From Candidatus Moraniibacteriota bacterium (GTDB taxonomy: Bacteria; Patescibacteriota; Minisyncoccia; Moranbacterales; GCA-2747515): a DNA stretch of 57,370 nucleotides. Shown here piece after piece: positions 1-57,370 of the stretch (its first letter is position 1; every line of letters starts with the position of its first letter). Under the pieces are notes generated by a model that was given only the letters and a program-made list of their open reading frames with translations, did not search any database and had not been told where the DNA came from. Made by a program: the position numbers and the translations under genes. The DNA lies in the NCBI GenBank assembly GCA_023133275.1, contig JAGLWU010000027.1, positions 1 through 57,370 of the forward strand. The letters are read 5' to 3'.

Positions 1-2
1 AC

Positions 3-158
3 GTCAACACAGAAATTAGAGTGGCTTTTCGAGAGGGATTAGAAAAATCTTTGAAAGAAAATGATTCTATTGCTCCATATAAATATTTGCAATTGCCTAA
101 AGATAGGATTTATCAAGTTGTTTTAGAAAAGATAAAATTATTCGCTAATTTAGATTAG
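3..158 (+). CDS. 3' fragment of a gene running off the window start (C-terminal ~51 aa, hypothetical)
   Basis: Frame 3 is open from the window edge to TAG at 156-158 (…VNTEIRVAFREGLEKSL…KLFANLD*). No recognisable domain. Confidence 0.3.
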   Translation, partial: VNTEIRVAFREGLEKSLKENDSIAPYKYLQLPKDRIYQVVLEKIKLFANLD

Positions 159-287
159 TCAAATTTTTTTAAATATACTTAAAATGACAAAAAATTTTAT
201 TATTGAAATTTTAGCGTAGATTTTTTAGTGTTAAAATTAAGTGATTTTTTAATCTAATTTTAAAATCTAGCTTTGTCTATTTTTTAC

Positions 288-318
288 TTGCACGAGCAGG
301 CAGATTTTGTGTATAATA
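288..318 (+). promoter_or_regulatory. Putative sigma70-type promoter for the 360..1586 gene
   Basis: TTGCAC (288-293), 19-nt spacer, TATAAT (313-318), about 40 nt upstream of the start codon. Confidence 0.35.
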
Positions 319-359
319 AAATTAATAAAATATCTTTTTAATAAATTTATCTATAAATT

Positions 360-1586
360 ATGTTTTTAAAAAAAATTAAAGGAGGGATTGTTTTGACATT
401 GTTTTGTTTCATGTTTTTGACGAATAATGTTTTAGCTCAAGAAGATCCAAGTTCGTCAGCAAAGGAAGTTAATATCTATCTATTTTATAGTGAAACCTGC
501 TCTCATTGTGCAGAGGAAAAAGAATTTCTAAATAAATTAATAGAAGCTGACAATAGAATTAAATTTAATCAATTTGAAGTTACGAAAAATAAAGAAAATG
601 AAAAATTGTTTAAAGAAGTGGCGGATAAATTAAATGTGCCACCTTCTGATATTCTAATTCCATTCACGGTGATTGGGGATAGTTATTTTGTGGGATGGAT
701 AAGTGAGGAGTCGACTGGCAAGCAAATTGAAAAAGTGATTTACAAAGCCTTAGAAGATGGTTGTACTGATATTGTTAAAAATTCATCTGATTTGCAGGAA
801 AGTTGTGAGCAGACAAACGAAAAGCAACAATTTTTAGAAAATATTTCTCTGCCGCTTTTTGGCGAAGTTGATTTTAAAAATGTTTCTCTGCCAGTTCTAA
901 CTTTTATCATCGCTTTTTTAGATGGATTCAATCCTTGTGCGATGTGGACATTGATTTTTTTAATTTCACTACTTTTGGGAATGAAAGACAGGAAAAAAAT
1001 GTGGATTTTAGGTACAGCTTTTATTGCGGCGTCGGCTTTTGTATACTTTTTATTTTTGAGTGCGTGGTTAAATTTATTTATGTTTTTAGGTTTAATAGCA
1101 AGTCTTAGAATATTTATCGGAATAGTGGCTGTTGGAACGGGTGGTTATAACCTAAAAAAATATTTTACGCAACCAGCAGGAGTTTGCAGTGTTACTGGTG
1201 GACAAAAAAGCCAGAAAGTTTTTGAAAAATTGAAAATGTTAATTCAAGAAAAAAGTTTTTTTATTGCTTTGATTGGAATTATTATTTTAGCTTTTGTAGT
1301 TAATTTAGTGGAATTAGTTTGCTCGGCTGGTTTACCTGCAGTGTACATTCAGGTTTTGACACTTAGCGATTTACCGACATATCAATATTATTCTTACATT
1401 ACTTTTTACATTTTGATTTTTATGTTGGACGATTTATTTGTGTTTTTCGTAGCAATGACGACTTTGAAACTTACGGGTGTGAATGCCAAGTATTCTAAGA
1501 TTTCGGAATTGGTTGGTGGAATTATTATGTTGATTATTGGTGTTTTGTTAGTTTTGAGACCAGAGTGGTTGAGTTTCGGGATGTAG
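360..1586 (+). CDS. Membrane thiol:disulfide oxidoreductase. A secreted thioredoxin/glutaredoxin-like domain (CSHC) is fused to a CcdA/DsbD-type transmembrane electron-transfer domain.
   Basis: N-terminal signal peptide, then ETCSHCAEEKEFL (CxxC in a Trx fold). The C-terminal polytopic region carries FLDGFNPCAMW and a second TM Cys (VCSAGLP), as in the DsbD/CcdA family. Confidence 0.55.
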   Translation: MFLKKIKGGIVLTLFCFMFLTNNVLAQEDPSSSAKEVNIYLFYSETCSHCAEEKEFLNKLIEADNRIKFNQFEVTKNKENEKLFKEVADKLNVPPSDILIPFTVIGDSYFVGWISEESTGKQIEKVIYKALEDGCTDIVKNSSDLQESCEQTNEKQQFLENISLPLFGEVDFKNVSLPVLTFIIAFLDGFNPCAMWTLIFLISLLLGMKDRKKMWILGTAFIAASAFVYFLFLSAWLNLFMFLGLIASLRIFIGIVAVGTGGYNLKKYFTQPAGVCSVTGGQKSQKVFEKLKMLIQEKSFFIALIGIIILAFVVNLVELVCSAGLPAVYIQVLTLSDLPTYQYYSYITFYILIFMLDDLFVFFVAMTTLKLTGVNAKYSKISELVGGIIMLIIGVLLVLRPEWLSFGM

Positions 1587-1642
1587 ATTATTGATAGGAC
1601 TTTTTTACAGTAACTACGTATGTGGATATTAACTAAGACTTT

Positions 1643-1690
1643 CTCCTTATACTTTTATTTAAAATGAAAGTATAAGGAGTTTCTTATTTA
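1643..1690 (+). terminator. Rho-independent terminator after the 360..1586 gene
   Basis: Perfect 11-bp stem CTCCTTATACT / AGTATAAGGAG (1643-1653 and 1669-1679) followed by a T-rich tract. Confidence 0.5.
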
Positions 1691-1704
1691 TTCGAGAATT
1701 TTCT

Positions 1705-1733
1705 TTGACTTTTTCCTTAAAAAATGCTATAAT
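1705..1733 (+). promoter_or_regulatory. Consensus sigma70 promoter upstream of radC
   Basis: TTGACT (1705-1710), 17-nt spacer, TATAAT (1728-1733). Confidence 0.55.
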
Positions 1734-1792
1734 ATCATGATGTGAATAGAAAGTAAATCTATTAAATACAGAAACAAAATTACAATTTTTTT

Positions 1793-2518
1793 ATGAATTA
1801 CGCCTTAACTGATAACGACCCAATCATTGACGATCAGAATAGAAATTACATTTTGAAAGTCAAGGATCTGCCCGATAAAGAAAAGCCACGTGAAAAAATG
1901 TTGAGCGGAGGACCAGATCGACTTTCAGTGGCTGAACTTTTAGCAATCGTGCTAAGTGTGGGAACTAGGAAAGAAGAAGCGCTAACTATGTCAACTCGTG
2001 TTCTCAAAGAATACGGAGAAAAAACAGTAGCCAATCAAATAAATCCTTACGCTATTCAAAAAGATCTCGATATTCCGATTACAAAATCATGTCAGATTGT
2101 GGCTTGCTTTGAATTGGGAAGACGTTTTTTTCAGAAAAATGAAAATGGCTTAACAACTGTTCGCACTACTCAAGATGCTTCTGAATATTTGCAGGATATG
2201 GCAAGATTACCTAAAGAACATTTCCGAGGTTTGTATTTAAATAGTCATTTTAAAATTATTCATGATGAAATAATTTCAGTAGGGAGTCTCACTTCCAACA
2301 TTGTTCATCCGAGAGAAGTTTTTAAGCCAGCAATTGAATATTCGGCAGCTGCGGTTATTGTTGCTCATAATCATCCTTCAGGAGATAAAACGCCTTCTGA
2401 TTCAGACATTGCGACAACCAAACAATTAGTTCAAGCTGGACGGATTTTAGGAATTGAATTATTGGATCATATTATAATAACAAAAAACGGTTACACTAGA
2501 ATTCCAAAAATTAGTTAA
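1793..2518 (+). CDS. radC: RadC-family JAB/MPN domain protein
   Basis: C-terminal JAMM motif HNHPSGDKTPSDSDIATTKQL…LDHIII. The N-terminal helix-hairpin-helix-like region is typical of RadC. Confidence 0.85.
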   Translation: MNYALTDNDPIIDDQNRNYILKVKDLPDKEKPREKMLSGGPDRLSVAELLAIVLSVGTRKEEALTMSTRVLKEYGEKTVANQINPYAIQKDLDIPITKSCQIVACFELGRRFFQKNENGLTTVRTTQDASEYLQDMARLPKEHFRGLYLNSHFKIIHDEIISVGSLTSNIVHPREVFKPAIEYSAAAVIVAHNHPSGDKTPSDSDIATTKQLVQAGRILGIELLDHIIITKNGYTRIPKIS

Positions 2519-2623
2519 GTTATTCAAACAGTCAACAAATTTTGTTTGTTGATAGGTTTTTGTTTTTTGTAAAAATTAAAAAATATTTTAAATAAATAAT
2601 TAATTAAAAATTAAAAAAATAAA

Positions 2624-2989
2624 ATGGAAGAAAAACAAGTAAAAATGAAGTATCAAATTAATGATAACCATATAATTAGTCAGGATGTTTCAGATGAGAT
2701 GATAGGTTGTTCAAACTTATTTATTAATGATAGTGAAATAGATAATTCTACGGATAAAAGTTATTATGATAAGAAAAAAAGAGTTAAAGATATGGAGCTT
2801 TGTATTAAATTTGATAATTATTTTGCGACATTGGCGTCCATTTTAAATTTTGTGGTGGAGGCAGAAGGTATGGAAGATTCAAATTTAGGAATTGTTATGA
2901 AAAAAATTGAAAAAGATTTAGGTTATTTACAAGAAAATTATACGATTACTGAAAGAGGTTATAAAGATAATTCAATGAGTATTTTTTAA
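2624..2989 (+). CDS. Hypothetical protein (121 aa)
   Basis: Open reading frame with no recognisable motif. It sits where groES would normally be, but it is not GroES-like. Confidence 0.4.
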   Translation: MEEKQVKMKYQINDNHIISQDVSDEMIGCSNLFINDSEIDNSTDKSYYDKKKRVKDMELCIKFDNYFATLASILNFVVEAEGMEDSNLGIVMKKIEKDLGYLQENYTITERGYKDNSMSIF

Positions 2990-3150
2990 CTTACTTACTG
3001 TTTATGATTTTTAATTAAATACTTATTTTTTAAACGTATAAAATTGTTGTGATTAATTATTGAAGATAGGGAAATTGGTGTTGCGTTATTTTGTTGAATG
3101 TAGTAGAGCTACTCTTGACAAGCCTAATAAATTCTATAAAATATAAAGTA

Positions 3151-3177
3151 TTAGCACTCTCTACGTGAGATTGCTAA
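3151..3177 (+). promoter_or_regulatory. CIRCE inverted repeat (HrcA operator) upstream of groEL
   Basis: TTAGCACTC-N9-GATTGCTAA against the consensus TTAGCACTC-N9-GAGTGCTAA, with one mismatch. It lies 35 nt upstream of the groEL start, downstream of TTGACA at 3115-3120. Confidence 0.75.
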
Positions 3178-3211
3178 TTATGTTAAATAATAATTTTTTT
3201 AAAAAAAGAAT

Positions 3212-4885
3212 ATGGCAAAACAAATAAGTTTTAGTACTGATGCACGAAAAAAGATTGTAATTGGAATAGATGCTGTGTCTAATGCAGTTAAAACAACTAT
3301 TGGTCCAAAAGGTCGAAATGTTGTTTTGGATAAAGGATTTGGCGCTCCAGTTATAACTAATGATGGTGTTACTATCGCTAAAGAAATTGAATTAGAGGAT
3401 AAGTTTGAAAATATTGGGGTAGAATTAATTAAACAAGTAGCCGATAAAACTAATGATGCGGCTGGGGATGGAACGACTACTTCAACTATAATGACGCAAG
3501 CAGTTGTTCGGGCGGGGCTTAAATTTGTAGAAACAGGAATTAATCCTGTAGGAATTCGTAAAGGACTTGAAGCAGCAAAAAATGATGTGGTAAAAATTCT
3601 TCAAAAAAATTCTAAAAAGGTTGAGTCTAAAGAAGAGATGGCACAAGTAGCAACTATTAGTGCTGAAAATAAAGAGCTGGGTAAAATGATTGCTGATGTA
3701 ATGGATAAGGTTGGAAAAGATGGAGTGATTACAGTAGAGGAGTCTCAAACTGTTGGTCTTTCTTATGATATTGTAAAAGGCGTGCAATTTGATAAAGGAT
3801 ATATTTCTCCTTACATGATTACCGATGTGGAATCTCGAAAAGCTGAAATGAAAGATTCTTACATTTTAGTTACTGATAAAAAAATTAGTGTAATCAATGA
3901 CATTTTACCATTGCTAGAAAAAATTACTCAAAGTGGTAAAAAAGAATTAGTTATTATTTGTGAAGATTTAGATGGAGAGGCTTTGGCTACTTTGGTGGTA
4001 AATAAATTACGAGGTGTTTTAAATGTGTTAGCAATTAAAGCTCCTGAATTTGGTGATACTCGAAAAGAAGTTATGGAAGATATTGCTATTGTAACTGGTG
4101 CTACGGTTATTAGTGAAGATAAAGGAATGACTTTAGAAACTGTTGAATTAGAAATGTTAGGCAGTGCAAAAAAAGTTATTTCTACTAATGATGATACAAC
4201 TATTGTTGATGGAAAAGGAAAAAAGAAAAATATTGAAGGTAGAGTTTCTCAAATTTCTCGTCAAGCTCAAGCAAGTGAGTCTGATTACGATAAGGAAAAG
4301 TTACAAAAACGTGTAGCAAAACTTACTGGTGGTGTAGCAGTTATTCGAGCTGGGGCAGCGACTGAAACAGAGATGACTTACGTTAAACATAAATTAGAAG
4401 ATGCATTGGCAGCGACTAAAGCGGCGGTTGAAGAGGGTATTGTGGCTGGTGGTGGAACTGCACTTGCAAAAGCGGTTTCTTCTTTAAAAGTTAATAATCG
4501 AGCAAATAATGAGTTTCGAGCAGGTTATCAGACTTTATTGAATGCGTTGGTTGAGCCTTTGCGACAAATTGTTTTTAATACTGGCGAAAAAGATCCTGCT
4601 GTTGTTTTAAATAATATTATGGAAAGTGAGGGTATGAATTATGGTTACAATGCTCTTGTAAATAAATATGAGGAGGACATGATTAAATCTGGTATTATCG
4701 ATCCTTTGAAGGTTACTCGAACTGCTTTGGAGAATGCGGTTTCAGTGGCTTCTATGGTATTGACTACTGAAGTGGCTATTACTGATAAGCCTTCGGAAAA
4801 AGATGATTCAGCGGCAATAGCTCAGGCTGCAGCTATGACTGGTGGAATGGGTGGCGGTATGCCAGGAATGGGCGGAATGATGTAA
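3212..4885 (+). CDS. groL: Chaperonin GroEL (Cpn60)
   Basis: Full-length 557 aa with the AAVEEGIVAGGG motif and ATP-binding signatures. The C-terminal GGM repeat tail reads MTGGMGGGMPGMGGMM. Confidence 0.95.
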   Translation: MAKQISFSTDARKKIVIGIDAVSNAVKTTIGPKGRNVVLDKGFGAPVITNDGVTIAKEIELEDKFENIGVELIKQVADKTNDAAGDGTTTSTIMTQAVVRAGLKFVETGINPVGIRKGLEAAKNDVVKILQKNSKKVESKEEMAQVATISAENKELGKMIADVMDKVGKDGVITVEESQTVGLSYDIVKGVQFDKGYISPYMITDVESRKAEMKDSYILVTDKKISVINDILPLLEKITQSGKKELVIICEDLDGEALATLVVNKLRGVLNVLAIKAPEFGDTRKEVMEDIAIVTGATVISEDKGMTLETVELEMLGSAKKVISTNDDTTIVDGKGKKKNIEGRVSQISRQAQASESDYDKEKLQKRVAKLTGGVAVIRAGAATETEMTYVKHKLEDALAATKAAVEEGIVAGGGTALAKAVSSLKVNNRANNEFRAGYQTLLNALVEPLRQIVFNTGEKDPAVVLNNIMESEGMNYGYNALVNKYEEDMIKSGIIDPLKVTRTALENAVSVASMVLTTEVAITDKPSEKDDSAAIAQAAAMTGGMGGGMPGMGGMM

Positions 4886-4925
4886 GTTTGATTTTTTTCT
4901 AAATTTTTTTAAAATCTTGAAAATA

Positions 4926-4958
4926 AAAACACTGTCTTTGCGGGCGGTGTTTTTTTAT
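4926..4958 (+). terminator. Rho-independent terminator after groEL
   Basis: AAAACACTG…CGGTGTTTT stem (8 of 9 bp) followed by TTTTTTT. Confidence 0.6.
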
Positions 4959-5037
4959 TGACTTTTTGTACTTTATTTGGTAGTTTTGAAATAGATAGGA
5001 TGTTCTTTTATACAAATAATTTTTAGGAGGTATTGAA

Positions 5038-5757
5038 ATGGGATTTTTACTATCAGAGAAGTTATCTGCTAAAAACGTGAATGAGGCAATTGCTCTGATT
5101 AATCAATTACGGAATGGAAAATTGGTGGAGATAATTAACAAGATTGGAAGATGTGATATCATCATTTTAGATTCGCCAATTAATTATCCTTTTAGACCAG
5201 TGCCAGAGCGATTAGTGGATGAGATAAATGCAATGGGTGAAATCGTTTTAACTAACGGAGCAATTATTGATCCGTCGGTTAGGATAGAGCCACCAGTTGC
5301 TATTTTTCCGAATGCTTGGATTGGCTATAGTTCTTGGATTAGATCTCTCAGTATTATTGGTAGTAACTGTAAAATAGCTAATGTAGAAACAAACCGATCA
5401 GTCATTGGCAACGGAACAATGTGTTCACATGGTGATTATATTGGGTATTCCTATATATCATCTGATTGTCGAATTGGTGGTGGATTCAAATCCACAACAA
5501 CTATTTTTGAAGGAGTTGCAGAGAGACCTAAAAGTATAATTCTTCGATATGGATCTTCTGGTAAATCTATGATGGATATAGAATGTTCTCATTTTGGTTG
5601 CATTTTAGAGTCTTGTGTTTTACTTGGTTGTAATACAACCACTATGCCAGGAACTTACTTGCGTAAAGGTAAATATTTACCAAACTTAAGTCTTGGTGGT
5701 AAGAGACCTGGAAATAGAGCTTTTCATATGGCTCGTACTTTTTTCTCGGAATTATAG
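5038..5757 (+). CDS. Hexapeptide-repeat (left-handed beta-helix) protein, putative acyltransferase-like
   Basis: Strong RBS (AGGAGG, 8 nt upstream). Repeated [LIV]-G-x4 periodicity in IGSNCKIANVETNRSVIGNGTMCSHGDYIGYSYISSDCRIGGG. Composition is atypical for this genome. Confidence 0.4.
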   Translation: MGFLLSEKLSAKNVNEAIALINQLRNGKLVEIINKIGRCDIIILDSPINYPFRPVPERLVDEINAMGEIVLTNGAIIDPSVRIEPPVAIFPNAWIGYSSWIRSLSIIGSNCKIANVETNRSVIGNGTMCSHGDYIGYSYISSDCRIGGGFKSTTTIFEGVAERPKSIILRYGSSGKSMMDIECSHFGCILESCVLLGCNTTTMPGTYLRKGKYLPNLSLGGKRPGNRAFHMARTFFSEL

Positions 5758-5782
5758 AATGAATAAATCTGAATTAATAAAT

Positions 5783-5818
5783 AAAACGCCTATAGTTAAA
5801 AATATAGGCGTTTTTACT
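5783..5818. terminator. Bidirectional terminator between convergent genes
   Basis: Perfect stem ACGCCTATA / TATAGGCGT, flanked by an A-run on one side and a T-run on the other. Confidence 0.6.
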
Positions 5819-5830
5819 TTTTAAATTATA

Positions 5831-6454
5831 TTATTCACAAATTAATCTAATTAATTCAAAAGCTTCAGCAAACTCTCCTCCAATTTGTTTACCTCTTAAA
5901 TTTGCCAAATCTCTGATGATTCCATTTTCAAAGAAAGAATTTTTTCCGTGAGATGGAAATTGTGAAATAATCTCTTCTTTAGCTTCAAAATTTTCTTTAC
6001 TTAATTTTATAAAAGCATCAGGTTTAAAAGAAAAATTATTCCATGGAAATTCATAGCCTAGAATAGTTTTATTTTTAAAAATTCTTAAAGCTTCTTCATG
6101 AACAACTTGATGAGTTTGATGAATGTCATAGCTACTTGGAATGAAAATTATATCGGGATTTATTTTTTTATTTACATCGTAGAAATTTTGTAGTATTTCA
6201 GAACGAACATTATAGAGATCCCGAGTATCATATTCGTAAGATATTAAATTTTCTTTTGGAATTGATAACATTTCTAAGCTTTTGTAAACGCTGTTTTTTA
6301 AAATATCTTCTTTACCTATATTATTTGGAAATGATAAATTTAGGTAATAGATGTTATTTTTTGAACTAAGTTTGTGTAAACTACCAAAACAACCTAATTC
6401 TATGTCATCTAAGTGAGGTGCAATTGCTAGAATTGTTTTATTTTCTATTTTCAT
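5831..6454 (-). CDS. PIG-L/LmbE-family N-acetylglucosaminyl deacetylase
   Basis: N-terminal ILAIAPHLDDIELGCFGS matches the LmbE HxDD metal-binding signature. Confidence 0.65.
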   Translation of the reverse strand: MKIENKTILAIAPHLDDIELGCFGSLHKLSSKNNIYYLNLSFPNNIGKEDILKNSVYKSLEMLSIPKENLISYEYDTRDLYNVRSEILQNFYDVNKKINPDIIFIPSSYDIHQTHQVVHEEALRIFKNKTILGYEFPWNNFSFKPDAFIKLSKENFEAKEEIISQFPSHGKNSFFENGIIRDLANLRGKQIGGEFAEAFELIRLICE

Positions 6455-6472
6455 TATAAGTTTTTTAAAAAA

Positions 6473-7825
6473 TTATCCCTGAATAATCCCCAAAATTTCT
6501 TCTCTTTTTTCTAGCATTAATTTTTCATTATCAGCCTCAAGATTTAATCTCAAAACAGGTTCAGTATTTGATGCACGAACATTGAACCACCAGCGAGAAC
6601 CTTTTTCGTTATTCCAAAAGCTAATTTTAATACCATCTAAATCATTAAATTCACCGTCAGAATATTTTTCTTTTAAAGTTGCAATGATTTGATTTTTGTC
6701 AGAAACTTCATTATTAATTTCGCCACTGTGATAATAACGAATTGCATTATCAGCGATTTCAGAAATTTCTTTTCCAGTTTCTGCCATTAAATTTAATAAA
6801 TAAATTACAGGTAAAGATCCAGCTTCTGCTAAAAAGTTTTCTTGAAAATAGTAATGTCCAGAAAGTTCACCAGCAAAAATTGCATTTTCTTCTCGCATTT
6901 GCTTTTTAATCAAAGCATGACCAACTCGACAAGGTTTTGGCTTACCGCCATTTTCTTCAATAATTTCTTGAACTGACATTGATGATCGTAAATCATAAAG
7001 AATAGTTGCTCCTGAATTTTTTTCTAAAATCATTTTAGAAATTAGAGCGGTGGTGATATCCATTGGGATAATTTCACCTTTTTCATTTACAAAGCCAACT
7101 CGGTCAGCGTCTCCATCGTAAGCAATCCCTAAATCAGCTTTTTCTGCTAAAACTTTTTCTTGTAAATCCTTTAAAGTTTCAGTTTTTAGCGGGTTAGCTT
7201 CGTGATTTGGAAATGAACTGTCAAAATCTTCATACATTGTCACTAATTCGATATTGTCGGAAAATCTTTTGTATATTTCTAATTCCATTATTCCCATGGC
7301 ATTGGCACAATCGACAACAACTTTGAATTTTTTATCGCCTAAATTCATAAAACTTGCAAAATGATTGAAATATTCTTCTTTAATATCTTTTTCGATCATT
7401 TCACCTTTTTGTTCAACTTCTTTAAATTCACCTTTCAAAACAATTTCTTTAACGTCTAACATTCCGCTATTTTCTCCAACTGGCACGGCATTTTTTCGAC
7501 AAAGTTTCATTCCGTTGTATTCTCCGGGATTATGAGAGGCGGTTAAAATTATTCCTCCGTCAACGTCTAATTTTCCGCTGGCGAAATATAACATTGGTGT
7601 TGTTGCTAATCCTAAATCGTAAACATTTGCTCCTGCGTCGGTGATTCCTTTTTTTAATTCTTCGAAAAGTGCTGGGCTGGATTCTCGAATGTCGCAACCG
7701 ATTACTATATTTTTTGCTCCTAAAAATTCTACATAAGCTCGTCCGATTTTATAAGCTGCTTCTTCATTGATTTCTGTTGGGTAAATTCCTCGAATATCGT
7801 AGGCTTTAAATATTTTTGCGTCCAT
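6473..7825 (-). CDS. Phosphoglucomutase/phosphomannomutase (alpha-D-phosphohexomutase)
   Basis: Active-site phosphoserine loop TASHNPGEYNGMK, a metal-binding DGDADR loop and a four-domain length of 450 aa. Forms an operon with the LmbE-like gene (18-bp gap). Confidence 0.8.
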   Translation of the reverse strand: MDAKIFKAYDIRGIYPTEINEEAAYKIGRAYVEFLGAKNIVIGCDIRESSPALFEELKKGITDAGANVYDLGLATTPMLYFASGKLDVDGGIILTASHNPGEYNGMKLCRKNAVPVGENSGMLDVKEIVLKGEFKEVEQKGEMIEKDIKEEYFNHFASFMNLGDKKFKVVVDCANAMGIMELEIYKRFSDNIELVTMYEDFDSSFPNHEANPLKTETLKDLQEKVLAEKADLGIAYDGDADRVGFVNEKGEIIPMDITTALISKMILEKNSGATILYDLRSSMSVQEIIEENGGKPKPCRVGHALIKKQMREENAIFAGELSGHYYFQENFLAEAGSLPVIYLLNLMAETGKEISEIADNAIRYYHSGEINNEVSDKNQIIATLKEKYSDGEFNDLDGIKISFWNNEKGSRWWFNVRASNTEPVLRLNLEADNEKLMLEKREEILGIIQG

Positions 7826-7904
7826 ATTTTTTGATTATTTTATTATTTAATTTTGCACGGCTATATTATAGCACTTTTATTGACTTTTGTGGTAAATTTG
7901 TTTT

Positions 7905-7933
7905 TTGACAGGATTGTTTTAGCGTGTGATAAT
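7905..7933 (+). promoter_or_regulatory. Putative promoter for the 7962 gene, in the region divergent from the PGM gene
   Basis: TTGACA (7905-7910), 17-nt spacer, TG-t-GATAAT extended -10 (7925-7933). Confidence 0.45.
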
Positions 7934-7961
7934 TTAAAGGTAAATATTTAAATAATAAAAT

Positions 7962-8429
7962 ATGAATGATGTATTATGGTTTATTGTTATAGTTGCAGGT
8001 ATTGTTATCTATAACAGATATGAAAAAAATAAAAAGAATCAAAAGGAATTTGATGATTTATGGGTTAATGCTGAAAGATATGCTTATCATGTGAGAAAAC
8101 TTGGAGAAGGTGATTTATATGAAATGATAAATGCAATGGAAAAAGATATAATGCGTTTAAAAGAAAGATATAATCATGATAAGGAAAAACAGAGTCAGAT
8201 TGGTGAAGACTGGATGAAGTATGCTGAATGTCTTAATAGCCTCGTTTCTTCATCGGAGATGTGGCTACATGCTGATGAGGATGACAGAGAAAGGATAGAT
8301 AGGGAAAAAAATGATCTTCATATTACTATTAAAGAGATAGAAAATGATATTTATGATGAATTGGGTGAATCTTCAGAAATAGCATTAACTCATCAAAAGA
8401 TTAAAGAGGGGAGCGAGAGCGAAGAATAA
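7962..8429 (+). CDS. Hypothetical protein with an N-terminal TM anchor
   Basis: N-terminal hydrophobic helix followed by a charged soluble region. Sits 8 bp upstream of mutM. Confidence 0.45.
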   Translation: MNDVLWFIVIVAGIVIYNRYEKNKKNQKEFDDLWVNAERYAYHVRKLGEGDLYEMINAMEKDIMRLKERYNHDKEKQSQIGEDWMKYAECLNSLVSSSEMWLHADEDDRERIDREKNDLHITIKEIENDIYDELGESSEIALTHQKIKEGSESEE

Positions 8430-8436
8430 TAAATAT

Positions 8437-9327
8437 ATGCCAGAATTACCTGAAGTACAAACAGTCGTCAATGACTTAAACAAAAAAATCATCGGTTATA
8501 CAATCGTTGATTTTTGGAGTGATTGGAAAAACGCAATCAAAAATTTAACATTTGTATCTTTTCAAAAAAATATTAAAAATAAAAAAATATTAAATGTTCG
8601 ACGAATTGGAAAAAATATTTTTATCGATTTAAGCGACGGTTGGACTTTATACATTCATTTAAAAATGACTGGGCATTTGTTGATTAAAGATAATAAAAAG
8701 ATAAGTGAAAAAGAACAAGAAAATTTTAGTGAGAGGGTAAATCAATATGTTCATCATATTTGGTTTCTTGATAAAAATAGTAATAAGGATAAAAGTAATT
8801 GTCAGATGAATTTGGAATTTTCTGATTTACGGAAGTTTGCTAAAATTGTTTTAATGAATACAGAGGAAATTGAGAATTTGCCAGAGATTAAAGCTTTGGG
8901 AATTGATGCAATGGATCGGAAATTTAATTTTAAAAAGTTTCAGGAAATTTTGGAAAAGCGTCCAAAAAGTTTGATTGGGATTATTTTGATGAATCAGAAT
9001 TTGATTGCTGGGATTGGGAATATTTATCGGAGTGAGATTTTATTTGAGGCGGGTGTTCATCCGGAAAGAAAGATTGGTGATTTGAATGTTGGAGAGATGA
9101 GGAATATTTTTGATCAAATTAAGATTATTTTGAAAAAGGCGATTCGGATGCGAGGGACGTCGGATAGTGATTATCGAGATACGTCTGGGGGAAGTGGTAG
9201 GTTTCAAAATATTTTAAAAGTTTATCGATTGGATGGTGGGGTTTGTTCGAAATGTGGAAAGGGTGAGATTGAGAGGATTAAGATGGCACAGAGGAGTGTT
9301 TTTTATTGTGGGGAGTGTCAGAAGTAA
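8437..9327 (+). CDS. mutM: Formamidopyrimidine-DNA glycosylase (Fpg/MutM)
   Basis: N-terminus MPELPEV with the catalytic Pro2/Glu3. C-terminal C4 zinc finger CSKCG…16…CGECQK. The middle carries a Lys-rich insertion. Confidence 0.85.
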   Translation: MPELPEVQTVVNDLNKKIIGYTIVDFWSDWKNAIKNLTFVSFQKNIKNKKILNVRRIGKNIFIDLSDGWTLYIHLKMTGHLLIKDNKKISEKEQENFSERVNQYVHHIWFLDKNSNKDKSNCQMNLEFSDLRKFAKIVLMNTEEIENLPEIKALGIDAMDRKFNFKKFQEILEKRPKSLIGIILMNQNLIAGIGNIYRSEILFEAGVHPERKIGDLNVGEMRNIFDQIKIILKKAIRMRGTSDSDYRDTSGGSGRFQNILKVYRLDGGVCSKCGKGEIERIKMAQRSVFYCGECQK

Positions 9328-9356
9328 ATTATTGTATTTTGTAGAGGTATTACATT

Positions 9357-10466
9357 GTGATGTCTTGGGAATTTGAGGAATTATTAATCAATAAAAAAAT
9401 AGTAATGAAGAAATTTTTAGTTTCATCTTTAGTTTTATTTATGACCTTTCAGTATGTAAATGCTGAGAGTGACTTTAAATCTGCTGAAGATGAGGTTAAT
9501 TATTTGAGAAATGATGAGAGGGTTGATGAATTAGAAAAAAGAGTTGATCAGAGTTTGGATAATTTGGATTCTAAAGTAAAAGATTGTAATGTTGAAAATG
9601 ATAAATTGAATAATATAGAAAAAGAGTTAGAAATTAAATCGGATCATATTAGTTCAAGTTGGAATTTTCTTAATTGGATGACTGCTTTGTTTAGTGTAGT
9701 TGTGGGGGTTATTGGTTTCTCGAGTTATTCAAGGTATAAAAATGCCATTAAGGAGATAGAAAAAATTAGAGAAGAAGCAAAAGAGAAAGCAAAAATAATT
9801 ATTGATGAATTAAATGATGTTGGAGGTAATGCAGAAAATAGAATGAAAGAAATATCAAAAAAAGAAATTAATAAATTCGTTTTATATTTTAGTGGAATAA
9901 ATTATTATAAAAATAATGAATATGAAAATGCTATAAGATATTTCAGTAAAGCTATTGAAAATTATCCAGATTTTTTTGAAGCATTTTATAATAGAGGAGT
10001 TGCAAAAATTAAATTGAACAATTATGTAGGAGCTATTGAAGATTTAAATGAGGCTATTAGGTTAAATCCTAATTATTGGATAGCTTATACAAATAGGGGA
10101 ATTGCAAAAATTAAATTAGAAAATTATGAGAATGCTATAGAGGATTTTAATAAATCTATTGAATTAAATCCGAATGATCCTATAGATTTTAATAACAGAG
10201 GAATTGCAAAAATTAAATTAGAAAATTATTCAGAGGCCATTGAAGATTTTGATGAAGCTGTTAGATTAAATTCTAATTTTCCAAGTTCTTTTTACAATTT
10301 AGCCTGTACTTATAGTTTGTTAGAAAATTTTGATAAGGTAAAAGAAAACTTAGAAAAATATAAAAGTTTAATAAAAATTGATAAGGATAAATTTGAAAAT
10401 GAATCAGATTTTGATAATTTTAGAAAAGCAGAGTCTGAATGGTGGAATAGTTTTATAAATTCATAA
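9357..10466 (+). CDS. Secreted/membrane-anchored TPR-repeat protein
   Basis: Signal-peptide-like MKKFLVSSLVLFMTFQYVNA, so the true start may be the ATG at 9405. Multiple 34-aa TPR units follow (AIEDLNEAIRLNPNYWIAYTNRGIAKIKLENY…). Confidence 0.65.
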   Translation: MMSWEFEELLINKKIVMKKFLVSSLVLFMTFQYVNAESDFKSAEDEVNYLRNDERVDELEKRVDQSLDNLDSKVKDCNVENDKLNNIEKELEIKSDHISSSWNFLNWMTALFSVVVGVIGFSSYSRYKNAIKEIEKIREEAKEKAKIIIDELNDVGGNAENRMKEISKKEINKFVLYFSGINYYKNNEYENAIRYFSKAIENYPDFFEAFYNRGVAKIKLNNYVGAIEDLNEAIRLNPNYWIAYTNRGIAKIKLENYENAIEDFNKSIELNPNDPIDFNNRGIAKIKLENYSEAIEDFDEAVRLNSNFPSSFYNLACTYSLLENFDKVKENLEKYKSLIKIDKDKFENESDFDNFRKAESEWWNSFINS

Positions 10467-10470
10467 ACTT

Positions 10471-10492
10471 AAAAAGTCCGTGCGGCGAGCAC
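10471..10492 (+). repeat. 21-nt GC-rich intergenic motif
   Basis: AAAAAGTCCGTGCGGCGAGCAC, 5 nt after the TPR gene stop and 107 nt upstream of ychF. Confidence 0.8.
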
Positions 10493-10598
10493 TATTTTGA
10501 ATAATGTGCTTTAATAATAGTTAAAGATTAAAAGTGTTTTTTTAAGTTTCGAAATCTAGTTATTGATAGCTAGATACTAATTACTAATAGATAAAATT

Positions 10599-11651
10599 AT
10601 GGCATTGCAAGTTGGAATTGTTGGTTTACCAAATGTGGGGAAGTCGACTTTGTTTAAGGCGATTACTAAAAAAGCGGTGGATATTAATAATTATCCGTTT
10701 TGTACGATTGAGCCGAATGTTGGTGTGGTTGAGGTTCCGGATGAGCGGATGGAAAAATTGAGTAAGCTTTCTGGTTCGCGGAAAATTATTCCGGCGATTA
10801 TTGAGTTTGTGGATATTGCGGGATTGGTTGAAGGTGCGTCGAAGGGTGAAGGTTTGGGAAATAAATTTTTGGCGAATATTCGTGAGGTGGATGCAATTAT
10901 TCAGGTGGTGCGTGTTTTTGAGAATGGAAATATTACGCATGTGCATGATAATGTTGATCCGATGCGAGATATTGAAGTAATTGAAACTGAATTGATGTTG
11001 GCGGATATAACGACGGTTGAGAAAACGATTGCTCGAGTGGAAAAATTAGTTAAAAGTAATGACAAGAATGCAGTTTCTCAATTGGAATTGGTGAAAAAAA
11101 TTCAAGATGCTTTGAATGATGGGAAGTTGGCTCGAACTGTTGAATTTGATTTTGAGCATCAACCGAGTAGTCAGATTATTGGGGAGATGAGTTTGTTGAC
11201 GATGAAGCCGATTCTTTATGTTTATAATGTTTCTGAATTGGAAGAATCTTTGGATTCTGAATTGGAGAATAGACCGCATGTGAAATTGGATATTAAAATT
11301 GAGGAGGAACTTATGGATTTGAGTGTGGAGGAAGCTACGGAGTTGGAATTGGTTTCTCATTTGAGTGATTTGATTAAGGAGGCTTATGCTTTGTTGGGAT
11401 TGCAGACTTATTTTACGACGGGCGAGGTGGAGACTCGAGCTTGGACGATTAGGGTTGGTGCGACGGCTCCTGAGGCTGGGGCGGCGATTCATACTGATTT
11501 TCAGGAGAAGTTTATTCGGGCGGATGTGGTGCATTGTGATAAGTTGGTTGAATTGGGTTCTTGGGGTAAGGCTCGGGAGACTGGTGATTTGCAGACGGTG
11601 GGGAAGGATTATGTGATGGTGGATGGTGATGTTGTTGAGTTTAGGGTTTAA
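10599..11651 (+). CDS. ychF: Ribosome-binding ATPase YchF (Obg-family)
   Basis: G1 motif GIVGLPNVGKSTLF, a central coiled-coil insertion and a C-terminal TGS domain. Internal antisense ORFs are artefacts. Confidence 0.9.
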   Translation: MALQVGIVGLPNVGKSTLFKAITKKAVDINNYPFCTIEPNVGVVEVPDERMEKLSKLSGSRKIIPAIIEFVDIAGLVEGASKGEGLGNKFLANIREVDAIIQVVRVFENGNITHVHDNVDPMRDIEVIETELMLADITTVEKTIARVEKLVKSNDKNAVSQLELVKKIQDALNDGKLARTVEFDFEHQPSSQIIGEMSLLTMKPILYVYNVSELEESLDSELENRPHVKLDIKIEEELMDLSVEEATELELVSHLSDLIKEAYALLGLQTYFTTGEVETRAWTIRVGATAPEAGAAIHTDFQEKFIRADVVHCDKLVELGSWGKARETGDLQTVGKDYVMVDGDVVEFRV

Positions 11652-11665
11652 CAATTTTTTGGAAA

Positions 11666-11706
11666 ATAAAAAGAGCGACCTCTGAGGTGGATCGCTCGTA
11701 GTTTTC
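11666..11706. terminator. Bidirectional terminator hairpin
   Basis: GAGCGACC…GGATCGCTC stem. The sequence CGACCTCTGAGGTGGATCG recurs at 18909-18929. Confidence 0.55.
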
Positions 11707-11730
11707 GGATGAAAATAATCTTATGGCTTT

Positions 11731-11997
11731 TTAGCCGTTGTGGATTTGTCTGCCAGTTTTTTTCTTTTGTGTTATGGAGGAAAAAAGCTCGTGGAGAGAT
11801 GTGCCATTCATTGTGACTTTATTGAATTTGACGGTGTAAGTATTCCTCTTTTTTGTAACATTCAGGTGTTTTCCTCCTTGCACATTACAAGTTACAGTGA
11901 CGAAATTTGTATTAAAATCGTCGACGTTAGCTTTGCCGAAGAAATCATTAATTGTTTGTCTAATTTTCAGATACTCAGTTCCAGAAAAGTTAGTCAT
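11731..11997 (-). CDS. Hypothetical small protein (88 aa)
   Basis: On the minus strand with a GGGG RBS about 8 nt upstream of ATG. Ends at the bidirectional terminator. The overlapping + frame 11740..12015 has no start signals. Confidence 0.35.
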   Translation of the reverse strand: MTNFSGTEYLKIRQTINDFFGKANVDDFNTNFVTVTCNVQGGKHLNVTKKRNTYTVKFNKVTMNGTSLHELFSSITQKKKTGRQIHNG

Positions 11998-12162
11998 TGT
12001 ATTCCCCTTTTATAGAAAATTTATTTTTTTTAGGGTTTTTATTTGGTTATTTTTGCTAACCAAAACCTAATAAATAATTTTACATCATCATCATCATTTT
12101 AGCAAGCTAAATTTTTGTGATAAACTTAAAAAAGATAAGTTATAAAAATAATTCATAAAATC

Positions 12163-14367
12163 ATGAAAAAAAGAATAATAATTTTGGGAGTAATAATCTT
12201 AATAATAATCGCTTCAGTTTGGGCAGGGCTAAAGTTTTTTAAAAAACAAATAATTACTTTTGAAACAGTGAAAATAATCTCTTTCGATTTAACAAAAAAC
12301 AGTCACGTAAAAGATGAATCAGTCGCATCAGGAACAATTATTTCCAAAGACGGATTAGTCCTAACCAATCATCACGTAGTAACAGACGAAAACGAAGAAA
12401 ATTATGAAGTGTTTGGAATTTGCATTGTTGAAGACGAAGAGAAAAAACCAAATTGCACGTACACCGCATCTTTGATCGCAAAAAATGAAAGTTTAGATAT
12501 CGCTTTGTTACAAATAAATGACAAAGATATTTTTAGTGAAGATGTTAAAAATTTTAACTATTTAGATTACAAAGGCAAAAAAATTGGAATGGATGAGGAG
12601 GTAAATGTAATCGGTTTTCCGGTGATCGGAGGAAAAACAATTACTTCAACGCAAGGACAAATTAGTGGTTACGAAGAAAAAGAAGGGACTAAATTTTTAA
12701 AAATAGATGCAAAGATTGATCAGGGAAATTCTGGCGGAACGGTAAAAAATTCTCAAGGGAAGTTTGTGGGTGTGCCATCTTTTTTGAAAAGTAATTATGA
12801 GACGTTGGGTTACATTATTCCCTTGGAGGCGGTGCGGGATTTTATTGAAGAAAATGTTGAAAAAGATTCAGAAAAAGATGAAATGGCAATTGATTTGTTA
12901 AATAAGTTTTTGCAGAAAAAATATGATGCGGAAGAAAATCGGATTTATCGTTCTAGCTTTTATCCATATTTTGAAGTAAATATTCCAGAGGTTTGGGAAG
13001 TTGAGTATGTTAATGCGGAAAGTATTTTTTTGAAACAGATAATTAGTGGTAATGATTTAGTATTTTCAATAAGAATGGGGCGAGGTAGTTTTGATTTACC
13101 ACAAGAATATATTAATATTAATTTAGAACGAATAGAAAAAAATAAACATCAGTTAAAAAATTACAACAGAAAAGATCTTAAATTTAACGAATTTGATGGA
13201 TTTAAAATTGAGTCTGAAATGATGGGTGAAAAAAGAGCTATTTTTGTAGGAATAAGAGAAAATGCATTATTGTCTTATAATTATAGTTATTCTGTGGAAA
13301 TTGAAAGTGAAAGTAAAGAAATGATTAAGGAAATTTTAGATTCCATGACTTTTTTAGATAAAGAAAATGATACTGAAAAAAATAAAAGGCAGGGATTTAA
13401 CAAAAATCCAAAAGCCAGTATTGAAACTTTTGATAGTTTTTATATTTCTTATATTGATAATAATATAGAAGATCAAGATTTATTATTTTATATCACTTCT
13501 CCAGATTTTGTTGAAATGAAATTTCAGATTTCTGAGAAGTTTTTACCGAGAGATTTTTGGAACATGTCGGAGGAAGAAATTTTTGATAAACGTTTGCAAG
13601 GATTATCTCGAACTTACGCTATAACGGACAAGTATAAAAATATTCAAATAAATGGAATGAAAGGTTTTGGATTCACTTATTCCTACATTTTTGATGATGT
13701 AAAAAAGCCGCACAAAGTTACTCAAATTTTTCTTTTCAAAAATAACAAAGAAGTTATAGAAATTATTTTTGACGATTTAGAAAAAAATCACGATGAAAAT
13801 ATTAAAACTTTTGTGAAAACCATTAGTACTTTTAAATATGAAAATAATGAGGGTGAAACTGTTTTGCCTCAGTTTAAAGCAATTTATAATGATTTGAAAA
13901 ATTATTTGTATGAAAGTGAAATTGGTAGTTTGATTAATCATGGAATTTTGGATTTTGAAGGAGAAAGTTTTATGCCAGAAAAAAGTATTTTAGGTAAAGA
14001 AGTTTTATTTTTTATTTTAAAAAGCAAAGTTTTTATTGAAAAAGGTAGAAATTCAACGAAAACTTTGGATGCGATTAAGATTGAAGGATTTTTTGGTTAT
14101 GCTGAAAGCAAAAAAATTATTGACACATCATTTAATCAAGAAGGAAATATTAATTTGGGTAGTGCGTTGAAAATAATGTGTAAAGTTTATGAATTGCCAG
14201 TTTGGGAGCCACCTTATGTCATTGAGGAAAACCTGCCTTATTTTAACAGGTGGTCTTCTATGAATGTATCAGTTAGCGTAGGTCGGAATGAGGTTTTGAC
14301 TAGAGGTAAGTTTGCAGCGGTTTTATATTATTTCATGCAGTCGGCGGGAGAGCGAAGGGATTTTTAG
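12163..14367 (+). CDS. Membrane-anchored trypsin-like (S1) serine protease with a ~500-aa C-terminal extension of unknown function
   Basis: N-terminal TM, catalytic triad context TNHHVV, DIALLQI and DQGNSGGTV. No PDZ domain. The C-terminal two-thirds has no recognisable motif. Confidence 0.65.
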   Translation: MKKRIIILGVIILIIIASVWAGLKFFKKQIITFETVKIISFDLTKNSHVKDESVASGTIISKDGLVLTNHHVVTDENEENYEVFGICIVEDEEKKPNCTYTASLIAKNESLDIALLQINDKDIFSEDVKNFNYLDYKGKKIGMDEEVNVIGFPVIGGKTITSTQGQISGYEEKEGTKFLKIDAKIDQGNSGGTVKNSQGKFVGVPSFLKSNYETLGYIIPLEAVRDFIEENVEKDSEKDEMAIDLLNKFLQKKYDAEENRIYRSSFYPYFEVNIPEVWEVEYVNAESIFLKQIISGNDLVFSIRMGRGSFDLPQEYININLERIEKNKHQLKNYNRKDLKFNEFDGFKIESEMMGEKRAIFVGIRENALLSYNYSYSVEIESESKEMIKEILDSMTFLDKENDTEKNKRQGFNKNPKASIETFDSFYISYIDNNIEDQDLLFYITSPDFVEMKFQISEKFLPRDFWNMSEEEIFDKRLQGLSRTYAITDKYKNIQINGMKGFGFTYSYIFDDVKKPHKVTQIFLFKNNKEVIEIIFDDLEKNHDENIKTFVKTISTFKYENNEGETVLPQFKAIYNDLKNYLYESEIGSLINHGILDFEGESFMPEKSILGKEVLFFILKSKVFIEKGRNSTKTLDAIKIEGFFGYAESKKIIDTSFNQEGNINLGSALKIMCKVYELPVWEPPYVIEENLPYFNRWSSMNVSVSVGRNEVLTRGKFAAVLYYFMQSAGERRDF

Positions 14368-14391
14368 AATTCATTTTTTTTGAATAATTAA

Positions 14392-15549
14392 ATGACACTT
14401 AAAAACAATTTAAAATATATATTTGGACTTTTAGCTGGAATGTTTTTGGGTGGTTTGGCAATTTTTCTGTTTTCCAATCTTGTTCAAGTAAATGTTCAGT
14501 CAGTAAAAGGAGAAAATAAAAATATAATTTCGGAAATAAAAAAAGAAAAAAATAATACAGAAATTCAAGAAAATATTAAAATAGAAAATTCTTCAGCAGG
14601 AGAAAAGTTAGAGGAAAAAAGTTCAGTGCCAATAAAAATGTTATTCGGTGGCGATGTGATGTTGGATAGGCAAACTCGTTTAGACATTTCTAAAAAAGGT
14701 GCGGGATTTTTAACAGAAAAAATTAAAGATGTTTTTCAAGATCAAGATATTGTCATGATTAATTTAGAGGGTGCGGTAACTTCCAATTCTTCAGTTTCAA
14801 ATGTTCCAGTGAGTAATCCAAATCACTTTCGATTTACTTTTGACAAAGAACAGGCGAAACAATTTTTATCCCTGAATAATGTAAATATTGTCAGTGCTGG
14901 AAATAATCATATTTTAAATTTTGGACAAAGTGGTGAGCAGGAAACCCGAAATTTTTTAGAAGAAAATAAAATTTCCTATATTGGCATGCCGAGTATGCAG
15001 GAAAATAATTCTGTGATTAAAAAAATTAAAGGTAAGAAAATTGCTTTTGTGGCTTATAATTATTCAGCAGGATTAAGTTTAGAAAAAGTTATTGAAGAGA
15101 TTGAAAATGCAAAAAAGAAAAGTGATTTTACGGTGGTTTATGCACATTGGGGTTCAGAATATCATTTGCAGGAATCTGGTCATCAAAAAGATGTTGCTCA
15201 TAAATTTATAGATGCAGGGGCGGATTTAATTATCGGTTCGCATCCTCATGTTGTACAACCGATTGAGATTTACAAGGATAAAACTATTTTTTATTCTTTG
15301 GGTAATTTAGTTTTTGATCAGTATTTTTCTAAAGATGTACGGGAAAGATTGATAGTTAATTTACTTTTTGAAAATGATAAAATTAGTTTTGTTTTAGTAC
15401 CACTTTATACGAATAATTATGGGCAGTTGGAATTGATGGATTTGGAACAGCGAAAAGTTTTTTTGAATCGGATTGCTGGTGATTCTAGTGTGAGCGAAGA
15501 AATGAAAGAAAAAATTAGGAAAGTAAGTTTTTCTTTAGATTTAAAGTGA
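14392..15549 (+). CDS. CapA/PgsA-family metallophosphoesterase (poly-gamma-glutamate synthesis-type)
   Basis: N-terminal TM, then MLFGGDVMLDR, the CapA hallmark. Downstream GNNH and HWG..EY metallophosphatase motifs. Confidence 0.7.
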   Translation: MTLKNNLKYIFGLLAGMFLGGLAIFLFSNLVQVNVQSVKGENKNIISEIKKEKNNTEIQENIKIENSSAGEKLEEKSSVPIKMLFGGDVMLDRQTRLDISKKGAGFLTEKIKDVFQDQDIVMINLEGAVTSNSSVSNVPVSNPNHFRFTFDKEQAKQFLSLNNVNIVSAGNNHILNFGQSGEQETRNFLEENKISYIGMPSMQENNSVIKKIKGKKIAFVAYNYSAGLSLEKVIEEIENAKKKSDFTVVYAHWGSEYHLQESGHQKDVAHKFIDAGADLIIGSHPHVVQPIEIYKDKTIFYSLGNLVFDQYFSKDVRERLIVNLLFENDKISFVLVPLYTNNYGQLELMDLEQRKVFLNRIAGDSSVSEEMKEKIRKVSFSLDLK

Positions 15550-15578
15550 CAGTTTTAAATCGTTAATTACAAATTAAA

Positions 15579-15651
15579 GGGTCATTAGCTCATCTGGTAG
15601 AGTACATCCATGGCATGGATGAGGTGGTCGGTTTGAGTCCGACATGATCCA
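15579..15651 (+). tRNA. tRNA-Ala (anticodon GGC)
   Basis: Cloverleaf by eye: acceptor GGGTCAT/ATGATCC with the G3:U70 Ala identity pair, D-arm GCTC/GAGT, anticodon stem CATCC/GGATG with loop ATGGCAT (GGC), T-arm GTCGG-TTTGAGT-CCGAC. CCA is not encoded. Confidence 0.85.
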
Positions 15652-15783
15652 CAAAAATATAATTTTTATTTTTTAGCACTTCTTTAATTTTTTTAGCTGA
15701 TTAAGACTAAATATTGATACAAAATTATTTTTTCCAACTTTGTCAGAAATGTTGTATAATAAAAGTAAATTAAAAACAAAAAT

Positions 15784-17505
15784 ATGAAAATAGACAATTT
15801 ACATTTATACGATTATTTATTAGAACAAGATTTAGTCTCAGGACATAAATTAGATGAATACTTCACAAAAGCACAAGACAAAAATATTCAGCTGATCGAA
15901 ATTCTAGTCAAAGAAAAAATATTTAGTCAATCACGAATGTTGCGTATCATTGCAACGGTTCTAGGATTTAAATTTATAGATTTATCACAAGTAAAAATTT
16001 CCAATAAAATCATAAAATTAATTCCCAAAAAGACTGCTGAAAAATTTTGTGCGGTTGCTTTTGAAAAGAAAAGAAATATTTTAAAAGTAGCGACTTGTGA
16101 TCCAGAACATTCCGAACTTTTTCAATTTCTAAAGAAAAGAACGAAATTGAAAATAGAATTTTATCTTGCTGAAAAAGAATCAATCAAAAAATCTTTATCA
16201 CAATATGTGAAAAAAATATATTTAGCCGATGTTTCCAATGATAAATTATTTGGGGAAGTTAGTAGCATTGATCAAAAAATTGATAGAGAAGAGTTTATTA
16301 TTCGAGTAGTTGATGTAATTATTTCTCATGCCATTATAGATTTAGCAGGTGAAATTCAAATTGAAAACAAAAAAGGACAAACGATTATTTGTTATCGAGT
16401 TGACGGAGAATTGGTGGAAAAAATACTTTTGCCAGATGATATTTTTGAAGAAATTACTGAAGTCATTAAAATTATGGCAAAGTTGAACACACGAGTTGAA
16501 AATTTTTATCAGAACGGAAATTTTGTTATTGAGAAAAATAATGTTGAAACTTTTTTTCAGGTTAGTATTATTCCAGATTTATTTACGGAGAGAATTATTA
16601 TTCGTCTTGATGACAATGTTAATGATAATTTGTCTTTAGAAAAAATTGGTTTGGCGAAAAATAATGTTGAAACTATTTATAAAGCAATTCGAAAAAATCA
16701 CGGAATGGTTTTACTTTCCAGTCCAAATGGTGGTGGCAAAACAATAACTTTTTATACTCTTTTGGGACTGATAAATTCTTCAGATAAAAATATTTCAACC
16801 ATTGAAGATCCAGTGGAAAAAAATATTAATAAAGTTAATCAGATTCAAGTTGATGTTCTCAATGGAATAAATTTTAAAAGTGGATTATTTTCTATTTTTA
16901 ATCAAGACGTGGATGTTATTGGTGTTGGTGAAATTTTAGATGAAAGTACTTTGGAAACTTCATTAGATGTGGCTAATTCGGAAAAATTAGTTTTAGCGAC
17001 AATGTATTCTAATTCGGCTATAAATGTTATTCAGAATATTTTTGAATTGGATGTTGATTTGGCTTTGGTGGCAAAAAATATAAATTTGATTGTTTCGCAA
17101 AGGTTGGTGAAAAAATTGTGTGTGCATTGTCGGGAGAAATATTTTTTAAGTGAAGAATCTGTTCACACTTTAGGAAAAAAATATGATTTACCTAGAATTC
17201 AGAAGATTATTGCTAGTAGAAATGATTTTGATGGTCATATAAATTTGCTAGAATCTCCATTTTACAAATCGAAGGGCTGTAAAAAATGTGGAGGTAGTGG
17301 TTATCAAGGACAATTAGGAATTTTTGAGATTTTAAAGCCATCAAATCGGGTTCGAAAATTAATTGCACGAAGAGAGCGGACTGAAAAAATTCGGGAAATT
17401 ATTTTAGCGGAAGGATTTGAGACAATGATTGATGATGCGTTTCATAAAGTTGTGCAAGGTGTTACAGATTTTAAAGAGATTGGTGGAATATTTAATTCGA
17501 AGTAG
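15784..17505 (+). CDS. pilB: Type IV pilus / type II secretion assembly ATPase (PilB/GspE family)
   Basis: GspE-N-like N-terminal domain, P-loop SSPNGGGKT with an unusual Ser at the first Gly position, Asp/Walker-B boxes DVIGVGEILDE, and a tetracysteine motif CVHC…CKKCGGSGYQG. Confidence 0.75.
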   Translation: MKIDNLHLYDYLLEQDLVSGHKLDEYFTKAQDKNIQLIEILVKEKIFSQSRMLRIIATVLGFKFIDLSQVKISNKIIKLIPKKTAEKFCAVAFEKKRNILKVATCDPEHSELFQFLKKRTKLKIEFYLAEKESIKKSLSQYVKKIYLADVSNDKLFGEVSSIDQKIDREEFIIRVVDVIISHAIIDLAGEIQIENKKGQTIICYRVDGELVEKILLPDDIFEEITEVIKIMAKLNTRVENFYQNGNFVIEKNNVETFFQVSIIPDLFTERIIIRLDDNVNDNLSLEKIGLAKNNVETIYKAIRKNHGMVLLSSPNGGGKTITFYTLLGLINSSDKNISTIEDPVEKNINKVNQIQVDVLNGINFKSGLFSIFNQDVDVIGVGEILDESTLETSLDVANSEKLVLATMYSNSAINVIQNIFELDVDLALVAKNINLIVSQRLVKKLCVHCREKYFLSEESVHTLGKKYDLPRIQKIIASRNDFDGHINLLESPFYKSKGCKKCGGSGYQGQLGIFEILKPSNRVRKLIARRERTEKIREIILAEGFETMIDDAFHKVVQGVTDFKEIGGIFNSK

Positions 17506-17560
17506 AATTTAGATTTACAGTTATTGATATTTTAGAAAGGCGTATTTTAAATAATTTTTT

Positions 17561-17586
17561 TGTACTCAATGCACGGGCTTTTTGGC
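17561..17586 (-). repeat. Degenerate copy of the 21-nt motif, reverse orientation
   Basis: GTACTCAATGCACGGGCTTTTTGG against the reverse-complement consensus GTGCTCGCCGCACGGGCTTTTT. Confidence 0.45.
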
Positions 17587-17845
17587 TTTAATATTTTAAA
17601 CCCTTGCAAAATTTTACAACTTCCTAAATATGTCATTACGGAAAATAATTTTGGAATGAAATGAAAAAATTATTTATCTGGAATCCATACTTTCAGTTTA
17701 AAGAAAATTTAAAGCACAGCGTTTCTCTGAGACCCTGAACAAATTATTTCATTTTTCTGCGAAAACTAAAATAATTTTTCAGGATGACATTGCGATGAGA
17801 GAATTAGAAAATTTTTATAATTATATTTTAATTTAAAACAATAAA

Positions 17846-18889
17846 ATGAATTTTTTCAAAAAAAACTTTTTTAATTCTAAAAATAAAATTGGTGTTGACA
17901 TCAGCGACAATTCCATTAAGTTTGCTCAAATTGGAAATAATAAAAAAAATAATATTTTGCAAAAGTTTGGTAATTTTTCTTTGGCGAAAGGGGATGTGAT
18001 TGACGGAAAAATTGTGAATGAGAAAAATGTGAAAAAAATTATTAAAGATGCCTATTTTAAATTAAATTTGGATTCCAAAAAAATAATTTATTCAGTGCCA
18101 GAAAAAAATGTTTTTCATCGGACAATTATTTTATCTCAGATCAATGAAAATAAAATTGATGAGGTGGTGAAATGGGAAATAAATTCGGACAGGCAAGAGG
18201 CGGTTGAGAATTTTTATTATACTTGGAATATTGTTGATTATTTAGAGGAGGAAGAAAAAAGTGTGGTGGACATTTCTTTCGTTTCAAAAAATATTGTTGA
18301 ACAAATGAATAGAATGTTCACTGATTTGAATTTGCAAGTTCTGGGTTGTGAATTTGAGTCGAATACTTATTTGAATTATTTGCCACGTGATAAATTTGTG
18401 AATAAGTCTTTGTTAATTATTGATGTTAGTGATAAGAATTCTAATTTTACGATTTATGATAAAGGAAGTGTTAAATTGACTGTAGATAATTGTTTTTCTT
18501 CTGATTTGATGACTGATATTTTGGCAAAGACTTTTAATATTTCTTTTGATGAGGCGGAAAAAATGAAACAGACTCAAGGTATTGGTCAAGTTTTTAATAA
18601 TGATCATTTTTTTAACGCTGTTCAGCCGGTGGTGGACGGGATAGTTATGGATGCGAAAAATTTGGAGAATTTTTATTTGGAGCAGAATAATTTAGGTAAT
18701 TCAATTGATGATGTTTTAGTTGTGGGTGGTGGTGCTAGGATGAAAGGGTTGTCGAAATATTTGGCGTATCGGTTGGAAAAGCGTGAGATTTCTTTGGGTC
18801 GACGGGGTGATGTTTGTGTGGATGGTTTGGACTTGAGAGAGAATGAATTAGCACAATATGTAGTGGCGATTGGAACGGCTTTGAGTTAA
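17846..18889 (+). CDS. pilM: Type IV pilus assembly protein PilM-like (actin-fold ATPase)
   Basis: N-terminal IGVDISDNSIKFAQI, typical of PilM/FtsA-like actin folds. C-terminal VVGGGARMKG. Confidence 0.55.
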   Translation: MNFFKKNFFNSKNKIGVDISDNSIKFAQIGNNKKNNILQKFGNFSLAKGDVIDGKIVNEKNVKKIIKDAYFKLNLDSKKIIYSVPEKNVFHRTIILSQINENKIDEVVKWEINSDRQEAVENFYYTWNIVDYLEEEEKSVVDISFVSKNIVEQMNRMFTDLNLQVLGCEFESNTYLNYLPRDKFVNKSLLIIDVSDKNSNFTIYDKGSVKLTVDNCFSSDLMTDILAKTFNISFDEAEKMKQTQGIGQVFNNDHFFNAVQPVVDGIVMDAKNLENFYLEQNNLGNSIDDVLVVGGGARMKGLSKYLAYRLEKREISLGRRGDVCVDGLDLRENELAQYVVAIGTALS

Positions 18890-18904
18890 ATTTTTTGCAA
18901 ATAA

Positions 18905-18935
18905 AAAAACGACCTCTTGAGGTGGGTCGTCGCAA
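18905..18935. terminator. Bidirectional terminator hairpin
   Basis: CGACC…GGTCG stem with loop TCTTGAGGTG. Same sequence family as the hairpin at 11672. Confidence 0.5.
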
Positions 18936-18965
18936 CTTTCAGTGAAGGTTTAACCTGTGTTACAG

Positions 18966-19325
18966 TTATATAATGAGTTGTTCAGCATATTCGAGAAGTT
19001 CATTGGTTACTCGAAATATTTGAGGCATACCGTTTTTGAGGAGAGTTTTTGCAGGAGCTTTCAGATTACCTGTATACTCTTCCATTATGATATACTTTCC
19101 ACTAAGAACAGTGTTTAACTCGCCGTCTGCCCAAGTAAAGGCATCGCCGTGTTTTTTGAAATTGTCTTCGCATGAAATAATAATTTGCGTGGCAGTATCT
19201 TCAATTTTAGCCTTTTGCCAGTAACTTCCCATCATTCCGTAAGGATTTTTTCTTAAAGAATTAGCGATTTTGTTCAATAATTCGATGTTCATTTTGTATT
19301 CTCCTTGGTTGGGTTTCATTAGCAA
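18966..19325 (-). CDS. Hypothetical protein (119 aa)
   Basis: Minus-strand ORF lying 6 bp downstream of the 19332..19628 ORF. No recognisable motif. Confidence 0.4.
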   Translation of the reverse strand: MLMKPNQGEYKMNIELLNKIANSLRKNPYGMMGSYWQKAKIEDTATQIIISCEDNFKKHGDAFTWADGELNTVLSGKYIIMEEYTGNLKAPAKTLLKNGMPQIFRVTNELLEYAEQLII

Positions 19326-19331
19326 TAAGAG

Positions 19332-19628
19332 CTACATTTCATGCAGACTTTTATCTGTACACCAATAAATAACACGAGTAGAATCTGTTCTCCTTGTTTT
19401 TGGTGAATAGAGATAATAAAAGTTTCCAGTGTAGATCGAATTCTTTTCTTCGCAAACAGCCGTAGCTTTTTCGTTGACTTTTTTTTCAAGTCTTGTAAAA
19501 ATTTGTTTGTTTTGAAGTATTGTTGGGTAATTGCCAATAAGGGTTATTGCAACAACTACAATTATCATTGCAATGATTGACAAAATATTTTGCATAGCAT
19601 CGCTTAGGTTATTCCACCACGTAATCAT
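19332..19628 (-). CDS. Hypothetical small protein with an N-terminal TM helix
   Basis: AGGAGA RBS 5 nt upstream of ATG. Hydrophobic helix ILSIIAMIIVVVAITLIG. Confidence 0.4.
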   Translation of the reverse strand: MITWWNNLSDAMQNILSIIAMIIVVVAITLIGNYPTILQNKQIFTRLEKKVNEKATAVCEEKNSIYTGNFYYLYSPKTRRTDSTRVIYWCTDKSLHEM

Positions 19629-19738
19629 AACTATCTCCTGTTTTTTCTATTGATTTGTTAAATAACATTCTTGACTGCAATTTTTTATTCTACATTATTA
19701 TTATGTCAAGTCTAAAATTTTCCCAAAAACATAAAACC

Positions 19739-19761
19739 CAAAAAGTCCGTGCGGCGAGCAC
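19739..19761 (+). repeat. 21-nt GC-rich intergenic motif
   Basis: CAAAAAGTCCGTGCGGCGAGCAC, 68 nt upstream of murJ. Confidence 0.8.
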
Positions 19762-19828
19762 AGGAATTATTAAAATTTTCGTTTCAAAAAATATTAAAGT
19801 ATTATAATAAAAAATAAACTATAACATA

Positions 19829-21259
19829 ATGAAACAACAAATCACAAAATTTTCGCAAAATCTACAAAAAGAATTTCAAAAAATAATTTTTTCAATCAAT
19901 TCTTTTTCCAAACTCAAAAAAACATTTTTACATACAGCTTTTGCCTTAACTTTTACTTCAGGATTAAGTTACATTTTCGGATTTTTGCGAGACAAAACTT
20001 TTGCCTACAAATTTGGAGCGGGGGAAATTTTAGACACATACTATTCAGCTTTTGCAGTAACAGATTTCGTTTTAGCAATTTTTGTAACAAGCAGTATCGG
20101 AGTGGCCTTCATTCCGATTTTCACAAAATTAAATGTTGAAAATTCTAAAAAAGCGAGTTTATATACACGGGATATTTTATTTTGGTTATCTACTGCAGTT
20201 ATTTTATTTTCGATTTTGATTGCGATTTTTATACCGTTTTTTGTTAATTTTCTAGTTCCCGGATTTAGTCAGGATCAACAACAACTTTATATTTCTTTTG
20301 TGAGAATTATGCTTTTGTCGTCAGTTATTTTTTCTTTCAGTAATGTATTTGGCGGAGTGTTGATTAGCACAAAAGATTTTTTCTTTTATGGAATTGCTCC
20401 GACTTTTTATAATTTAGGAATTATTTTTGGAGCTTTTTTTCTAGTGCCAAACATTGGATCAATTGGGTTGGCTTGGGGAACAGTTTTTGGAGCTTTATTA
20501 CATGCTTTAATTCGTCTTGTGATTTTTGTACAGAGAGTGGAGGTAGGTAATTATTTTTCTCTGCAAATTAGCTTTTCCAAAGAAATTAAAGAAACAATTT
20601 TTCTGATGATGCCCAAAATTTTACAAATTTCTGCTTGGCAAATTTTACTAATTTGGTTTACACGTTTGGCGACAAATTTATCGGAGGGAAGTGTAACGAT
20701 GTATAATATTGCTCGTAATTTTCAAAGTATGCCAGTAAGTTTGTTAGGGATTGCAATTTCATTGAGTGCGTTTACGTCTCTAAATGAATTGTTAGTACAG
20801 AAAAAATATCTGAGTTTTTCTGAAATGGTAAAGAAAAAAAGTTTTTTAATATTATTTTTAACTTCAGGATCAGCTTTGGTTTTAGCAGGATTGAGTTTTT
20901 GGATTATTAAGTTTCTTTTGGGTGGAGGTCAGTTTGGTTCAGAAGAAGTTAAAATGACAGCTTTGATTTTGGTAACGTATGCAATTTCAATTCCTTTAGA
21001 AAGTTGGATGCATTTATTGGCTCGAATTAATTATGCTTTGGGCAATACCATTATTCCATCAGCAATTCACATTTTAACAATCAGCATTACAATTCTAGTA
21101 AGTTGGATTTTTGTTGGTCAAATTGGTATTTTTATTATTCCAATTTCTTTTACTGTTGGATTAGTTATTCAGGACTTACTTTTACTTTTGAGTTATAAGA
21201 TTTTGCATTTTAGGGTAAGAAATAAAATATCTGTGGTATTTTTTGGAAATACTTTTTAA
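19829..21259 (+). CDS. murJ: Lipid II flippase MurJ (MviN family)
   Basis: About 14 TM segments. N-terminal region FGFLRDKTFAYKFGAGEILDTYYSAF matches the MurJ signature (…RD…A..FGA…D.F..AF). Confidence 0.7.
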   Translation: MKQQITKFSQNLQKEFQKIIFSINSFSKLKKTFLHTAFALTFTSGLSYIFGFLRDKTFAYKFGAGEILDTYYSAFAVTDFVLAIFVTSSIGVAFIPIFTKLNVENSKKASLYTRDILFWLSTAVILFSILIAIFIPFFVNFLVPGFSQDQQQLYISFVRIMLLSSVIFSFSNVFGGVLISTKDFFFYGIAPTFYNLGIIFGAFFLVPNIGSIGLAWGTVFGALLHALIRLVIFVQRVEVGNYFSLQISFSKEIKETIFLMMPKILQISAWQILLIWFTRLATNLSEGSVTMYNIARNFQSMPVSLLGIAISLSAFTSLNELLVQKKYLSFSEMVKKKSFLILFLTSGSALVLAGLSFWIIKFLLGGGQFGSEEVKMTALILVTYAISIPLESWMHLLARINYALGNTIIPSAIHILTISITILVSWIFVGQIGIFIIPISFTVGLVIQDLLLLLSYKILHFRVRNKISVVFFGNTF

Positions 21260-21512
21260 GAAATTTTTAAGGAAAATATTTTTTGTGCCAATCTGCTTTA
21301 TCTACCGACAGACAGACGACAAAGACAGGCTTACCGTACAGACTTTTGAAAATTCTATTGATATTTTGGGAGATGTAGATAATTTTCGTTATAAAAAAGC
21401 TTTTGAAAAAATTGCTTGTGATAAAAATTTAGATATTATTTTTACAATTTTAACTTCGCAAGATAAAACTCCAGTTGAAAAAGTGGTGAACGCAATTATT
21501 GAGTTTAGCTAG
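21243..21512 (+). CDS. Hypothetical ORF (89 aa), doubtful
   Basis: Overlaps the murJ 3' end by 17 nt. Contains a GC-rich GACAGAC low-complexity tract at 21296-21340 that resembles the intergenic repeat at 28661-28700. Confidence 0.25.
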   Translation: MEILFKKFLRKIFFVPICFIYRQTDDKDRLTVQTFENSIDILGDVDNFRYKKAFEKIACDKNLDIIFTILTSQDKTPVEKVVNAIIEFS

Positions 21513-21611
21513 AAAAATCAAAAATTAATTATTTGAATTTTATTGACTTTTTTTTGAAAAGATGATAATCTGAACAGAGTGTTAATTTTTCTTGAATTTT
21601 ATTTTAATTAT

Positions 21612-21746
21612 ATGAAAAGAACTTATCAACCAAAGAGGAGAAAGAGAAATCGAGTGCATGGTTTTTTGAAGAGAATGGCGACTGCAACTGGGCGTCAGGT
21701 TATTAAAAGACGTAGACAAAAAGGTAGAGCTAAATTGTCTGTTTAA
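21612..21746 (+). CDS. rpmH: 50S ribosomal protein L34
   Basis: 44 aa, [44 protein letters not shown], near-identical in pattern to bacterial L34. Missing from the ORF track because it is under 60 aa. Confidence 0.85.
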
Positions 21747-21851
21747 TTTTTCTTTTGAATGTTTAAAAACAGCTCATTTGTGGACTGTTTTTTTATTGAC
21801 AAATCTAATTAGATAGGTAAAATAATTATATAATTTTTAACGATTAAAGAT

Positions 21852-22970
21852 ATGGCAAATAAGGCTTTGATGATAAGATCTCTAGACTTATCAGAAAATA
21901 CTGTTAATTCTGGTGGAGGAGATTTATACTTTTTTGATTTACTGAGTAATTTACTGAATAATGTTTTTGAGTTAATATCTTCTCTTTTGACCACTTTCTT
22001 AGTGATCTGTGTAATTTACATTGTTTTTAAGATGTTAGTTTTATCCAGAGGAGGTAATGGTAAAGAGGCTGTGGCAGCAGTAACGACTGACATCAAAAAA
22101 GTTTTTGAATTTTTTTTGGGTATTTTATCGGCAATTTGGAATTGGGTTTTAAATGTTTTTGTATTTTTCAAGAAAAATAAGTTGGTTATGGGAGTTGTTG
22201 TAGGACTGGTGATTGTTTTAATAATTGTATCTAAATATAATTTGGTTCAGGTGATGAGAATTCAATCTGGACAAAAAGGAGTGGACACAATTTCAGGTAA
22301 GGTGCTAGATCCAGGAACTTATGTTATTTCTCCTTTGAAATCGAATTATGTTATTTCTCATGTGGCTAATTATCAATTTGATATTGTTGAAATTACAGCT
22401 GATTCAAAAGAATTGCAAGATGTTGTGATGGATGTAAACTTGACTTTCCACTTAAAAGAAGAAAAATTAGTGGATTTCTATCAACGAGAAGGCTTGGTTA
22501 GTATCTGGGATGTATCTGATTCAATTGTAACACCAAGAGTGGTGGAAAAAATAAAAAATGTAGTGAAAAATTACTCATTCAAAGAGGTAACACAGAAACA
22601 AATTGAAGTAAAAGAAAGTGTTATAAAAGAGATTAAAGTAGTACTTGATCCATTAGGAATTGAGGTGGATGATTTGAATATTGTAAATATTAGAATTTCT
22701 AGTGATTTAGTTAAGACTTTAGGTGAGCGTGATATTTTGGATGAGAAAATGGAGATTGCTGAAAAAGAATTAAAAATCGCCGAACAGGAAAAAGCTAAAA
22801 AAGTGATTGAAGCTCAAGGAATAGCTGAGTCAAATCGAGAAATTAGTTCTCAACAGATCACTGCTGAAATGTTGGAACTCAAAAAGATCGAAAATACAGC
22901 ACAAGCAATTGAACAATGGGATGGAAAAATGCCAAATCAAGTTGGTGGTAACTTTTCATTATCAGAATAG
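21852..22970 (+). CDS. SPFH/band-7 (flotillin/HflK-like) membrane protein
   Basis: N-terminal TM segments, then an SPFH-like core (…VLDPGTYVISPL…ITADSKELQDVVMDVNLTFHL…), then a C-terminal E/K/A-rich coiled coil. Confidence 0.55.
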   Translation: MANKALMIRSLDLSENTVNSGGGDLYFFDLLSNLLNNVFELISSLLTTFLVICVIYIVFKMLVLSRGGNGKEAVAAVTTDIKKVFEFFLGILSAIWNWVLNVFVFFKKNKLVMGVVVGLVIVLIIVSKYNLVQVMRIQSGQKGVDTISGKVLDPGTYVISPLKSNYVISHVANYQFDIVEITADSKELQDVVMDVNLTFHLKEEKLVDFYQREGLVSIWDVSDSIVTPRVVEKIKNVVKNYSFKEVTQKQIEVKESVIKEIKVVLDPLGIEVDDLNIVNIRISSDLVKTLGERDILDEKMEIAEKELKIAEQEKAKKVIEAQGIAESNREISSQQITAEMLELKKIENTAQAIEQWDGKMPNQVGGNFSLSE

Positions 22971-23043
22971 ATTTTTTAAAGTAAAACTTTCTAGTTGTGA
23001 AGTTTTGCAGTGTGGTTAATGACTTTTCTTTAATTAAAATAAA

Positions 23044-23072
23044 AACACCTTCTTTATCAGAGGTGTTTTTTT
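23044..23072 (+). terminator. Rho-independent terminator after the SPFH gene
   Basis: ACACCTTCT / AGAGGTGT stem followed by TTTTTTT. Confidence 0.55.
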
Positions 23073-23177
23073 GAAAACTTTTTAGATATTTTACGTATTA
23101 TTGGTAACAGGTTGGGTGGTGTAGCTTTTAGTTTGCTATAATATAGAAATGAAGAGAATTATTTTTAAATTCGAAAA

Positions 23178-23765
23178 ATGAAAGATTATCAAAATATCTC
23201 TGACAATCAGTTGGTGGAGTTTTCCAAAAAAAATCCTGATGATTTTGGTGAGTTAATTAAACGGTATCAGAATCAACTTTTTCATTATGTAAAAAGAATT
23301 TCTTATTTTTCTAATGAAGATATAGAGGATATTTTACAAAATGTTTTTATTAAAATTTACAAGAATCTAAATAATTTTGATCAAGATTTAAAATTTTCCA
23401 CGTGGGCTTATCAAATTACTCGCAATACTACAATTGATAATATTCGTTCAAAACAAGCACGACCGCAGACGGTAGATTTAGAACAAGATGATTTAGAAAG
23501 ATTTTTTCAGTCAGGAGAAAGTGTTGAAAGAAATATTTTTAAAAAAGATGATTGGAAAAAAATTAAAAAAATAATTTATGAAATGCCATTTAAGTATCGA
23601 GAGATTTTAGTTTTGAAATTTTTAGAGGAAAAGAGTTATGAGGAAATTATGGATATTTTGAAAAAACCGAAAGGTAGTGTGGCGACGTTGATTAGTCGAG
23701 GGAGGAAATTATTGGAAAAAGAATTAGAGAAAAATAATTTGTTTTTGGAAAAGCTGAGAAATTGA
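23178..23765 (+). CDS. ECF-type RNA polymerase sigma-70 family factor
   Basis: Region 2 FSTWAYQITRNTTIDNIR and region 4 HTH YREILVLKFLEEKSYEEIMDIL…SRGRKLL. Confidence 0.8.
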   Translation: MKDYQNISDNQLVEFSKKNPDDFGELIKRYQNQLFHYVKRISYFSNEDIEDILQNVFIKIYKNLNNFDQDLKFSTWAYQITRNTTIDNIRSKQARPQTVDLEQDDLERFFQSGESVERNIFKKDDWKKIKKIIYEMPFKYREILVLKFLEEKSYEEIMDILKKPKGSVATLISRGRKLLEKELEKNNLFLEKLRN

Positions 23766-23795
23766 TATTTATTAATTTTTTCAAATAATACAATT

Positions 23796-23848
23796 TGTCA
23801 TTCTGAACGGATTTATTTTTTCGCTAAAAAAATAAAGGCGTGAAGAAT
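23796..23848 (-). repeat. Core repeat module, reverse orientation
   Basis: TGTCATTCTGAACG, AT hairpin TTTATTTTTTTAGCGAAAAAATAAA, then GTGAAGAAT. This is the reverse complement of the core found at 23903, 30867, 47065 and 55032. Confidence 0.7.
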
Positions 23849-23885
23849 TTTGATAAGTTTTTCTACTACTTTATTAATTTAAAAG

Positions 23886-24060
23886 TTTTATGATTTTCTG
23901 TAGGGGATTCTTCACTTCATAAATTTTTTTACAAAAAATTTATTACGTTCAGAATGACTGGTAATTTGAATGACAGGAGACTTTAATGACAATAAATGTT
24001 ACAGAGAATTTTTAGAATTTCGAAAAAGGTTAGATGGTGAAAAGCCTGTGCGGCGAGCAC
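23886..24060 (+). repeat. Composite intergenic repeat element, copy L1 (core module plus terminal 21-nt motif)
   Basis: Core GGGGATTCTTCAC, hairpin ATAAATTTTTTTACAAAAAATTTAT, CGTTCAGAATGACT (23903-23958). ATGACA sub-repeats. Ends GAAAAGCCTGTGCGGCGAGCAC at 24039-24060. Confidence 0.75.
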
Positions 24061-24103
24061 AATTTATTTTTTAAAGTTATAATTATTTTTTTAAATTAAA
24101 ATT

Positions 24104-24859
24104 ATGAGTAAAGATATTTCTGGACAAATAGTTGATAAAATTAAGAAAGAGAAAATTAGTTTGAGACCTCGAGTTTTTGATTATCGAAGTTTTCTTTTTT
24201 GGATAATTTTTGCTTTTTTAATTATTCTTGGCGGAATGTCTTTTTCACTGATTTTAATTTCGATTTTTAGTTTTGGTCGGGAAAATTTTCAATATGCTTC
24301 AGGTGGATTTTGGAAAATATTTTTAATGTCAATTCCTTATCTTTGGGTGATTTTTTTTGGTACTTTTGCTTATTTTGGACTGCGGGTTTTTCGTTCGACA
24401 AAGAGGGGTTATCGGCAAAATTTTTCGTTAATTTTATTGATTATATTTTTAGCGAGTTTTAGTTTTGGTTCCTTACTTCATATTTTTGGTTTTAGTAGGA
24501 GAATGCATCAATCTATGGTTGATCGAGTTCCTTTTTATCAAAACATAACTCCTACTATGGAAGGTCAATGGGCGAGACCAGATATGGGTATGTTGGGTGG
24601 TCAAATTATTAAAACTGGAAAAGATTTTATTGTTGTGCAAAATTTTCGGAGTAAAAAAATCACTGTGATTTATTCAAAGGAAAGTATTATTGGGGAAGAT
24701 GTTAAATTGGAAAAAGGTGAAAAAGTGCGAGTAGTGGGCAAAAGAGTTGATGAGGAGACTTTTGAAGCGAAAATTATTCAGTCTTGGGAGAATGATAGAT
24801 CTTTGTCGCCTCAAGATAAGGAGAAGATAATGAATTTAAGAAAAAAGAATATTAGATAA
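24104..24859 (+). CDS. Hypothetical polytopic membrane protein with a C-terminal soluble domain
   Basis: Four to five hydrophobic helices followed by a charged C-terminus. Lies downstream of the ECF sigma gene and could be an anti-sigma partner, but no signature supports that. Confidence 0.5.
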   Translation: MSKDISGQIVDKIKKEKISLRPRVFDYRSFLFWIIFAFLIILGGMSFSLILISIFSFGRENFQYASGGFWKIFLMSIPYLWVIFFGTFAYFGLRVFRSTKRGYRQNFSLILLIIFLASFSFGSLLHIFGFSRRMHQSMVDRVPFYQNITPTMEGQWARPDMGMLGGQIIKTGKDFIVVQNFRSKKITVIYSKESIIGEDVKLEKGEKVRVVGKRVDEETFEAKIIQSWENDRSLSPQDKEKIMNLRKKNIR

Positions 24860-25147
24860 GTTTTTTCAATAGAACTCTTCGGAAACTCCAATAAAATCTA
24901 TTAAGATTACCACATTCCACTTTACCATACTTGCAATGATAAGAACTTTTCTAAATATATTTTTTAATTTTCATAATTTCCGAAGAAGTCTAATATTACT
25001 AATTTGATAGTATTATTACACGTTCAATAAATTAAAATAATTAAATAAACTATCTTGTTTACAATCTATAATCAGAAGGGTATTTTAGACTTAGGAATTT
25101 TTCTATTGTATTTTGTGAAAGTTAAATTAAGTTTTAATTTTTTATAC

Positions 25148-25176
25148 TTGACTTTTTATTTGATATGGGGTATATT
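25148..25176 (+). promoter_or_regulatory. Putative promoter for the DEAD-box helicase gene, giving a ~90-nt 5' UTR
   Basis: TTGACT (25148-25153), 17-nt spacer, TATATT (25171-25176). Confidence 0.45.
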
Positions 25177-25270
25177 AAATGTTTGTTGATTGATGAACTT
25201 GAGTAATTATATTTTCTCTCTTTTCATCTTAGAACAAGAGTGTTAATTAATTACTAATAAATTCAATTTT

Positions 25271-26470
25271 ATGGCACGTGAAAAAAGAAATTACTATGGA
25301 AATAGTAAAGGTGGGGGCGGTAAGTTTAATAATAAAAGATCTAAAAGAAGACGTGGACCGAAGAAAGAGAATATTCATCCATCAAAGTTTATAAAGGTAG
25401 CTTGTATTAAAGAACAAGAGGAATATAAGCCGAAAAATACTTTTGAGGATTTTAAAATTCCTGATCTTATTCAAAAAAATATTACTAGACAAGGAATTGT
25501 AACTCCTTCTCCAATTCAAGATCAATCAATTCCGCAAGGAATGGCTGGCAATGATATTCTTGGTATTGCAAATACAGGAACAGGAAAAACTATGTCTTTT
25601 GCTCTTCCGGTACTTAAAAGATTATTGAAAGATAAAGATTCTAAAGTGATCATTATGGCACCGACAAGGGAGTTAGCACAGCAAATATTAGATGAGTTTA
25701 AAATGCTTACTCGAGGGGCAAAAGTATTTTGGGCATTACTGATTGGAGGAACTTCAATGCGTACACAACTTAAAGATCTTTCTAAAAAACCTCGTATCAT
25801 TATTGGTACTCCGGGGCGTATCCAAGATCACATTAAGAGAAAAAGTTTAAATTTAGCAACAGTTAATATGGTTGTTTTAGATGAGGTTGATAGGATGCTT
25901 GACATGGGATTTATTGATGATATGAAAAATATTTTGGGAAAACTCGCACAAGATAGACAATCATTTTTCTTTTCAGCAACAATGAATTCTAAAGTGCGTA
26001 ATTTAATAAATGAATTTTCAAAAGATCCAGTTACAATTTCAGTGAAAACAGGAAATACAAGTGATAATATTAATCAAGATGTTGTTAAGTATAGATCTCC
26101 TGATGATAAGTTTGATAAACTTCATAAATTGTTGACGGAAAATAAAAAGAACAAATTTTTGATTTTCGATGAAACGAAGAGAGGCGTTGATAAGTTGAAC
26201 AAGTCATTGCAAGAGCGAGGATTTCGTGTGGATGCGACTCATGGAGATAAAAGTCAAGGACAAAGAAAGCGGGTTCTTGCAAAATTTAAAGTTAATCAAA
26301 TAAGTGTTTTAGTAGCGACGGATGTGGCTGCTCGTGGGATTGATATTAAAGATATTACTCATGTGATTAATTATTCGACTCCGCAAAGTTATGATGATTA
26401 TGTTCATCGGATTGGTCGGACGGGTAGAGCTGGTCGTATAGGACATGCTTTTACTTTTATCAGGGGGTAG
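25271..26470 (+). CDS. DEAD-box ATP-dependent RNA helicase
   Basis: Q-motif GIVTPSPIQ, motif I ANTGTGKT, Ia PTRELA, II VLDEVD (DEVD variant), III SAT and VI HRIGRTGRAG. K/R-rich N-terminal extension. Confidence 0.9.
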   Translation: MAREKRNYYGNSKGGGGKFNNKRSKRRRGPKKENIHPSKFIKVACIKEQEEYKPKNTFEDFKIPDLIQKNITRQGIVTPSPIQDQSIPQGMAGNDILGIANTGTGKTMSFALPVLKRLLKDKDSKVIIMAPTRELAQQILDEFKMLTRGAKVFWALLIGGTSMRTQLKDLSKKPRIIIGTPGRIQDHIKRKSLNLATVNMVVLDEVDRMLDMGFIDDMKNILGKLAQDRQSFFFSATMNSKVRNLINEFSKDPVTISVKTGNTSDNINQDVVKYRSPDDKFDKLHKLLTENKKNKFLIFDETKRGVDKLNKSLQERGFRVDATHGDKSQGQRKRVLAKFKVNQISVLVATDVAARGIDIKDITHVINYSTPQSYDDYVHRIGRTGRAGRIGHAFTFIRG

Positions 26471-26496
26471 AAAAATCTTTTAAAAATTTGGTTATA

Positions 26497-26528
26497 AAAA
26501 ACAAGCTTTCGGGCTTGTTTTTTTGTTT
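26497..26528 (+). terminator. Rho-independent terminator after the helicase gene
   Basis: ACAAGC-TTTCGG-GCTTGT stem-loop followed by TTTTTTT. Confidence 0.6.
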
Positions 26529-26598
26529 AAGATTAAAAGTTGTCATTTTGGTTAGGGCAGAACTTACGGACAATGAAAATTTTTTGAAAAGAATTCTT

Positions 26599-26622
26599 GT
26601 GCTCGCCGCACGGGCTTTTTTG
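26599..26622 (-). repeat. 21-nt GC-rich intergenic motif, reverse orientation
   Basis: GTGCTCGCCGCACGGGCTTTTTT, the reverse complement of AAAAAAGCCCGTGCGGCGAGCAC. Confidence 0.8.
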
Positions 26623-26749
26623 GGTTTAAAATTTTAAATCACTATAAAATTTTTCCAATTTTCCAAATATATTATTCCTGAATATTTTTTTTGAGTCGTA
26701 TTGTAGAGTCGTTTTAGTAAAACAACTCTGCTTCCAAGATCTTAAATTT

Positions 26750-27685
26750 TTACAAAATAGACATCCAAAAAGGCAAAGTCAAAATTGACAATATTGTACT
26801 TAACACAATCGAATGAGCAATGAATTTTTTATTCAAATTATATTCATCTGCCAGAGCAAAAGGCGTGATAGCAAAAGGCATAGCTAATTCTATAATTGAA
26901 ATTGAAAAATTTGAAGGAGAAAAACCAAAAATTTTTAAACTGAAATAAAAAATAGCGGGTAATAATATCAAAGTTACGATGGAGAATAAAAATATAAAAA
27001 ACCATTCCGATAATTTTCCGAATTTTGATGACCCGATAAATATTCCTATCACCAATAAAACAATCGGAGTTACAGAAGTACTGATCATATTTAAAGGTTT
27101 ATTTAAAATTAGTGGAATTTCAATATTTAATATTCCAAAAATTATTCCAAAAATTATTGCAATAATGAGAGGTTTTTTAAAAAGGTTTATGAATAAATGT
27201 TTGATGATATGTCTTTCTCCATTACTATTATTTGCATAATCTAAGTAGCCGACGCCAACTGTGAATATCCAAAAAAAGTAAATTGCTATCAAGAGACTTA
27301 TTTGAGACAGTGTATTTTCTCCGTAAACTTGAGTGATGACTGGAATTCCGAGATAAGCAATATTTCCAAAAGTGAGACAAAAGAAAAGTGTTAAAAAAGT
27401 TTGTTTTGTAAACTTGAAAATTTTATTGAGTGCGATTATCATTATAAATCCAGTGAGTACAACTACGGAATTAGCTAGGATGAGTGGAAATTCTGCTTTG
27501 AAGGAAAATGATGTTTTTGCGAGGGCGGAAAAAAGTAAAATTGGTAATCCGATTTTAACGGCGAATTCATTTAAAACTTTTGACCAGTAATCATGGATGT
27601 AATTTAGTTTTCTTAAAATTGCACTGACGAAAATGATTATGAACAGTGGTGCGATGATATTTATTATTTGGATGATTTGAAACAT
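26750..27685 (-). CDS. Auxin-efflux-carrier (AEC) family membrane transporter
   Basis: About 10 TM helices in a two-repeat architecture. N-terminus MFQIIQIINIIAPLFIIIFVSAILRKL is typical of AEC/malate permease-like proteins. Confidence 0.6.
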   Translation of the reverse strand: MFQIIQIINIIAPLFIIIFVSAILRKLNYIHDYWSKVLNEFAVKIGLPILLFSALAKTSFSFKAEFPLILANSVVVLTGFIMIIALNKIFKFTKQTFLTLFFCLTFGNIAYLGIPVITQVYGENTLSQISLLIAIYFFWIFTVGVGYLDYANNSNGERHIIKHLFINLFKKPLIIAIIFGIIFGILNIEIPLILNKPLNMISTSVTPIVLLVIGIFIGSSKFGKLSEWFFIFLFSIVTLILLPAIFYFSLKIFGFSPSNFSISIIELAMPFAITPFALADEYNLNKKFIAHSIVLSTILSILTLPFWMSIL

Positions 27686-27755
27686 GATTTTTAGTTATTG
27701 AAATATTTATTATTTAAGTATATGATTTTTCTTTTTATTTGGCAATTTTATATTT

Positions 27756-27786
27756 GTAGAGAGATGTAGCAGTGCTACGTCTCTAC
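27756..27786. repeat. Imperfect 31-nt palindrome in the divergent promoter region
   Basis: GTAGAGAGATGTAGCAG|TGCTACGTCTCTAC, with 7-bp and 6-bp arms around a small bulge. Confidence 0.5.
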
Positions 27787-27906
27787 GGATAAAAATGAAA
27801 ACTTTTTGTTTTTCTTGCGTATTATTAGGTGAGACGAGGGAATTTGACAAAAGCTAGCATCAATTTTTCTCGAATCAAATTAAATAATAAATAATTAAAA
27901 AGAATT

Positions 27907-28413
27907 ATGAAAAAGTCAAAAATGATTGTTCCTGCTCTAGTTTTAGGAGTGGCAACGATAGTAGGTGTTTCTAGTTTTAATAATGTTAGTGCTAATGAGG
28001 AATCGCAATATTCTCCAATTATGCAAAAGGTTGCGGAGAAATTTAATCTTAATCAAGATGAGGTAAAACAGGTTTTTGATGAAAATCGTGAAGAGCGAAG
28101 AGCTGAAAATAAAGCTAAAGCTGATGAAAGACTTAGTAAATTAGTTAATGAAGGGAAATTAACTGAAGATCAAAAAAATGTTTTAATTGCGAAAAGAGAA
28201 GAGATAAGACAGGAAAGAGAAAATTCTTTTGGTGAAATGAAAGATCTTTCTCCTGAAGAACGAAAAGAAAAAAGACAAGAACATCAAGAAGAAATGAAAA
28301 AGTTCTTTGAAGAACAGGGAATTGATCATGATGCTTTGATGGGAGATGGTGGAATGAGAAATGATCAAAAACAAGGATCTGGTCGTGGACAGGGTGGCGG
28401 TGATCGGCGTTAA
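27907..28413 (+). CDS. Secreted charged protein with LTxxQ-like motifs (possible Spy/CpxP-like periplasmic protein)
   Basis: Signal peptide MKKSKMIVPALVLGVATIVGVSS. KLTEDQKNVLIAKREEI and NLNQDEVKQVF resemble LTXXQ repeats. Gly/Arg-rich C-terminal tail. Confidence 0.4.
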   Translation: MKKSKMIVPALVLGVATIVGVSSFNNVSANEESQYSPIMQKVAEKFNLNQDEVKQVFDENREERRAENKAKADERLSKLVNEGKLTEDQKNVLIAKREEIRQERENSFGEMKDLSPEERKEKRQEHQEEMKKFFEEQGIDHDALMGDGGMRNDQKQGSGRGQGGGDRR

Positions 28414-28443
28414 GAAAGGTTTTTTGAAAAATAGTTTGATAAT

Positions 28444-28478
28444 AAAACTCCAACTTTTATAGTTGGAGTTTTTGTTTT
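28444..28478 (+). terminator. Rho-independent terminator
   Basis: Perfect stem AAACTCCAACT / AGTTGGAGTTT followed by a T-run. Confidence 0.65.
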
Positions 28479-28489
28479 GTTGATTTTTG

Positions 28490-28518
28490 TGTAGGGGTTT
28501 GCCAGTGGCAAACCCCTA
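28490..28518. repeat. Perfect 29-nt GC-rich palindrome
   Basis: GTAGGGGTTTGCCA-G-TGGCAAACCCCTAC, with 14-bp perfect arms. Confidence 0.7.
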
Positions 28519-28640
28519 CGAATGTGGTGAATTTTTTTATAATTTTTTACTATTTGTAGGAACTGGTTTTATAATCTATTCCTGCGAGACATTTGGGTTT
28601 CACAGTTTTTTTTGGGGATTATGGAATTAATTTTGTGTTT

Positions 28641-28700
28641 AAAAAGCCCGTGCGGCGAGCCTGTCTGTTGTCTCGTCGACAGACACGGCAGACAGACACA
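28641..28700 (+). repeat. 21-nt motif copy followed by a GACAGAC-rich quasi-palindromic tract
   Basis: AAAAAGCCCGTGCGGCGAGC, then CTGTCTGTTGTCTCGTCGACAGACACGGCAGACAGACAC. Confidence 0.75.
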
Positions 28701-28767
28701 AAAATTCTTTTATGAATATTTTAATTTTGTGTTAGAATATAAATATAATTTTATAATAAAATAATTA

Positions 28768-29358
28768 ATGGATGGACAAGTGATAATTCAGTTTTTGACT
28801 GATTATGGGTATTGGATAATTTTGCCTTTGATGATTATTGAGGGTCCGATTGTTACTATTTTAGCGGCTTTTATGGCAAGTTTGGGGATTTTTGATATTA
28901 CTACAGTTTTACTACTTTCTATTGTTGGTGATGTTGTTGGTGATATTATGCTTTATGGTGTGGGTCGTATTTGGGGGATGACTTTTGTTAGGCGAGTTGG
29001 AAAATATATGGGGATTACGGAAAGTTTAGTTTTGAAAATGGAAAAGTTTTTTGAAAAGCATGGTGGGAAGACGATTTTTTCGGTTAAATCTACGACTGGT
29101 TTGTGTTGGGCGACTTGGGTAGCGGCTGGGATTGTGAAGATGAAATTTTGGCGATTTGTTTGGTATTCTTTTTTGGGTGGTGTTGTTTGGAGTGCTTTTT
29201 TAGTGGCGATGGGTTATTTTTTTGGTGAGTTTTATGAGCGGATTGTTGAGGGTATTAAGTTTGCGGGTTGGATTGTTTTTGGGATTGGTGTTTTGGTGAT
29301 TGTGGGGATGAATGTTTATAAGAAAGGAAAGAGTGAGGATTTGTTTGAAGAGAAATAA
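28768..29358 (+). CDS. DedA/VTT-domain family membrane protein
   Basis: DYGYWIILPLMIIEGPIVTILAAF… matches the DedA (E/G)xP amphipathic re-entrant motif. Four to five TM segments. Confidence 0.7.
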   Translation: MDGQVIIQFLTDYGYWIILPLMIIEGPIVTILAAFMASLGIFDITTVLLLSIVGDVVGDIMLYGVGRIWGMTFVRRVGKYMGITESLVLKMEKFFEKHGGKTIFSVKSTTGLCWATWVAAGIVKMKFWRFVWYSFLGGVVWSAFLVAMGYFFGEFYERIVEGIKFAGWIVFGIGVLVIVGMNVYKKGKSEDLFEEK

Positions 29359-29386
29359 TTAGTTTAAATAATTTTTAATTAAATAT

Positions 29387-30118
29387 ATGAAAATAAGTAA
29401 AAATAGAATTGTTATTGTAATTTTAACTGTAATTTTGTTAGTTTTTATAATTTATATTTTAATTCCTGTTAGTGAAGATAAAAATTTAGAGTCAGAACAT
29501 GTAAATAAAAAATCTTTTAATTTAGAAAATTTAAGTGAAGAAGATGAAAAGTTTCTCAGAGAATCTTTAGGTAATCCTAAAAATATTGAGGATAGATTAG
29601 ATCCAGTTTGTAAAAGACATGAAATGTGTAAACCGATTTCCATGGCTAGTTTTAAAGGTAATATCAAAATGGTTAATTTATTATTAGATGTTGGTGTAGA
29701 TATTGATGGAAAAACAGGCGAAAGTGGTGATACTCCTCTCATATTTGCTATCATGCAAGAAAATAGAGAATTGGTGGAACTTCTTATTTCAAGAGGTGCG
29801 AATGTAAACGAAAAAAACTTTTTTAACATGTCTGCTTTTGGTGGTGTGTGTGGTATGGGGAATGAAGAATATGTTAGACTTTTTTTAGAGAATGGTGCTG
29901 ATGTCAATCAAATTCTTTCTCGAAAATTTAGTGAAGATGATGAGCCTTCGCAAGATGTTACTCCTCTAATTTTTGCTACAAGAGAAAATAATTTAAATGT
30001 TGTTAAATTACTTATTGAGGCTGGAGCTGATAAATCGTTGAAAGATTCAAATGATAAGACTGCTTTAGATTATGCAGAAAAACAAAATAATAGTGAGCTA
30101 ATGGAAATTTTGAAATAA
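29387..30118 (+). CDS. Membrane-anchored ankyrin-repeat protein
   Basis: N-terminal TM helix, then at least four ANK repeats (GDTPLIFAIMQENRELVELLISRGANVNEKN…). Confidence 0.7.
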   Translation: MKISKNRIVIVILTVILLVFIIYILIPVSEDKNLESEHVNKKSFNLENLSEEDEKFLRESLGNPKNIEDRLDPVCKRHEMCKPISMASFKGNIKMVNLLLDVGVDIDGKTGESGDTPLIFAIMQENRELVELLISRGANVNEKNFFNMSAFGGVCGMGNEEYVRLFLENGADVNQILSRKFSEDDEPSQDVTPLIFATRENNLNVVKLLIEAGADKSLKDSNDKTALDYAEKQNNSELMEILK

Positions 30119-30125
30119 GAATTTT

Positions 30126-30842
30126 ATGCAAACAAGTATAATCATCAGGACAAAAAATGAAGAAAAATATCTTGGGCAGGTTTTAGAAAAACTTAAAAAC
30201 CAAACTTATCAAGATTTCGAAATAATTATCGTTGATTCAGGTTCAACCGATCAAACTTTAAAAATTGCAGAAAAATATCTAGTTAAAATTTTTCACATAA
30301 AACCAGAAGAATTCAATTATCCTTTTGCATCTAATTTTGGAGCGAGAAAGTCGGAGGCAAGTAAATATTTAGTTTATTTATCTGCACATTCTTTACCAAT
30401 TTCAAACACTTGGCTGGAAAATGGAATTTCAGATTTTACTTCAGAAAAAGTTTGTGGAGTTTATGGAAATGTTTGGGCGTTACCTGATGCGAGCATTTGG
30501 GAGAAAATTATTTTCAATAAATGGATCGGAAAGTTAGAGATTTTATTGAAAAAGAAATATGTTATTAATGAATCTAGAATGGGAGTTTTGGGTTGTACTA
30601 ATGCGATTATTAGAAAAGATTTATGGAAAAGAAATAATTTTGATAAAAGTTATGGTTTAGGTGGAGAAGATGGCGTTTGGGCAAATTATTGGCTGGAAAA
30701 AGGTTATGAAATCATTAGGGATTCTAAATTTTCAGTTTATCATTCGCATGGATTAGGATTTTTTGAACTTATTGAACAATCCAAATATTGGAAAACTTTA
30801 GGAAAACCGCAACCTTTTGAATTTCCTGAATTTAGAAAGTGA
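30126..30842 (+). CDS. Family 2 glycosyltransferase (GT-A fold)
   Basis: TSIIIRTKNEEKYLGQVLEKLKNQTYQDFEIIIVDSGSTDQT, the canonical GT2 N-terminus with a D-x-D-like motif. Confidence 0.7.
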   Translation: MQTSIIIRTKNEEKYLGQVLEKLKNQTYQDFEIIIVDSGSTDQTLKIAEKYLVKIFHIKPEEFNYPFASNFGARKSEASKYLVYLSAHSLPISNTWLENGISDFTSEKVCGVYGNVWALPDASIWEKIIFNKWIGKLEILLKKKYVINESRMGVLGCTNAIIRKDLWKRNNFDKSYGLGGEDGVWANYWLEKGYEIIRDSKFSVYHSHGLGFFELIEQSKYWKTLGKPQPFEFPEFRK

Positions 30843-30850
30843 TTTGAAGT

Positions 30851-31023
30851 TCTATGATTCTCTGTGGGGGGATTCTTCACTGCGTAATTTTGTTTCACAA
30901 AATTACTTCGTTCAGAATGACAGTAAACTTTGAATGACAGAAAATTCAGAATGATAATAAACTTTTAGAATTTTAAACAAGAGGTCATGACCCCTTGTTC
31001 AGAAAAGCCCGTGCGGCGAGCAC
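30851..31023 (+). repeat. Composite intergenic repeat element, copy L2
   Basis: Core at 30867-30922, in which the hairpin reads GTAATTTTG-TTTCA-CAAAATTAC. ATGACAG sub-repeats. Palindrome AACAAGAGGTCATGACCCCTTGTT (30976-30999). Motif GAAAAGCCCGTGCGGCGAGCAC (31002-31023). Confidence 0.75.
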
Positions 31024-31083
31024 AGAAAAATTCTAAAAATTTGTTTGACGGAAAGGTTAAATTAGTGTAATCTGATTAATAGT

Positions 31084-31434
31084 ATGGAAGACTGTATATT
31101 TTGCAAAATTATAGAAAAAGAAGTGTCAGCTAAAATTTATCGAGAAACTGATAATATTTTAGCTTTTGAAGATGCGTTTAAAATTGCACCAGTGCATGTT
31201 TTGATTATTCCTAAAAAACATATTGAGTCAATGAATGACATTCAGGATAATCAGTCGGAAATAATTTCAGAAATGTTTTTGATTGCTCGGGATTTGGCGA
31301 AAGAATTGAAAATTGATGAGTCTGGTTACAAACTTTTGATTCGAACAGGTTTGCACGGTGGTCAAGAAGTGCCACATGTTCATTTGCATTTGATTGGTGG
31401 AGTTCCGTTGTCTGAGGATATTCGACCGATTTAA
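31084..31434 (+). CDS. HIT-family (histidine triad) nucleotide hydrolase
   Basis: N-terminal CIFCKII and C-terminal histidine triad HVHLHLIGG. Confidence 0.8.
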   Translation: MEDCIFCKIIEKEVSAKIYRETDNILAFEDAFKIAPVHVLIIPKKHIESMNDIQDNQSEIISEMFLIARDLAKELKIDESGYKLLIRTGLHGGQEVPHVHLHLIGGVPLSEDIRPI

Positions 31435-31626
31435 TTTTTCGATGAATTATTTTTTTAGTAGAAAGTAAATATACTTGTTTTCCTACGATTAAAATATATT
31501 TTTCGGAATGATATGATTTGGGGGTTTATAATTTAATAGGGAATTAGAATATTTAATTTTTTTAGGTATTTAATATTCCACGTTAAGTGGTTAATTTATA
31601 GATTTTTTTAGAAAGGAGGCGGTATT

Positions 31627-31890
31627 ATGGTTTATGTTTATAAGAAAAATGAAAAAGAAACAACTGATGGTTTGATCAAGCGTTTTACTCGTAAGGTACA
31701 GCAAAGCGGTGTCTTGATGCACGTTCGTAGAAATCGTTTTGATAATGGTACGCAAAGTAAAATTAAGAGACGTGAAGAAGCTTTGTATAAAAAGAACATG
31801 AAAAAGGAAGTTGATAAACTTAAAAAATTGGGTCGTTTCGATAACGATGCTTTCAAGGAACTTAAGAAAAAACTTAAAAAAGAGAAGTAA
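31627..31890 (+). CDS. rpsU: 30S ribosomal protein S21
   Basis: AGGAGG RBS. LIKRFTRKVQQSGVLMHVRRNRFDNGTQSKIKRRE matches the S21 pattern (RRFKR…GVL.E.RRR.F…P…RK). Confidence 0.8.
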   Translation: MVYVYKKNEKETTDGLIKRFTRKVQQSGVLMHVRRNRFDNGTQSKIKRREEALYKKNMKKEVDKLKKLGRFDNDAFKELKKKLKKEK

Positions 31891-31896
31891 AAATGG

Positions 31897-31930
31897 ATGC
31901 GTGATTTTTTTCACGCATTTATTTTTTATA
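31897..31930 (+). terminator. Rho-independent terminator after rpsU
   Basis: Perfect stem ATGCGTGA-TTTTTT-TCACGCAT followed by TTATTTTTT. Confidence 0.65.
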
Positions 31931-31941
31931 ATATTAAATTT

Positions 31942-32394
31942 ATGAAAATTAGCGAAAAAATTAAAAAGGATCTTATACAGGCGATGAAAACTGGTGAGGC
32001 GGAAAAGCGTGATACTTTGCGGATGTTGGACAGTATGATTAAGAATGAAGAAATTGCGAATAATTCTCGTGAGGAGGGTTTGAGCGATGATGATGTTTTG
32101 GTTTTGGTTAAGCGAGCGGTTAAACAGAGGCGGGATAGTATTGAGCAATTTCAGGCTGGTGGTCGAAAGGATTTGGCGGACAAGGAAAAAATGGAGCTGG
32201 ATATTATTAGTGAGTATTTACCAATGCAAATAAGTGATGAGGAATTGGAGAAGATTGTTAAGGAAATTATTGTGGAGGTTGGGGCTGAGTCTAAGGCGGA
32301 TATGGGGAAGGTGATGGGTTTGGTGATTGGTAAGGCTGGTTCGTTGGCTGATGGTGGTAGGGTTAAGGATATGGTGATGAAGAATTTGGGGTAA
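31942..32394 (+). CDS. GatB/YqeY-domain protein
   Basis: MKISEKIKKDLIQAMKTGEAEKRDTLRMLDSMIKNEEI… matches the YqeY family. The longer ORF from 31897 would overlap the rpsU terminator hairpin, so the ATG at 31942 is preferred. Confidence 0.7.
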   Translation: MKISEKIKKDLIQAMKTGEAEKRDTLRMLDSMIKNEEIANNSREEGLSDDDVLVLVKRAVKQRRDSIEQFQAGGRKDLADKEKMELDIISEYLPMQISDEELEKIVKEIIVEVGAESKADMGKVMGLVIGKAGSLADGGRVKDMVMKNLG

Positions 32395-32412
32395 GATTAA
32401 CACTTTAAATTT

Positions 32413-33312
32413 ATGGCAATATTTTCAATAAAAAATAATTTAGCAAAACAGTTAAAGAAAAAAAACTTTCAAAATGAAAAAGAACTTCAAAGTTTTGTCG
32501 AACAAAATATGGAAAATCTTTTTGGAATTAGATTTCTTGCTTCTGAATTTACAACTTCAAAACAACATGGCGGTAGAATCGATTCTTTAGGATTGGATGA
32601 AAATAATTCTCCTGTAATCATTGAATATAAATGGGGCGAAAAAGATAATATTATTAATCAAGGTCTTTTTTATCTTGATTGGCTTGTAGATCACACAGGT
32701 GATTTTCAGCTTTTAGTACAAGATAAACTTGGTGAAAACATTGAGGTTGATTTTGGTTCTCCTCGTGTTTTATTAATTGCTCAAACTTTTAATAAATATG
32801 ATCAATATGCTATTAATAGAATGGCGGAAAATATTGAACTTTGGGGATATTCTCAATATGAAAATGATATTTTTGAATTAAAATTAATTGCTAGCTCGCA
32901 AGCTAAAAAAATTAATAATTCTACAAAACAAATTTCAAAGGTAAAGTATAAGGAATATTCTATTGAAGATCATTTGAAAAATAAAAGCGATAATGTGAAA
33001 GGATTATTTGCAACCCTTCAAGAAAGAATTTTTGCCTTCGAGTCGGAGCAAAAAATTGAAGAGAATTTACGAAAACATTGTATTGTTTATAGAACAAATA
33101 GGAATTTTGTATCTCTGCAACCACAAAATAAATTAGTTAAAATTTTGATTGATGTTAATAAAAAAGAGTTAAATGATCCAAATGATATGATTCGTGATGT
33201 TTTAAGTATTGGAAGATTTGGTACTGGGATTTCTGAAATAAACTTGAAAAGTTTTGATGAGTTAGATTATGTTGTGGGATTAATTGAACAAAGTTATCTA
33301 CAATCTTTTTAA
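32413..33312 (+). CDS. PD-(D/E)xK nuclease-fold protein of unknown function
   Basis: N-terminal block ELQSFVEQNMENLFGIRFLASEF…GRIDSLGLDENNSPVIIEYKWGE gives a D…(D/E)…E-x-K restriction-endonuclease-like signature. The C-terminal ~180 aa have no recognisable motif. Confidence 0.5.
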   Translation: MAIFSIKNNLAKQLKKKNFQNEKELQSFVEQNMENLFGIRFLASEFTTSKQHGGRIDSLGLDENNSPVIIEYKWGEKDNIINQGLFYLDWLVDHTGDFQLLVQDKLGENIEVDFGSPRVLLIAQTFNKYDQYAINRMAENIELWGYSQYENDIFELKLIASSQAKKINNSTKQISKVKYKEYSIEDHLKNKSDNVKGLFATLQERIFAFESEQKIEENLRKHCIVYRTNRNFVSLQPQNKLVKILIDVNKKELNDPNDMIRDVLSIGRFGTGISEINLKSFDELDYVVGLIEQSYLQSF

Positions 33313-33323
33313 TAATAGCTTTC

Positions 33324-33785
33324 ATGAATCTAAAAATAGATCTAACATCTTTCATCAACCAACCCCACGAAAAAAACTATTTTCAAAAAATCGCCGAACA
33401 AACATTTCAAGAAGTCGGTGAAGAAAAATTCAAAAACAAGAATATCGAAATCAGTTTAGCAATTGTTGACGATGAAGAAATCAAAAAACAAAACAATTCA
33501 TTAAGAAACAAAAACACCACAACCGATGTCCTTTCAATTGGAGATTATAGCGACAACAAAAATATCTTCACAGAATTAAAAACAGAAGACAATATTTTTC
33601 TCGGCGAAATAATTCTCTGCTATGAATTTATCAAAAAATCTGCTAAAATAAGTGGGACGACAATTGAATATGAATTGTCTTATGTTTTTTCTCATGGAAT
33701 TTTACATTTACTAGGTTACAAACATGGAGAAGAAATGTTTTCAATTCAAGAAAAAGTCAGTCATAATAGATTATTAGACATTTAG
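33324..33785 (+). CDS. ybeY: Endoribonuclease YbeY (rRNA maturation factor)
   Basis: C-terminal metal-binding motif SHGILHLLGYKH (HGxLHLxGYDH). Confidence 0.85.
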   Translation: MNLKIDLTSFINQPHEKNYFQKIAEQTFQEVGEEKFKNKNIEISLAIVDDEEIKKQNNSLRNKNTTTDVLSIGDYSDNKNIFTELKTEDNIFLGEIILCYEFIKKSAKISGTTIEYELSYVFSHGILHLLGYKHGEEMFSIQEKVSHNRLLDI

Positions 33786-33811
33786 ATTTTTAGAGCGTAA
33801 ACTTTTAAAAT

Positions 33812-34180
33812 ATGAAAAAAAAGATTATTGGTTTACAAAATGTGGAACATGCGTGGCAGGGAATAAAACTTGCTTTTAAATATGAACGAAATTTTAAAAT
33901 AGAAGTTATTTGTGCCGTTGTCGTAATTTTGATACTATTTTTTTTGAAAGGCTCGATGCAAGATTTTTTAGTTATTTTAGCGGTAATATTTACGATTTTA
34001 ATAACAGAATTAATTAATACTTCCATAGAAAGATTAGTTGACATGATCCAACCGAATGAACATCCTCATGCAAAAATAGTTAAAGATATGTCAGCAGGAT
34101 TTGTTTTATTAGCAGTAATTTTTTCAGTTTTTATTGGGGTAGTTATTTTTTATCCGCTTATAGTTTCAAAATTTCTCTAA
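33812..34180 (+). CDS. dgkA: Diacylglycerol kinase / undecaprenol kinase (DgkA family)
   Basis: Three TM helices. ELINTSIERLVD…AKIVKDMSAGFV matches the DgkA E.lN.AIE..VD and KD.gSAAV motifs. Adjacent to ybeY as in Firmicutes. Confidence 0.7.
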   Translation: MKKKIIGLQNVEHAWQGIKLAFKYERNFKIEVICAVVVILILFFLKGSMQDFLVILAVIFTILITELINTSIERLVDMIQPNEHPHAKIVKDMSAGFVLLAVIFSVFIGVVIFYPLIVSKFL

Positions 34181-34207
34181 ATATTTTTTTATTAAATTAA
34201 GTATAAG

Positions 34208-34216
34208 TGTTATAAT
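34208..34216 (+). promoter_or_regulatory. Extended -10 element upstream of ftsA
   Basis: TG-t-TATAAT at 34208-34216. Confidence 0.35.
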
Positions 34217-34273
34217 GTAAACTGTAAGATTTTTTATTATAAATTTTTTTAGATTTTCAAATATTTTTAGTAT

Positions 34274-35536
34274 ATGAGAGATAATATTATTACTAGTATA
34301 GATTTAGGTTCTTCGCTTGTACGTTGTGTTATTGCTGATGCGTCTTCTGAAGTAGATGGTCAAATTAGGATTTTAGGTGTGGGAGCGGTTGAGTCTGATG
34401 GTATGCGTCGGGGAGCAGTTGTGGATATTGTGGATGCAGCTGAGGCTATTTCGGTAGCAGTGGAGAAAGCTGAAATGATGAGTAACGTGCAAGTTAAAAG
34501 TGCCATTGTTAGTATTGGTGGTGCAGGTCTAACTATTGAAAGCACAAAAGGTGTTGTGGCGATAGGAAGAGCTGACGGTGAAGTTACGGAAGATGATGTA
34601 ACTAGAGTCATTAACGCAGCACAATCTATTGTAGTTCCAGCAAATAAAGAAATTATTCATGTGATTCCTCGGTCTTTTCGTTTAGATGATCAGAAAGATA
34701 TTAACGATCCGATTGGTTTACAGGGTGTACGACTTGAGGTTGATGCAGTGGTTGTGGAAGCACCTGGAAATCATGTAAAAAATTTAACTCATGCTATGGA
34801 ACGGGCAGATATTACTGTTGAGGATTTTATTATTGAGCCGTTAGCAGCAGCTGAGTCAGTTCTAACAAAGAAACAAAAAGAATTAGGTGTGGTGTTAGTT
34901 AATTTAGGAGCTAGTACAACTTCATTGGCAGTTTTTGAAGAGGGTGAATTAGTTTATACAGCAATTGTTCCAATCGGTTCAGATTTTATTACAAATGATA
35001 TTGCGATTGGTTTGAGAACATCTATTGATACAGCAGAGAGAGTAAAGTTTGAATATGGAAGTGCTATTTTAGATCAAGCTAGTCAACGTAGTAAAATTGA
35101 TTTGTCTCAAATTGATCCACGTGAAGATGGTGAAATTCCACACAGTCATGTCATTGAAATTATTGAAGCTCGGTTGGAAGAGATATTTGAATTAGTGCAA
35201 AAAGAATTGAGAAGTATTGGCAAAGATCAATTATTACCAGCTGGAGCAATTTTAACAGGTGGTGGCGTTAATCTTCCTAGGGTAGCAGAATTTGCCAAAA
35301 GAAAATTGAGACTGCCTGTTCAAATTGGTCGACCAGAAAATCTTTTAGGAGTGATGGATAAAGTCGATGATTCTTCTTATGCTACAGTAGTTGGACTTAT
35401 TCTTTGGGCGATGGACGATATACATTATTCTGGTGGTAGAAATAAATTTACTTCAGGAATATTAGGAGCTGTTTCAGGAGGTGCTAAGAGTTCAGTAAAA
35501 AATGTCGGTTCTTGGCTGGGTAAATTTTTGCCTTAG
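34274..35536 (+). CDS. ftsA: Cell division protein FtsA
   Basis: Actin-fold N-terminus ITSIDLGSSLVRCVIAD, ATP-binding loops, and a C-terminal amphipathic tail. Immediately upstream of ftsZ. Confidence 0.85.
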   Translation: MRDNIITSIDLGSSLVRCVIADASSEVDGQIRILGVGAVESDGMRRGAVVDIVDAAEAISVAVEKAEMMSNVQVKSAIVSIGGAGLTIESTKGVVAIGRADGEVTEDDVTRVINAAQSIVVPANKEIIHVIPRSFRLDDQKDINDPIGLQGVRLEVDAVVVEAPGNHVKNLTHAMERADITVEDFIIEPLAAAESVLTKKQKELGVVLVNLGASTTSLAVFEEGELVYTAIVPIGSDFITNDIAIGLRTSIDTAERVKFEYGSAILDQASQRSKIDLSQIDPREDGEIPHSHVIEIIEARLEEIFELVQKELRSIGKDQLLPAGAILTGGGVNLPRVAEFAKRKLRLPVQIGRPENLLGVMDKVDDSSYATVVGLILWAMDDIHYSGGRNKFTSGILGAVSGGAKSSVKNVGSWLGKFLP

Positions 35537-35705
35537 TTTATTAATTCAATTTGACATTAAGGCTGGGCTCGTGTTAAAGTGAATTACTAGATAGATTGGT
35601 ATTTTTGAATTATTTTAATTAATATTTTGCTAAATATTCGCTATAATCAGGTATTTTTTTTATCACTTGATTTGATAGGGAATTTGGTAAATTTTTTATA
35701 AAATT

Positions 35706-37058
35706 ATGGGAGAAATTAAAACAGACGTAGAAACATTTGCTCGTATTAAAGTTGTTGGAGTTGGTGGCGGTGGTGGAAATGCAATCAGTCGAATGATTGA
35801 TGCTAATTTGAAAGGTGTTGAATTTGTAACGATTAATACGGATGCTCAAGCTCTGCATCATTCAAGAGCGGCTGAAAAGGTTCATATTGGTAAGAATTTA
35901 ACCAAAGGTCTTGGTGCTGGGATGAATCCGGAAGTTGGTCGTCAGGCAGCTGAAGAAAGTCGAGAAGAAATTCAAGGTGTACTTAAAGGTGCTGATATGG
36001 TTTTTGTTACTTGCGGTTTAGGTGGAGGAACAGGAACAGGTGCAGCTCCGATTGTGGCTGAAACTGCTCGTGAGTTAGGAGCTTTGACTGTGGGTGTAGT
36101 TACTCGTCCATTTTCATTCGAAGGTGCAAAAAGAAGTTCTATTGCTGCGGAGGGCTTAGAAGTGTTGAAAGAAAGAGTAGATACAATAATTACTATTCCA
36201 AATGATAGACTTTTATCCATTATTGACAGAAAGACCAGTTTAGTTAATGCTTTTAAAATTGTGGATGATGTTTTGAGGCAAGGTGTTCAGGGTATTTCTG
36301 ATTTGATTACTAAACCGGGTGTAGTTAATGTTGACTTTGCTGATGTAAAGGCAGTTATGTCAAATAGTGGTTCTGCTTTGATGGGAATTGGTATTGCAAG
36401 TGGAGAAGATAGAGCAGCTGAGGCAGCAAAAGCAGCGGCGAACAGTCCTCTTTTAGAACTTTCTATTGAGGGAGCAAAAGGTGTTTTGTTTAATGTTAGT
36501 GGAAGTAGCGATGTTACTATGCTTGAAATTAATGAAGCAGCTAATATTATTACAGAGACAATTGATCCAGAAGCTCGGGTTATTTTCGGTGCGGTGTTAG
36601 ACGATCAAATTGGTAAGGGTGAAATACAAATTACAGTAGTGGCGACAGGATTTGATAGTGATGAAAATGAAACTAAAGGAATAGTTACTAGAGTTGAAAA
36701 GAAAAAGGAAGATGTTACTGTAAAAGTAAATCAAAGTGAAAGTCCAAACATAAATGTAAATCAGGGTCAGATTCAAAATAAGAGTGCTGTTAAAAATGAA
36801 GAAAAATCAGTAAAAGTAATTCCTAAAAAAGCAGAAATTAGAAGAGAAGAAACTGAACGAAGAGTTGTGCGACCAGAACCTGAGATAAATCAATCACCTT
36901 TTTCTACTAAATCACTCAGATCTAATAACAATATGATTGTTGATGAAAAGGTGCAATCTCGTAATATACCTAGAAATGAAAAAGCAGAAAATATAGTCAA
37001 CGATGGCGATGATGATTTTGAAATCCCAGCTTTTATTAGGAAAAAAATGGATAGATAG
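35706..37058 (+). CDS. ftsZ: Cell division GTPase FtsZ
   Basis: Tubulin signature GGGTGTG ([12 protein letters not shown]) and N-terminal GVGGGGGNA. Long disordered C-terminal linker with a conserved C-terminal peptide ([11 protein letters not shown]). Confidence 0.95.
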
Positions 37059-37120
37059 GTTTTGTGTAAATTTGTTTTCTTAATATTTAAAACTCTCTTG
37101 ATTTTTTTAGGGGAGTTTTT

Positions 37121-40100
37121 TTGTTTATAGATTTCGCAGTGGTTTTGTGGTATTATTTAGTTATGGAAAGAAATAAACTTAAAAAGTTTTTGAAAGTATT
37201 GGGTTATCAACCTCTTGATGGAGAGGTTGGTTTTTGGTTTAAAAAATATAATAATCATAATGATTATCAAATTATAGTTAAGGTTAATGATAATTTAAGA
37301 AATTCTAAAATTGATTGGGGAAATAAAATAAAAATTGGTAGAAAAAGTACCTCTAATTTTTCGCAAAATGAAACTTTTGTTGTTTTTGAATGTGTAAATA
37401 GATTATTAGAAAATGGAAATAAACCAGAAAGTTTAGTTTTAGAAAAAGAATGGAAGCTTGGTCATAAAGGAAAGGGATTTTTAGATATTCAGGTTTTAGA
37501 TGAAAGTGGAAAGAGCTTTTTGATGATTGAATGTAAGACTTTTGGTAAGGAGTACGATAAAGCTAAGAATGATACTGAAAAAGATGGAGGTCAGTTATTT
37601 GGATATTTCATTCAAGAAAGAAATACTAAATATATTTGTTTATATTCTTCTATTTTTGAGAATAATAAAATAAAATCTTTTAGTGATATTATAGTTGTTA
37701 ATAAAGAAATAAGAGGTTCTGAAAATAGTCGAGACGCTTTTGATTCTTGGCATCCTCAGATTTGGGAATCTAGGGGTGTGTTTGCTGTTGATGGAGTAAA
37801 ATTTAGAGGAATTGTTAAAGGGAATAAAGAAAATGATTTAGTGGACTTAACTGAAAAAGATGGAGGTAATATTTATAATCGTTTTGCTGAAATATTAAGA
37901 AAAAATGTTGTTTCTGATAAAACAAATGCCTTCAATAAAATTTTTAATTTATTTCTTTGTAAAATCGTTGATGAATTTGAGACAAGAAAAGGAAATGAAT
38001 ATGAATTTCAGTGGAAAGATGGAGAGAGTAATGAAGATGTTTTAATGCGTTTAAATGATTTGTATAAAAGAGGAATGTCCAGATATTTAGATTTAAAGAT
38101 TGAGGCTGTGTCAGAAAAGGAATTTGATGAGGCACTTGAAAACTTTGAATACAATAAATCAAAAATTGAAAAATTATTTATTCGACAAAAATTATATTCA
38201 GGAAATGAATTTGCATTTAAAGAGGTTTTTGATAAAGAAAGTTTTAATGAAAATTGTTTTGTAGTTAGGGAGGTTGTTAAGCTTCTAGAAAAATATAGAA
38301 TAAAATACACAACCAAACAGCAATTTTTAGGAGATTTTTTTGAACGACTTTTGAACACGGGAATTAAACAAGAGTCAGGTCAGTATTTTACACCCACTCC
38401 AATTGCATCTTTTATTTGTAAATCTATACCTTTTAAGAAAATTATTGAGGATAAAAATAAAAGAGAAAAACCTTATTTTTTGCCTTATATTATAGATTAT
38501 GCTTCAGGAGCTGGACATTTTCTTACTGAGGCTATGGAAGAAGTTGATCATCATATTAAAGACATTGATGGAGATTGGGTTTTATGTGGAGAAAAACATA
38601 AAAAAGAATTTCTTAAAAATAAAGATAATTTTGATTGGGCGAGTGAATATATTTATGGTATTGAAAAAGATTATAGATTAGCAAAAACAACAAAAATCAG
38701 CACTTTTTTAAATGGTGATGGAGATGCTAATGTTATCAGGGGAGATGGTCTTGATAGTTTTGAGAAAAGTGATGTTTATAAAGGAAAGTTAAAAGAATTT
38801 AATTTTGAAAATGAAAATAGAAAATTTGATATTTTAGTTGCAAACCCACCTTATTCTGTTGATGGGTTTAAAACAACATTAAGAGATGGTAAAGATTCTT
38901 TTGAGCTTTATCCTTATCTTACAGATCAGAGTAGTGAAATTGAGTGTCTTTTCATTGAAAGGGCTAAACAGTTACTCACAGAGGGAGGTATTGCAGGTAT
39001 TATTCTGCCATCTAGCATTTTAACCAATACGAGAATTTACTCTAAGACTAGGGAGATCATTTTTAAGTATTTTAATATTATAGGTATTACGGAATTAGGA
39101 CGTAATACTTTTATGAAGACACCTACAACTACGGTTGTTTTATTCTTAAAAAGAAAAAATAATAAAGATTTTGATGGGATTTTTAAAAAAGTGAAGCAAA
39201 GTTTTGATAATCAAAAAGACATTACTATAAATGGAATTGAAAAAGCTTACTCAAAATATTTGTCTTATGTTTGGCGTGATGAAGATAGTCAAGTTAATTT
39301 TGCAGATTATAAAACTTTAATTAATAAAAATCCAAATAAAAAAATTAAAAATCATGAGATTTTTCAAGAGTATGAAAAAAAGATAAAAGCTAAAGATAAG
39401 CAAGAGAAGTGGCAAAAGATTCATGATTTAGAAAAAGAAAAAATAACTTATTTTTTGAATGTTTATAATCAAAAAGTTGTTTTAATAAAAACTGGTGAGA
39501 AAAAAGAAGAGAAGAAATTTTTGGGTTACGAGTTTTCAGATAGACGAGGAGGTGAAGGAATTCATTCACTTCAAAGAGGTGAGGACATTAGTAAATGCAC
39601 TCAGCTTTTTGATGCTAAAAATCTTTACAATTCAGAAAAGGCTAGTACTTATATTTTGGAGGCTCTTGAGGGAAAAAAAGAAAGAAAAATTCCAGAAAAA
39701 TTAAAGGAAAATATTAGTCGTGTTGATTTGATTGATATGATGACTTTTGATCGTATTGATTTTGAGAAAAGTATTAATTTGAATGTTAAAAAAAAGATTA
39801 AAATTAAGAGTAAATGGGATTTTGTAAAATTAGAAACTGTTCTTTTTGAACAGCCTAAATCTAAAATAAAAGTAAAAACAGTCAATGACACAGAAAATGG
39901 AATTTATAATTTTTTTACCAGCGGTGAATCTATTTTAAATTTTAATAAATTTTTAGTAGATGGGAAAAATATATATCTTTCTACGGGAGGCAATGCCATT
40001 ATTAAATTTTTTGATGGAAAAGCAAGTTATTCTACAGATACTTTTGTTATACAAAGTAAAAACGAAAATTTAATAAAAACAAAATTAATATTTTATTTTA

Positions 40101-40837
40101 TTGAATATATAATTAAAGATATTGATAAATTTTATTTTAAAGGACAGGGATTAAGACATTTGCAAAAATCTGATTTTAGAGAAATAAAAATTCCTCTCCC
40201 ACCAATAGAAATTCAACAAAAAATTGTGGATGTGATTGAGTCTTTGGAGAAAAAAGAGAATGAGATAAAAAGGTCAATTAAAGTTATGAGGCAAGAAATT
40301 AGTAAAATTATTAATAATATTTCAGGGGAAGAAAAAACTTTAGAGTCTATTTGTGAAGATATTTTTGCTGGAGGAGATAAGCCAGAAAAATTTTCATATG
40401 AAAAAACAGAGGAATTAAATATTCCAATTTATGCTAATGCAGTAAAAAACAATGGATTATATGGCTATACAAATGTTTATAGAGTCAATAAGCCTTCTGT
40501 GACAGTTTCGGCAAGAGGTACAATTGGTTTTCCTATTGCAAGAAATGAAAAATTTTATCCTATAGTAAGATTAATTGTTATTATTTCTGGCGAACGATTA
40601 AAAAATAAATATTTGGAAATCGTTTTAAAAAATGCAAACATAGTTTCGAGTGGGACAAATATTCCACAATTAACGGTTCCAATGGTTCAGAATATGAAAG
40701 TTCCTTTTTTGCCTTTTTCTAAACAACAAAAAATAGTTTCTCAAATTGAAAAGATTGAAAATAAAATTTCGAAATTAGAAAAAGAATTGGAAGAAGTTCC
40801 AAAGAAAAAAGAAAAAATATTGAAAAAATATTTGTAA
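37121..40837 (+). CDS. Single-polypeptide restriction-modification enzyme (Type IIB/IIG-like). N-terminal PD-ExK nuclease, gamma-class N6-adenine methyltransferase, and two HsdS-like target-recognition domains.
   Basis: Nuclease motif LDIQVLDESGKSFLMIECK. MTase motif I (X) GQYFTPTPIASFI and motif IV LVANPPYS. The C-terminal half has two TRD-like repeats separated by coiled-coil conserved regions (…LKIPLPPIEIQQKIV…, …VPFLPFSKQQKIV…). No helicase/ATPase. Start is TTG at 37121 with a GGGGAG RBS; the alternative is ATG at 37163. Confidence 0.75.
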   Translation: MFIDFAVVLWYYLVMERNKLKKFLKVLGYQPLDGEVGFWFKKYNNHNDYQIIVKVNDNLRNSKIDWGNKIKIGRKSTSNFSQNETFVVFECVNRLLENGNKPESLVLEKEWKLGHKGKGFLDIQVLDESGKSFLMIECKTFGKEYDKAKNDTEKDGGQLFGYFIQERNTKYICLYSSIFENNKIKSFSDIIVVNKEIRGSENSRDAFDSWHPQIWESRGVFAVDGVKFRGIVKGNKENDLVDLTEKDGGNIYNRFAEILRKNVVSDKTNAFNKIFNLFLCKIVDEFETRKGNEYEFQWKDGESNEDVLMRLNDLYKRGMSRYLDLKIEAVSEKEFDEALENFEYNKSKIEKLFIRQKLYSGNEFAFKEVFDKESFNENCFVVREVVKLLEKYRIKYTTKQQFLGDFFERLLNTGIKQESGQYFTPTPIASFICKSIPFKKIIEDKNKREKPYFLPYIIDYASGAGHFLTEAMEEVDHHIKDIDGDWVLCGEKHKKEFLKNKDNFDWASEYIYGIEKDYRLAKTTKISTFLNGDGDANVIRGDGLDSFEKSDVYKGKLKEFNFENENRKFDILVANPPYSVDGFKTTLRDGKDSFELYPYLTDQSSEIECLFIERAKQLLTEGGIAGIILPSSILTNTRIYSKTREIIFKYFNIIGITELGRNTFMKTPTTTVVLFLKRKNNKDFDGIFKKVKQSFDNQKDITINGIEKAYSKYLSYVWRDEDSQVNFADYKTLINKNPNKKIKNHEIFQEYEKKIKAKDKQEKWQKIHDLEKEKITYFLNVYNQKVVLIKTGEKKEEKKFLGYEFSDRRGGEGIHSLQRGEDISKCTQLFDAKNLYNSEKASTYILEALEGKKERKIPEKLKENISRVDLIDMMTFDRIDFEKSINLNVKKKIKIKSKWDFVKLETVLFEQPKSKIKVKTVNDTENGIYNFFTSGESILNFNKFLVDGKNIYLSTGGNAIIKFFDGKASYSTDTFVIQSKNENLIKTKLIFYFIEYIIKDIDKFYFKGQGLRHLQKSDFREIKIPLPPIEIQQKIVDVIESLEKKENEIKRSIKVMRQEISKIINNISGEEKTLESICEDIFAGGDKPEKFSYEKTEELNIPIYANAVKNNGLYGYTNVYRVNKPSVTVSARGTIGFPIARNEKFYPIVRLIVIISGERLKNKYLEIVLKNANIVSSGTNIPQLTVPMVQNMKVPFLPFSKQQKIVSQIEKIENKISKLEKELEEVPKKKEKILKKYL

Positions 40838-40840
40838 AAA

Positions 40841-40866
40841 ATACGGAGTCAATCCGTATTTTTTAT
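40841..40866. terminator. Bidirectional terminator between the RM gene and recG
   Basis: Perfect stem ATACGGA-GTCAA-TCCGTAT followed by TTTTTT. Confidence 0.65.
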
Positions 40867-42950
40867 TACAAATGAGTAACACTTTTAAGTTCAGAAATAA
40901 TCTTTTTTAAAAGAAGGGACTTGTTCAATTCAAAATCATTTTTCAAAATTTCTTTAGCTTTTTCTCGAGCTAAAGTAACTAATTTCAAATTGTTAATATT
41001 TTTCATTGCACCATCAGTTAAACCACTTTGACGAGAACCGACAAATTCACCTGGTCCACGTAATTTTAAATCAATATCAGCTAGTTTAAAACCATCATTA
41101 TATTTTTCCATCGCCTGCAAGCGTTCGCTATTTATATTTTCACTAAATAAAAAACAATAAGACTGATGCTCGTCTCGACCAATACGACCGCGAAACTGGT
41201 GAAGTTGAGAAAGTCCAAAGCGTTCGGCATTTTCAATAATCATTAAAGTCGCATTTGGAATGTCCACACCAACCTCAATAACTGAAGTTGAGACTAAAAT
41301 ATTTATTTTTTTATTTTTAAAATCAGTCATTAAATTTTCCTTATCTTTAGATTTTAAACGACCGTGAAGCAATCCTAATTTTAAATCAGGAAAAATTTTA
41401 CTTTGCAATCTTTTATGTTCAGTGATGGCAGCTTTGACTTTTTTAATTGCTTCAGATTCCTCAACTAATGGAAGAATGATGTAGACTTGTTGACCCTTTT
41501 CTATTTCCTTTTTTATAAATTTATAAATAGATTTTTGATTAGTTGGAGAAATCACTTTAGTTTTAATTTCTTTTCTGTTCAAAGGTTTTTCATCCAATAC
41601 AGAAACATCTAAATCACCAAAAAGAGCGAGAGCAAAAGTTCGGGGAATGGGCGTAGCGGTCATAGTTAATAAATGAGGTTTTAAATTTTTTTCTTTACGA
41701 CTTAAATTTTCTTTTTGAGTGATGGCAGATCTTTGAGCAACTCCAAAACGGTGTTGTTCGTCTATTATCACTAATCCTAATTTCTCAAATTCAATATCTT
41801 CTTGAATAAGTGCATGCGTTCCGACTATTAAATTTATTTTTCCACTTTTAATTAATTCCAACATTTTTGGACGAGTAGTTTTTTTTGTCAAAGCAGGGTG
41901 CGATCCGTAAGTTTTATAAGTGCTGGTCAAAAGTCCAATTTCAAAATTATATTTTTCAAAAAAGTCGAGAAAAGTTTTAAAATGCTGGCTGGCTAAAACT
42001 TCAGTGGGAGCTAAAATAGTTACTTGAAAATTTTCATTAATACATTGTAGTGTAGCTATGACGGCGACTAAAGTTTTTCCTGCACCAACATCTCCATTGA
42101 GCAATCGATTCATTGGAGTTGATTTTTCTAAATCAGTTAATATTTGAAAAGAACTTTTTCGTTGAGCGTCTGTTGGTGCAAAAGGAAGTGTTTTAATAAA
42201 TTTTTGGATTAATTTTTTGTCGAATTTAATTTCAGGCGATTTTTGTTGCGAGAAATTTAAGCGAACTTTTAAAGTGGTCAATTGTAAAATTAGCATTTCT
42301 TCAAAAGCAAATCTTTTTTGGGCTAAAATTACTTCGTTCATTTTTTTTGGAAAATGAATCATTCGAAGGGCTGTTTTAAAATTTGGTAAATGTAATTCTT
42401 TTAAAATTGATTGGGGGATTGGATCGGGCAAATTAATTTTTTTGTCTAAAATTATTTGAATTTGCCAGCGAATCCATTTTGAAGTTAGTCCTGCTGTTTC
42501 GGGATAAATGGGTACAAGACGTCCAGTGTTGGTTGGAATTCGATTGGCTTTTTCAATTTCTGGTGCACTAAAAGATAATTCATTATTTTTATCATTAACT
42601 TTTCCACTTATTCTCACTTGGGTATTGATGGGAAATGAGCGTCCAATGTAAGATTGATTGAACCAAATAATTTTGATTGTTCCAGTTTTGTCTTCTAATA
42701 AAGCTTCGGTTAATAACATTTTTCTTCCATAAGTGCGAATAGTTTGGATGTCAATTATTGTTCCGATGACGGTGGATTCTAAATTAGGTTGAAGTTGATT
42801 GATTGAAAATATTTTGGAGTAGTCTTCATAACGAGACGGAAAATGTTTTAGTAAATCTTTTACGGTGAACAAATTTAATTTGGCTAATTTTTTGAAATAG
42901 TTTTTTTGAACTCTTGGCAGTTTTTCTAATTTTGTGTCTAAATTTATCAT
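40866..42950 (-). CDS. recG: ATP-dependent DNA helicase RecG
   Basis: N-terminal wedge/OB domain, Walker A GDVGAGKT, DEQH box, TATPIPRT, and motif VI QLHQFRGRIGR. Confidence 0.9.
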   Translation of the reverse strand: MINLDTKLEKLPRVQKNYFKKLAKLNLFTVKDLLKHFPSRYEDYSKIFSINQLQPNLESTVIGTIIDIQTIRTYGRKMLLTEALLEDKTGTIKIIWFNQSYIGRSFPINTQVRISGKVNDKNNELSFSAPEIEKANRIPTNTGRLVPIYPETAGLTSKWIRWQIQIILDKKINLPDPIPQSILKELHLPNFKTALRMIHFPKKMNEVILAQKRFAFEEMLILQLTTLKVRLNFSQQKSPEIKFDKKLIQKFIKTLPFAPTDAQRKSSFQILTDLEKSTPMNRLLNGDVGAGKTLVAVIATLQCINENFQVTILAPTEVLASQHFKTFLDFFEKYNFEIGLLTSTYKTYGSHPALTKKTTRPKMLELIKSGKINLIVGTHALIQEDIEFEKLGLVIIDEQHRFGVAQRSAITQKENLSRKEKNLKPHLLTMTATPIPRTFALALFGDLDVSVLDEKPLNRKEIKTKVISPTNQKSIYKFIKKEIEKGQQVYIILPLVEESEAIKKVKAAITEHKRLQSKIFPDLKLGLLHGRLKSKDKENLMTDFKNKKINILVSTSVIEVGVDIPNATLMIIENAERFGLSQLHQFRGRIGRDEHQSYCFLFSENINSERLQAMEKYNDGFKLADIDLKLRGPGEFVGSRQSGLTDGAMKNINNLKLVTLAREKAKEILKNDFELNKSLLLKKIISELKSVTHL

Positions 42951-43034
42951 TTGTGAATGTTATTTTTTGTTATATTTATTATACACTGGAATAGATTTTT
43001 AGATAGGTAGATGAGTAGATTTTTAGATTTGTAG

Positions 43035-43055
43035 AGACATTGCATTGCAATGTCT
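43035..43055. promoter_or_regulatory. Perfect 21-nt palindrome in the recG/cupin divergent promoter region (candidate operator)
   Basis: AGACATTGCA-T-TGCAATGTCT. Flanked upstream by two direct repeats TAGATTTTTAGAT (42992-43004 and 43016-43028). Confidence 0.45.
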
Positions 43056-43143
43056 TGAGGATGTTTGAAAATTTGATAGTGTTCAGTAGGTTTTTATTGT
43101 ATAATATTTAATATGGGAATTAATAGAATTAATTAAAATTAAT

Positions 43144-43497
43144 ATGAAAATTCAAAAAAAATCATTTAATTCAGTACTGTTAGAGGGAGCTCACGATGGA
43201 GCAGGTGGAAGACGACTTTATGTTGATCAAGGTGAGATTAATAATATTGATTGGCAAGCTATGACCTACGGTTATTTGCCTCCAAAAGGCGTTTTTGATT
43301 GGCATCATCATGATGATATTGAAGAGACAATGTTAGTTATAAAAGGAACGGGGGTAGTTAGCGATGAAGATGGTAACTACGAATATTCTGAGGGAGATTT
43401 GTTTATATTTCCAGCAAATACTAAACACAAAATAGAAAACCCTAGTGATCAACAGCATGAATATGTATTTGTAAGGGTTGCAACTAGGGAATTATAA
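43144..43497 (+). CDS. Cupin-domain protein
   Basis: Two-His motif HHHDDIEETMLVIKGTG and a second motif PANTKHKIEN. Confidence 0.55.
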   Translation: MKIQKKSFNSVLLEGAHDGAGGRRLYVDQGEINNIDWQAMTYGYLPPKGVFDWHHHDDIEETMLVIKGTGVVSDEDGNYEYSEGDLFIFPANTKHKIENPSDQQHEYVFVRVATREL

Positions 43498-43537
43498 ATG
43501 ATAATTGAGGTTTTAGTTAAAAATAATATTTTAAGTT

Positions 43538-43559
43538 TAAAAGTCCGTGCGGCTAGCAC
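43538..43559 (+). repeat. 21-nt GC-rich intergenic motif (variant)
   Basis: AAAAGTCCGTGCGGCTAGCAC. Confidence 0.75.
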
Positions 43560-43644
43560 TTTTTAAATTATTATGAAACGTAAAAAATAAAGTTTAACAT
43601 AATGATTATCATTATTTTGATAGATTAAATTTTTTTAAAATGCA

Positions 43645-43675
43645 AAAAGCCTCGGACATTGCCGAGACTTTTGTG
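43645..43675. terminator. Bidirectional terminator
   Basis: CTCGG-ACATTG-CCGAG stem with an A-run upstream and a T-run downstream. Confidence 0.5.
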
Positions 43676-43724
43676 TTAAAAGAACGAAGGTGTTTTTTTG
43701 TTTTTGCTTAAACTTAATTCAAGA

Positions 43725-44417
43725 TTATAAACCAGATACGTAATTTGTGTAAACATTCAAGTTTTGAAGTTGAGTGTCGTTCAAATTTTTAGCTGATTGG
43801 ATAGCTGTATCGATTGATTCGTTTGAGAAACTAACTGAAGTTCCTGGAGCGATTGTTCTGTTTGAAATATCTTTTTGCAAAGAATCTTCAATATATATTT
43901 TATGAGCAGGTGTTAATCCTTCTACATTATTTTCTGAAATATATTGAGCAGTAGCTTTACGAGCCAAATGAGTTAAACTATCTCCATAATTTGCGGTTAC
44001 TGTTATTTCGTCATCTTTTTGTTGAGAATTATTGTTTTTAATCTCAGTTTTAGTAGATGGTCCTTTGCCTCTGTCGGTATTCTCAGTAGAGTTTTCAGTT
44101 GGAGATATTGTTGTTTGTGTCTGATCATTTTCTGAAGTTCTGTTTGTTGTTGAATCAGGTTTAACTGATTCTGTATCGTTTGCTTTATTTCTTGAATCAG
44201 CATCTTTCGCTTCATTCACTGGTATTTCATCGATAACTTCTTCTTGTTGAGCCTTGTCATCTACGATTGCTCCTTCATTACTTGATTTTTTTGAATAAGA
44301 ATAAATCAAGAAAAATAGTATTAAAAGAGTGATCATAATGATAATTATAGCTTGCAAACTATCTTGTATCCAATTTGTGAATCTTTTGCCTTTACTTTCT
44401 TCCATAAAATCTTTCAC
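43725..44417 (-). CDS. Hypothetical membrane-anchored protein with a low-complexity S/T/N/D-rich ectodomain
   Basis: N-terminal TM AIIIIMITLLILFFLIYSY, then a compositionally biased region. Confidence 0.45.
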   Translation of the reverse strand: MKDFMEESKGKRFTNWIQDSLQAIIIIMITLLILFFLIYSYSKKSSNEGAIVDDKAQQEEVIDEIPVNEAKDADSRNKANDTESVKPDSTTNRTSENDQTQTTISPTENSTENTDRGKGPSTKTEIKNNNSQQKDDEITVTANYGDSLTHLARKATAQYISENNVEGLTPAHKIYIEDSLQKDISNRTIAPGTSVSFSNESIDTAIQSAKNLNDTQLQNLNVYTNYVSGL

Positions 44418-44627
44418 CTTCCTTTCTAGTTCTAAATTGTTAAAAATGGCTTACGTTGAAGCTATCAGTTTTCATAAAGAAAACAAACTACAGTCATTGT
44501 ACAGCGTTATCACAAGGAAATCAATATAGACAAAACAATGTTTTTCTGGTTTAATTATTTTATGGACTTTTTAAAATTTTACTAATAAGTTTATTAAATT
44601 CCTTTAATTTTTTACAAAAAATATTTC

Positions 44628-45116
44628 ATGAATTTTATTCTTATTTTAATTTTAGTATTAACAATAATTATTTTTATAATTGGACTAATTGGAATTATTA
44701 ATCCTATCATCCCTAGTTTACCAGTTATTTGGTTGGGTATTTTTATTTTCGTATATTTTGAAAATTTTCAATCGATCACTGTTCAGTTTGTAATTATCAC
44801 GGCGATTATTGCTGTGCTGGGAATGTTACTAGATTTTGTGTCTAATATTTTAGGTGTTAAATTTTTTGGATCGAGTTGGTATGGCGTGATGGGTTCTGTT
44901 GTAGGATGTATCGTTGGAATTATTATTTTTCAAATTATTGGAATGATTATTGGAACTTTTGTTGGAGCATTTTTGGGTGAATATTTTTTGCACAAAGATG
45001 GAAAGAAATCGTTGAAAGCAGGTTTAGGTTCTTTTCTCGGTTTTATTTTTGGCATTGCTACGAAAATTGTTTTATCTCTGGTGATGATTGGATGGTTTTT
45101 TATTTTGTTATTTTAA
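44628..45116 (+). CDS. Small polytopic membrane protein (DUF456-like)
   Basis: IGLIGIINPIIPSLPVIWLGIFIF resembles the DUF456 Gly/Pro motif. Four TM helices. Confidence 0.45.
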   Translation: MNFILILILVLTIIIFIIGLIGIINPIIPSLPVIWLGIFIFVYFENFQSITVQFVIITAIIAVLGMLLDFVSNILGVKFFGSSWYGVMGSVVGCIVGIIIFQIIGMIIGTFVGAFLGEYFLHKDGKKSLKAGLGSFLGFIFGIATKIVLSLVMIGWFFILLF

Positions 45117-45296
45117 GAAAAGTTTTGAATTAATAAGAATTTTGTAGGGGTAGTACCTTGTGCCTATCCATACGATAAATTTTAAATTTTGTGATAGGGT
45201 GAGCGCAATTATTTTCATAAAACTATTTTTTAAGTTTAAAATTTTCTTGTTAATAAAAAATAACCTTTATATTTTTTTGTTTAAAATATTTTTGTA

Positions 45297-45325
45297 TTGC
45301 GTATAAACTTTTTTTTGTTTATAAT
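45297..45325 (+). promoter_or_regulatory. Putative sigma70 promoter for the basic protein gene
   Basis: TTGCGT (45297-45302), 17-nt spacer, TATAAT (45320-45325). Confidence 0.5.
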
Positions 45326-45411
45326 AGAATTACAAAAACAAAAATAATTTTAAAAATTTAAATATTTTTTTTGTGTAATAAATTTATATAGAAAGGTAGG
45401 TGAAAATAATT

Positions 45412-45648
45412 ATGGCAGCACGCAAAAAAGTGGCTCGCAAAAAAACAACTCGTAAGAAGGTGGCTAAAAAGAAAGTAGCTAAGAAAAAAGCAGTACGTAA
45501 AACTACGCGTAAAAAAGTTGTTAAAAAAGCAAAGAAAAAAGTAGCGAGAAAGAAGACGGCTCGTAAAGCAACAAAAAAAACAGCACGTAAAAAGACGGCT
45601 AAAAGAAAAGTTGCAAAGAAAAAAGTGGTTCGTCGAAAAAGAAGATAG
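45412..45648 (+). CDS. Histone H1-like, highly basic repeat protein (nucleoid-associated candidate)
   Basis: 78 aa, more than 50% Lys/Arg, tandem KK(V/T)ARKKT(T/A)RKK repeats like Hc1/AlgP/BpH1 tails. RBS AGGTGA. The ORF track's GTG start at 45400 is less likely. Confidence 0.55.
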   Translation: MAARKKVARKKTTRKKVAKKKVAKKKAVRKTTRKKVVKKAKKKVARKKTARKATKKTARKKTAKRKVAKKKVVRRKRR

Positions 45649-45682
45649 TTTCTTACTCTATAGAAAATAAAAACAAAAATAA

Positions 45683-45720
45683 AACAAGCTTTGGTAATGC
45701 CCAGAGCTTGTTTTGTTTTT
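45683..45720 (+). terminator. Rho-independent terminator
   Basis: AACAAGCTTTGG / CCAGAGCTTGTT stem followed by TTTGTTTTT. Confidence 0.65.
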
Positions 45721-46107
45721 ATGAAAATTATTTTGAATAGATGATTTGTTTATAGAATTGAAAAAGTTTTTTGAGAATTTTTAAATTTGTAGATATTGTT
45801 GAAAATTTTGTTAAAAAAACACAATCATTTAATGGGTAAAGTAGGTAGCTGTAATGTTAATAATATGAAGAAATTTTTACGAAAAATTGATTTGCCGATT
45901 TATTTTTTTGAATAGGTTTTATTGAGATAAGGTTTTTCTGTTGGAATTTATTGGGAAAAGTGGTAATTATTTTAATGCTTGTAAAAAAATATTTCCATCC
46001 AGCTGATATTTAATTAAAATTTTAAACAAATTATTTTCTTTTTTTATAAAAAACAAAATAATTTTTTAGAGTTGACGCCCAATTTAATTGGGTGATGATA
46101 TGAGTTG

Positions 46108-46155
46108 AACAAGGGGTCATGACCCCTTGTTCAAAAAAGCCCGTGTGGCGAGCAC
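46108..46155 (+). repeat. 24-nt perfect palindrome plus 21-nt motif
   Basis: AACAAGGGGTCATGACCCCTTGTT (46108-46131) immediately followed by CAAAAAAGCCCGTGTGGCGAGCAC (46132-46155). Confidence 0.8.
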
Positions 46156-46255
46156 AAAATTAGTTTAAAAATAAGTCAAAAAAATTCTTAAAATTTTACA
46201 ACAAACTTGCATTATGTTATAATAAAATGGAAGTTAAAAATAAATATAAAACTTT

Positions 46256-46567
46256 ATGGAATGTCAAAATAATGAAAAATCAACGATCATTAGCACTTTG
46301 TCTGAGATGGTTGGATCAATGTTAAAGGTTGTGCAGACAGGTATTGTAGAGCGAATAGAAAAAGTTGCTAGTCGTATTGTTCGGGATGTGGTGGGAGTAA
46401 TTATTTTTGCTTTACTGGGCTTGGTGGGATTCACTTTTTTTCTGGTTGGAGCGTCAATTTGGTTGGGTGATTTTTCAGGATTAGGATTAGGATTTGGGTT
46501 AATGTCGACAGGTGGAGTAGTTTTTATTCTTGCTTTATTGATAGGGTTAATTCAAAGAATTAAATAA
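46256..46567 (+). CDS. Hypothetical small membrane protein (2 TM)
   Basis: Two Gly-rich hydrophobic helices. Lies 26 bp upstream of the ElaB-like gene. Confidence 0.4.
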   Translation: MECQNNEKSTIISTLSEMVGSMLKVVQTGIVERIEKVASRIVRDVVGVIIFALLGLVGFTFFLVGASIWLGDFSGLGLGFGLMSTGGVVFILALLIGLIQRIK

Positions 46568-46593
46568 AATTTTAATTAAATTAATATAAAAAT

Positions 46594-46872
46594 ATGGGAA
46601 ATAAATGTGATAATGAAGAAGGCATGAAAAAGCATTATTGTAATGCTAGGGAAAAAGCTGAAGAAATTAAAGAGATAACTTCTGAAAAGATGGAAAAAGT
46701 AAAAGAAATGACTTCTGAAAAAGTTGAGGATGTTAAAGAGAAAGCTCAAGAAGTGAGAGAAAATACTCAAGATTATATCAAAAAAAATCCTGAAAAATCT
46801 GTTAGTATTGCGGCTGGAGTTGGTGCGGCTGTTGGTGTTGCTTTTGCGTTTTTGTTTAGGCGTAGGAAATAG
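46594..46872 (+). CDS. ElaB/YqjD/DUF883-family tail-anchored protein
   Basis: Charged coiled-coil N-terminus. C-terminus NPEKSVSIAAGVGAAVGVAFAFLFRRRK matches the DUF883 C-terminal anchor (ENPW.SVGIAAGVG…LL.RR). Confidence 0.5.
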   Translation: MGNKCDNEEGMKKHYCNAREKAEEIKEITSEKMEKVKEMTSEKVEDVKEKAQEVRENTQDYIKKNPEKSVSIAAGVGAAVGVAFAFLFRRRK

Positions 46873-46896
46873 ATTGAACTTGAATTTTATAAAATG

Positions 46897-46928
46897 AAAC
46901 CTTTGCTTTTGTGGAGGTTTTTTTTATT
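46897..46928 (+). terminator. Putative terminator
   Basis: AAACCT…AGGTTT stem followed by TTTTTTT. Confidence 0.45.
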
Positions 46929-47046
46929 GCTTTTAAATTATTTTAAGATTCATTTTTTGTAGATTTTTTTATATTTCTTGCATGTTGTAGTGCAAGGTCT
47001 TTACATTGAAAAATAAAATAATTTTTTTAGGAGGATAAGATTGGGA

Positions 47047-47284
47047 GTTTTATATTTTTCTTTGGGGGATTCTTCGCTACATAAATTTTTTTACAAAAAA
47101 TTTATTACGTTCAGAATGACAGATAAACTTTTGTAGTGAACGGTTTCAAACCGTTCACTACTGAAATTACCACGTTATCTTTGGGTTGAAAATTTTCAAC
47201 CCCTACATTGCAATAACAGTAATTTTTTAGAATTTCAACAAGGGGTCATGACTCCTTGTTCAGAAAAGCCCGTGCGGCGAGCAC
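47047..47284 (+). repeat. Composite intergenic repeat element, copy L3 (most elaborate: core, three perfect palindromes, terminal motif)
   Basis: Core 47065-47121 with hairpin ATAAATTTTTTTACAAAAAATTTAT. Palindromes TAGTGAACGGTTTCAAACCGTTCACTA (47134-47160), GGGTTGAAAATTTTCAACCC (47183-47202) and AACAAGGGGTCATGACTCCTTGTT (47237-47260). Motif at 47261-47284. Confidence 0.8.
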
Positions 47285-47378
47285 AATTATTTTTTTGATA
47301 CTTTTTAATATCTTTGAGAAATGATATAGTGGATGTAGTGAACTTAAAATGTGTTTTTTTAAATTTTAAAATAAAATT

Positions 47379-48116
47379 ATGATAAATCTTGAAAATAAAA
47401 AAGTAATTATTACGGGGGCAGCTGCGGGGATTGGTCGGGCTACGGCGGTGAAATGTGTTGAACATGGGGCGGATGTTTTGGTGATTGATATTAATGAGAA
47501 TGGTTTAGTTAAATTGCAAAAAGAACTTGGCGAAGATAAAGTTAAGATTTTTAATTTTGATATTTCTGATTTGGGTAAAATTAAGGATTTTTTTGTGCAA
47601 CTTAGAAAGGATGATATTAAAATTGATTGTTTGGTGAATAATGCGGGCATTTATTTGGGTAAATCTGTTTTGGATTATTCTGATGAGGATATTGCGAAAG
47701 TTATGGCGATAAATTTGATAGCACCAATTTATTTTTCTAAGGAATTTGCTCGGGATAAAATGAATGGTAAAAAGCAGGGCGTAATTGTAAATATTGCTTC
47801 TGTTTCGGGTGAAGCAGGAACTTCGGAGTCAGTTTATGGTGCAACTAAAGGTGGTCTCCTTGGTTTGACAAAAAGTAATGCGATTGATTTTTCTCCGTAT
47901 GTTCGGGTGAATGCGGTGGCTCCAAGTGTTACTAAAACTGCTTTGGTGAAAAATATTCCAGAAGAGCGGTTGAAAATGCACGAAAAACATAATTTGATTA
48001 AGGAATGGATTGAGCCTGAGGATATTGGGAATGCGGTTTTGTTTTTGTTGTCGGATGTTTCGGGGCATTGTACGGGGATGACTTTGGATGTTAATAATGG
48101 GCGTTATTTGAGGTAG
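47379..48116 (+). CDS. Short-chain dehydrogenase/reductase (FabG-like)
   Basis: TGAAAGIGRATA Rossmann motif, NNAG, and the S…YGATKGG catalytic Ser/Tyr/Lys. Confidence 0.8.
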   Translation: MINLENKKVIITGAAAGIGRATAVKCVEHGADVLVIDINENGLVKLQKELGEDKVKIFNFDISDLGKIKDFFVQLRKDDIKIDCLVNNAGIYLGKSVLDYSDEDIAKVMAINLIAPIYFSKEFARDKMNGKKQGVIVNIASVSGEAGTSESVYGATKGGLLGLTKSNAIDFSPYVRVNAVAPSVTKTALVKNIPEERLKMHEKHNLIKEWIEPEDIGNAVLFLLSDVSGHCTGMTLDVNNGRYLR

Positions 48117-48179
48117 ACTTTTGTTTTTGAGTATGTTATTGTTACGTGAAGTTAAATTTAATTTTTTATTTGAAAATAT

Positions 48180-49256
48180 ATGGAAGAACAGAAAAATGCT
48201 AATAATAAAAAGAAAATTTTTATTATTGGAGGGGTAATTTTGGTAGTAATTATTCTAGTGGGTGTTTTTATTTTGACTAAAAATATTAAAGAGGAAAAGG
48301 CTGAAGAACTACAAAGACAGGAAGAAACTAGAAAAGAAAAAACTGAAGAAAAAAAATTGAAAGAAGATGTTGAAGAAGAGAAAATTAAAGAAATAAAATT
48401 TCCTTTGGGGCAAAATAGATATTTGGAAATAGACGTGCCAGAAGGAATAAGCGTTGAACAATTTAAAGACACTTTTGTTTTTAAAAAGGATGATGTTATT
48501 TTTTATTTTTCTTTTGTCGTATTGAAGAAAGATGCAAAAAAGGATATTAAGACTAATTTTAATGAATTTTTTGAAGAAGAAATGAAAAATAATGCTTTGG
48601 AGGATAAGTTAACGATTAAAGAACTTGAGGGTGATATCTTTGATGGGTATTATTTTATGCCTGTTACTGACACAAAATCAAAAAATAAAGGTGGTGATTA
48701 TAAATATCTTGCTCAAGCAGAAAGTTTCGTTGAAGATAGAATTTTAATTTCAAGTTATTTTGATAGAAAAAATAGTGAAGAAAATTTAGATCAATGGTTG
48801 GAGATTCTTAAAAATATAAAAATTAAACAAAATGAAAATATCAATTATTTAGAAAGTGAGGATAAAAAAGTTAGAATAAATATTAAGTCGGATACTTTTA
48901 AGTCAGACTTTAAAGATGGATATTTAACTGGAGAGGATGGAGAAATGAAAATTACTTTGATTATAAATGATAAAGCTAAAACAAAAAAAGAATGTTACAG
49001 TATATTTAATAAAAATATAGACTCTTTTTCTTTAAATATAGACATTAGTGATAGAAAAGATTATGAAAAAGATAATTTTTTAATTTCAGAATATTTAGTT
49101 AAAAATATAGGAAAAGAAAAAAATACTCAAAAAAGCATTTGGAAAATAAAATTTATTAAAAATAATTGTATAAGTATAAATATTAATTCATTTGCAGAGA
49201 AAGATCAAAAACTATTTGATGATTATTTAGAAAAAATAGAAATAGTTGAAAATTAA
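48180..49256 (+). CDS. Hypothetical membrane-anchored protein (K/E-rich)
   Basis: N-terminal TM IFIIGGVILVVIILVGVFIL, then a charged coiled-coil-like segment. No recognisable domain. Confidence 0.5.
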   Translation: MEEQKNANNKKKIFIIGGVILVVIILVGVFILTKNIKEEKAEELQRQEETRKEKTEEKKLKEDVEEEKIKEIKFPLGQNRYLEIDVPEGISVEQFKDTFVFKKDDVIFYFSFVVLKKDAKKDIKTNFNEFFEEEMKNNALEDKLTIKELEGDIFDGYYFMPVTDTKSKNKGGDYKYLAQAESFVEDRILISSYFDRKNSEENLDQWLEILKNIKIKQNENINYLESEDKKVRINIKSDTFKSDFKDGYLTGEDGEMKITLIINDKAKTKKECYSIFNKNIDSFSLNIDISDRKDYEKDNFLISEYLVKNIGKEKNTQKSIWKIKFIKNNCISININSFAEKDQKLFDDYLEKIEIVEN

Positions 49257-49285
49257 TTTTTAGTTTTTTCATCTTTTAAATTTTA

Positions 49286-49318
49286 GGCAAGGAAATAAAA
49301 ATCCTTGTCTATTTTTTA
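49286..49318 (+). terminator. Rho-independent terminator
   Basis: CAAGGA-AATAAAAA-TCCTTG followed by TCTATTTTTT. Confidence 0.5.
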
Positions 49319-49399
49319 TTAAATCTCGTGTTGCCTTTACAAAAAAACATGCGTATAATAAAAAGAGAATTAAAAACAATACAATAAAACATCACAATT

Positions 49400-50554
49400 A
49401 TGAAAATCGGAATAAATGCAAGTTTTTTACGCAAGCCAGCCACGGGAATCGGACAAGTAACCACACATTTCCTAAACGAATTAATCAAACAAATAAGAGA
49501 AAACAAAAAACACAAAAACCATAAATTCGTACTTTATTTAGAGGAAGATATAGAATTAGATTTACCAAAAAACTTTCAAAAAAAAGTATTTCTACCAGCG
49601 TACAAGCGAGACGATTTATTTCGAAAAATCTGGTGGGAAAAATTTAGCTTACCTTGTCAGGCACATAAGGATGGATGCGATATTCTGTTCAGTCTCTATC
49701 AATCTGCGACAGTCATAAAATATGTTTGCATGAAACACATTGTTTTAGTTCACGATATCATTCCAAAAATATTTCCAGAATACCTAAATAATTTTCGCAA
49801 AAAAATTTACCAATCGCAAATTGAAAAAGGTATTTACGGGGCACATGTAATTTTAACTGTTTCGAAATATACAAAAAAAGATTTGATTGAAAAAATGAAT
49901 GTTAATCCAGCAAAAATTATTACAAATTATATTTCTGTAGATCCTTTATATTCAAAAGAAATTGTTCAAAGTGAATCGGAGCGAGTGATGAAAAAGTATA
50001 ATTTAAAATCAGATTATATTTATTCTGGCGGAGGTTTGGAAGTTAGAAAAAATACAGATGGAACTTTGCGAGCTTATAAAAAATTAGTTGATCGTAATTC
50101 CAATGTTCCGACTTTAGTTATTTCAGGAAAATTAATGCCACAACTTGTACCGTTAGTTATTGACGTTGAAAAAATTGTGAAAGAATTGGAATTGGAAGAT
50201 AAAGTTAAAATTATTGGTTATATAGAGCAGAGAGATTTGCCTGCACTTTATAAAAATGCCTTGATGTTTGTTTATCCGTCGCATTATGAAGGTTTTGGAA
50301 TGCCTGTGCTTGAAGCGATGCAAATTGGAGCTCCAACTATAACAGCAGATAATTCTAGTTTGCCAGAAGTTGGGGGCGAGGCAGTTTTATATTCTGATGA
50401 TGAATCTGATGAAGATTTGGTGAGTAAAATGGAAGAATTATTAGAAAATGAAGAATTACGAAATGATTTGGTTATTAAGGCTAAGAAAAAATCTGAGGAA
50501 TTTTCTTGGGAAAAGTTTGTTGATGGGTTTTTTGAGATTGTGGATAAAAATTAG
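49400..50554 (+). CDS. Family 4 glycosyltransferase (GT-B, GT4)
   Basis: C-terminal EX7E motif SHYEGFGMPVLEAMQIGAPTITADNSSLPEVGGEA. Confidence 0.8.
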   Translation: MKIGINASFLRKPATGIGQVTTHFLNELIKQIRENKKHKNHKFVLYLEEDIELDLPKNFQKKVFLPAYKRDDLFRKIWWEKFSLPCQAHKDGCDILFSLYQSATVIKYVCMKHIVLVHDIIPKIFPEYLNNFRKKIYQSQIEKGIYGAHVILTVSKYTKKDLIEKMNVNPAKIITNYISVDPLYSKEIVQSESERVMKKYNLKSDYIYSGGGLEVRKNTDGTLRAYKKLVDRNSNVPTLVISGKLMPQLVPLVIDVEKIVKELELEDKVKIIGYIEQRDLPALYKNALMFVYPSHYEGFGMPVLEAMQIGAPTITADNSSLPEVGGEAVLYSDDESDEDLVSKMEELLENEELRNDLVIKAKKKSEEFSWEKFVDGFFEIVDKN

Positions 50555-50643
50555 TTATTAAATTTTAATTATTAGAAATAAAAAAAGGACTTTCCGAAGA
50601 AAATTCTGTAAAAGTGTCAGATTCAGTTGAATCTGTTTAAGGT

Positions 50644-50808
50644 TTAAGTAAGAAATGTAATTAATAAAAAAATAATAATTGCGACAAGTGATGATGTTTT
50701 TTTATGCCCCCATAAAAGAACAAGTATTAAGAACAGATTTTCTTTAAAGAGAATGAAAAGAAAAAATAATAGAATAAACACAATTAATATCGTAGTTTTT
50801 TTAATCAT
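50644..50808 (-). CDS. Unannotated small hydrophobic protein (54 aa)
   Basis: Minus-strand ATG with a GAGGTG RBS 6 nt upstream. Sequence MIKKTTILIVFILLFFLFILFKENLFLILVLLWGHKKTSSLVAIIIFLLITFLT, two predicted TM helices. Not in the ORF track (under 60 aa). Confidence 0.3.
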   Translation of the reverse strand: MIKKTTILIVFILLFFLFILFKENLFLILVLLWGHKKTSSLVAIIIFLLITFLT

Positions 50809-50890
50809 CAGTACACCTCACTTTATTTTTGTTGAAGAGTTTTATGTTTAAAAAAAAGTACTATGTGTAATTTATCAAATTATTATAAAT

Positions 50891-52540
50891 ATGTTAAAGT
50901 TAACTAAAAATAAAATATTAATTATATCAAACGTTGTAATTATTTTAACTTTAATTATTTTTTCAAATTTAGGATTTTTACCTTTGGAAAATTTTTTAAT
51001 TTTTGGATTTTTTTCAGTTGCAATTTTTATTTTTGCTTGGTGGCGATTGCGTTTATTTTTTTTGTTTTTTGTTGGAATTATTATTTTAGAAAATATTAAT
51101 CTCGTCCCAGCAGAATTGGGTGTAAATATTCGACCGTATCAACTTTTAGGTGGGATTATATTTTTGGTTTTTCTAGTAAAATTAGTTTTAAATAAATTAA
51201 ATTTCAAATTACCAAAATTTTGTTGGAAAGACGGTTTAATTTTAACTTTTATTCTTGCGGGCTTTTTAAGTACAATTTTTTCTGAAAATCAAATTGTGTC
51301 CTTGAAACAGTCTATAATTATTACATCTTTTGGATTATTATATTTTTTATTCAAAGTTTTTATACAAAATTTTCAAGATTTAAAAAAAGTTATTCCATTT
51401 TTTTTAAGCTCCTCGTTTGTTGTAGTGATTTACGGAATTTGGCAGAATTGGCAATTTATGCGAGGCAGTTCTCATTTTGAAATAATGGCAGGACGTCCAA
51501 ATACAACTTTTTCTGAACCAGATTGGTTGGGTATGTTTTTAGTTTTTCTGGTAGCTAGTTTATACATTTTAATTTTTAAAAAATATTATTCAATAAAAAA
51601 TATTTTCAAAAAAGGAGATTGTTTATTTTGGTTTTACTATTCTTTTTTAGTTTTGACCTTCATATTATTAATTTTGACAGTAGCTCGAAGCGCTTGGTTA
51701 GGTGTAGGAATGGTTACGATAATTTATTTATTTTTAATTTTACTTGAAAGTTTAAGTGTTTGGTTAGAATTAAAAAAAGGTTTTCGTTTTCGTATTCGCA
51801 AAAATAATTTTTTTAAAAAGATATTTAAAAATTTAAATTGGAAAAGTTTTTTTTCACAGAGTTTCATAATTTTTTCAACAGGAATTATTTCAATTAGTTT
51901 AGTTTTTTTTCTAAATTTAACTAACTTTGAATTGGGAAATAGGATTCAAAGTACGGGAAGTGGAAAACAGGAAATTACGATTTCTTGTGTTTTAATGTTT
52001 GACATGGAACAAAATAATTTTTTAAACTCTTCAATAAGAGAAATTGAAAATATCAGCGAACTAAAAAAATATAATTGTCGACATATTAATTTGGAGGAAA
52101 TTGAAAGTGAAGAATTAAAAGGAAATTTGGTAACTAAAATTTATCGGAGTGATCCAAATGTAAATGTTCGGGCGGAAGTTTATCGAAAATCTTGGCGAGA
52201 AATTAAGGGAAATTGGATTTTGGGAATTGGTTGGGGAAATATTGGGAGTGTTTTGGGAATGGATGATAGTGATACGGTTTTGAATTCGAGTAATATTTTT
52301 CTGGAAGTTTGGTTGGGAGCTGGGATTTTGGGAATTATTTCTTTTATGATTTTAATTTTTAGTATTTTTTGGCAAGGCATTATTAATTTTATTAGCAAAG
52401 AGGATATTGAAAAAAAATTGTTTGGGATGTTTTTGATTTTGGGAGTGGTGGCGATTTTGATTCCGAATTTGTTTAATGCGGGGATTATGCTAGGATTTTT
52501 ATGGTTGTTTTTTGGAGTAAGTGAAATGGATGATTTTTAG
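50891..52540 (+). CDS. O-antigen ligase/polymerase-like (Wzy_C-type) polytopic membrane protein
   Basis: At least 10 TM helices. A periplasmic loop with TVARSAWLGV resembles the O-antigen ligase domain. Adjacent to the GT4 gene. Confidence 0.45.
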   Translation: MLKLTKNKILIISNVVIILTLIIFSNLGFLPLENFLIFGFFSVAIFIFAWWRLRLFFLFFVGIIILENINLVPAELGVNIRPYQLLGGIIFLVFLVKLVLNKLNFKLPKFCWKDGLILTFILAGFLSTIFSENQIVSLKQSIIITSFGLLYFLFKVFIQNFQDLKKVIPFFLSSSFVVVIYGIWQNWQFMRGSSHFEIMAGRPNTTFSEPDWLGMFLVFLVASLYILIFKKYYSIKNIFKKGDCLFWFYYSFLVLTFILLILTVARSAWLGVGMVTIIYLFLILLESLSVWLELKKGFRFRIRKNNFFKKIFKNLNWKSFFSQSFIIFSTGIISISLVFFLNLTNFELGNRIQSTGSGKQEITISCVLMFDMEQNNFLNSSIREIENISELKKYNCRHINLEEIESEELKGNLVTKIYRSDPNVNVRAEVYRKSWREIKGNWILGIGWGNIGSVLGMDDSDTVLNSSNIFLEVWLGAGILGIISFMILIFSIFWQGIINFISKEDIEKKLFGMFLILGVVAILIPNLFNAGIMLGFLWLFFGVSEMDDF

Positions 52541-52560
52541 TGAAAATTAAAAAATTATGT

Positions 52561-52589
52561 TTGACTTCTTCTTCTTCTTCTGATACGAT
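52561..52589 (+). promoter_or_regulatory. Putative promoter whose 17-nt spacer is a (TTC)5 trinucleotide repeat
   Basis: TTGACT (52561-52566), spacer TCTTCTTCTTCTTCTGA, TACGAT (52584-52589). About 70 nt upstream of the 52659 gene. Confidence 0.35.
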
Positions 52590-52658
52590 GAAAAGTTAAC
52601 GAAATTATTCGTTCGACATGTTTTTTTATCTACAATTATATATCAGGAGATAATTCTA

Positions 52659-53078
52659 ATGGAAGCTACTCAATTTGTTGTTTCTAGTACCTTTAAAAGA
52701 GGTGGTTTCTTAGGTTTTTTTTGCGACGTTTATTATTGCGAAGCTCGGATAATAAAAAGCGAGCCTATTTATAAAAAATTTTTTGGAGAAAAAGTAGGAG
52801 GTGGTGCTGTACAAAGAAAAGTAAATTTAGAGATAATAAGTGTCATTTGGAGTGCTTCGCGTCAGAACTCTCAGGAACTCAGTTTTTATGTTCCTGTTGA
52901 AGATTGTAATGCTGAAAGAATGTTTGAATCTGTCCAATTAGTGATTGAGCAGTTAAATCAAAAAAAAGAAAATTTACTTAGATCAATGCCTGATGCAAAT
53001 TGTAATGATCTAAGTAATTTAATTATATTTCTTTCTGGAATTAAATTACAAGATATTTTTGTAACACCAGTTACTTAG
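52659..53078 (+). CDS. Hypothetical protein (139 aa)
   Basis: AGGAGA RBS 7 nt upstream. No recognisable motif. Confidence 0.45.
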   Translation: MEATQFVVSSTFKRGGFLGFFCDVYYCEARIIKSEPIYKKFFGEKVGGGAVQRKVNLEIISVIWSASRQNSQELSFYVPVEDCNAERMFESVQLVIEQLNQKKENLLRSMPDANCNDLSNLIIFLSGIKLQDIFVTPVT

Positions 53079-53089
53079 AGGAAATAAAT

Positions 53090-53140
53090 AAAGGTCGTTT
53101 CGCAATCTGTACGCGGGATGACCTTTTGAACTTTTTTATT
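53090..53140 (+). terminator. Putative terminator
   Basis: AAAGGTC…GACCTTT 7-bp stem with a 23-nt loop, followed by TGAACTTTTTT. Confidence 0.4.
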
Positions 53141-53195
53141 TTCTAAGTTTTTAAAAGTGCTATAATAAAATTAGTCTTTATTAAAAAAAACAACT

Positions 53196-54320
53196 ATGAA
53201 CAAGAAATATCTATTTATCATTTTTGGAATAATTACAATCTTTTCATTAAGTGGTTTTTTCGTGTATTCATTTGTTAATGAAAAAAATACAGAAGAACTT
53301 ATTACGTTTGATGAAACAAAAATAGAAGACGAAAATAAATTAACACAAAATGATTTACAAAATTACAACGAAAATATTATTACATCAGCAAATCAAAAAA
53401 ATATTCAAACTGAAATTTCTAATAATTCCGAAGATGAAAATTCTTTACCAATTCTTGACAGCAATAAAAAAACTGAAGAGTTAAAAGACAAAGAATTAAA
53501 TTTAGTGAAAAAAGTCGAAGAAATAAAAACTTACAAATCTTTTAATTTTGTTGTAATAGCCGATTCAGAAAGTTACAAAGCAGCTAGCGGTCATGAAGAA
53601 AAATTTGAAAGTATGTTAGCAAAAACAGTTTCGTACAAACCAGACTTTGTGATTTTTTCGGGTGATTTAATTACGCAGGGCAGTCCAGACAGAACTAAGG
53701 TTGCAAATTTGAAAAAACTAATTAGAAAATATTATAGTAAATTTTACATTACATTTGGCAAGCATGATATTGAATGTGGGGTTCAGTGTGTAGATATTTG
53801 GGAAGATGTATTTTTTAATAAAAAACATGTGGCGGGTGAAAAACGTAAACTTTATTATTCCTTTGATTATGAAAATACGCATTTTGTTTTGTTGTCATCA
53901 GATTATCCCATTAAGCATTCTGTGGATGATGTTCAATTGAAATGGCTAAATGATGATCTTAAAAAAAATGACAAATCGAATATAATCGTTGTGGTACATG
54001 TTCCATCAGTTACTTTTTTCAAAGAGTCAGCGAAGGAGTGTCATGATATGTCTTGCAACGAGACGCAAAGAGTTAAATTGATTAATTTTCTTAAAAAGCA
54101 TAAAGTCGATTTAGTAATTTCTGGGCATGAACACGTTTTTGATCATAAGATTGTTGATGGGATTGATTTTGTGATTGCGGGTGGTGTGGGAAAAAGTAAA
54201 CGGTATAAAGATTCAATGTGGAAGGATAGTTTTTTGCAGATTACTGTTTCTGGAAATAGAATTATTTTGAAGTCTTTTGGAATTGAAGGAGAATTGATTC
54301 GGGAGATAAAGATTAAGTAG
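53196..54320 (+). CDS. Membrane-anchored calcineurin-like metallophosphoesterase
   Basis: N-terminal TM. Metallophosphatase motifs VVIADSE, SGDLITQG, GKHD, VVVHVP and SGHEHVFDH. Confidence 0.6.
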   Translation: MNKKYLFIIFGIITIFSLSGFFVYSFVNEKNTEELITFDETKIEDENKLTQNDLQNYNENIITSANQKNIQTEISNNSEDENSLPILDSNKKTEELKDKELNLVKKVEEIKTYKSFNFVVIADSESYKAASGHEEKFESMLAKTVSYKPDFVIFSGDLITQGSPDRTKVANLKKLIRKYYSKFYITFGKHDIECGVQCVDIWEDVFFNKKHVAGEKRKLYYSFDYENTHFVLLSSDYPIKHSVDDVQLKWLNDDLKKNDKSNIIVVVHVPSVTFFKESAKECHDMSCNETQRVKLINFLKKHKVDLVISGHEHVFDHKIVDGIDFVIAGGVGKSKRYKDSMWKDSFLQITVSGNRIILKSFGIEGELIREIKIK

Positions 54321-54329
54321 GAAATAATC

Positions 54330-54965
54330 ATGAATAAAAAAACTATAATTTTTGATTTTGATGGAACGATTGCGGATACTTTGGATGTTGTTGTGAATAT
54401 TTATAATAAACTTGCTCCTAAATATTTTTGTAAAACTTTAAAAAGAGAGGATGTGGAAATTTTGCGAAATAAAAAATCTCAAGAATTTATGAAAGATTAT
54501 GGAATTTCTAAATTTAAATTACCTTTTTTAGTTTTACATATTAGAAAATATTTGAATGGTGAAATGAAAAATGTTAAACCGATTGATGGAATAATTGAAA
54601 CGTTGAAAGAACTTAAAAATCTTGGTTATAATTTGGGAATCATGACGTCTAATTCAAAAAAGAATGTTGAGAATTTTTTAAAGATAAATAATTTAGATGA
54701 CATTTTTGATTTTGTCTATTCGAGCAAAAATCTTTTTGGAAAAGATAAAGTGATTAAAAAAATTATTAATAAATATTTTTTTGAAAAAGATTTAATTATT
54801 TATGTTGGTGATGAGGTGCGTGATGTTGAGATGTCAAAAAAATTGGGAATTTCTGTTTTAGCGGTTAGTTGGGGTTTTAATTCTAGGGAAATGCTTGAAA
54901 ATGCTGGAGCGGATGTGATTGTGGATAATTCGAGAGAATTGTTAGAGTGTTTGCAAAAATTTTAA
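54330..54965 (+). CDS. HAD-superfamily hydrolase (phosphoglycolate-phosphatase-like)
   Basis: Motif I IIFDFDGTIADT, motif II MTSN, and motif IV GDEVRD. Confidence 0.65.
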   Translation: MNKKTIIFDFDGTIADTLDVVVNIYNKLAPKYFCKTLKREDVEILRNKKSQEFMKDYGISKFKLPFLVLHIRKYLNGEMKNVKPIDGIIETLKELKNLGYNLGIMTSNSKKNVENFLKINNLDDIFDFVYSSKNLFGKDKVIKKIINKYFFEKDLIIYVGDEVRDVEMSKKLGISVLAVSWGFNSREMLENAGADVIVDNSRELLECLQKF

Positions 54966-55011
54966 TTTTTCTACAAAAAATGAAAGGATTTTTCAGGATA
55001 ATATGATTTGA

Positions 55012-55163
55012 TAGTTTTATGATTTTCTGTGGGGGATTCTTTACTTCATAAAATTTTTCTAACGAAAATTTTATTACGTTCAGAATGACAATAAACTGGG
55101 ATAACAAAAATTTTTTAAAATTTCAAAAAATGTTAAATGGTGAAAAGCCCGTGCGGCGAGTAC
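55012..55163 (+). repeat. Composite intergenic repeat element, copy L4
   Basis: Core 55032-55090 with hairpin ATAAAATTTT-TCTAACG-AAAATTTTAT. Ends GAAAAGCCCGTGCGGCGAGTAC (55142-55163). Confidence 0.75.
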
Positions 55164-55226
55164 TTTATTACTTTTTAAAACATTAGGCTCTTGTAAAACA
55201 CAAAATTTCAGGTATACTGAGTAAAT

Positions 55227-57038
55227 ATGAAAAACATTCGAAACTTTTGCATTATTGCACACATTGATCATGGAAAGTCAACTTTGTCTGACCGTCTTTT
55301 GGAAGTTACAGGAACAGTAGAAAAACGAAACATGAAAGAGCAAATACTTGATCAAATGGATTTGGAGCGAGAGCGGGGAATTACGATTAAACTTCAGCCA
55401 GTGCAGATGCAATATGATTTTGAAAATACAAATTACACTTTAAATTTAATTGATACACCAGGGCATGTTGATTTTGCTTATGAAGTTTCGCGATCGCTGG
55501 CGGCAGTGGAAGGTGCTGTTCTTCTTGTAGACGCAACTCAAGGAGTTCAGGCACAAACTCTTTCCAATCTTTATTTTGCAATTGAGCAAGATTTAGAAAT
55601 TATTCCAGTTTTGAATAAAATTGATTTGCCGAATGCTGATGTGGAAAAAGTGAAACGGGAAGTGATTCACGTTCTGGGATGTGATGAAAGTGATATTTTA
55701 ACTGCTTCGGGAAAAACTGGAGAGGGCGTTAAGGATATTTTAAAGAATGTTATTGAAAAAGTACCAAGTCCAAAAGGTGATCCAGAAGGAAAATTGCGAG
55801 CTTTAATTTTCGATAGTGTTTATGATTCGTACAAAGGTGTTTTGGCATACGTTCGAATTGTGGATGGTGAAGTTAAAAATACAGATGATATTCACATGAT
55901 GATTACTTCAAAAGATAGTAATGTTGTTGAACTCGGTCATTTTTTCCCGCAGTATGAATCTTGTGATATTTTAAAAACTGGAGATATTGGTTACATTGCG
56001 ACTGGCTTTAAAAGTGTTTCGGAGTGTCGAGTGGGTGATACAATTACTTTGAAAAATTCTTCGAGCAAACAAACTTACGATGATGTTAAAACTTTACCAG
56101 GATACAAAGAAGTTAAGCCAATGGTTTATGCGAGCTTTTATCCGCAGGAGGGAAATGAATATAATGCGATGCGAGATGCTTTGGAAAAATTGACTTTGAA
56201 TGATGGAGCTTTTCGTTTTGAACCAGAAAGTAATAAGGCTTTGGGGCGAGGTTTTCGTTGTGGGTTTTTAGGTTTGCTTCATTTGGAAATTATTCAGGCT
56301 CGGCTGGAACGGGAGTTTAATTTTTCACCAACAATTACGACGCCGAGTGTTATTTATAAACTTAAATTGAAAGAAAATACTGATGATGAATTGGTAAATA
56401 TTTATTCCCCAACGGAATTACCTGATCCGTCAACAATTGAACATATTGAAGAGCCTTACGTTAATTTGGAAATTATTACGCCAGCGGAATATTTGGGTAG
56501 TGTGATGGAATTGATGGGGAATATGCGAGTGGAATATAAAAATACGAATTACATTGATGATGATCGAGTTCAATTAATTTTTGATGCACCGTTGATGGAT
56601 GTGATTGTTGATTTTTATGATCAGTTGAAAAGTGTTTCGTCAGGTTATGCGTCAATGAATTATGAAATTTCAGGTTATCGAAAGAGTGATTTGGTTAAAT
56701 TGGATATTTTAGTGGCGGGAGATGCGATTGATGCTTTTTCGAGGATTGTTCCAAAAGATAAGGCTTTTTATGAAGGTAAAGCGACGGTTGATAAATTGAA
56801 AGATGTGATTCCTCGGCAGAATTTTGCAGTGGCGATTCAGGCGGCGATCGGGGCGAAGGTGATTGCTCGGACGACGATTAGTGCTTTTCGGAAGGATGTT
56901 ACGGCTGGGCTTTATGGTGGAGATATTACTCGAAAGAGAAAACTTTTGGAGAAACAGAAGAAAGGTAAGAAGAGAATGGCACAAAGTGGTAAAGTTGATA
57001 TCCCCCCCGAGGCTTTTTTGCAGGTTTTGCGGAAATAG
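55227..57038 (+). CDS. lepA: Elongation factor 4 (LepA)
   Basis: G1 AHIDHGKSTL, G3 DTPGH, G4 NKID and a LepA-specific C-terminal domain, 603 aa in total. Confidence 0.95.
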   Translation: MKNIRNFCIIAHIDHGKSTLSDRLLEVTGTVEKRNMKEQILDQMDLERERGITIKLQPVQMQYDFENTNYTLNLIDTPGHVDFAYEVSRSLAAVEGAVLLVDATQGVQAQTLSNLYFAIEQDLEIIPVLNKIDLPNADVEKVKREVIHVLGCDESDILTASGKTGEGVKDILKNVIEKVPSPKGDPEGKLRALIFDSVYDSYKGVLAYVRIVDGEVKNTDDIHMMITSKDSNVVELGHFFPQYESCDILKTGDIGYIATGFKSVSECRVGDTITLKNSSSKQTYDDVKTLPGYKEVKPMVYASFYPQEGNEYNAMRDALEKLTLNDGAFRFEPESNKALGRGFRCGFLGLLHLEIIQARLEREFNFSPTITTPSVIYKLKLKENTDDELVNIYSPTELPDPSTIEHIEEPYVNLEIITPAEYLGSVMELMGNMRVEYKNTNYIDDDRVQLIFDAPLMDVIVDFYDQLKSVSSGYASMNYEISGYRKSDLVKLDILVAGDAIDAFSRIVPKDKAFYEGKATVDKLKDVIPRQNFAVAIQAAIGAKVIARTTISAFRKDVTAGLYGGDITRKRKLLEKQKKGKKRMAQSGKVDIPPEAFLQVLRK

Positions 57039-57134
57039 GGTCAGTTAAAAATTTTAAAAGTTCCATGTCAACTGACTACGGAGCTTTTCTTTTATTATTA
57101 TAATAACAAACGCCTATCTACGAGGCTTTTTTTG

Positions 57135-57230
57135 TTACGGCGGCGGCAACAATCCTCCTAATAAAAATAACGCTGCTACTAATAGAAGTATAATTACAGC
57201 ACATCCTGGAGTGTCTTTTCCCATTGCCAT
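57135..57230 (-). CDS. Unannotated 31-aa hydrophobic micropeptide candidate
   Basis: AGGAGA RBS 6 nt upstream of ATG. Sequence MAMGKDTPGCAVIILLLVAALFLLGGLLPPP*. Overlaps the weaker 64-aa ORF 57118..57312 in another frame. Confidence 0.25.
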   Translation of the reverse strand: MAMGKDTPGCAVIILLLVAALFLLGGLLPPP

Positions 57231-57370
57231 CTTTTTCTCCTTTAAATGTTTTGGCACGGTGTGGGTAAGTAGTGTGCCTTAAGGATATTCGAAATGAGAG
57301 ACTTTCAATCAATCGAATAAGTTATTGTATATTATTATTATTCTGTTGCTACATTCAACAAAATAACGCA

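Follow-up and report, generated by a model that had tools for sequence, protein, structure and literature searches.

The 21-nt GC-rich motif described here is a real dispersed repeat that is restricted to one small clade of Moraniibacteriota, and its orientation follows replication, independently of the orientation of the flanking genes. There is about an even chance that it belongs, as a new module that is polar and non-palindromic, to a BIME-like repeat mosaic in which it would act as a fixed anchor or landing site, probably via single-stranded DNA (ssDNA) Y1/HUH biology, a mechanism that we infer. The motif was studied in the window, i.e., the whole 57,370-nt stretch of DNA analysed, which stems from a Candidatus Moraniibacteriota (CPR) MAG, and in related genomes.

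A dispersed intergenic repeat

Matches to AAAAGYCCGTGCGGCGAGCAC with at most three mismatches occur 10 times in the window and 0 times in 100 dinucleotide-preserving shuffles. Together with one degenerate copy, they bear out the count of at least 11 copies given by an initial annotation of this DNA, although its coordinates were off by 0–3 nt (Table 1). All 11 copies are intergenic, as had been claimed. The motif forms a 21-nt block with sharp boundaries and consists of an invariant 17-nt core, GCCCGTGCGGCGAGCAC, with AAAA in front of it; in a subfamily the prefix is CATA (TATGTAT-CATA) instead.

A count in related genomes, proposed by the initial annotation, placed the motif in about four closely related assemblies only. 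The related genome HOU_bin.0114 holds at least 87 copies in 57 8-kb blocks, a lower bound from a biased census in which the presence of an exact copy was the criterion for retrieving a block, and further copies are present in two more relatives, L043 and L070. Although 82% of the sequence is coding, 94 of 98 copies are intergenic. Relatives at 64–68% protein identity had no motif in the 10–21 kb sampled from each, and JGI metagenomes yielded a chance match only. Searches of Rfam, phage and literature gave no match, in agreement with the initial view that the motif is not a described element. An identical 21-mer at so many sites cannot arise independently and must therefore have spread by copying in the clade ancestor.

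Table 1. Motif copies, adjoining repeats and a transposase gene (window positions unless a locus is named).
Feature	Position	Strand	Match to motif	Initial coordinate	Context	Orthologous copy
Motif	10472–10492	+	exact; T at position 6	10471	solo, no adjoining repeat; 5 nt past stop of TPR gene; 106 nt to ychF ATG	L014:3708; 3′ flank z = 11.6, 5′ flank z = 1.4
Degenerate motif	17562–17582	−	4 mismatches		between pilB and pilM, antisense to both	L016:7095 (−), exact
Motif	19741–19761	+	exact; T6	19739	divergent intergenic region; 67 nt to murJ ATG	upstream of murJ in L070; MurJ 79% identical in protein
Motif	24040–24060	+	1 mismatch	24039	3′ end of composite repeat; downstream of ECF sigma gene; motif end to co-oriented start codon 43 nt	
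Motif	26599–26619	−	exact		convergent intergenic region; 130 nt past stop of minus-strand transporter gene; canonical terminator further on	
Motif, split	28642–28699	+	2 mismatches	28641	105 nt to co-oriented start codon	
Motif	31003–31023	+	exact	31002	60 nt to HIT gene ATG	in L019; homology starts exactly at motif, 30868–31002 composite absent there
Motif	43539–43559	+	1 mismatch; T6, T16	43538	convergent intergenic region; 41 nt past stop of cupin gene	L031:6305; composite on its 5′ side, absent from window
Motif	46135–46155	+	1 mismatch	46132	100 nt to co-oriented start codon	
Motif	47264–47284	+	exact	47261	3′ end of large composite; 94 nt to SDR gene ATG	
Motif	55143–55163	+	1 mismatch	55142	63 nt to lepA ATG, with promoter-like TTGTAA-17-TATACT in between	L039:343; exact, without composite
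Composite repeat	23884–24039	+			abuts 5′ edge of 24040 copy; repeat families D2, D5, D7, D8	
GTAG-tagged long hairpin GGATTCTTCAC...TTCAGAATGAC	23905–23958				within 23884–24039 composite; plus linker ...TTTTAGAATTTCGAAAAAGGTTAGATGGTG	
Composite repeat	30868–31002	+			5′ of 31003 copy; GTAG-type hairpin module 30870–30921	
Palindrome AACAAGAGGTCATGACCCCTTGTT	~30976–30999				within 30868–31002 composite	
Palindrome AACAAGGGGTCATGACCCCTTGTT	~46108–46131				directly 5′ of 46135 copy	
Composite repeat	47046–47263	+			5′ of 47264 copy; hairpin module 47067–47120; palindrome ~47237–47260	
GTAG-tagged REP-like hairpins	47133–47161; 47183–47206 (−)				within 47046–47263 composite	
Composite repeat	55013–55142	+			5′ of 55143 copy; hairpin module 55034–55089 plus linker ...AAAAAATGTTAAATGGTG	
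RAYT#1	L011 7222–7764	−			homologues named 'REP element-mobilizing transposase RayT'	

Polarity relative to replication

The motif lies on the G-rich (leading) strand in 83 of 98 copies (85%) and on the lagging strand in 15 (binomial p = 1.4e-12), and on contig 5 the preferred strand flips at an internal GC-skew switch. In the parental duplex, the strand carrying the motif as written is the lagging-strand template in 85% of copies. Between leading-strand genes, 48 copies are co-oriented with the genes and 6 opposed, whereas between lagging-strand genes 1 is co-oriented and 6 are opposed (Fisher p = 1e-4); leading orientation is equally frequent in both settings (89% and 86%, respectively). The orientation check suggested initially thus revealed a strong bias, but one tied to replication and not to the flanking genes. 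Copies without adjoining repeats are equally polar (36:5), and hairpin modules unlinked to the motif show no polarity (8:8).

The 85% polarity and the density of about one motif per 5 kb in the window would suit a chromosome-polarity (Chi-, KOPS- or Ter-like) signal or a DNA-uptake signal recognised by the CPR type IV pilus/competence machinery, as would conservation in close relatives combined with absence from more distant ones. Homology between genomes, moreover, breaks on the motif's 5′ side, and in RecBCD it is on the 5′ side of Chi that recombination is stimulated. We nevertheless regard such a signal as very unlikely: known Chi and KOPS sites comprise 5–8 nt and lie inside genes, whereas the motif has 17–21 invariant bases and is only intergenic. 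The sub-word GCGGCGA outside full copies is explained by Ala-Ala codons (sense strand, frame 0 in 14/19), palindrome-interrupted copies persist, and uptake sequences are not known to be strand-polar and occur at about five times the density.

One-sided accumulation of repeats

The 5′ 150 nt have at least three other matching places in 51/92 copies, compared with 10/92 for the 3′ flank (p = 1e-10); at least ten such places are found for the 5′ flank of 36 copies and the 3′ flank of 2. It is on the 5′ (A-run) side only that GTAG-tagged REP hairpins pile up, along with other palindromes and even different genes, and about 45% of copies are without adjoining repeats. The four composites described initially as ending in the motif at their 3′ end proved to be real repeat families, located 5′ of the 24040, 31003, 47264 and 55143 copies.

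Insertions also occur within the motif itself. A nested palindromic insertion of 37 nt (28660–28696) separates GAG from CAC in the 28642 copy and accounts for its two 'mismatches'. In a relative, a 20-nt palindrome, CCTGCCTGT(T)CGGCAGACAGG, is inserted between GAG and CAC in at least 11 copies belonging to both prefix subfamilies.

Conservation at orthologous sites

The motif occupies the same place in 6/6 comparable orthologous intergenic regions. Its 3′ flank is homologous in all six (over 200 nt, z = 12–83 in five; the sixth has z = 48), and the 200 nt on the 5′ side show no homology in five of the six comparisons (z at most 1.4), the break falling at the motif's 5′ edge. At four orthologous sites, composites are present in only one of the two genomes. 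Across the orthologous pairs, 9 of 126 motif positions differ, with no indels; the 60 nt next to it on the 3′ side have 44 differences in 268 aligned positions and, in addition, 184 gap columns. Replication-linked polarity, the one-sided pile-up of repeats on the 5′ side and conservation at orthologous sites are the most informative features of the motif and had been missed by the initial annotation.

These features bear on the idea that the motif is a decayed selfish remnant, i.e., the slowest-decaying part, perhaps a former end, that survives from an extinct MITE/IS family, with no present role and with neighbours that merely share permissive intergenic space. Neither the 83:15 polarity nor the one-sidedness of the repeats (51 vs 10; 36 vs 2) is expected from passive co-residence, and the recurrence of insertions at a single internal position points to recognition. 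The retention at 6/6 orthologous sites, without indels and with fewer substitutions than in the flanks, likewise speaks against a remnant. Reading 98 flank pairs by eye disclosed no inverted partner or direct repeat at the motif edges, which led us to reject the motif as a MITE, and the flanks read revealed no larger parent element that ends in the motif. A remnant is consequently doubtful, even though it would agree with the restriction to one clade, with repeat-dense intergenic regions in a lineage with several IS families, with substitutions that are scattered among copies and mostly C to T, and with the persistence of copies interrupted by the 20-nt palindrome.

Gene context and hairpin

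A co-oriented start codon lies 43–106 nt downstream in 8/11 window copies (median over all copies 67 nt). The placement agrees with the initial annotation, which had counted seven copies 45–110 nt upstream of a plus-strand start. The 43539 and 26599 (−) copies, in convergent regions, and the 17562 (−) copy, antisense to both neighbours, have no such start codon. The placement is what would be expected of a regulon operator or promoter, as proposed initially, at which a transcription factor or alternative sigma factor would co-regulate the downstream genes. However, these genes (ychF, murJ, dedA, HIT, SDR, lepA and others) are functionally unrelated. The motif is not phased with −10-like hexamers, as the varying distances reported initially had indicated, and its spacing to recognisable −35 boxes ranges from 20 to 40 nt. 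Sixteen copies are found in convergent regions without promoters, where density is highest, and 12 are antisense to both flanking genes. Since the site is also non-palindromic and far longer than typical operators, we give this proposal hardly any credence. As to the further suggestion of an RNA motif, promoters recognisable by eye lie 3′ of the motif, between it and the start codon, at 19741, 31003, 46135 and 55143, and there is no Rfam match, which makes a 5′-leader RNA for the downstream gene unlikely.

The motif might instead be a host transcription element, namely an insulator, a 3′-end stabiliser or an intrinsic terminator that is weak and roughly bidirectional, placed between transcription units, which would owe its uniformity to a once-mobile origin. 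Copy density falls from 1.47 per kb in convergent to 1.14 in tandem and 0.59 in divergent intergenic regions, and the motif lies upstream of the recognisable promoters of downstream genes. Its reverse complement scores as terminator-like (GCTCG-CCGCA-CGGGC then TTTT) and, among the 28 copies with a convergent 3′ neighbour, sits 2–41 nt from that gene's stop in 14. The 3′ flank is T-rich at +22 to +32, with a T-rich stretch in about half of the copies. Conservation at orthologous sites fits the same picture, as do two chance matches in GC-rich genomes that are complete 8-bp terminator hairpins, GCCCGTGC-GGCGA-GCACGGGC. The motif resembles this hairpin without its last four bases.

The strength of the stem tells against termination. 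The internal hairpin GTGC-GGCGA-GCAC noted initially is present, but it has only 4 bp (−5.7 kcal/mol) and folds no better than shuffled sequence (z = −0.27; −0.12 with DNA parameters). In reverse, the stem has 5 bp with a G-U pair; stability is about −6 kcal/mol and z about −0.3. The genome possesses far stronger canonical terminators, and four intergenic regions contain both such a terminator and a motif (the terminator being downstream of 43539 and 26599 and upstream of 28642 and 47264). A hairpin function needs no 17 invariant bases, and just one compensatory change was found (L043:6062). Moreover, the T-richness of the 3′ flank is independent of gene context, and orientation tracks replication, not transcription. 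Taken together, a host transcription element appears unlikely.

Transposases and a possible mechanism

The initial statement that IS elements are absent is true within the window, but the closest relative carries IS1, ISL3 and rve-type families as well as three Y1_Tnp families that pass the Pfam cut-off. RAYT#1 is flanked by a GTAG REP, 34 nt upstream of the ATG, and by an exact motif, 15 nt past the stop. Its cognate REP is GTAGGGGCGTATTGCAATACGCCCCTAC, a different sequence from the motif, and a homologue in L069 (63% identical) is surrounded by REP GTAGGGGCGTATTGCAATACGCCCCTAC with no motif. The motif adjoins Y1 genes at 3/4 independent loci, which does not reach significance given that the sample was selected for the presence of motifs. 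A relative carries two copies, 97% identical, of an IS200-like element with hairpin ends, and no element beginning or ending with the motif was found. Y1 transposases act on the lagging-strand template (PMC6006769), and REP families that insert into specific repeated target sequences have been described (Di Nocera 2013; PMC3733652). A REP is recognised by a GTAG/GTGG tag and a stem of at least 7 bp (PMC6006769); having no such tag and a stem of 4–5 bp, the motif was rejected as a REP. Of the REP/BIME- or MITE-like family suggested initially, there remains a clade-restricted intergenic repeat within a REP-type mosaic, in a lineage with RAYT and Y1 genes, the motif itself being neither REP nor MITE.

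According to the reading of the motif as an anchor module, it would have been copied in the ancestor of a small Moraniibacteriota group and been stationary since, and may now represent the constant, polar module of a BIME-like mosaic of small structured repeats. It would be recognised as ssDNA at the replication fork, and one of the three Y1/HUH families, including the RayT-type RAYT, may use it as a preferred landing, cleavage or terminal site for REP-type units; such use would account for the polarity as well as for mosaics that grow on one side. As a by-product, the A-run, short GC hairpin and T-run may together have a weak bidirectional effect as a terminator or insulator. Since no gain or loss of the motif was observed, it is copy number and the restriction to one clade that speak for its mobility.

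Several observations weigh against the anchor reading. No enzyme is tied to the motif; the REP of RAYT#1 differs and persists without the motif in L069. The lack of polarity of unlinked hairpin modules implies that a Y1 mechanism alone does not produce polarity. The motif is nearly without secondary structure, whereas known Y1 substrates are hairpins, and known Y1 targets of 4–5 nt leave 17–21 invariant bases unexplained. The retention at 6/6 comparable orthologous sites, where the motif has changed less than its flanks, is no less compatible with a host function than with a selfish landing pad.

Comparison with known systems

With intrinsic terminators and terminator-acting mobile repeats (Neisseria DUS pairs, REPs), the motif shares an A-run, a short GC-rich hairpin and a T-run, the position of some copies just past stop codons and the enrichment in convergent regions. 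It differs in a stem far weaker than the genome's canonical ones, in the conservation of sequence rather than structure and in a polarity independent of gene orientation. Insertion of IS200/IS605 elements into the lagging-strand template resembles the present case in its strand polarity relative to replication, and an IS200-like element exists in a relative. However, targets of that family comprise 4–5 nt and lie 5′ of the element's left end, no element with the motif at either end was found, and motif-unlinked hairpin modules show no polarity here.

The Thermomicrobium roseum palindromes that receive GTAG-23 (Di Nocera et al. 2013, PMC3733652) are likewise multicopy short sequences with REP-type insertions at a fixed position and with unoccupied copies. 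In contrast to the motif, those targets are short GC-rich palindromes of a GC-rich genome that could arise by chance, whereas the motif, 21 nt long and non-palindromic, can only have multiplied by copying, and insertions lie against just one of its edges. REPs and REPINs mobilised by RAYT (TnpA-REP) share its high copy number, intergenic location, lineage restriction and co-occurrence with Y1/HUH transposases acting on ssDNA, to which the position 15 nt past the stop of one RAYT gene may be added. The motif nevertheless lacks the GTAG/GTGG tag, has a stem of 4–5 instead of at least 7 bp (PMC6006769) and forms no doublets, and the RAYT's own REP differs from it and persists without it in L069.

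Enterobacterial BIMEs, which are defined by inverted REP pairs, combine REPs with linker motifs that are short, conserved and not REPs, and the likeness to them is one of module make-up. In the present case, the module that stays constant is 21 nt long and GC-rich within a genome of 30% GC, stands alone in about 45% of copies, and is always located at the 3′ end of the mosaic, oriented with replication. Like BIMEs, however, the arrays are intergenic mosaics of few modules in which GTAG-tagged hairpins lie beside conserved short motifs that are not palindromic, related genomes differ in which units are present and in how many while the site is kept, and the lineage possesses a RAYT gene.

Copies and anatomy of the motif

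The initial annotation described a dispersed motif in at least 11 copies, and this was borne out. The window carries ten copies of the GC-rich 21-mer AAAAGYCCGTGCGGCGAGCAC at up to three mismatches (nine on the plus strand, one on the minus strand) and a degenerate copy with four mismatches on the minus strand, compared with none in 100 dinucleotide-preserving shuffles; the positions first reported were right in substance, with an offset of 0-3 nt. At about 30% GC and with a GC skew that is strongly positive, the window has almost all of its genes on the plus strand and contains about one copy per 5 kb. All window copies are intergenic, as had been stated, and the same holds for 94 out of a total of 98 in the window and its relative, the MAG HOU_bin.0114, combined. 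Alignment of 94 of the 98 yielded a 21-nt block with sharp edges, a T-rich stretch at +22 to +32 and a faint upstream signal. A subfamily has CATA instead of the AAAA prefix, always preceded by (T)ATGTAT, and the invariant core is therefore the 17-mer GCCCGTGCGGCGAGCAC. The near-100% conservation in the logo is inflated, as an exact copy was the criterion by which blocks of the relative were selected; window copies, free of this bias, are on average about one base off the consensus. Concerted evolution from a variant with T at position 6 (three window copies, none in the relative) was considered and dropped, since by a rough estimate that allows for a strong C-to-T bias, three hits at one of the motif's eight C positions fall short of significance.

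Distribution among genomes

In a scan of one genome per species, a single genome supplied at least 57 8-kb blocks with the exact motif. This is the MAG Candidatus Moraniibacteriota HOU_bin.0114 (CALNYG01), whose genes share 77-88% nucleotide identity with the window. Four isolated matches lay outside it, three of them due to chance in GC-rich genomes. The fourth, a 29.5% GC contig in a 'Methylococcales' MAG (JAGLUC010000165.1, L043), bears the motif and a composite, i.e., the cluster of other repeats adjoining the motif; as it shares both with this clade, it very probably represents a mis-binned Moraniibacteriota relative. L070 is the fourth carrier, with a MurJ 79% identical in protein. No copies occur in 10-21 kb each of contigs from relatives with a 64-68% identical DEAD helicase or MurJ, and a scan of JGI metagenomes returned a single GC-rich chance match. 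These results restrict the motif to a narrow clade. A census of related genomes, which had been proposed as a check, returned this restriction, with copies that are intergenic and conserved at comparable sites. A blastn search of a phage collection with composite and motif gave no match, and a literature search on the motif found nothing. The suggestion of an RNA motif was not supported by Rfam 15, which had no match in the whole window at gathering thresholds and, for window 46000-47400 at E up to 1, only a chance Leu_leader match of 19 bits.

Orientation relative to replication

Replication arms were assigned from the contig coordinates of the blocks and from GC skew, which in the relative switches from negative to positive in contig 5 and from positive to negative in contig 3. 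The written strand of the motif is the G-rich strand in 83 of 98 copies (15 lagging; p = 1.4e-12), and the preferred strand flips at the skew inversion inside contig 5. Random orientation, which the initial annotation had listed among the signs of a selfish MITE remnant, was not found, and the bias is tied to replication, not to genes. Where both flanking genes lie on the leading strand, 48 copies are leading, and hence co-oriented with the genes, and 6 are lagging; where both genes lie on the lagging strand, 6 copies are leading, opposite to the genes, and 1 is lagging. Convergent regions have 12 leading and 4 lagging copies, divergent regions 8 and 3. Co-orientation with genes differs sharply between leading-gene and lagging-gene contexts (Fisher p = 1e-4), while the motif itself is in leading orientation in 89% and 86% of cases, respectively. 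Copies lacking adjoining repeats are equally polar (36:5), and hairpin modules not linked to the motif show no polarity (8:8). It is thus the motif that is polar, and its polarity follows replication rather than transcription. By standard reasoning, the G-rich strand of the parental duplex serves as the lagging-strand template, which passes through a single-stranded state at the replication fork. GC skew, gene orientation and motif orientation all change sign in one region each of contigs 5 and 3, which makes the former a candidate origin and the latter a candidate terminus of the relative's chromosome.

The motif shares with Chi/KOPS-type oligomers a strand skew that follows replication (83:15, with the switch in contig 5). 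Such oligomers are short words of 5-8 nt that also occur within genes regardless of frame. A Chi/KOPS-like short core was rejected, as 6-8-mers of the motif outside full copies occur at the expected frequency or represent GCG-GCG (Ala-Ala) codons on the sense strand in frame 0. DNA uptake sequences (USS/DUS) are present at about one copy per kb, in equal orientations and commonly inside genes; at about one copy per 5 kb, an 83:15 bias and 94 of 98 copies intergenic, the motif was not assigned to them either.

A stable motif at the edge of variable DNA

At six of six comparable intergenic regions the motif occupies the same place in both genomes (see the table). Five of the six pairs were found via an exact copy in a block of the relative, and the comparison is therefore blind to sites where the relative has lost the motif. 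The 3′ flank is homologous in all six pairs (z = 12-83 over 200 nt in the first five, z = 48 in the sixth), whereas the 200 nt on the 5′ side have no detectable homology in five (z at most 1.4) and 28 nt of homology in the sixth. A composite is present in one genome only at four of five orthologous sites, twice in each genome, and at several sites the upstream gene itself differs. For example, a gene for a TPR protein in the window is matched in the relative by a composite and a different ORF, which we take from reading its translation to be NUDIX-like. Within the ortholog pairs, 9 of 126 motif positions differ, with no indels; the 60 nt that follow the motif on its 3′ side show differences at 44 of 268 aligned positions, along with 184 gap columns. 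Thus, the motif is a stable anchor beside which the 5′ DNA turns over. These comparisons also bear on the reading of the motif as a functionless remnant, which we regard as unlikely and which, together with a weak terminator or insulator, is a main rival of the preferred reading. As a separate observation, the TPR-protein gene, absent at the orthologous position of the relative, contains three tandem 102-nt repeats.

Coordinates of features in the window and in other contigs (L-numbers denote retrieved contigs or 8-kb blocks; (-), minus strand)
Feature	Window	Relative or other contig
Ortholog pair 1	10472	L014:3708
Ortholog pair 2	17562 (-)	L016:7095 (-)
Ortholog pair 3	31003	L019:234
Ortholog pair 4	43539	L031:6305
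Ortholog pair 5	55143	L039:343
Ortholog pair 6	19741	L070:85
Motif copies left out of the orthology set	24040, 26599, 28642, 46135, 47264	
Degenerate copy, four mismatches	17562-17582 (-)	
Palindrome CCTGCCTGT(T)CGGCAGACAGG, examples	28660-28696 (nested form, in copy 28642)	L028:399, L012:7021, L029:3066, L039:5048, L049:720, L050:2170, L052:1213, L024:1828, L031:7933
REP-like hairpins, 5′ GTAG and 3′ CTAC	27756-27786, 28491-28519, 43031-43055, 47133-47161, 47183-47206 (-)	L011:~7800-7830, L014:3620-3647
TPR-protein gene	9357-10466	
Three tandem 102-nt repeats	9921-10278	
Restriction-modification fusion gene	37121-40837 (+)	
Promoter-like -35/-10 regions	46195-46256, 55190-55227	
Ends of Logan contigs	23929 (composite repeat), 28517 (GTAG hairpin REP)	
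RAYT#1		L011 7222-7764 (-)
IS200-like element, two copies		L055 4600-5800 and 6650-7850 (-)
Third Y1 family		L052 1290-1982 (-), L035 2327-2980 (-)
Sign change, contig 5		CALNYG010000005.1, about 112-120 kb
Sign change, contig 3		CALNYG010000003.1, about 48-64 kb
Chance matches, GC-rich genomes		L001:2091, L062:1175

More than half of the copies form the 3′ end of a repeat cluster. The 150-nt flank matches at least three other places on the 5′ side of 51 of 92 copies vs 10 of 92 on the 3′ side (p = 1e-10), and at least ten other places in 36 vs 2 of the 92. The neighbouring repeats comprise a long GTAG-tagged hairpin, TCTGTAG-GGGATTCTTCAC...CGTTCAGAATGACAG, shorter GTAG...CTAC hairpins of several sequences, the palindrome AACAAGGGGTCATGACCCCTTGTT and linkers with ...AATGGTG at their end, all of which adjoin the A-run of the motif. 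The REP-like hairpins with 5′ GTAG and 3′ CTAC form several sequence families. GTAG directly upstream was rejected as a general feature of the motif, being found within 60 nt upstream of only 16 of 92 copies. Exactly between GAG and CAC, at least 11 copies of the motif from both prefix subfamilies are interrupted by a 20-nt palindrome, CCTGCCTGT(T)CGGCAGACAGG, which in one window copy takes a nested form. This palindrome is a dispersed element in its own right and is also found at two fixed places in the long hairpin modules, in some cases as nested or tandem copies. Logan contigs from two other runs (SRR13892600, SRR13892601) are 100% identical to the window and stop inside such repeats, which evidently fragment short-read assemblies. 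Near-identical assemblies yielded no polymorphism, L073 and L074 being 100% identical to the window.

Regulatory and terminator readings

The genes flanking the motif have no common theme and include ychF, murJ, an ECF sigma factor, a DEAD helicase, a transporter, dedA, HIT, cupin, SDR, lepA and pilB/pilM, among others. Co-oriented start codons lie at a narrow range of distances from the motif (median 67 nt); the spacing from the upstream stop codon to the motif is broad (median 179 nt, range 4-806). The -10-like hexamers show no phasing with the motif, their distribution relative to it being flat, and promoters recognisable by eye lie 20-40 nt downstream of it, which places the motif outside the mRNA of the downstream gene. 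Convergent regions carry the most copies per intergenic region (0.32), followed by tandem (0.23) and divergent regions (0.17). An operator, a promoter element and a 5′ leader are ruled out by the unrelated genes, the lack of -10 phasing, the downstream promoters and the frequency in convergent regions; the earlier proposal of a regulon operator had to be abandoned on the same evidence, there being no fixed promoter spacing. An early idea that in convergent regions the motif is co-oriented with the gene ending upstream was dropped as true by construction. Two side observations concern window genes. Good -35/-10 pairs end 3-8 nt before the starts of the genes at 46256 and 55227 (lepA), which suggests that their mRNAs are leaderless or nearly so. 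Another gene encodes a 1238-aa fusion of N6_Mtase, Eco57I and two Methylase_S specificity domains, predicted from this architecture to be a single-chain restriction-modification enzyme of the type IIG kind.

The internal hairpin GTGC-GGCGA-GCAC noted in the initial annotation exists and proved trivial in weight, with a stem of 4 bp and -5.7 kcal/mol (z = -0.27 against shuffled sequence). On the reverse complement, a 5-bp stem including one G-U pair is followed by UUUU (-6.0 kcal/mol, z = -0.26), and folding with DNA parameters gives the same picture as RNA parameters (z -0.1 to -0.3). An intrinsic terminator was defined by a GC-rich stem of at least 5 bp, a U-tract directly after it and stability above background. 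That the motif acts as a weak bidirectional terminator or insulator is improbable in our estimate, and yet this reading has real support: the reverse complement fits the minimal terminator pattern of the scan and, among 28 copies with a convergent 3′ gene, lies 2-41 nt from the stop codon of that gene in 14. However, the stability of the hairpin is no better than that of random sequence, four of the motif-bearing regions have stronger canonical terminators, and motif polarity ignores gene direction. A T-rich tail follows about half of the forward copies, and T-runs are not associated with gene context. Two of the chance 21-mer matches in GC-rich genomes are complete 8-bp terminator-like hairpins, GCCCGTGC-GGCGA-GCACGGGC; the motif resembles such a hairpin minus its last four bases, which may be a hint at its origin.

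Transposases and insertion sequences

The initial annotation had described a genome free of IS elements. This is true of the window, which has no transposase gene, and does not extend to the lineage, as the relative harbours IS1, ISL3 and rve-type elements in several near-identical copies, as well as three Y1_Tnp (HUH) families above Pfam's cut-off. Homologues of the first Y1 gene, RAYT#1, are named 'REP element-mobilizing transposase RayT'. It is flanked by the GTAG REP GTAGGGGCGTATTGCCATACGCCCCTAC 34 nt before the ATG and by an exact motif 15 nt after the stop codon. The REP GTAGGGGCGTATTGCAATACGCCCCTAC is found in the 5′ flank of RAYT#1 and around a 63%-identical homologue on a more distant contig (L069), where five copies of the GTAG REP of RAYT#1 and no motif surround the gene; L068 (65% identity) has neither. 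That GTAG REP, not the motif, is therefore most probably the cognate repeat of RAYT#1, and the motif was rejected for this role. The second family is an IS200-like element with a Y1 transposase and a hairpin at each end, the loops being mutually reverse-complementary. Its two copies, 97% identical and one of them frameshifted, are alike from the left hairpin onwards, through the right hairpin and the motif and as far as 54 nt past the latter, which takes in about the first 10 codons of the next gene. No element end is thus defined at the motif, which lies in a segmental duplication; the duplicated segment suggests read-through or one-ended mobilisation. The third family (217-230 aa) has two copies, 95-97% identical and alike from about 15 nt before the ATG to the stop codon, with no common ends, so that the copied unit is essentially the ORF alone; the motif lies near only one of them, and this family was discarded as well. 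No enzyme has yet been tied to the motif.

Discussion

An identical 21-mer at more than 100 sites of a 30% GC genome cannot arise independently and must therefore have been copied in the ancestor of the clade. The copies have been retained since, changing more slowly than their flanks, and the motif acts as a polar boundary, with REP-type units and other sequences entering or being swapped beside it. As the preferred mechanism, to which we assign about an even chance, the motif would be recognised as single-stranded DNA by an HUH enzyme. Distinctly doubtful is a more far-reaching reading, a replication-oriented recombination site. Some 200-250 'att-like' pads would be read single-stranded on the lagging-strand template by an HUH/Y1 or other enzyme, with REP units and occasionally whole genes inserted or exchanged at the 5′ edge; the pads would bound variable DNA in reduced CPR genomes, and selection, not mobility of their own, would maintain them.

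CPR/Patescibacteria genomes are usually described as small and streamlined, and a full-text literature search found no description of REP/RAYT-type repeat systems in them. This lineage holds a rich intergenic repeat system of GTAG REPs, nested palindromes, three Y1 families and several IS families, at the centre of which a non-palindromic, replication-oriented 21-mer lies exactly where genomes differ. If the motif is indeed a single-strand DNA enzyme site, it would offer a simple system for target choice by REP-type elements and bear on gene-content change at fixed points in reduced genomes. In practical terms, these repeats break assemblies and can reveal mis-binned contigs such as L043. The polarity and boundary behaviour merit experimental follow-up. 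The element is real and unusual, not revolutionary, and its general kind is the intergenic repeat mosaic.

REPs carry GTAG or GTGG 0-2 nt 5′ of a hairpin with a basal stem of 7-20 fully paired nt and a loop of 2-5 nt (PMC6006769). Neither tetranucleotide is found on either strand of the motif, whose reverse complement begins with GTGC and whose stems reach at best 4 bp (forward) and 5 bp with a G-U pair (reverse). A MITE would have terminal inverted repeats and target-site duplications; reading 98 flank pairs by eye revealed no inverted partner and no direct repeat at the edges. Of the REP/BIME-like or MITE-like character originally proposed, only the BIME-like mosaic survives, with a repetitive 5′ flank in 51 of 92 copies and REP/palindrome/linker composites that vary between genomes. 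Known targets of Y1 enzymes are far shorter than the motif. Since it lacks REP features and MITE-type repeats and exceeds Y1 targets in length, the motif is classed apart, as a new non-palindromic, replication-oriented anchor module among dispersed intergenic repeats, and not as a REP, MITE, USS or Chi. Among known arrangements, the enterobacterial BIME comes closest; it combines REPs, with two in inverted orientation as the basic unit, and short conserved linker motifs. The composites are likewise variable clusters of REPs and short non-REP motifs. A second parallel is provided by REP families whose insertions are directed to particular repeated sequences (Di Nocera 2013, PMC3733652), and the polarity of the motif recalls IS200/IS605 transposition, which goes into the lagging-strand template (PMC6006769).

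Follow-up and report, generated by a model that had tools for sequence, protein, structure and literature searches.

The stretch of DNA analysed here (the window; 57,370 nt of Candidatus Moraniibacteriota bacterium, GCA_023133275.1 JAGLWU010000027.1:1-57370) contains five copies of a structured module, all of them intergenic. The genes downstream of the copies are unrelated (an unannotated 251-aa ORF, a 116-aa ORF, SDR and LepA), and four of the five copies are co-oriented with the flanking genes, 60–330 nt upstream of start codons. One tRNA is predicted in the window by ARAGORN. The copies, their weaker relatives and the repeats that surround them are given below; scores come from a covariance model of 14 copies of the Moranbacteria type, and "tag strand" denotes the strand opposite to that on which the module was originally described.

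23796..23852, - strand: core hairpin copy 5 (66.7 bits), inverted pair with copy 1; tag-strand layout (here the + strand) TGTCATTCTGAACG-GA-TTTATTTTTT..AAAAAATAAA-GGC-GTGAAGAAT
23903..23959, + strand: core hairpin copy 1, GGGGATTCTTCAC-TTC-ATAAATTTTTT/AAAAAATTTAT-TAC-GTTCAGAATGACT (78.9 bits); tag strand is the - strand, tag AGTC
30868..30922, + strand: core hairpin copy 2, apical stem GTAATTTTG/CAAAATTAC (73.1 bits)
47065..47121, + strand: core hairpin copy 3, apical stem as in copy 1 (78.1 bits)
55032..55090, + strand: core hairpin copy 4, apical stem ATAAAATTTT/AAAATTTTAT (75.7 bits)
17631..17688, - strand: possible decayed sixth copy, weak (15.7 bits, E 0.56); + strand reads TGTCATTACGG...CTGGAATCCA
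17727..17795, - strand: related TGTC-tagged hairpin of a fully paired kind, TGTC-ATCCTGAA-(AT stem)-TTCAGGGT-CTC on the - strand
46027-46077 and 54954-55004: degenerate relatives of the 17727..17795 hairpin
23884..23901, + strand: lineage-specific conserved flank AGTTTTATGATTTTCTGT, further at 30848-30865, 47046-47063 and 55013-55030
23965..23993, + strand: two extra half-sites, (T)GAATGACA and TAATGACA, about 16 nt apart
30929..30958, + strand: two extra half-sites, GAATGACA and GAATGATA, about 17 nt apart
47126-47146/47148-47168, + strand: arms of palindrome 1, copy 3 only, 86% complementary over 21 nt
47183-47202, + strand: palindrome 2, copy 3 only, perfect, 20 nt, GGGTTGAAAATTTTCAACCC
47237..47260, + strand: 24-nt palindrome AACAAGGGGTCATGACYCCTTGTT, one mismatch, further at 30976-30999 and 46108-46131
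47266..47284, + strand: D-box AAGCCCGTGCGGCGAGCAC, a separate, independent repeat at the end of the mosaic in copies 1–4 (24042, 31005, 47266, 55145)
10474, 19743, 26599 (-), 28644, 43541 and 46137: D-box alone

The five copies had been reported in an initial annotation of this DNA and proved to be real by box searches as well as by the covariance model, with one position amended (30868 instead of 30867). Allowing up to two mismatches, GGGGATTCTTCAC matches at 23903, 30868, 47065 and 55032, all on the + strand, and CGTTCAGAATGACA matches at 23946, 30909, 47108 and 55077 (+) and at 23796 (-); these box counts were attained in none of 100 shuffles. The left arm is weaker in the - strand copy (AAAATTCTTCAC). 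The covariance-model search recovered exactly the five copies (66.7–78.9 bits) and one doubtful match, that at 17631-17688. The four hairpin sequences originally quoted were correct as read, copies 1 and 3 having an identical stem. A fifth two-mismatch match to GGGGATTCTTCAC, absent from the original list, lies at 6479-6491 (-), reads GGGGATTATTCAG and is without a partner box.

On the tag strand the unit reads TGTC-ATTCT-GA-AC-(GNA or insert)-GT-GA-AGAAT-CC(C/A). What had been described as the conserved flanks of the module are the two arms of one hairpin, whose loop is extended apically by the variable hairpin at the centre. The basal part begins with the pairs ATTCT/AGAAT (5 bp), followed by a conserved mismatch, tandem G·A/A·G, and 2 bp (AC/GT); the stem ATTCTGAAC / GTGAAGAAT has nine positions, seven Watson-Crick and two G·A, and starts A-T, T-A. 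In this Moranbacteria lineage a 3x3 GNA/GNA internal loop, topped by an AT-rich apical stem of 9–11 bp, takes the place of the GNA triloop, and the window copies carry a 29–33-nt insert in place of the loop. The tag is TGTC in four copies and AGTC in copy 1, while the tail is CCCC(A/T/C) in the four + strand copies and TTTT in copy 5; since tag and tail are unpaired, the hairpin has polarity. All five copies are predicted to fold into the same rod-like hairpin, the tag strand being more stable in nine of ten comparisons, and in copy 3 the left arm is TTCGC, so that a G·T pair forms on the + strand or an A·C mismatch on the - strand. The most telling structural features (tandem G·A, GNA loop and TGTC tag) are carried by the strand that is antisense to the genes of the window. 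Readings as a hammerhead-like fold (CUGA..GAA) or as a k-turn were dropped, as neither a CUGANGA core nor a bulge is present.

Compensatory change in the apical stem is genuine. Both sides have changed in 7 of 10 apical pairs, 97.5% of cells are paired against 84.7% in shuffles and 36–54% in slid controls, and the covariation score is 0.308 versus 0.083 (reached in 0 of 500 shuffles). The initial annotation was right to hold that the folded structure is kept by compensatory change. Across the five copies the basal arms hardly vary, and they match those of distant phyla, while the differing apical stems are still 95.7% paired, a combination that points to recent activity or constraint.

The hairpin sits in intergenic mosaics of 140–240 nt together with independent repeats (tag stubs, palindromes and D-box), an arrangement that resembles BIMEs. 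The flank AGTTTTATGATTTTCTGT is common to the window and Moraniibacteriota HOU_bin.0114. ATGACA sub-repeats had been said to follow each core; they do so at copies 1 and 2, whereas copies 3 and 4 have only the ATGACA internal to the core. Likewise, three further perfect palindromes had been attributed to copy 3, of which the 20-nt one is indeed perfect but the first is only partly complementary and the third has a mismatch. This third, 24-nt palindrome stands directly upstream of the D-box at all its sites. The D-box was considered as a -35 element and rejected because it stands at different distances from a conserved -10-like box in the window and in a related locus (L257).

The hairpin core is common across phyla, with flanks that are lineage-specific. 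The exact pattern GGATTCTTYRC-N20-45-GTTCAGAATGAC occurs at more than 118 loci at the least, in many phyla including Acidobacteria, Nitrospinota, Bacteroidota, Chloroflexi, Clostridia, Planctomycetes and several CPR groups. As this set was gathered with a fixed pattern, basal-stem covariation cannot show in it; the evidence for such covariation is confined to hairpins beside ssn-like genes, with the pairs ATCCC/GGGAT, ATCCT/AGGAT, ACCCT/AGGGT and ATTCA/TGAAT. Units were recovered from the listed pattern loci with a generic hairpin pattern, and among the matches listed 78 compact units have a 3-nt TNC loop (GNA on the tag strand), the tags are TGTC (110), AGTC (35) and CGTC (20) and the tails CCA (69), CCC (56) and CTC (29). 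Gene orientation across phyla is neutral (34 same versus 34 opposite, with a crude ORF caller). The inverted dimer formed by copies 5 and 1 has a counterpart of the same arrangement in another locus (L041).

Among relatives with 79–90% identical LepA (about 84 kb) there are no intact copies and one decayed copy. These relatives afforded one usable orthologous comparison, upstream of the SDR gene, in which L257 keeps the D-box and lacks the hairpin module; orthologous loci of the hairpin sites were sought in the CPR loci and none was found. In a metagenome scan with GGATTCTTYRCTNCRTAAW about 118 of 120 matches were due to chance, in coding DNA, the real ones being L162 and L202. A scan of viral contigs gave only five matches, so the element is not phage-enriched. 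Literature searched by literal sequence returned nothing beyond chance primer matches.

A partner for the repeat is suggested by its neighbors elsewhere. The hairpin family occurs on both sides of 11 out of 11 Ssn-like genes examined, all from other phyla (four loci found through the repeat, two plasmids, and five of five homologs picked from the protein side), and a strict hairpin pattern matches 40 times near these genes against 0.05 in shuffles. They encode GIY-YIG proteins of 94–115 aa (PF01541, E 2e-14 and 3e-17 in the two scanned). The basal sequence of the window copies, TGTCATTCTGAACG..GTGAAGAATC, is found exactly in two of the ssn-like loci, L031 and L253. The L031 protein is 44% identical to Neisseria SsnA (N. 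gonorrhoeae ORF; E 8e-17) and therefore falls within the SsnA family as delimited by Chenal et al. 2025 (E below 1e-10 to Neisseria SsnA; PMC11893778). The N. gonorrhoeae ssnA ORF has at least seven canonical NTS around it, and its score with the Ssn subfamily HMM is 107.5 bits; protein homologs number at least 7,999. SsnA is specific for ssDNA, which it binds and cuts on a single strand, upstream of the NTS, and is inactive on RNA and dsDNA (PMC11893778).

No Ssn-like gene was found in the 57 kb of the window, the adjoining 10 kb upstream or 40 kb of a mosaic-bearing related genome, so Ssn is a putative partner in this organism; L246 and the CPR loci examined are likewise without an ssn-like gene. 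The 81-aa GIY-YIG gene of L257 was set aside as a candidate partner enzyme, as its score with the Ssn subfamily HMM is only 45 bits and it has no flanking hairpins; its product presumably resembles UPF0213/YhbQ proteins.

The module is most unlikely to be a new RNA gene; it is probably a short palindromic DNA repeat of a type that typically flanks Ssn-family nuclease genes. As a DNA hairpin of REP type it would belong to the CGTC/TGTC-tagged superfamily, which includes Neisseria dRS3/NTS and Ssn-related motifs. With NTS/SRM and Ssn (PMC11893778) it shares the 5' (C/T)GTC tag, the ATTC...GAAT arms, the CC-type tail, the polarity conferred by unpaired flanks, the multicopy intergenic occurrence and, in other phyla, the flanking of a gene for a single-domain GIY-YIG nuclease of about 95 aa, an SsnA homologue. 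It differs in the tandem G·A mismatch, the GNA triloop, the 9–11-bp AT stem in the loop and the window's lack of an ssn gene. The published SRM pattern, HGTCWYN(0-2)YYVSBRHN(0-5)WNVSBRGN(0-2)RNCYNB (PMC11893778), has no match in the window; it fits canonical NTS, while the compact forms and the window copies both fall outside it. As described in the 2013 survey by Di Nocera et al., CGTC REPs, including Neisseria dRS3 and Rickettsia RPE-4/6, have the tag CGTC or TGTC (or CCTC), a stem starting AT and mostly a CCA tail (PMC3733652). The similarity with them comprises the tag, the CCA-like tail, a stem of 8–9 positions starting A-T, T-A, inverted dimers and no associated transposase, whereas their loops are given as 4–5 nt and those found here are of 3 nt or a long insert. 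GTAG REPs, REPINs and BIMEs are also short palindromes outside genes that carry an unpaired tetranucleotide tag; they occur in dimers and mosaics and are thought to act as ssDNA hairpins that a small nuclease of their own recognises, but their tag and enzyme class are different (HUH Y1 versus GIY-YIG) and no RAYT was found here. The subterminal hairpins of IS200/IS605 and PATE resemble the module in ssDNA hairpin recognition, cleavage beside the foot and the lack of TIR/TSD; unlike them, it has no TnpA/TnpB and no distinct left and right ends.

The tag strand would fold once single-stranded, for instance during replication or DNA uptake, and might then be bound by a small single-domain GIY-YIG Ssn nuclease, as homology suggests. 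The enzyme may nick ssDNA a few nt 5' of the tag, to judge from the action of Neisseria SsnA on NTS in vitro. Together with its flanking hairpins, an ssn gene would behave as a cassette, passing from phylum to phylum and leaving scattered hairpin copies behind. The apical stem would be free to evolve as long as it stays paired, which would produce the compensatory pattern. It is conceivable, albeit doubtful, that the rebuilt Moranbacteria hairpin (3x3 GNA/GNA loop, covarying AT stem and D-box mosaic) acts without a canonical Ssn, for example by being read by a different ssDNA-binding protein in the DNA uptake or replication of DNA-scavenging organisms, and that the tandem-G·A TGTC hairpin is the commonest class of Ssn partner, missed by the published pattern.

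Other explanations have to be weighed against a REP-type DNA hairpin. The copies could be orphan, decaying remnants without present function, their pairing being due to palindrome dynamics at the DNA level such as template switching; the failure to see an ssn gene in the window and the neighboring and related DNA examined, the decayed copies at 17631-17688 and in L257 and the ease with which AT-rich palindromes arise agree with this, but near-invariant basal arms matched in distant phyla and apical stems that differ and still pair make it unlikely.

A structured non-coding or cis-regulatory RNA, in which the hairpin would act in a transcript (as leader, stabiliser or small RNA), was the favored proposal of the initial annotation, which suggested an undescribed family. 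It would account for the compensatory change and for the co-orientation of four copies with the genes behind them, and REPs of other bacteria are known to affect mRNA stability (PMC3733652). Against it, the flanks are REP-type arms, the structural signatures are antisense, the copies precede genes unrelated to one another, neither gene orientation prevails across phyla, no intact copy exists in close relatives and the associated protein family cuts ssDNA and not RNA. Moreover, Rfam 15 at gathering thresholds gave no match in the window and 18 loci except one tRNA (in L010), and at E up to 1 only a chance-level match (E 0.52) in 46000-47400. The proposal of a new RNA family is not supported, and an RNA as the primary identity is quite improbable; an RNA-level side role is possible, since the four co-oriented copies would be transcribed.

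Mobilisation as a REP/REPIN by a RAYT (an IS200/IS605-like Y1 HUH transposase) would be consistent with a short intergenic palindrome, with inverted dimers here and in L041 and with the BIME-like setting. It is nevertheless very unlikely, given that the tag is TGTC and not GTAG, that the hairpin-flanked gene is a GIY-YIG nuclease and that Di Nocera et al. describe CGTC repeats as having no transposase association (PMC3733652); tblastn with approximate IS200/IS608 TnpA queries, a weak test, gave no Y1 transposase match with an E value below 2, either in the window or in 125 loci.

Protein-binding sites or a MITE-like repeat had rightly been listed as live options, but an ordinary MITE that stems from an insertion sequence of the DDE-transposase kind and contains the hairpin internally, although suggested by the multicopy, intergenic, patchy occurrence and modular length (140–240 nt), deserves scarcely any credence, as neither terminal inverted repeats nor the target-site duplications that were to be looked for appear at the conserved boundaries in an alignment of four mosaics and a relative, the hairpin, 24-nt palindrome and D-box each occur independently, and a cross-phylum core is set in lineage-specific flanks.

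What looked like a new RNA is thus probably a member of a repeat class whose partner enzyme was identified only in 2025. The class of tagged hairpins extends to the Candidate Phyla Radiation and to further phyla outside the survey of 2013, which covers five phyla without CPR, Acidobacteria, Nitrospinota or Clostridia (PMC3733652). A structural subtype with tandem G·A and a GNA loop is added that lies outside the published motif, and the loop tolerates long covarying stem extensions. Pairs of hairpin and enzyme can now be tested with a view to the ssDNA tools that have been proposed on the basis of Ssn. Covariation of the R-scape kind is by itself insufficient to tell RNA genes from ssDNA hairpin repeats. 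Read on the tag strand, the half-sites at 23965..23993 are tag-plus-arm stubs, TGTCATT(C/A), that recur on the upstream side of the hairpin, and similar stub arrays adjoin ssn-like genes in Planktothrix and in L254.

The five-copy feature of the window is real and structured, and is best explained as an Ssn-type, TGTC-tagged REP hairpin that has a covarying apical stem specific to its lineage and forms part of a BIME-like mosaic. Both conserved boxes lie where the initial annotation placed them: GGGGATTCTTCAC occurs at 23903, 30868, 47065 and 55032 (+ strand), a count that 0 of 100 shuffles reach, and the second box, CGTTCAGAATGACA, occurs 30–32 nt downstream of each GGGGATTCTTCAC and also at 23796 (- strand), a count equalled in 0 of 100 shuffles. 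All five copies are intergenic, and their AT-rich stems had been read correctly.

A covariance model trained on 14 Moranbacteria-type copies, the same alignment that served for the covariation test, recovers exactly these five copies from the window (66.7–78.9 bits) together with one doubtful match at 17631–17688. The earlier claim of covariation is correct because, in the 14-copy alignment, the bases of the proposed structure pair at 97.5% (84.7% in shuffles), both sides change in seven of ten apical pairs, a covariation score as high as the observed 0.308 (versus 0.083) occurs in 0 of 500 shuffles, and pairing falls to 36–54% when the partner columns are slid as a control.

The conserved "flanks" are complementary to one another: ATTCT pairs with AGAAT, a 2x2 mismatch follows, and AC then pairs with GT. 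All five copies are predicted to adopt a common rod fold in which a 5-bp stem leads through a 2x2 internal loop to 2 bp, and these through a 3x3 internal loop to a 9–11-bp AT stem. On the strand starting with TGTC (the tag strand), the unit reads TGTC-ATTCT-GA-AC-GNA-GT-GA-AGAAT-CC(A/C); it contains a GNA triloop, and its tandem G·A/A·G mismatch has the context Y-GA-R. Both motifs are known to be stable when single strands fold, and predicted stability is greater for the tag strand in 9 of 10 comparisons.

Searching one genome per species for exact matches to GGATTCTTYRC-N20-45-GTTCAGAATGAC retrieves at least 118 loci, and the matches listed include Acidobacteria, Nitrospinota, Bacteroidota, Chloroflexi, Clostridia, Planctomycetes, Paceibacterota, Gottesmanbacteria, Saccharibacteria and Moraniibacteriota. 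Among these listed matches many genomes carry the compact unit GGATTCTTCAC-TNC-GTTCAGAATGAC, at times in tandem arrays, and others carry hairpins in place of the three-base loop, with a composition that tracks the host genome. TNC is kept on both sides of the insert in 48 of 119 extended units among the matches listed; in most of those 48 the apical stem opens with a G-C pair, and stem sequences are highly diverse. In Acidobacteria (L016, L023, L030 and other loci) the universal core lies inside long conserved flanks of its own, ccagagggtgatgg...tct-[core]-tc..cacaaataactacac, and in Bacteroidota/Chitinophagaceae (L010, L015, L018, L026) it likewise lies within the phylum's own longer flanks; mosaics of this lineage-specific kind are thus the general pattern and not a peculiarity of the window.

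The CGTC-tagged REP superfamily, which includes Neisseria dRS3, is defined by a CGTC or TGTC tag, an 8–9 bp stem beginning with AT, a CCA tail and inverted dimers, and has no transposase association (Di Nocera et al., 2013; PMC3733652). The dRS3 element was extended to NTS (CGTCATTCCCGCGMAVGCGGGAATCYRG) and "Ssn-related motifs" (SRM), hairpins that typically border ssn genes; SsnA, a 94-aa single-domain GIY-YIG protein, recognises NTS and cleaves on its upstream side, binding and cutting only ssDNA, on one strand, and acting on neither RNA nor dsDNA (Chenal et al., 2025; PMC11893778).

In four of the loci retrieved through the repeat, from Kapaibacteriales, Nitrospina, Acidobacteria and a planctomycete, local tblastn identifies small GIY-YIG ORFs adjoining the hairpin; the four proteins share 48–58% identity, each ORF has hairpins on both sides, and both proteins scanned match Pfam PF01541 (E 2e-14 and 3e-17). 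The Nitrospina protein is 44% identical (E 8e-17) to an ORF of a Neisseria gonorrhoeae chromosome record filed among plasmids, identified as ssnA because at least seven canonical NTS surround it. It also matches plasmids of Sinorhizobium, Novosphingobium and Azospirillum, all hosts of CGTC REPs in the 2013 survey (PMC3733652). TGTCATTCTGAGTGAAACGAAGAATCTC and TGTCATCCCGAGGAACGAGGGATC border two plasmid genes, one from Planktothrix (72% identical) and one from Spirosoma, and have the same hairpin architecture with compensating outer pairs. From the protein side, a profile search with a cut-off of E 1e-10 yields at least 7,999 proteins. The hairpin family stands on both sides of all five homologs picked solely by extent of surrounding DNA, with 13 exact copies within 3.3 kb at one of them. 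Under a strict pattern, 40 hairpins occur near 11 Ssn-like genes versus 0.05 in shuffles, and at two loci with such genes (L031 and L253) the basal arms are identical to the window's. The Planktothrix agardhii plasmid locus (NZ_LR882964.1, 18147–19822) has its ssn-like gene and hairpin arrays between a type IIL MmeI restriction-modification gene and DISARM drmA, and this gene thus sits inside a defence island.

For the window's own genome we can only infer a partner Ssn enzyme, since an Ssn-like gene is absent from the window, from 10 kb upstream and from the CPR loci compared, the one GIY-YIG gene that a relative carries matches the Ssn subfamily weakly and has no flanking hairpins, and the published SRM pattern fails to match the window's hairpin family.

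A single-stranded DNA role of the hairpin is favoured because of this enzyme association and because, in the cross-phylum loci among the matches listed, its orientation to neighbouring genes is neutral (34 sense, 34 antisense; crude ORF caller), Rfam gives no match for the element in the window and other loci searched, in the window the G·A mismatch, GNA motif and tag all lie on the strand antisense to genes, and the genes downstream of its copies are mutually unrelated. With the same ORF caller and loci, 23 settings are convergent and 14 divergent. The + strand copies are likely transcribed and may exert a secondary RNA effect; the undescribed structured RNA family first proposed is not borne out, given the balanced orientation, the Rfam result, the antisense motifs and the ssDNA-nuclease association. 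Nor does the element behave as a classical MITE, as the alignment of four mosaics has sharp conserved boundaries (AGTTTTATGA... to ...GCGAGCAC) and neither inverted termini nor target duplications.

The window belongs to a Candidatus Moranbacteria MAG. No intact hairpin copy occurs in about 84 kb from four relatives whose LepA is 79–90% identical, and one of them, the Moranbacteria relative L257, has a decayed one. The orthologous region upstream of its SDR gene keeps a palindrome, the D-box (a short repeat closing the mosaic) and a promoter-like box and lacks the hairpin core and extra palindromes; it follows that the core was gained or expanded in a lineage-specific manner and that the D-box predates it and does not depend on it. 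The accessory repeats of the window are as follows.

10474, 19743, 24042, 28644, 31005, 43541, 46137, 47266, 55145 and 26599 (-): D-box AAAAG(C/T)CCGTGCGGCGAGCAC, 10 intergenic copies
30976–30999, 46108–46131, 47237–47260: 24-nt palindrome AACAAGGGGTCATGACCCCTTGTT, always directly upstream of a D-box
17727–17795 (- strand): second TGTC-tagged hairpin, TGTC-ATCCTGAA-[AT stem]-TTCAGGGT-CTC, without G·A
46027–46077, 54954–55004: degenerate copies of this second family

Nine of the ten D-boxes lie on the gene strand, and the lone - strand copy follows a - strand gene. The D-box, whose sequence can fold on either strand into a small hairpin resembling a terminator, between A and T runs, is also present in HOU_bin.0114, and three more distantly related Moranbacteria loci lack it; at the position of the 24-nt palindrome L257 holds a different one, ACTAGCCATTGGCTAGT. 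A D-box variant ending in GAGCCTG and followed by a hairpin (GCCTGTCTG...CAGACAGGC-like), at 28644–28700 and in loci L041 (5788, -) and L108 (3511, -), looks as if a hairpin had been inserted within the D-box. Three perfect extra palindromes had been described in copy 47065; the 20-nt one is perfect and the other two are imperfect. ATGACA sub-repeats, said to follow each core, are found as extras after two cores only; they are tag-plus-arm stubs, and comparable arrays of stubs adjoin the ssn-like genes of Planktothrix and L254. Palindromes beginning with GTAG or ending in CTAC (28478–28510, 47132–47160, 47183–47206; e.g., GTAGGGGTTTGCCAGTGGCAAACCCCTAC, GGGTTGAAAATTTTCAACCC-CTAC) recall GTAG-type REPs, but no RAYT gene is seen in the window.

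Elsewhere in the window, three 102-bp tandem repeats (9921–10278) within a 369-aa ORF (9357–10466) are probably coding TPR units, since the counterpart in the related genome L246 has TPR Pfam matches. Nearly all 2-kb bins show a strongly positive GC skew (about +0.2 to +0.5), long ORFs are almost all on the + strand, and the single tRNA is Ala-GGC (15579–15652). An 82-aa ORF (45400–45648) consisting almost entirely of Lys, Arg, Ala and Thr repeats (KKVARKKTTRKK...) would, by composition, resemble a histone H1-like or nucleoid protein.

Follow-up and report, generated by a model that had tools for sequence, protein, structure and literature searches.

A REP-type inverted pair inserted between an ECF-type sigma factor gene and its partner in a Moranbacteria genome, with a UPF0213 GIY-YIG nuclease as candidate enzyme

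The gap downstream of an ECF-type sigma factor gene in a Candidatus Moraniibacteriota genome contains an inverted pair of repeat cores at positions 23797-23958 of the window, by which we mean the whole 57,370-nt stretch of DNA that was analysed. The pair is most probably a non-coding, tags-outside (HH) dimer of REP type, REPIN-like in its organisation, that was inserted at the junction between the sigma factor gene and its conserved partner, with a small UPF0213 nuclease as the best candidate for the enzyme. It belongs to a repeat family of conserved structure that is spread across phyla and in which the HH arrangement predominates, and insertions of its doublets are polymorphic in both directions between related genomes. 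A streamlined CPR (candidate phyla radiation) genome thus still gathers selfish intergenic repeats.

Structure of the inverted pair

The locus is made up of the following features, given in window coordinates.

23178-23765, + strand: ECF-type sigma factor gene (Pfam Sigma70_r2, 2.5e-17; Sigma70_r4_2, 2.1e-10)
23797-23848, - strand: left arm, core E, a REP-type hairpin with the TGTC tag outside
23849-23906, + strand: spacer of 58 nt, two tandem non-palindromic boxes, TTTGATAAGTTTTTCTACTAC followed by M1
23886-23906, + strand: M1 box, TTTTATGATTTTCTGTAGGGG, the second spacer box
23907-23958, + strand: right arm, core A, a REP-type hairpin ending in ...TC-AGAAT-GAC
23959-24038, + strand: accessory mosaic modules (GAATGACA-like repeats and a tttagaattt box), common to copies B and D
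23968-23975 and 23985-23991, + strand: GAATGACA-like repeats, 3' of the right arm
about 24006-24029, + strand: tttagaattt box, 3' of the right arm
24039-24071, + strand: M5 module, GAAAAGCCTGTGCGGCGAGCACA and a T-run, with a small GC hairpin at 24047-24061
24077-24103, + strand: putative ancestral leader of the downstream gene with a TTATAAT -10-like box, outside the insertion
24104-24859, + strand: gene for a 251-aa membrane-type protein, a conserved neighbour of the sigma factor gene, without a Pfam match

The repeat finder delimits two arms of 52 nt each (23797-23848 and 23907-23958) that are 77% complementary and lie 58 nt apart, giving a unit of 162 nt within the 338-nt gap between the sigma factor stop at 23765 and the next ATG at 24104. 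The preliminary description had placed the two cores at 23796-23848 and 23903-23958, about 55 bp apart in an inverted repeat of about 160 bp, which is right to within a few bases. Each arm is a near-palindrome by itself (82% and 83%), and the termini of the pair are perfect 13-nt inverted repeats, GTCATTCTGAACG and CGTTCAGAATGAC. The 13-mer GTCATTCTGAACG has five exact copies in the window, compared with 0.83 expected even when two mismatches are allowed; a count of five was reached in none of 100 shuffles. The predicted fold energy of a 196-nt region containing the pair is -32.3 kcal/mol for DNA (z = -6.8) and -50.5 kcal/mol for RNA (z = -6.5), with long-range pairing from arm to arm, in agreement with the long-range inverted repeat proposed earlier. 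With its tags outside and a spacer of 58 nt, the pair is an HH dimer. Core E reads tGTC-ATTCT-GA-ACG...CGT-GA-AGAAT on the + strand, and its hairpin has a fold energy of -11.3 to -13.2 kcal/mol. A 34-aa ORF annotated in the public gene calls at 23970-24074 covers the GAATGACA, tttagaattt and M5 modules and is very probably repeat DNA mistaken for a coding sequence.

The window contains five cores of about 52 nt, E in reverse and A, B, C and D in forward orientation, all of them intergenic and with unrelated housekeeping genes as neighbours. Singlets outnumber doublets by three to one. The singlets are as follows.

30872-30921, + strand: core B, in the gap between GT2 and HIT genes
47069-47120, + strand: core C, upstream of an SDR gene
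55036-55089, + strand: core D, in the gap between HAD and LepA genes

All five cores fold alike into a hairpin of 18 base pairs in three tiers. The outer stem is ATTCT/AGAAT; beyond a 2-nt internal loop (TC/TC on one strand, GA/GA on the other) come 2-3 bp of middle stem and then an apical stem, AT-rich and 10-11 bp long, closed by a loop of 3-5 nt. The motif hairpin in oligonucleotide form is TGTCATTCTGAGCGAAGCGAAGAATCTC. The tag is TGTC in four of the five cores and AGTC in core A, which is also the only copy with GTAG just upstream of the stem; GTGG occupies this place in the others. When nine cores of the window and its closest relative are aligned, pairing holds in 98.1% of the cells, and seven pairs are altered on both sides, which was equalled in one of 500 shuffles. 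As a control, the partner columns were slid against each other, and pairing dropped to 39-58%. The outer stem is invariant in all nine Moranbacteria cores, and the apical stem co-varies and stays paired. Core A shares 98% identity with a core (L005_16628) at an unrelated locus of the related contig L005 and 96% with copy C of the window.

The forward cores have further modules in common, in varying combinations, including the M1 box upstream of the core (TTTTATGATTTTCTGTGGGGG) and an optional hairpin (AACAAGGGGTCATGACCCCTTGTT). Since such modules recur in different combinations, this genome's intergenic DNA amounts to a mosaic of short modules. M1, the hp2 hairpin and M5 are found in the window and close relatives only. 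Core C shares its 812-nt gap with further, unrelated hairpins, tgtagtgaacggtttcaaaccgttcactac and gggttgaaaattttcaaccc (47121-47262), which suggests that the window has more repeat modules than those catalogued here. A perfect hairpin, AACAAG(A/G)GGTCATGACCCCTTGTTCA, seen in the window only, lies directly upstream of three M5 copies (about 30976-31001, 46109-46133 and 47238-47262). Elsewhere in the window, a gene for 1224-1238 aa (37121-40837) with N6_Mtase, Eco57I and Methylase_S domains adjoins recG on the opposite strand; its product looks like a fused restriction-modification enzyme.

Insertion at the sigma factor junction

Orthologues of the sigma factor gene were found at 60-89% identity. 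The downstream 251-aa protein is 69% identical to the neighbour in L007 and 27% identical to that in L009. The loci, ordered by the identity of the sigma factor, have the following gaps between the two genes.

L009: sigma identity 60%, gap 5 bp, without repeat
L008: sigma identity 67%, gap 8 bp, without repeat
L007: sigma identity 87%, gap 21 bp, without any module
L006: sigma identity 88%, gap 72 bp, M5 only
L005: sigma identity 89%, gap 173 bp, one forward core and M5
Window: gap 338 bp, reverse core, spacer, forward core, extra modules and M5

Judged from these alignments, the pair is insertion-derived, and the junction it occupies originally measured 5-21 bp. The leader of about 27 nt before the downstream ATG aligns with the empty 21-bp gap of L007 and is for this reason taken to be ancestral. 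A second doublet gives the converse picture. In L005, a 152-nt doublet of like architecture lies between a PGA_cap gene and tRNA-Ala(GGC); its termini are GTCATTCTGAGCG...CGTTCAGAATGAC, and its two-box spacer is similar to that of the window pair and measures 48 nt. The same junction in the window measures 29 nt and is empty. The preliminary description had suggested that the arms might be the inverted ends of a miniature mobile element and that related genomes be compared for empty sites. That idea gains support, with orthologous sigma gaps of 5-21 bp that lack the block and an L005 doublet facing an empty site in the window, and the comparison is positive in both directions. Neither doublet shows a target-site duplication (flanks caattt/tggtaa in the window and agtgt/attta in L005); because the flanks are AT-rich and diverged, neither a duplication nor a precise excision footprint is definable there.

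Through the insertion, more than 300 bp now lie between the sigma factor gene and its conserved partner, compared with 5-21 bp in close relatives. From this spacing alone (338 nt versus 5-21 nt), it is plausible that the operon linkage of the two genes has been broken, as had been proposed.

The doublet may also have been built in place, by the landing of core A, a forward core of the common type, beside an older resident core E that is flipped relative to the L005 copy. We regard this as a real possibility, though we lean against it. The arms form a heterodimer that is just 77% complementary, and their closest relatives differ, so assembly in place has to be considered. Core E and the forward core at the orthologous L005 locus (10626-10678) are reciprocal best matches at 89% identity, compared with 74-81% for other core comparisons, and they have opposite orientations; core A finds its 98% match at an unrelated L005 locus. 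Against this stands the L005 doublet, which has a like architecture and two-box spacer at a different site, and short-spacer, tags-outside doublets are the commonest arrangement across phyla. Furthermore, no mechanism was found for a flip in place. Insertion as a unit is the reading favoured by the similar L005 spacer and by how widespread such doublets are across phyla.

The M5 module and transcription across the gap

The M5 module (AAAAGCCCGTGCGGCGAGCAC, about 19 nt) has 10 copies in the window, compared with none expected. They start at 10471, 19740, 24039, 26602 (- strand), 28641, 31002, 43538, 46134, 47263 and 55142. All copies are intergenic; nine of the 10 share the strand of the genes, and a T-run follows most of them. 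M5 is found with or without a REP core, and it is limited to this lineage (the window, L005, L006 and L007), with no copy in any of about 200 cross-phylum loci. The module forms a 5-bp GC hairpin, which at the sigma locus is TGTGC-GGCGA-GCACA followed by ATTTATTTTT (24047-24061), and the consensus scan flags it as terminator-like. M5 occupies the same site of the sigma locus in L005 and L006 and is absent there from L007. One copy (28660-28700) is trailed by the GC-rich cctgtctgttgtctcgtcgacagacacggcagacagacac in place of the usual cac and T-run, and a similar variant, GCGATcctgcctgttcg, occurs in L005 at about 14120-14152 on the - strand.

The consensus terminator scan of the gap flags the M5 hairpin at 24047-24061 as its only site and detects no intrinsic terminator (GC-rich stem with U-tract) at the arms of the pair. 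A promoter scan of the gap gives six sites, with 6.0 expected from shuffles. The idea that the pair acts as a terminator or attenuator is not supported: the arms lack a terminator, the family has no orientation bias, and M5 already lies between the two genes in L005 and L006, both of which are without the pair.

More broadly, the pair could be a cis-acting RNA structure (terminator, attenuator or mRNA-stabilising 3' hairpin) that was selected to uncouple or tune the sigma factor gene and the gene downstream. The RNA fold of the region is strong (-50.5 kcal/mol, z = -6.5), all four forward cores of the window are co-oriented with their flanking genes, and the left arm is followed on the + strand by UUUUGAUAAGUUUUU. 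REPs have also been reported to act as RNA elements downstream of genes (Di Nocera, De Gregorio and Rocco 2013, PMC3733652). We nevertheless consider such a role improbable. The pair is missing from orthologous loci with 87-89% sigma identity, the element also stands between unrelated genes, the arms are negative in the terminator scan, the family as a whole lacks an orientation bias, and the terminator-like M5 hairpin between the genes is older than the pair. If the pair is an inserted REP-type dimer, an effect on transcription of the sigma factor gene and its partner would be a side-effect and not the reason why the element exists.

A motif family across phyla

A gapped-pattern scan of one genome per species, in which both conserved halves of the core were required and the apex was left free, matched at least 119 loci in many phyla. 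Among the matches listed are Bacteroidota, Chloroflexota, Acidobacteriota, Planctomycetota, Nitrospinota and KSB1, together with Omnitrophota, Chlorobi, Firmicutes, Saccharibacteria and other Patescibacteria. The ends (T/C)GTC-ATTCT-GA...GA-AGAAT are conserved across many phyla, and the matches listed have (G)AG-ATTCTTCAC...GTTCAGAATGAC-A in common. Their commonest form is compact, about 26 nt long, (G)AG-ATTCTTCAC-TNC-GTTCAGAATGAC-A, and often in tandem; it consists of 5 bp, the GA/GA loop, 2-3 bp and a loop of 3-5 nt. A subset of the matches carries an arbitrary self-complementary stem-loop at the apex, like the cores of the window. Outer-stem variants such as ATCCT/AGGAT, ATGCT/AGCAT, ATTCC/GGAAT and similar indicate that the outer stem co-varies between lineages.

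Around 80% of the motif instances are intergenic, with 76 co-oriented and 83 anti-oriented to the flanking genes; this lack of bias speaks against an RNA role tied to one strand in the family as a whole. Adjacent motif pairs are tags-outside (HH) in 135 cases, tags-inside (TT) in 65 and tandem in 83, and the spacer is 120 nt or shorter in 114 of the 135 tags-outside pairs. In the 566 instances, GTC is preceded by T in 82% and by C in 11%, the first two stem positions are AT in 533 (94%), and the 3-nt tail is CTC/CTN in 77%, CCC in 10% and CCA in 4%. In viral contigs the motif is rare, with six matches in 2.9 million.

Rfam returned no family for the window at gathering thresholds, for the gap at E-values up to 10 or for the motif arrays of other phyla; the best match to the gap, an AT-rich poxvirus element with E = 0.13, is spurious. 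A literature search with the motif sequences produced primer coincidences only. Hammerhead-like cores, integron attC sites and DNA-uptake sequences were set aside as possible resemblances, as the motif does not have their defining bases.

Association with UPF0213 GIY-YIG nuclease genes

Clustering of the ORFs in the 119 loci listed reveals no dominant neighbour family. In four of these loci, an ORF of about 95 aa directly beside the motif encodes a stand-alone GIY-YIG domain (PF01541, 1e-13 to 3e-17). The motif-flanked ORFs are UPF0213 members, with the PDB entries 1zg2 (BH0048) and 1ywl (EF2693) matched at 1e-8 and 7e-6. The GIY-YIG gene of L085 has a reverse motif whose end lies 5 nt before its ATG, and its stop codon is overlapped by a forward motif. 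On some Bacteroidota-like and other contigs (L113 at 500-1750, L145 and L165), the compact motif surrounds the GIY-YIG gene in long tandem arrays that mix the co-varying stem variants ATTCT, ATCCT and ATTGC.

As the four loci had been picked through the motif, a reciprocal test was run on loci picked through the protein. For this sample, 80 metagenome loci were chosen by GIY-YIG protein homology only and scanned for a generalised hairpin, GTC-X5-GA-N(5-70)-GA-rc(X5). Its density reaches 3.3-3.8 per kb in the 150 nt next to the gene, falls to 0.07-0.10 per kb beyond 1.5 kb and is 0.009 per kb in shuffles, so that the motif is enriched about 40-fold within 150 nt of UPF0213 GIY-YIG genes. A copy lies 150 nt or less from the gene in 44 of the 80 cases. 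Upstream copies are reverse in 29 cases and forward in 10, downstream copies reverse in 13 and forward in 30, which is again the tags-outside arrangement. The spacers of tags-outside pairs are bimodal, with a short, gene-less mode, none at 200-280 nt and 18 at 280-800 nt, and 16 of these 18 longer spacers enclose a GIY-YIG ORF. The distances between motif and gene are variable (11-190 nt at the start, -1 to 173 nt at the stop), and under a strict motif definition both flanks carry a motif in only 20 of 68 genes. With such variable distances and so few two-flanked genes, the geometry is nearer to that of a REP-flanked gene than to an insertion sequence with fixed ends.

Neither a GIY-YIG gene nor a remnant of one was found in the window, in 20 kb of its closest relative or in the Patescibacteria loci; the best hit of a permissive profile (E = 0.099) is noise. 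This absence is weak evidence, since the window covers little of the genome and there might be just one copy of the gene. For the Moranbacteria doublet, we infer the link to the enzyme by analogy, from the conserved ends and the arrangement it has in common with the gene-flanking motifs. NCBIfam has no model that matches the GIY-YIG proteins. The literature searched contained nothing that links GIY-YIG with repeats, REP, MITE or terminal inverted repeats, no paper with both 'GIY-YIG' and 'repetitive extragenic palindromic', and neither a function nor a repeat association for UPF0213, of which structures have been solved.

These associations point to the UPF0213 GIY-YIG nuclease of about 95 aa as a candidate enzyme of the (T/C)GTC-tagged REP superfamily, with gene-less doublets such as 23797-23958 as its non-autonomous derivatives, a proposal that we make tentatively and would not yet favour over its negation. 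Each arm consists of an unpaired (T)GTC tag, the ATTCT/AGAAT stem, the GA/GA loop and a lineage-specific, AT-rich apical stem. The element would spread as folded single-stranded or cruciform DNA, and a trans-acting enzyme would recognise it in this folded state. The best candidate for that enzyme is the small, Slx1-like UPF0213 protein, whose genes are motif-flanked in other phyla. The strong reciprocal association makes both the mobilisation of these REPs and the function of UPF0213 directly testable.

Two other modes of mobilisation are each very improbable. The pair could be a classical MITE, a deleted insertion sequence with terminal inverted repeats that was moved by a DDE transposase, and its perfect 13-nt terminal inverted repeats, length of 162 nt and lack of coding capacity would suit this. 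However, neither doublet has a target-site duplication, the gene tables of the window contain no transposase and no transposase family recurs in the 119 loci listed, and each arm is a free-standing hairpin that is also found alone. Neither the window nor about 200 loci yielded a parent insertion sequence with the same ends and a transposase, and the only gene recurrently enclosed by the motif ends in this material is the GIY-YIG ORF. The pair could equally be a GTAG-type REPIN moved by a RAYT (an IS200-like Y1 transposase), given that a hairpin of doublet plus spacer is the definition of a REPIN (PMC3116915) and that GTAG lies just upstream of the stem in copy A, but GTAG is not conserved (GTGG in the other copies), the conserved unpaired tag is (T)GTC, no Y1 transposase is present among the genes of the 57-kb window or recurs in the 119 loci listed, and CGTC-type REPs are reported without flanking RAYTs (PMC3733652).

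Comparison with known systems

The closest known relatives of an inserted REP-type dimer of this kind are the CGTC-tagged REPs of Di Nocera, De Gregorio and Rocco (2013, PMC3733652). As that paper describes them, these have an unpaired terminal CGTC (with TGTC and CCTC accepted as variants), a stem 8-9 bp long in which the first and second positions are complementary A and T, a loop of 4-5 nt, and an unpaired 3-nt tail with the consensus CCA at the untagged end. The paper also describes them as occurring mainly as tags-outside (HH) dimers with spacers mostly of 20-100 bp, in Proteobacteria, Chlorobi, Bacteroidetes, Spirochaetes and Thermotogae, and as including Neisseria dRS3 and Rickettsia RPE-4/RPE-6. 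It notes an apparent lack of a dedicated transposase, reports that the elements are not flanked by RAYTs, and states their origin and mobilisation as an open question.

The present family resembles these REPs in its unpaired tag, of which TGTC is a common variant, in the AT start of the stem and the mostly intergenic location, as well as in the dominance of HH dimers with 20-100-bp spacers; no RAYT is present among the genes of the 57-kb window or recurs in the 119 loci listed. Chlorobi and Bacteroidetes are hosts to the CGTC-REPs and are also found by our motif scan. The compact cross-phylum form is close to the stem and loop definition of the CGTC-REPs, whereas the window form lies outside it, with 18 pairs in three tiers and an AT-rich apical extension of 10-11 bp instead of a stem of 8-9 bp. 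A short unpaired tail is present as well, but it reads CTN/CCC and not CCA. The family further has a GA/GA internal loop that is conserved, tandem pairs make up an appreciable share of our sample, and Patescibacteria are not among the five phyla reported. By the described criteria, the cross-phylum family fits most of what characterises a CGTC/TGTC-tagged REP superfamily. On the same comparison, the pair in the window is classed as an extended, Patescibacteria-specific variant of the (T/C)GTC-tagged REP HH dimer, and not as a plain member, on account of its departures in stem length, tail and phylum.

The BIMEs of E. coli, the NIMEs of Neisseria and the pneumococcal BOX elements are intergenic mosaics in which a palindromic unit is combined with short conserved modules in variable order. 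The mosaic of core, M1 box, GAATGACA repeats, hp2 hairpin and M5 in the window is of the same kind, although its modules are unrelated to them in sequence and specific to the lineage.

On the side of the enzyme, the motif-flanked proteins share with UPF0213 and the prokaryotic Slx1 lineage a minimal domain without a DNA-binding extension. Dunin-Horkawicz et al. (2006, PMC1564403) described such proteins as the minimal form of the Slx1 lineage and did not mention repeats.

Finally, the REPIN/RAYT system offers the nearest parallel for the arrangement as a whole. In a REPIN, two inverted REPs fold together with the spacer between them into one hairpin (Bertels and Rainey 2011, PMC3116915). Long-hairpin doublets, compensatory changes in the stems, singlets beside doublets, and repeats on both sides of a single small gene for a nuclease or transposase are common to that system and the present family (PMC3116915). 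The two differ in that the tag here is (T)GTC and not GTAG, the flanked gene encodes a GIY-YIG protein of about 95 aa (UPF0213) and not a Y1 HUH transposase, and the mobility of the doublet is deduced here only from presence and absence between genomes. If the proposed role of UPF0213 is correct, the family would represent a REPIN/RAYT-like partnership built on a different nuclease fold.

Follow-up and report, generated by a model that had tools for sequence, protein, structure and literature searches.

A candidate REP-like palindrome family without a GTAG foot recurs across distant bacterial phyla, beside and within genes for RAYT-like Y1/HUH proteins

REPs are among the commonest repeats of bacteria and are regarded as species-specific partners of RAYTs with vertical inheritance. 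How REPs move is still unproven, and we know of no direct demonstration of transposition for any of them. In the REP/REPIN-RAYT systems of E. coli and Pseudomonas, short hairpin palindromes (20-40 bp) are present in many copies, mostly intergenic and occasionally inside genes, and flank a single-copy, host-embedded Y1/HUH gene. The BIMEs of enterobacteria are intergenic mosaics of REP-type palindromes and conserved non-palindromic motifs with a variable number of modules, and in IS200/IS605 elements a Y1 HUH enzyme recognises subterminal hairpins on single-stranded DNA. One study describes REPIN-RAYT systems as specific to lineages and inherited for the most part vertically (bioRxiv 10.1101/2022.05.22.493013). 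The REPtrons of TnpA_Y1 subclass 2.4 occur in Bacteroidetes and scattered phyla (Quentin et al. 2018, PMC6006769), with the protein motifs NH[IFV]H, WQ and YIxNNP and with REPs that carry a GT[AG]G foot (PMC6006769). Intragenic REPs, including in DNA polymerase I, have been described (Di Nocera et al. 2013, PMC3733652), as have the RPE-1 elements, longer palindromic insertions restricted to Rickettsia (PMC3733652).

Here we compare with these systems a palindrome from the window, the whole stretch of 57,370 nucleotides of a Candidatus Moraniibacteriota contig. A search allowing up to three mismatches returned exactly three matches to AACAAGGGGTCATGACCCCTTGTT, all of them singletons, against a chance expectation of zero (no match in 100 dinucleotide-preserving shuffles). 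Copy 1 (30976-30999, AACAAGAGGTCATGACCCCTTGTT) and copy 3 (47237-47260, AACAAGGGGTCATGACTCCTTGTT) each differ from AACAAGGGGTCATGACCCCTTGTT at one position by an uncompensated transition, G7>A in the former, which sets A7 opposite C18 (A.C), and C17>T in the latter, which sets T17 opposite G8 (G.T). The earlier note had described a 24-nt perfect palindrome in three copies, one perfect and two with a single uncompensated mismatch. We confirmed this description except for its extent, since copy 2 (TTGAACAAGGGGTCATGACCCCTTGTTCAA) is a perfect palindrome of 30 nt (46105-46134) around the 24-nt core at 46108-46131; none of the three copies is assigned a strand. Folded as single-stranded DNA, the mutated copies reached only -4.9 and -6.4 kcal/mol, compared with -13.4 kcal/mol (z -5.9) for copy 2. 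Transitions of the C>T type are eroding two of the window copies, which fits a neutral or selfish insert better than a selected structure. No Rfam 15 covariance model matched the window at its gathering score, and a scan at E<=1 found nothing meaningful around 30976 and 47237, the region of 46108 having been scanned at gathering score only.

Each copy is followed by TCA(G/A)A and then, on the + strand, by a 21-nt motif, AAAGCCCGTG(C/T)GGCGAGCACA, which lies at 31004-31024 (AAAGCCCGTGCGGCGAGCACA) beside copy 1, at 46136-46156 with one mismatch beside copy 2 and at 47265-47285 beside copy 3. A core module, GGGGATTCTTC...ACGTTCAGAATGACAG, stands upstream of 30976 and 47237 and is absent upstream of 46108; in both arrangements the earlier note was correct. 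Copy 1 lies in the spacer of a host composite repeat (30868-31024, + strand) whose 5' core (GGGGATTCTTCACT and CGTTCAGAATGACAG with a hairpin between them) is followed by a variable spacer and by the 21-nt motif as the 3' end, a layout also present in Moraniibacteriota HOU_bin.0114. This repeat is bordered by a GT2 gene (30126-30842) on one side and a HIT gene (31084-31434) on the other. A second composite repeat (47065-47285, + strand) holds three guest palindromes in its spacer, namely a GTAG...CTAC palindrome at 47133-47161, GGGTTGAAAATTTTCAACCC(CTAC) at 47183-47206 and, as the last of them, copy 3, an ACAAGG palindrome. An ORF (46256-46567) starts 125 nt downstream of copy 2. The three copies of the window occupy, as guests, the variable spacer of a composite repeat specific to the lineage. 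The likeness to BIME-like mosaics that had been proposed is reasonable in that a REP-type palindrome is nested in an intergenic mosaic repeat whose number of modules differs from copy to copy, but only as an analogy: nothing enterobacterial is present, the sequences, motif set, host and module grammar differ from those of BIMEs, and the palindromes here are guests within a repeat whose 5' and 3' ends are fixed.

All three copies meet the 21-nt motif at the same junction, so that they may have arisen by duplication of a single composite, or else by three insertions at one preferred site. On the former account, which we regard as possible although unlikely, the copies were not inserted singly; the composite repeat, or the palindrome together with the 21-nt motif, multiplies, and the palindrome is a passenger that was acquired once. 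The junction TTGT-TCA(G/A)A-AAAGCCCG is common to the three window copies and to two of the six copies in HOU_bin.0114, and an upstream TTTTAGAATTT segment is shared, together with the core, by 30976, 47237 and loci L036 and L045. Four perfect copies in HOU_bin.0114, however, lie away from any 21-nt motif (two of them within coding genes), the composite copies at 24041 and 55144 have a different 18-nt segment in place of the palindrome, and in other phyla the palindrome is solitary. The passenger account bears only on the origin of the window copies, not on the nature of the palindrome.

Across a genome collection of 596 Gb, the palindrome was found as a 22-mer 67 times, at 64 loci in about 11 unrelated lineages, compared with approximately 0.1 occurrences expected by chance (an arithmetic estimate). 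The lineages include KSB1, Bacteroidota, Moranbacteria, Gracilibacteria, Spirochaetes and Ignavibacteria; one KSB1 single-cell genome and Vicingaceae KA17 have 18 copies each, HOU_bin.0114 has six, and further copies occur in, among others, rumen Bacteroidia. The flanks are unrelated between loci, and two copies within 0.5 kb of each other were seen only at L008, L020 and L026. Together with the 21-nt motif, which occurs ten times in the window and seven times there without the palindrome, these results bear out the proposal that the palindrome is a separable module; because each part is found apart from the other, the palindrome is not confined to one fixed longer element. That the palindrome and the 21-nt motif also form an independent short unit is weakly suggested by one copy, that at 46108, but the parts are otherwise found apart. 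Many of the matches come from MAGs and one source is an MDA-amplified single cell, as might be expected of an adapter or linker palindrome or an MDA chimera junction. Such a sequencing or assembly artefact is nevertheless scarcely conceivable, as the matches come from independent projects and assemblers, the variants include mutated and compensated forms, and the palindrome stands in frame at a homologous position in conserved proteins. It is also reproduced in three assemblies of the window population, copy 1 being identical in the two others.

The family comprises 16 distinct variants with a common 20-nt core, in which 96.9% of cells are paired. Three of the eight pairs show changes on both sides (15 cells), a level of covariation reached by none of 500 shuffles. 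The consensus is a perfect palindrome of fixed length, (A)ACAAGGG-NN-CATG-NN-CCCTTGT(T/C), predicted to fold on single-stranded DNA into a hairpin with a stem of 9-13 bp and a CATG loop. No GT[AG]G or CGTC foot was found on the palindrome, which is flanked by TGA/TCA in KSB1 and Moranbacteria or by A...C in Bacteroidota. It differs from the REPs of REP/REPIN-RAYT systems in lacking this foot, in being a perfect palindrome of zero spacer, whereas those REPs form an imperfect stem that carries a bulge, in occurring as singletons rather than as inverted doublets (REPINs), orientation being undefinable for a perfect palindrome, and in having an identical sequence in many phyla.

A duplex binding site with two-fold symmetry would be expected to show symmetric covariation just as well, and the earlier note had suggested that the TCATGA centre could be recognised by a dimeric protein. 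An operator or nucleoid-protein site would accord with the perfect dyad symmetry, and the covariation is compatible with altered half-site specificity. The proposed centre, however, is not conserved beyond CATG: in the variants GTCATGAC, GACATGTC, GAGCATGCTC and GGCATGCC the neighbouring bases change in a compensated manner. Moreover, the copies are exact rather than degenerate and have no gene context in common, some lying in frame inside unrelated coding genes, and the phyla that carry the palindrome have no specific regulator in common. We therefore consider a regulator's site very improbable. We interpret the family as a REP-type selfish element because it is linked to a RAYT-like (HUH/Y1) transposase, an enzyme of single-stranded DNA with which it travels rather than with a regulon.

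Most copies (62/70) are intergenic or overlap only short unannotated ORFs, and an intergenic copy often lies just 3' of a stop codon or just 5' of a start codon. This placement, the stable hairpin predicted for the palindrome and the action reported for REPs (PMC3733652) are what would be expected if the palindrome were kept as an RNA hairpin for stabilising the transcripts of the gene upstream or for terminating them. By contrast, no T-run follows any of the three window copies, and the stem-weakening mutations in the window favour neither strand, since they weaken the stem on opposite strands (A.C versus G.T). In-frame copies within ORFs also speak against such a function, and a generic hairpin would need no identical sequence across phyla. 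We find it distinctly improbable that the palindrome is maintained in this way; an RNA-level role would at best be secondary and exapted.

In-frame copies were identified in polA (L064), where the palindrome occupies an interdomain linker, in a GT2 glycosyltransferase gene (L062) and in type IIG restriction-modification (RM) enzymes (L007, L052). They are always read in one of two open frames, TRGHDPL or QGVMTPC. Insertion in frame at tolerated loops and linkers, including in DNA polymerase I, resembles that of RPEs and intragenic REPs, whereas the element described here adds only 7-10 residues and is pan-phylum. The RM genes provide filled and empty sites. The empty nuclease loop reads ADGAIL-KGEDA-IAVIELK (L088, L093 and many others), and the loop is filled by the palindrome or its variants in L007, L052, L089, L092, P0040, P0068 and P0077. 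In a comparison of only six loci, the filled loop was accompanied by a Y1 domain in the same gene in four of four cases, and the empty loop occurred without a Y1 domain in two of two. Between L007 and L052, whose proteins are 55% identical, the 22 nt are identical and flanking synonymous positions differ. The loop is a hot spot at which presence/absence polymorphism tracks the Y1 domain. We flag the fusion of an HUH domain to a type IIG restriction enzyme as unreported.

The proteins associated with the palindrome form a clade that matches Pfam Y1_Tnp, and nearly all genes of this clade have members of the palindrome family beside them or within them. At L026, a Y1 ORF lies between two perfect copies; at L078/L079, a Y1 gene is preceded by two family palindromes, with a third at its 3' end, and these two cases recall the flanked Y1/HUH gene of REP/REPIN-RAYT systems. 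Five further independent Y1 genes contain one palindrome each inside the ORF. Several stand-alone Y1 genes have an internal palindrome and none flanking, and the member from Fluviicola taffensis has only a degenerate one. Across the homologues the motifs are DH[MVAIL]H, W[TA](Q/R)KF and Y[IVT]xxNRxKH, with the HUH histidines, the W, the Tyr and the NxxKH motif invariant, and the distance from HUH to W ranges from 50 to 136 aa. With these invariant residues, and with genes that are single-copy and syntenic in a housekeeping neighbourhood, the enzymes look active and domesticated. No Y1 gene of the clade was found in the Moranbacteria DNA covered, about 125 kb made up of the window, the 10 kb upstream of it and six loci of HOU_bin.0114, so the link to the enzyme rests on genomes other than the window's.

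The clade scores 46-56 bits with the NCBIfam model REP_Tyr_transpos (cut-off 80 bits) and 25-34 bits with the IS200 model NF033573 (cut-off 55 bits), and is closer to RAYT/TnpA_REP than to IS200 transposases by model score. It differs from RAYTs in its motifs DHxH, WTQKF and YIxNNRxKH and in scoring below the NCBIfam RAYT cut-off. The palindromes might instead be the ends or footprints of autonomous IS200-like insertion sequences, arranged palindrome-Y1-palindrome, rather than REPs moved in trans by a domesticated RAYT. The same-orientation copies that bracket the Y1 ORF at L026, the Pfam assignment ("Transposase IS200 like") and a cross-phylum spread similar to the patchy distribution of IS200 (PMC6006769) would agree with this explanation. 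Yet the Y1 gene at L026 is truncated at an internal palindrome, and solitary palindromes outnumber Y1 genes by about 20 to 1 in KA17 and KSB1. The hairpin-recognising enzymes of IS200/IS605 belong to the same Pfam family, but the Y1 genes found here are single-copy, have housekeeping genes as neighbours and keep their synteny between relatives; no tnpB adjoins them, and no multi-copy transposase gene lies bracketed by left and right ends. An origin as IS200-like ends is, in our assessment, quite improbable.

Collectively, these findings suggest that the palindrome is probably a REP-like hairpin element without a GTAG tag, mobilised by a RAYT-like Y1/HUH enzyme. By analogy with E. coli TnpA_REP and IS608 TnpA, the enzyme would bind the palindrome hairpin on single-stranded DNA and would cut and rejoin it, thereby copying the palindrome to new sites. 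Three features set the family apart, namely the lack of a GTAG tag, a sequence identical across distant phyla including CPR and KSB1, and sites in a conserved protein loop that are either cleanly filled or cleanly empty. Because of these differences, it offers a simple substrate (a perfect hairpin of 22 nt), a defined enzyme clade and natural junctions with which REP mobilisation could be tested. Streamlined CPR genomes tolerate several selfish palindrome families, some of them inside essential genes such as polA.

A broader interpretation is that a single, ultra-conserved family of REP-type palindromes reached at least eight phylum-level lineages, tiny CPR genomes included, by horizontal spread. 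It would have travelled with a RAYT-like HUH nuclease whose reading frame contains the enzyme's own substrate and which is often embedded as a domain of a type IIG RM enzyme. We put this forward tentatively, as a rather unlikely scenario. If it were true, REP/RAYT systems would not always be lineage-bound, vertically inherited partners, and the RM-HUH fusion would be a promiscuous vehicle, or a new kind of DNA-marking or defence enzyme, seeding palindromes in new hosts.

Among the described groups, TnpA_Y1 subclass 2.4 shares a particular feature with the clade (PMC6006769): palindrome-encoded peptides occur in 29 of 36 homologues, nearly all of them between the HUH motif and the WTQKF/Tyr motifs. 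When compared by described motifs, the two differ in that the clade has DH[MVA]H, W[TA]QKF and YIxNNRxKH and palindromes without GTAG. Separately from the family described here, GTAG...CTAC palindromes are present in the window at 28491 and 47133, and these are of the kind termed "double foot" in PMC6006769.

A pattern search allowing up to three mismatches returned exactly three matches to AACAAGGGGTCATGACCCCTTGTT in the window, at 30976-30999 (one mismatch), 46108-46131 (perfect, and lying within a perfect 30-nt palindrome at 46105-46134) and 47237-47260 (one mismatch), and none in 100 dinucleotide-preserving shuffles of the window. Each copy is followed on its 3' side by TCA(G/A)A and then by the 21-nt motif AAAGCCCGTG(C/T)GGCGAGCACA; a core module lies upstream of the copies at 30976 and 47237 and is absent upstream of the copy at 46108. 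The earlier note had described the positions, mismatches, 21-nt neighbour and missing core in just this way, and the search confirmed it. Both mismatches are transitions, one leaving A.C and the other G.T, and the predicted ssDNA hairpin weakens from -13.4 kcal/mol in the perfect copy to -4.9 and -6.4 in the mismatched copies. The window, from a Candidatus Moranbacteria (CPR) MAG, has a G+C content of 30%, and no presence/absence polymorphism at copy 30976 was observed among three assemblies of the window population. A reading of the palindrome as a transcription terminator was rejected because no T-run follows it. Rfam returned no family at gathering score across the whole window, and the one match from a relaxed scan around 30976 and 47237, to an AT-rich mitochondrial rRNA, was spurious.

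A scan of one genome per species (596 Gb) with ACAAGRGGTCATGACYCCTTGT yielded 67 copies in 64 loci, against a chance expectation of about 0.1. The hosts, with phylum labels as given in the database records, are a KSB1 single-cell genome and the Vicingaceae MAG KA17 (18 copies each), a related Flavobacteriales MAG (6), the Moraniibacteriota MAG HOU_bin.0114 (6), 'bacterium STD1_102' (5), rumen Bacteroidia MAGs (7), and, with one copy each, Gracilibacteria, Spirochaetes, Ignavibacteria, Draconibacterium, a second Vicingaceae MAG and two unclassified MAGs. The G+C content of the loci lies between 29 and 53%, and the flanking DNA is unrelated between copies. Among the 64 loci, the 21-nt motif adjoins the palindrome only at two, both from Moraniibacteriota (L036 and L045), and HOU_bin.0114 carries four other palindrome copies without it. 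The proposal that the palindrome is a separable module is therefore supported: the genome-collection scan did not find it confined to one fixed longer element, because in other genomes its flanks are unrelated and rarely include the 21-nt motif. Its immediate flanks form sub-families by lineage, with KSB1 and Moranbacteria extending the dyad (TGA-ACAAGG...CCTTGT-TCA) and Bacteroidota and STD1_102 showing an asymmetric A...C. A full-text literature search for the sequences turned up nothing but an unrelated human transcription-factor paper.

A family search in all fetched loci with CAA[GT]GG-N8-CC[AC]TTG recovered 69 copies of the major form, 12 of the variant CAATGGGACATGTCCCATTG, six each of CAAGGGAGCATGCTCCCTTG and CAAGGGGACATGTCCCCTTG, and further variants including CAATGGGGCATGCCCCATTG, CAATGGGTTGCAACCCATTG and a few others, all with a common 20-nt core. 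Across the 16 distinct sequences, 96.9% of cells are paired and both-sided changes occur at three of the eight pairs (15 cells); the observed covariation was reached by none of 500 shuffles, and slid controls fell to 34-64% paired. Such symmetric covariation is compatible alike with a hairpin and with a two-fold symmetric duplex site. The suggestion that the TCATGA centre is a dimeric-protein site found no support: TCATGA is not a conserved recognition hexamer, because constancy is limited to the outer ACAAGGG/CCCTTGT foot and, in most variants, to the CATG at the centre.

Palindrome copies are mostly intergenic, and four lie in frame within long ORFs. Two of these are in HOU_bin.0114, in DNA polymerase I (polA, locus L064; in the linker that joins the 5' nuclease to the exonuclease-like domain) and in a family-2 glycosyltransferase (GT2, L062); the other two, in Vicingaceae KA17 (L007) and Draconibacterium (L052), are in the N-terminal nuclease domain of an MmeI/Eco57I-type IIG restriction-modification (RM) enzyme. 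The in-frame copies are read exclusively as TRGHDPL or QGVMTPC, the two frames that are open; the remaining frame contains TGA. The L007 and L052 RM proteins share 55% identity, and the 22 nt of the palindrome are identical between them while neighbouring synonymous positions differ. Among RM homologues, the palindrome is cleanly present or absent in a loop flanked by the D and ExK residues, which is empty in many (ADGAIL-KGEDA-IAVIELK) and filled by the palindrome or a variant in others (for example TRGHDPLSTPF, LTGEHAPPS and LTKEHTPLL), reaching about 50 residues of repeated palindrome-encoded peptide in one protein (P0077). At the DNA level, the loop measures 33 nt in filled alleles versus 12 nt in the empty allele. 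The palindrome behaves like inserted DNA, and the perfect in-frame copies in polA and GT2 argue for recent activity in the HOU_bin.0114 lineage. Earlier work has described intragenic REPs, among them some in repair genes and in DNA polymerase I (PMC3733652).

The L007 and L052 RM enzymes also contain an in-frame Pfam Y1_Tnp domain ('Transposase IS200 like') that splits the Eco57I methylase domain into two halves, with variant palindromes within and just 3' of the Y1 domain. Fusions of this kind to an MmeI/Eco57I-type IIG enzyme were found at L007 (121-2727, minus strand), L052 (385-4074, plus strand), L089 (3575-6217) and L092 (6164-7279). In the fusions, the Y1 domain sits between an EFPxIF segment and the GGFDVVIGNPPY motif, and the segment with which stand-alone Y1 members end (...CTKEHAFRTEY) precedes GGFD. 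A fusion of an HUH domain with a type IIG RM enzyme was not found in PMC6006769 or PMC3733652. The hot spot in the RM loop is filled in all four RM genes with a Y1 domain and empty in both of those without one (L088 and L093); it tracks the Y1 enzyme, a pattern that is consistent across six loci only. Genes of the RM family that hosts the hot spot (proteins P0037-P0156; L088, L089, L092 and L093) are usually called as a short N-terminal ORF (200-370 aa) and a separate ORF for the rest, also where the contig is of megabase size, and they are split or decaying in filled and empty alleles alike. The window itself encodes a 1238-aa fused restriction enzyme with N6_Mtase, Eco57I and two Methylase_S domains (37121-40837); considered as a homologue of the Y1-RM enzymes, it proved unrelated and lacks a Y1 domain.

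Through a tblastn search of the Y1 domain against all palindrome loci, we identified one additional relative, a 133-aa ORF at L026 that has a perfect palindrome on each side and ends inside the downstream copy. Used as a database query, the domain retrieved 36 proteins, and a profile retrieved 182; they are mostly stand-alone PF01797 proteins of 177-237 aa, labelled 'REP element-mobilizing transposase RayT' by JGI; organism names, where given, were Fluviicola, Polaribacter, Bacteroidales, Flavobacteriales, Bacteroidota and Delongbacteria. The family palindrome lies in or beside the Y1 gene in all independent genomic contexts fetched. At L078, a 12.6-kb contig carrying the gene for P0005, two palindromes are upstream of the gene, one is at its 3' end and two are elsewhere. 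Palindrome-encoded peptides (for example TRGHVPL, TREHAPL, NKGACSLV and NKGINPLV) occur in 29 of the 36 homologues, nearly all between the HUH and WTQKF/Tyr motifs, which are spaced 50 to 136 residues apart. The clade shows no variation in the HUH histidines, in the W and Tyr residues or in an NxxKH motif. The Y1 genes are single copy with housekeeping neighbours, and two related genomes share the order TPR protein, Y1, lipoate-protein ligase. NCBIfam models scored REP_Tyr_transpos (46-56 bits) above IS200 (25-34 bits), both under the curated cut-offs, and a PDB sequence search with one member gave no match at E<=1.

Within Moranbacteria, tblastn and the clade HMM found no Y1 gene in about 125 kb, comprising the window, the 10 kb upstream (L085) and six HOU_bin.0114 loci. 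The cultured clade member Fluviicola taffensis has an internal palindrome in degenerate form only and no perfect copy within 10 kb on either side, and offers no ready model of active copies. Viral contigs contained neither the palindrome nor relatives of the Y1 clade, and a phage vector is therefore not supported.

The palindrome and the Y1 clade together show the REP/RAYT pattern, in which, by analogy with E. coli TnpA_REP and IS608, the Y1 enzyme would mobilise the palindrome. Their behaviour resembles that of TnpA_Y1 subclass 2.4, which is distributed among Cyanobacteria, Bacteroidetes and scattered phyla and carries the motifs NH[IFV]H, WQ and YIxNNP (Quentin et al. 2018, PMC6006769). By contrast with that subclass, the palindrome here has no GTAG or CGTC tag, and the clade motifs are DHxH, W[TA]QKF and YIxNNRxKH. 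REPIN-RAYT systems are described as lineage-specific and mostly vertically inherited (bioRxiv 10.1101/2022.05.22.493013), whereas here one 22-mer is common to distant phyla. Because tag and motifs differ and the 22-mer spans distant phyla, we file the palindrome as a new variant that works like a REP and is not a member of a described REP family. On balance, it is probably a REP-like palindrome that lacks the GTAG tag, occurs across phyla and is linked to a RAYT-like HUH clade, with three partly decaying copies here in a Moranbacteria composite repeat.

The window contains ten copies of the 21-nt motif, of which seven lack the palindrome; all ten are intergenic, nine are on the plus strand, and eight lie 43-106 nt 5' of a same-strand start codon. 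Four belong to composite repeats at 23903-24061, 30868-31024, 47065-47285 (with three palindromes in its spacer) and 55032-55164, and solo motifs are located at 10473, 19742, 26598 (minus strand), 28643 and 43540; a partial core lies inverted at 23795-23850. The composite begins with a 5' core of GGGGATTCTTCACT, a hairpin with compensated stem changes and ACGTTCAGAATGACAG, and ends in the 21-nt motif AAAGCCCGTGCGGCGAGCAC. Ten elements of the same architecture are present in 48 kb of HOU_bin.0114, sharing with the four in the window a 5' module (hairpin plus GTTCAGAATGACAG), a spacer and the 3' 21-nt motif. Spacer length varies between about 25 nt and well over 100 nt, and the spacer holds the ACAAGG palindrome in some copies and GTAG-type palindromes in others; in the elements at 24041 and 55144, an unrelated segment of 18 nt takes the palindrome's place. 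The modular shuffling proposed earlier is thus real; the most fitting reading is of a host repeat with REP-type palindromes nested inside it, and the likeness to BIME mosaics holds in kind. The five Moranbacteria copies next to the 21-nt motif all have one junction in common, which may reflect either a preferred insertion site or duplication of a composite that already bore the palindrome. The composite itself is a candidate MITE, RNA or protein site. A metagenome scan with the 21-nt motif gave three matches only, all chance, in GC-rich coding sequence.

The minus strand of the 21-nt motif (31004-31026, 46136-46156 and 47265-47286) gives a short hairpin, GCTCG-CCGCA-CGGGC, which includes a T.G wobble and runs on into TTTT(C/T)TGAAC. 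A terminator scan flagged 2 and 6 such sites versus expectations of 0.2 and 0.6; the same pairing has a C.A mismatch on the plus strand. The motif therefore looks terminator-like on the minus strand and could stop antisense transcription. The composite spacers at 30917-30960 and 23950-24010 each contain three spaced copies of (A/T)GAATGA(C/T)A(G/A), about 13-20 nt from start to start, which resemble iterated binding sites.

Palindromes with canonical tags are also present in the window. Those at 28491-28519 and 47133-47161 (GTAGGGGTTTGCCAgTGGCAAACCCCTAC and GTAGTGAACGGTTTcAAACCGTTCACTAC, GTAG...CTAC) are of the 'double foot' type of PMC6006769, and others are found at 47183-47206 (GGGTTGAAAATTTTCAACCC+CTAC) and 43030-43055 (GTAG+AGACATTGCAtTGCAATGTCT); this CPR contig therefore carries several REP families. 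A further, CTGTCTGCCGACAGGCAGGC-like palindrome at 28664-28700 adjoins the 21-nt motif at 28643; its family, seen also at L003, L018, L045 and L064, takes the place of the composite 5' hairpin in several HOU_bin.0114 copies and is present in a Gracilibacteria MAG too. Elsewhere in the window, the ORF at 9357-10466 contains three tandem 102-nt repeats (9921-10278, 66-75% identity), which are probably ordinary protein repeats because the orthologue in L085 has Pfam TPR-repeat matches.

Outside Moranbacteria, the palindrome takes part in other arrangements. Two of these are seen among L056 (2130-2260), L058 (5320-5450), L023/L027, L016 and L034: in Vicingaceae and Flavobacteriales it is central in a larger inverted-repeat element, …TTAATTAGAG…GTAAAGTCCA-palindrome-…TTACAGACAG…TTAATTAG, and at several other loci it lies just 10-25 nt 5' of a start codon (…CCTTGTCAAAAAAATAAAAATG). 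In rumen Bacteroidia (L015, L028, L046, L048, L053, L055), it and a different palindrome, ACAATGGGGCTTGCCCCATTGT, share the tail CCCTACCGGA(CGA), a design of variable palindrome and conserved tail that parallels the palindrome and 21-nt motif of the window.
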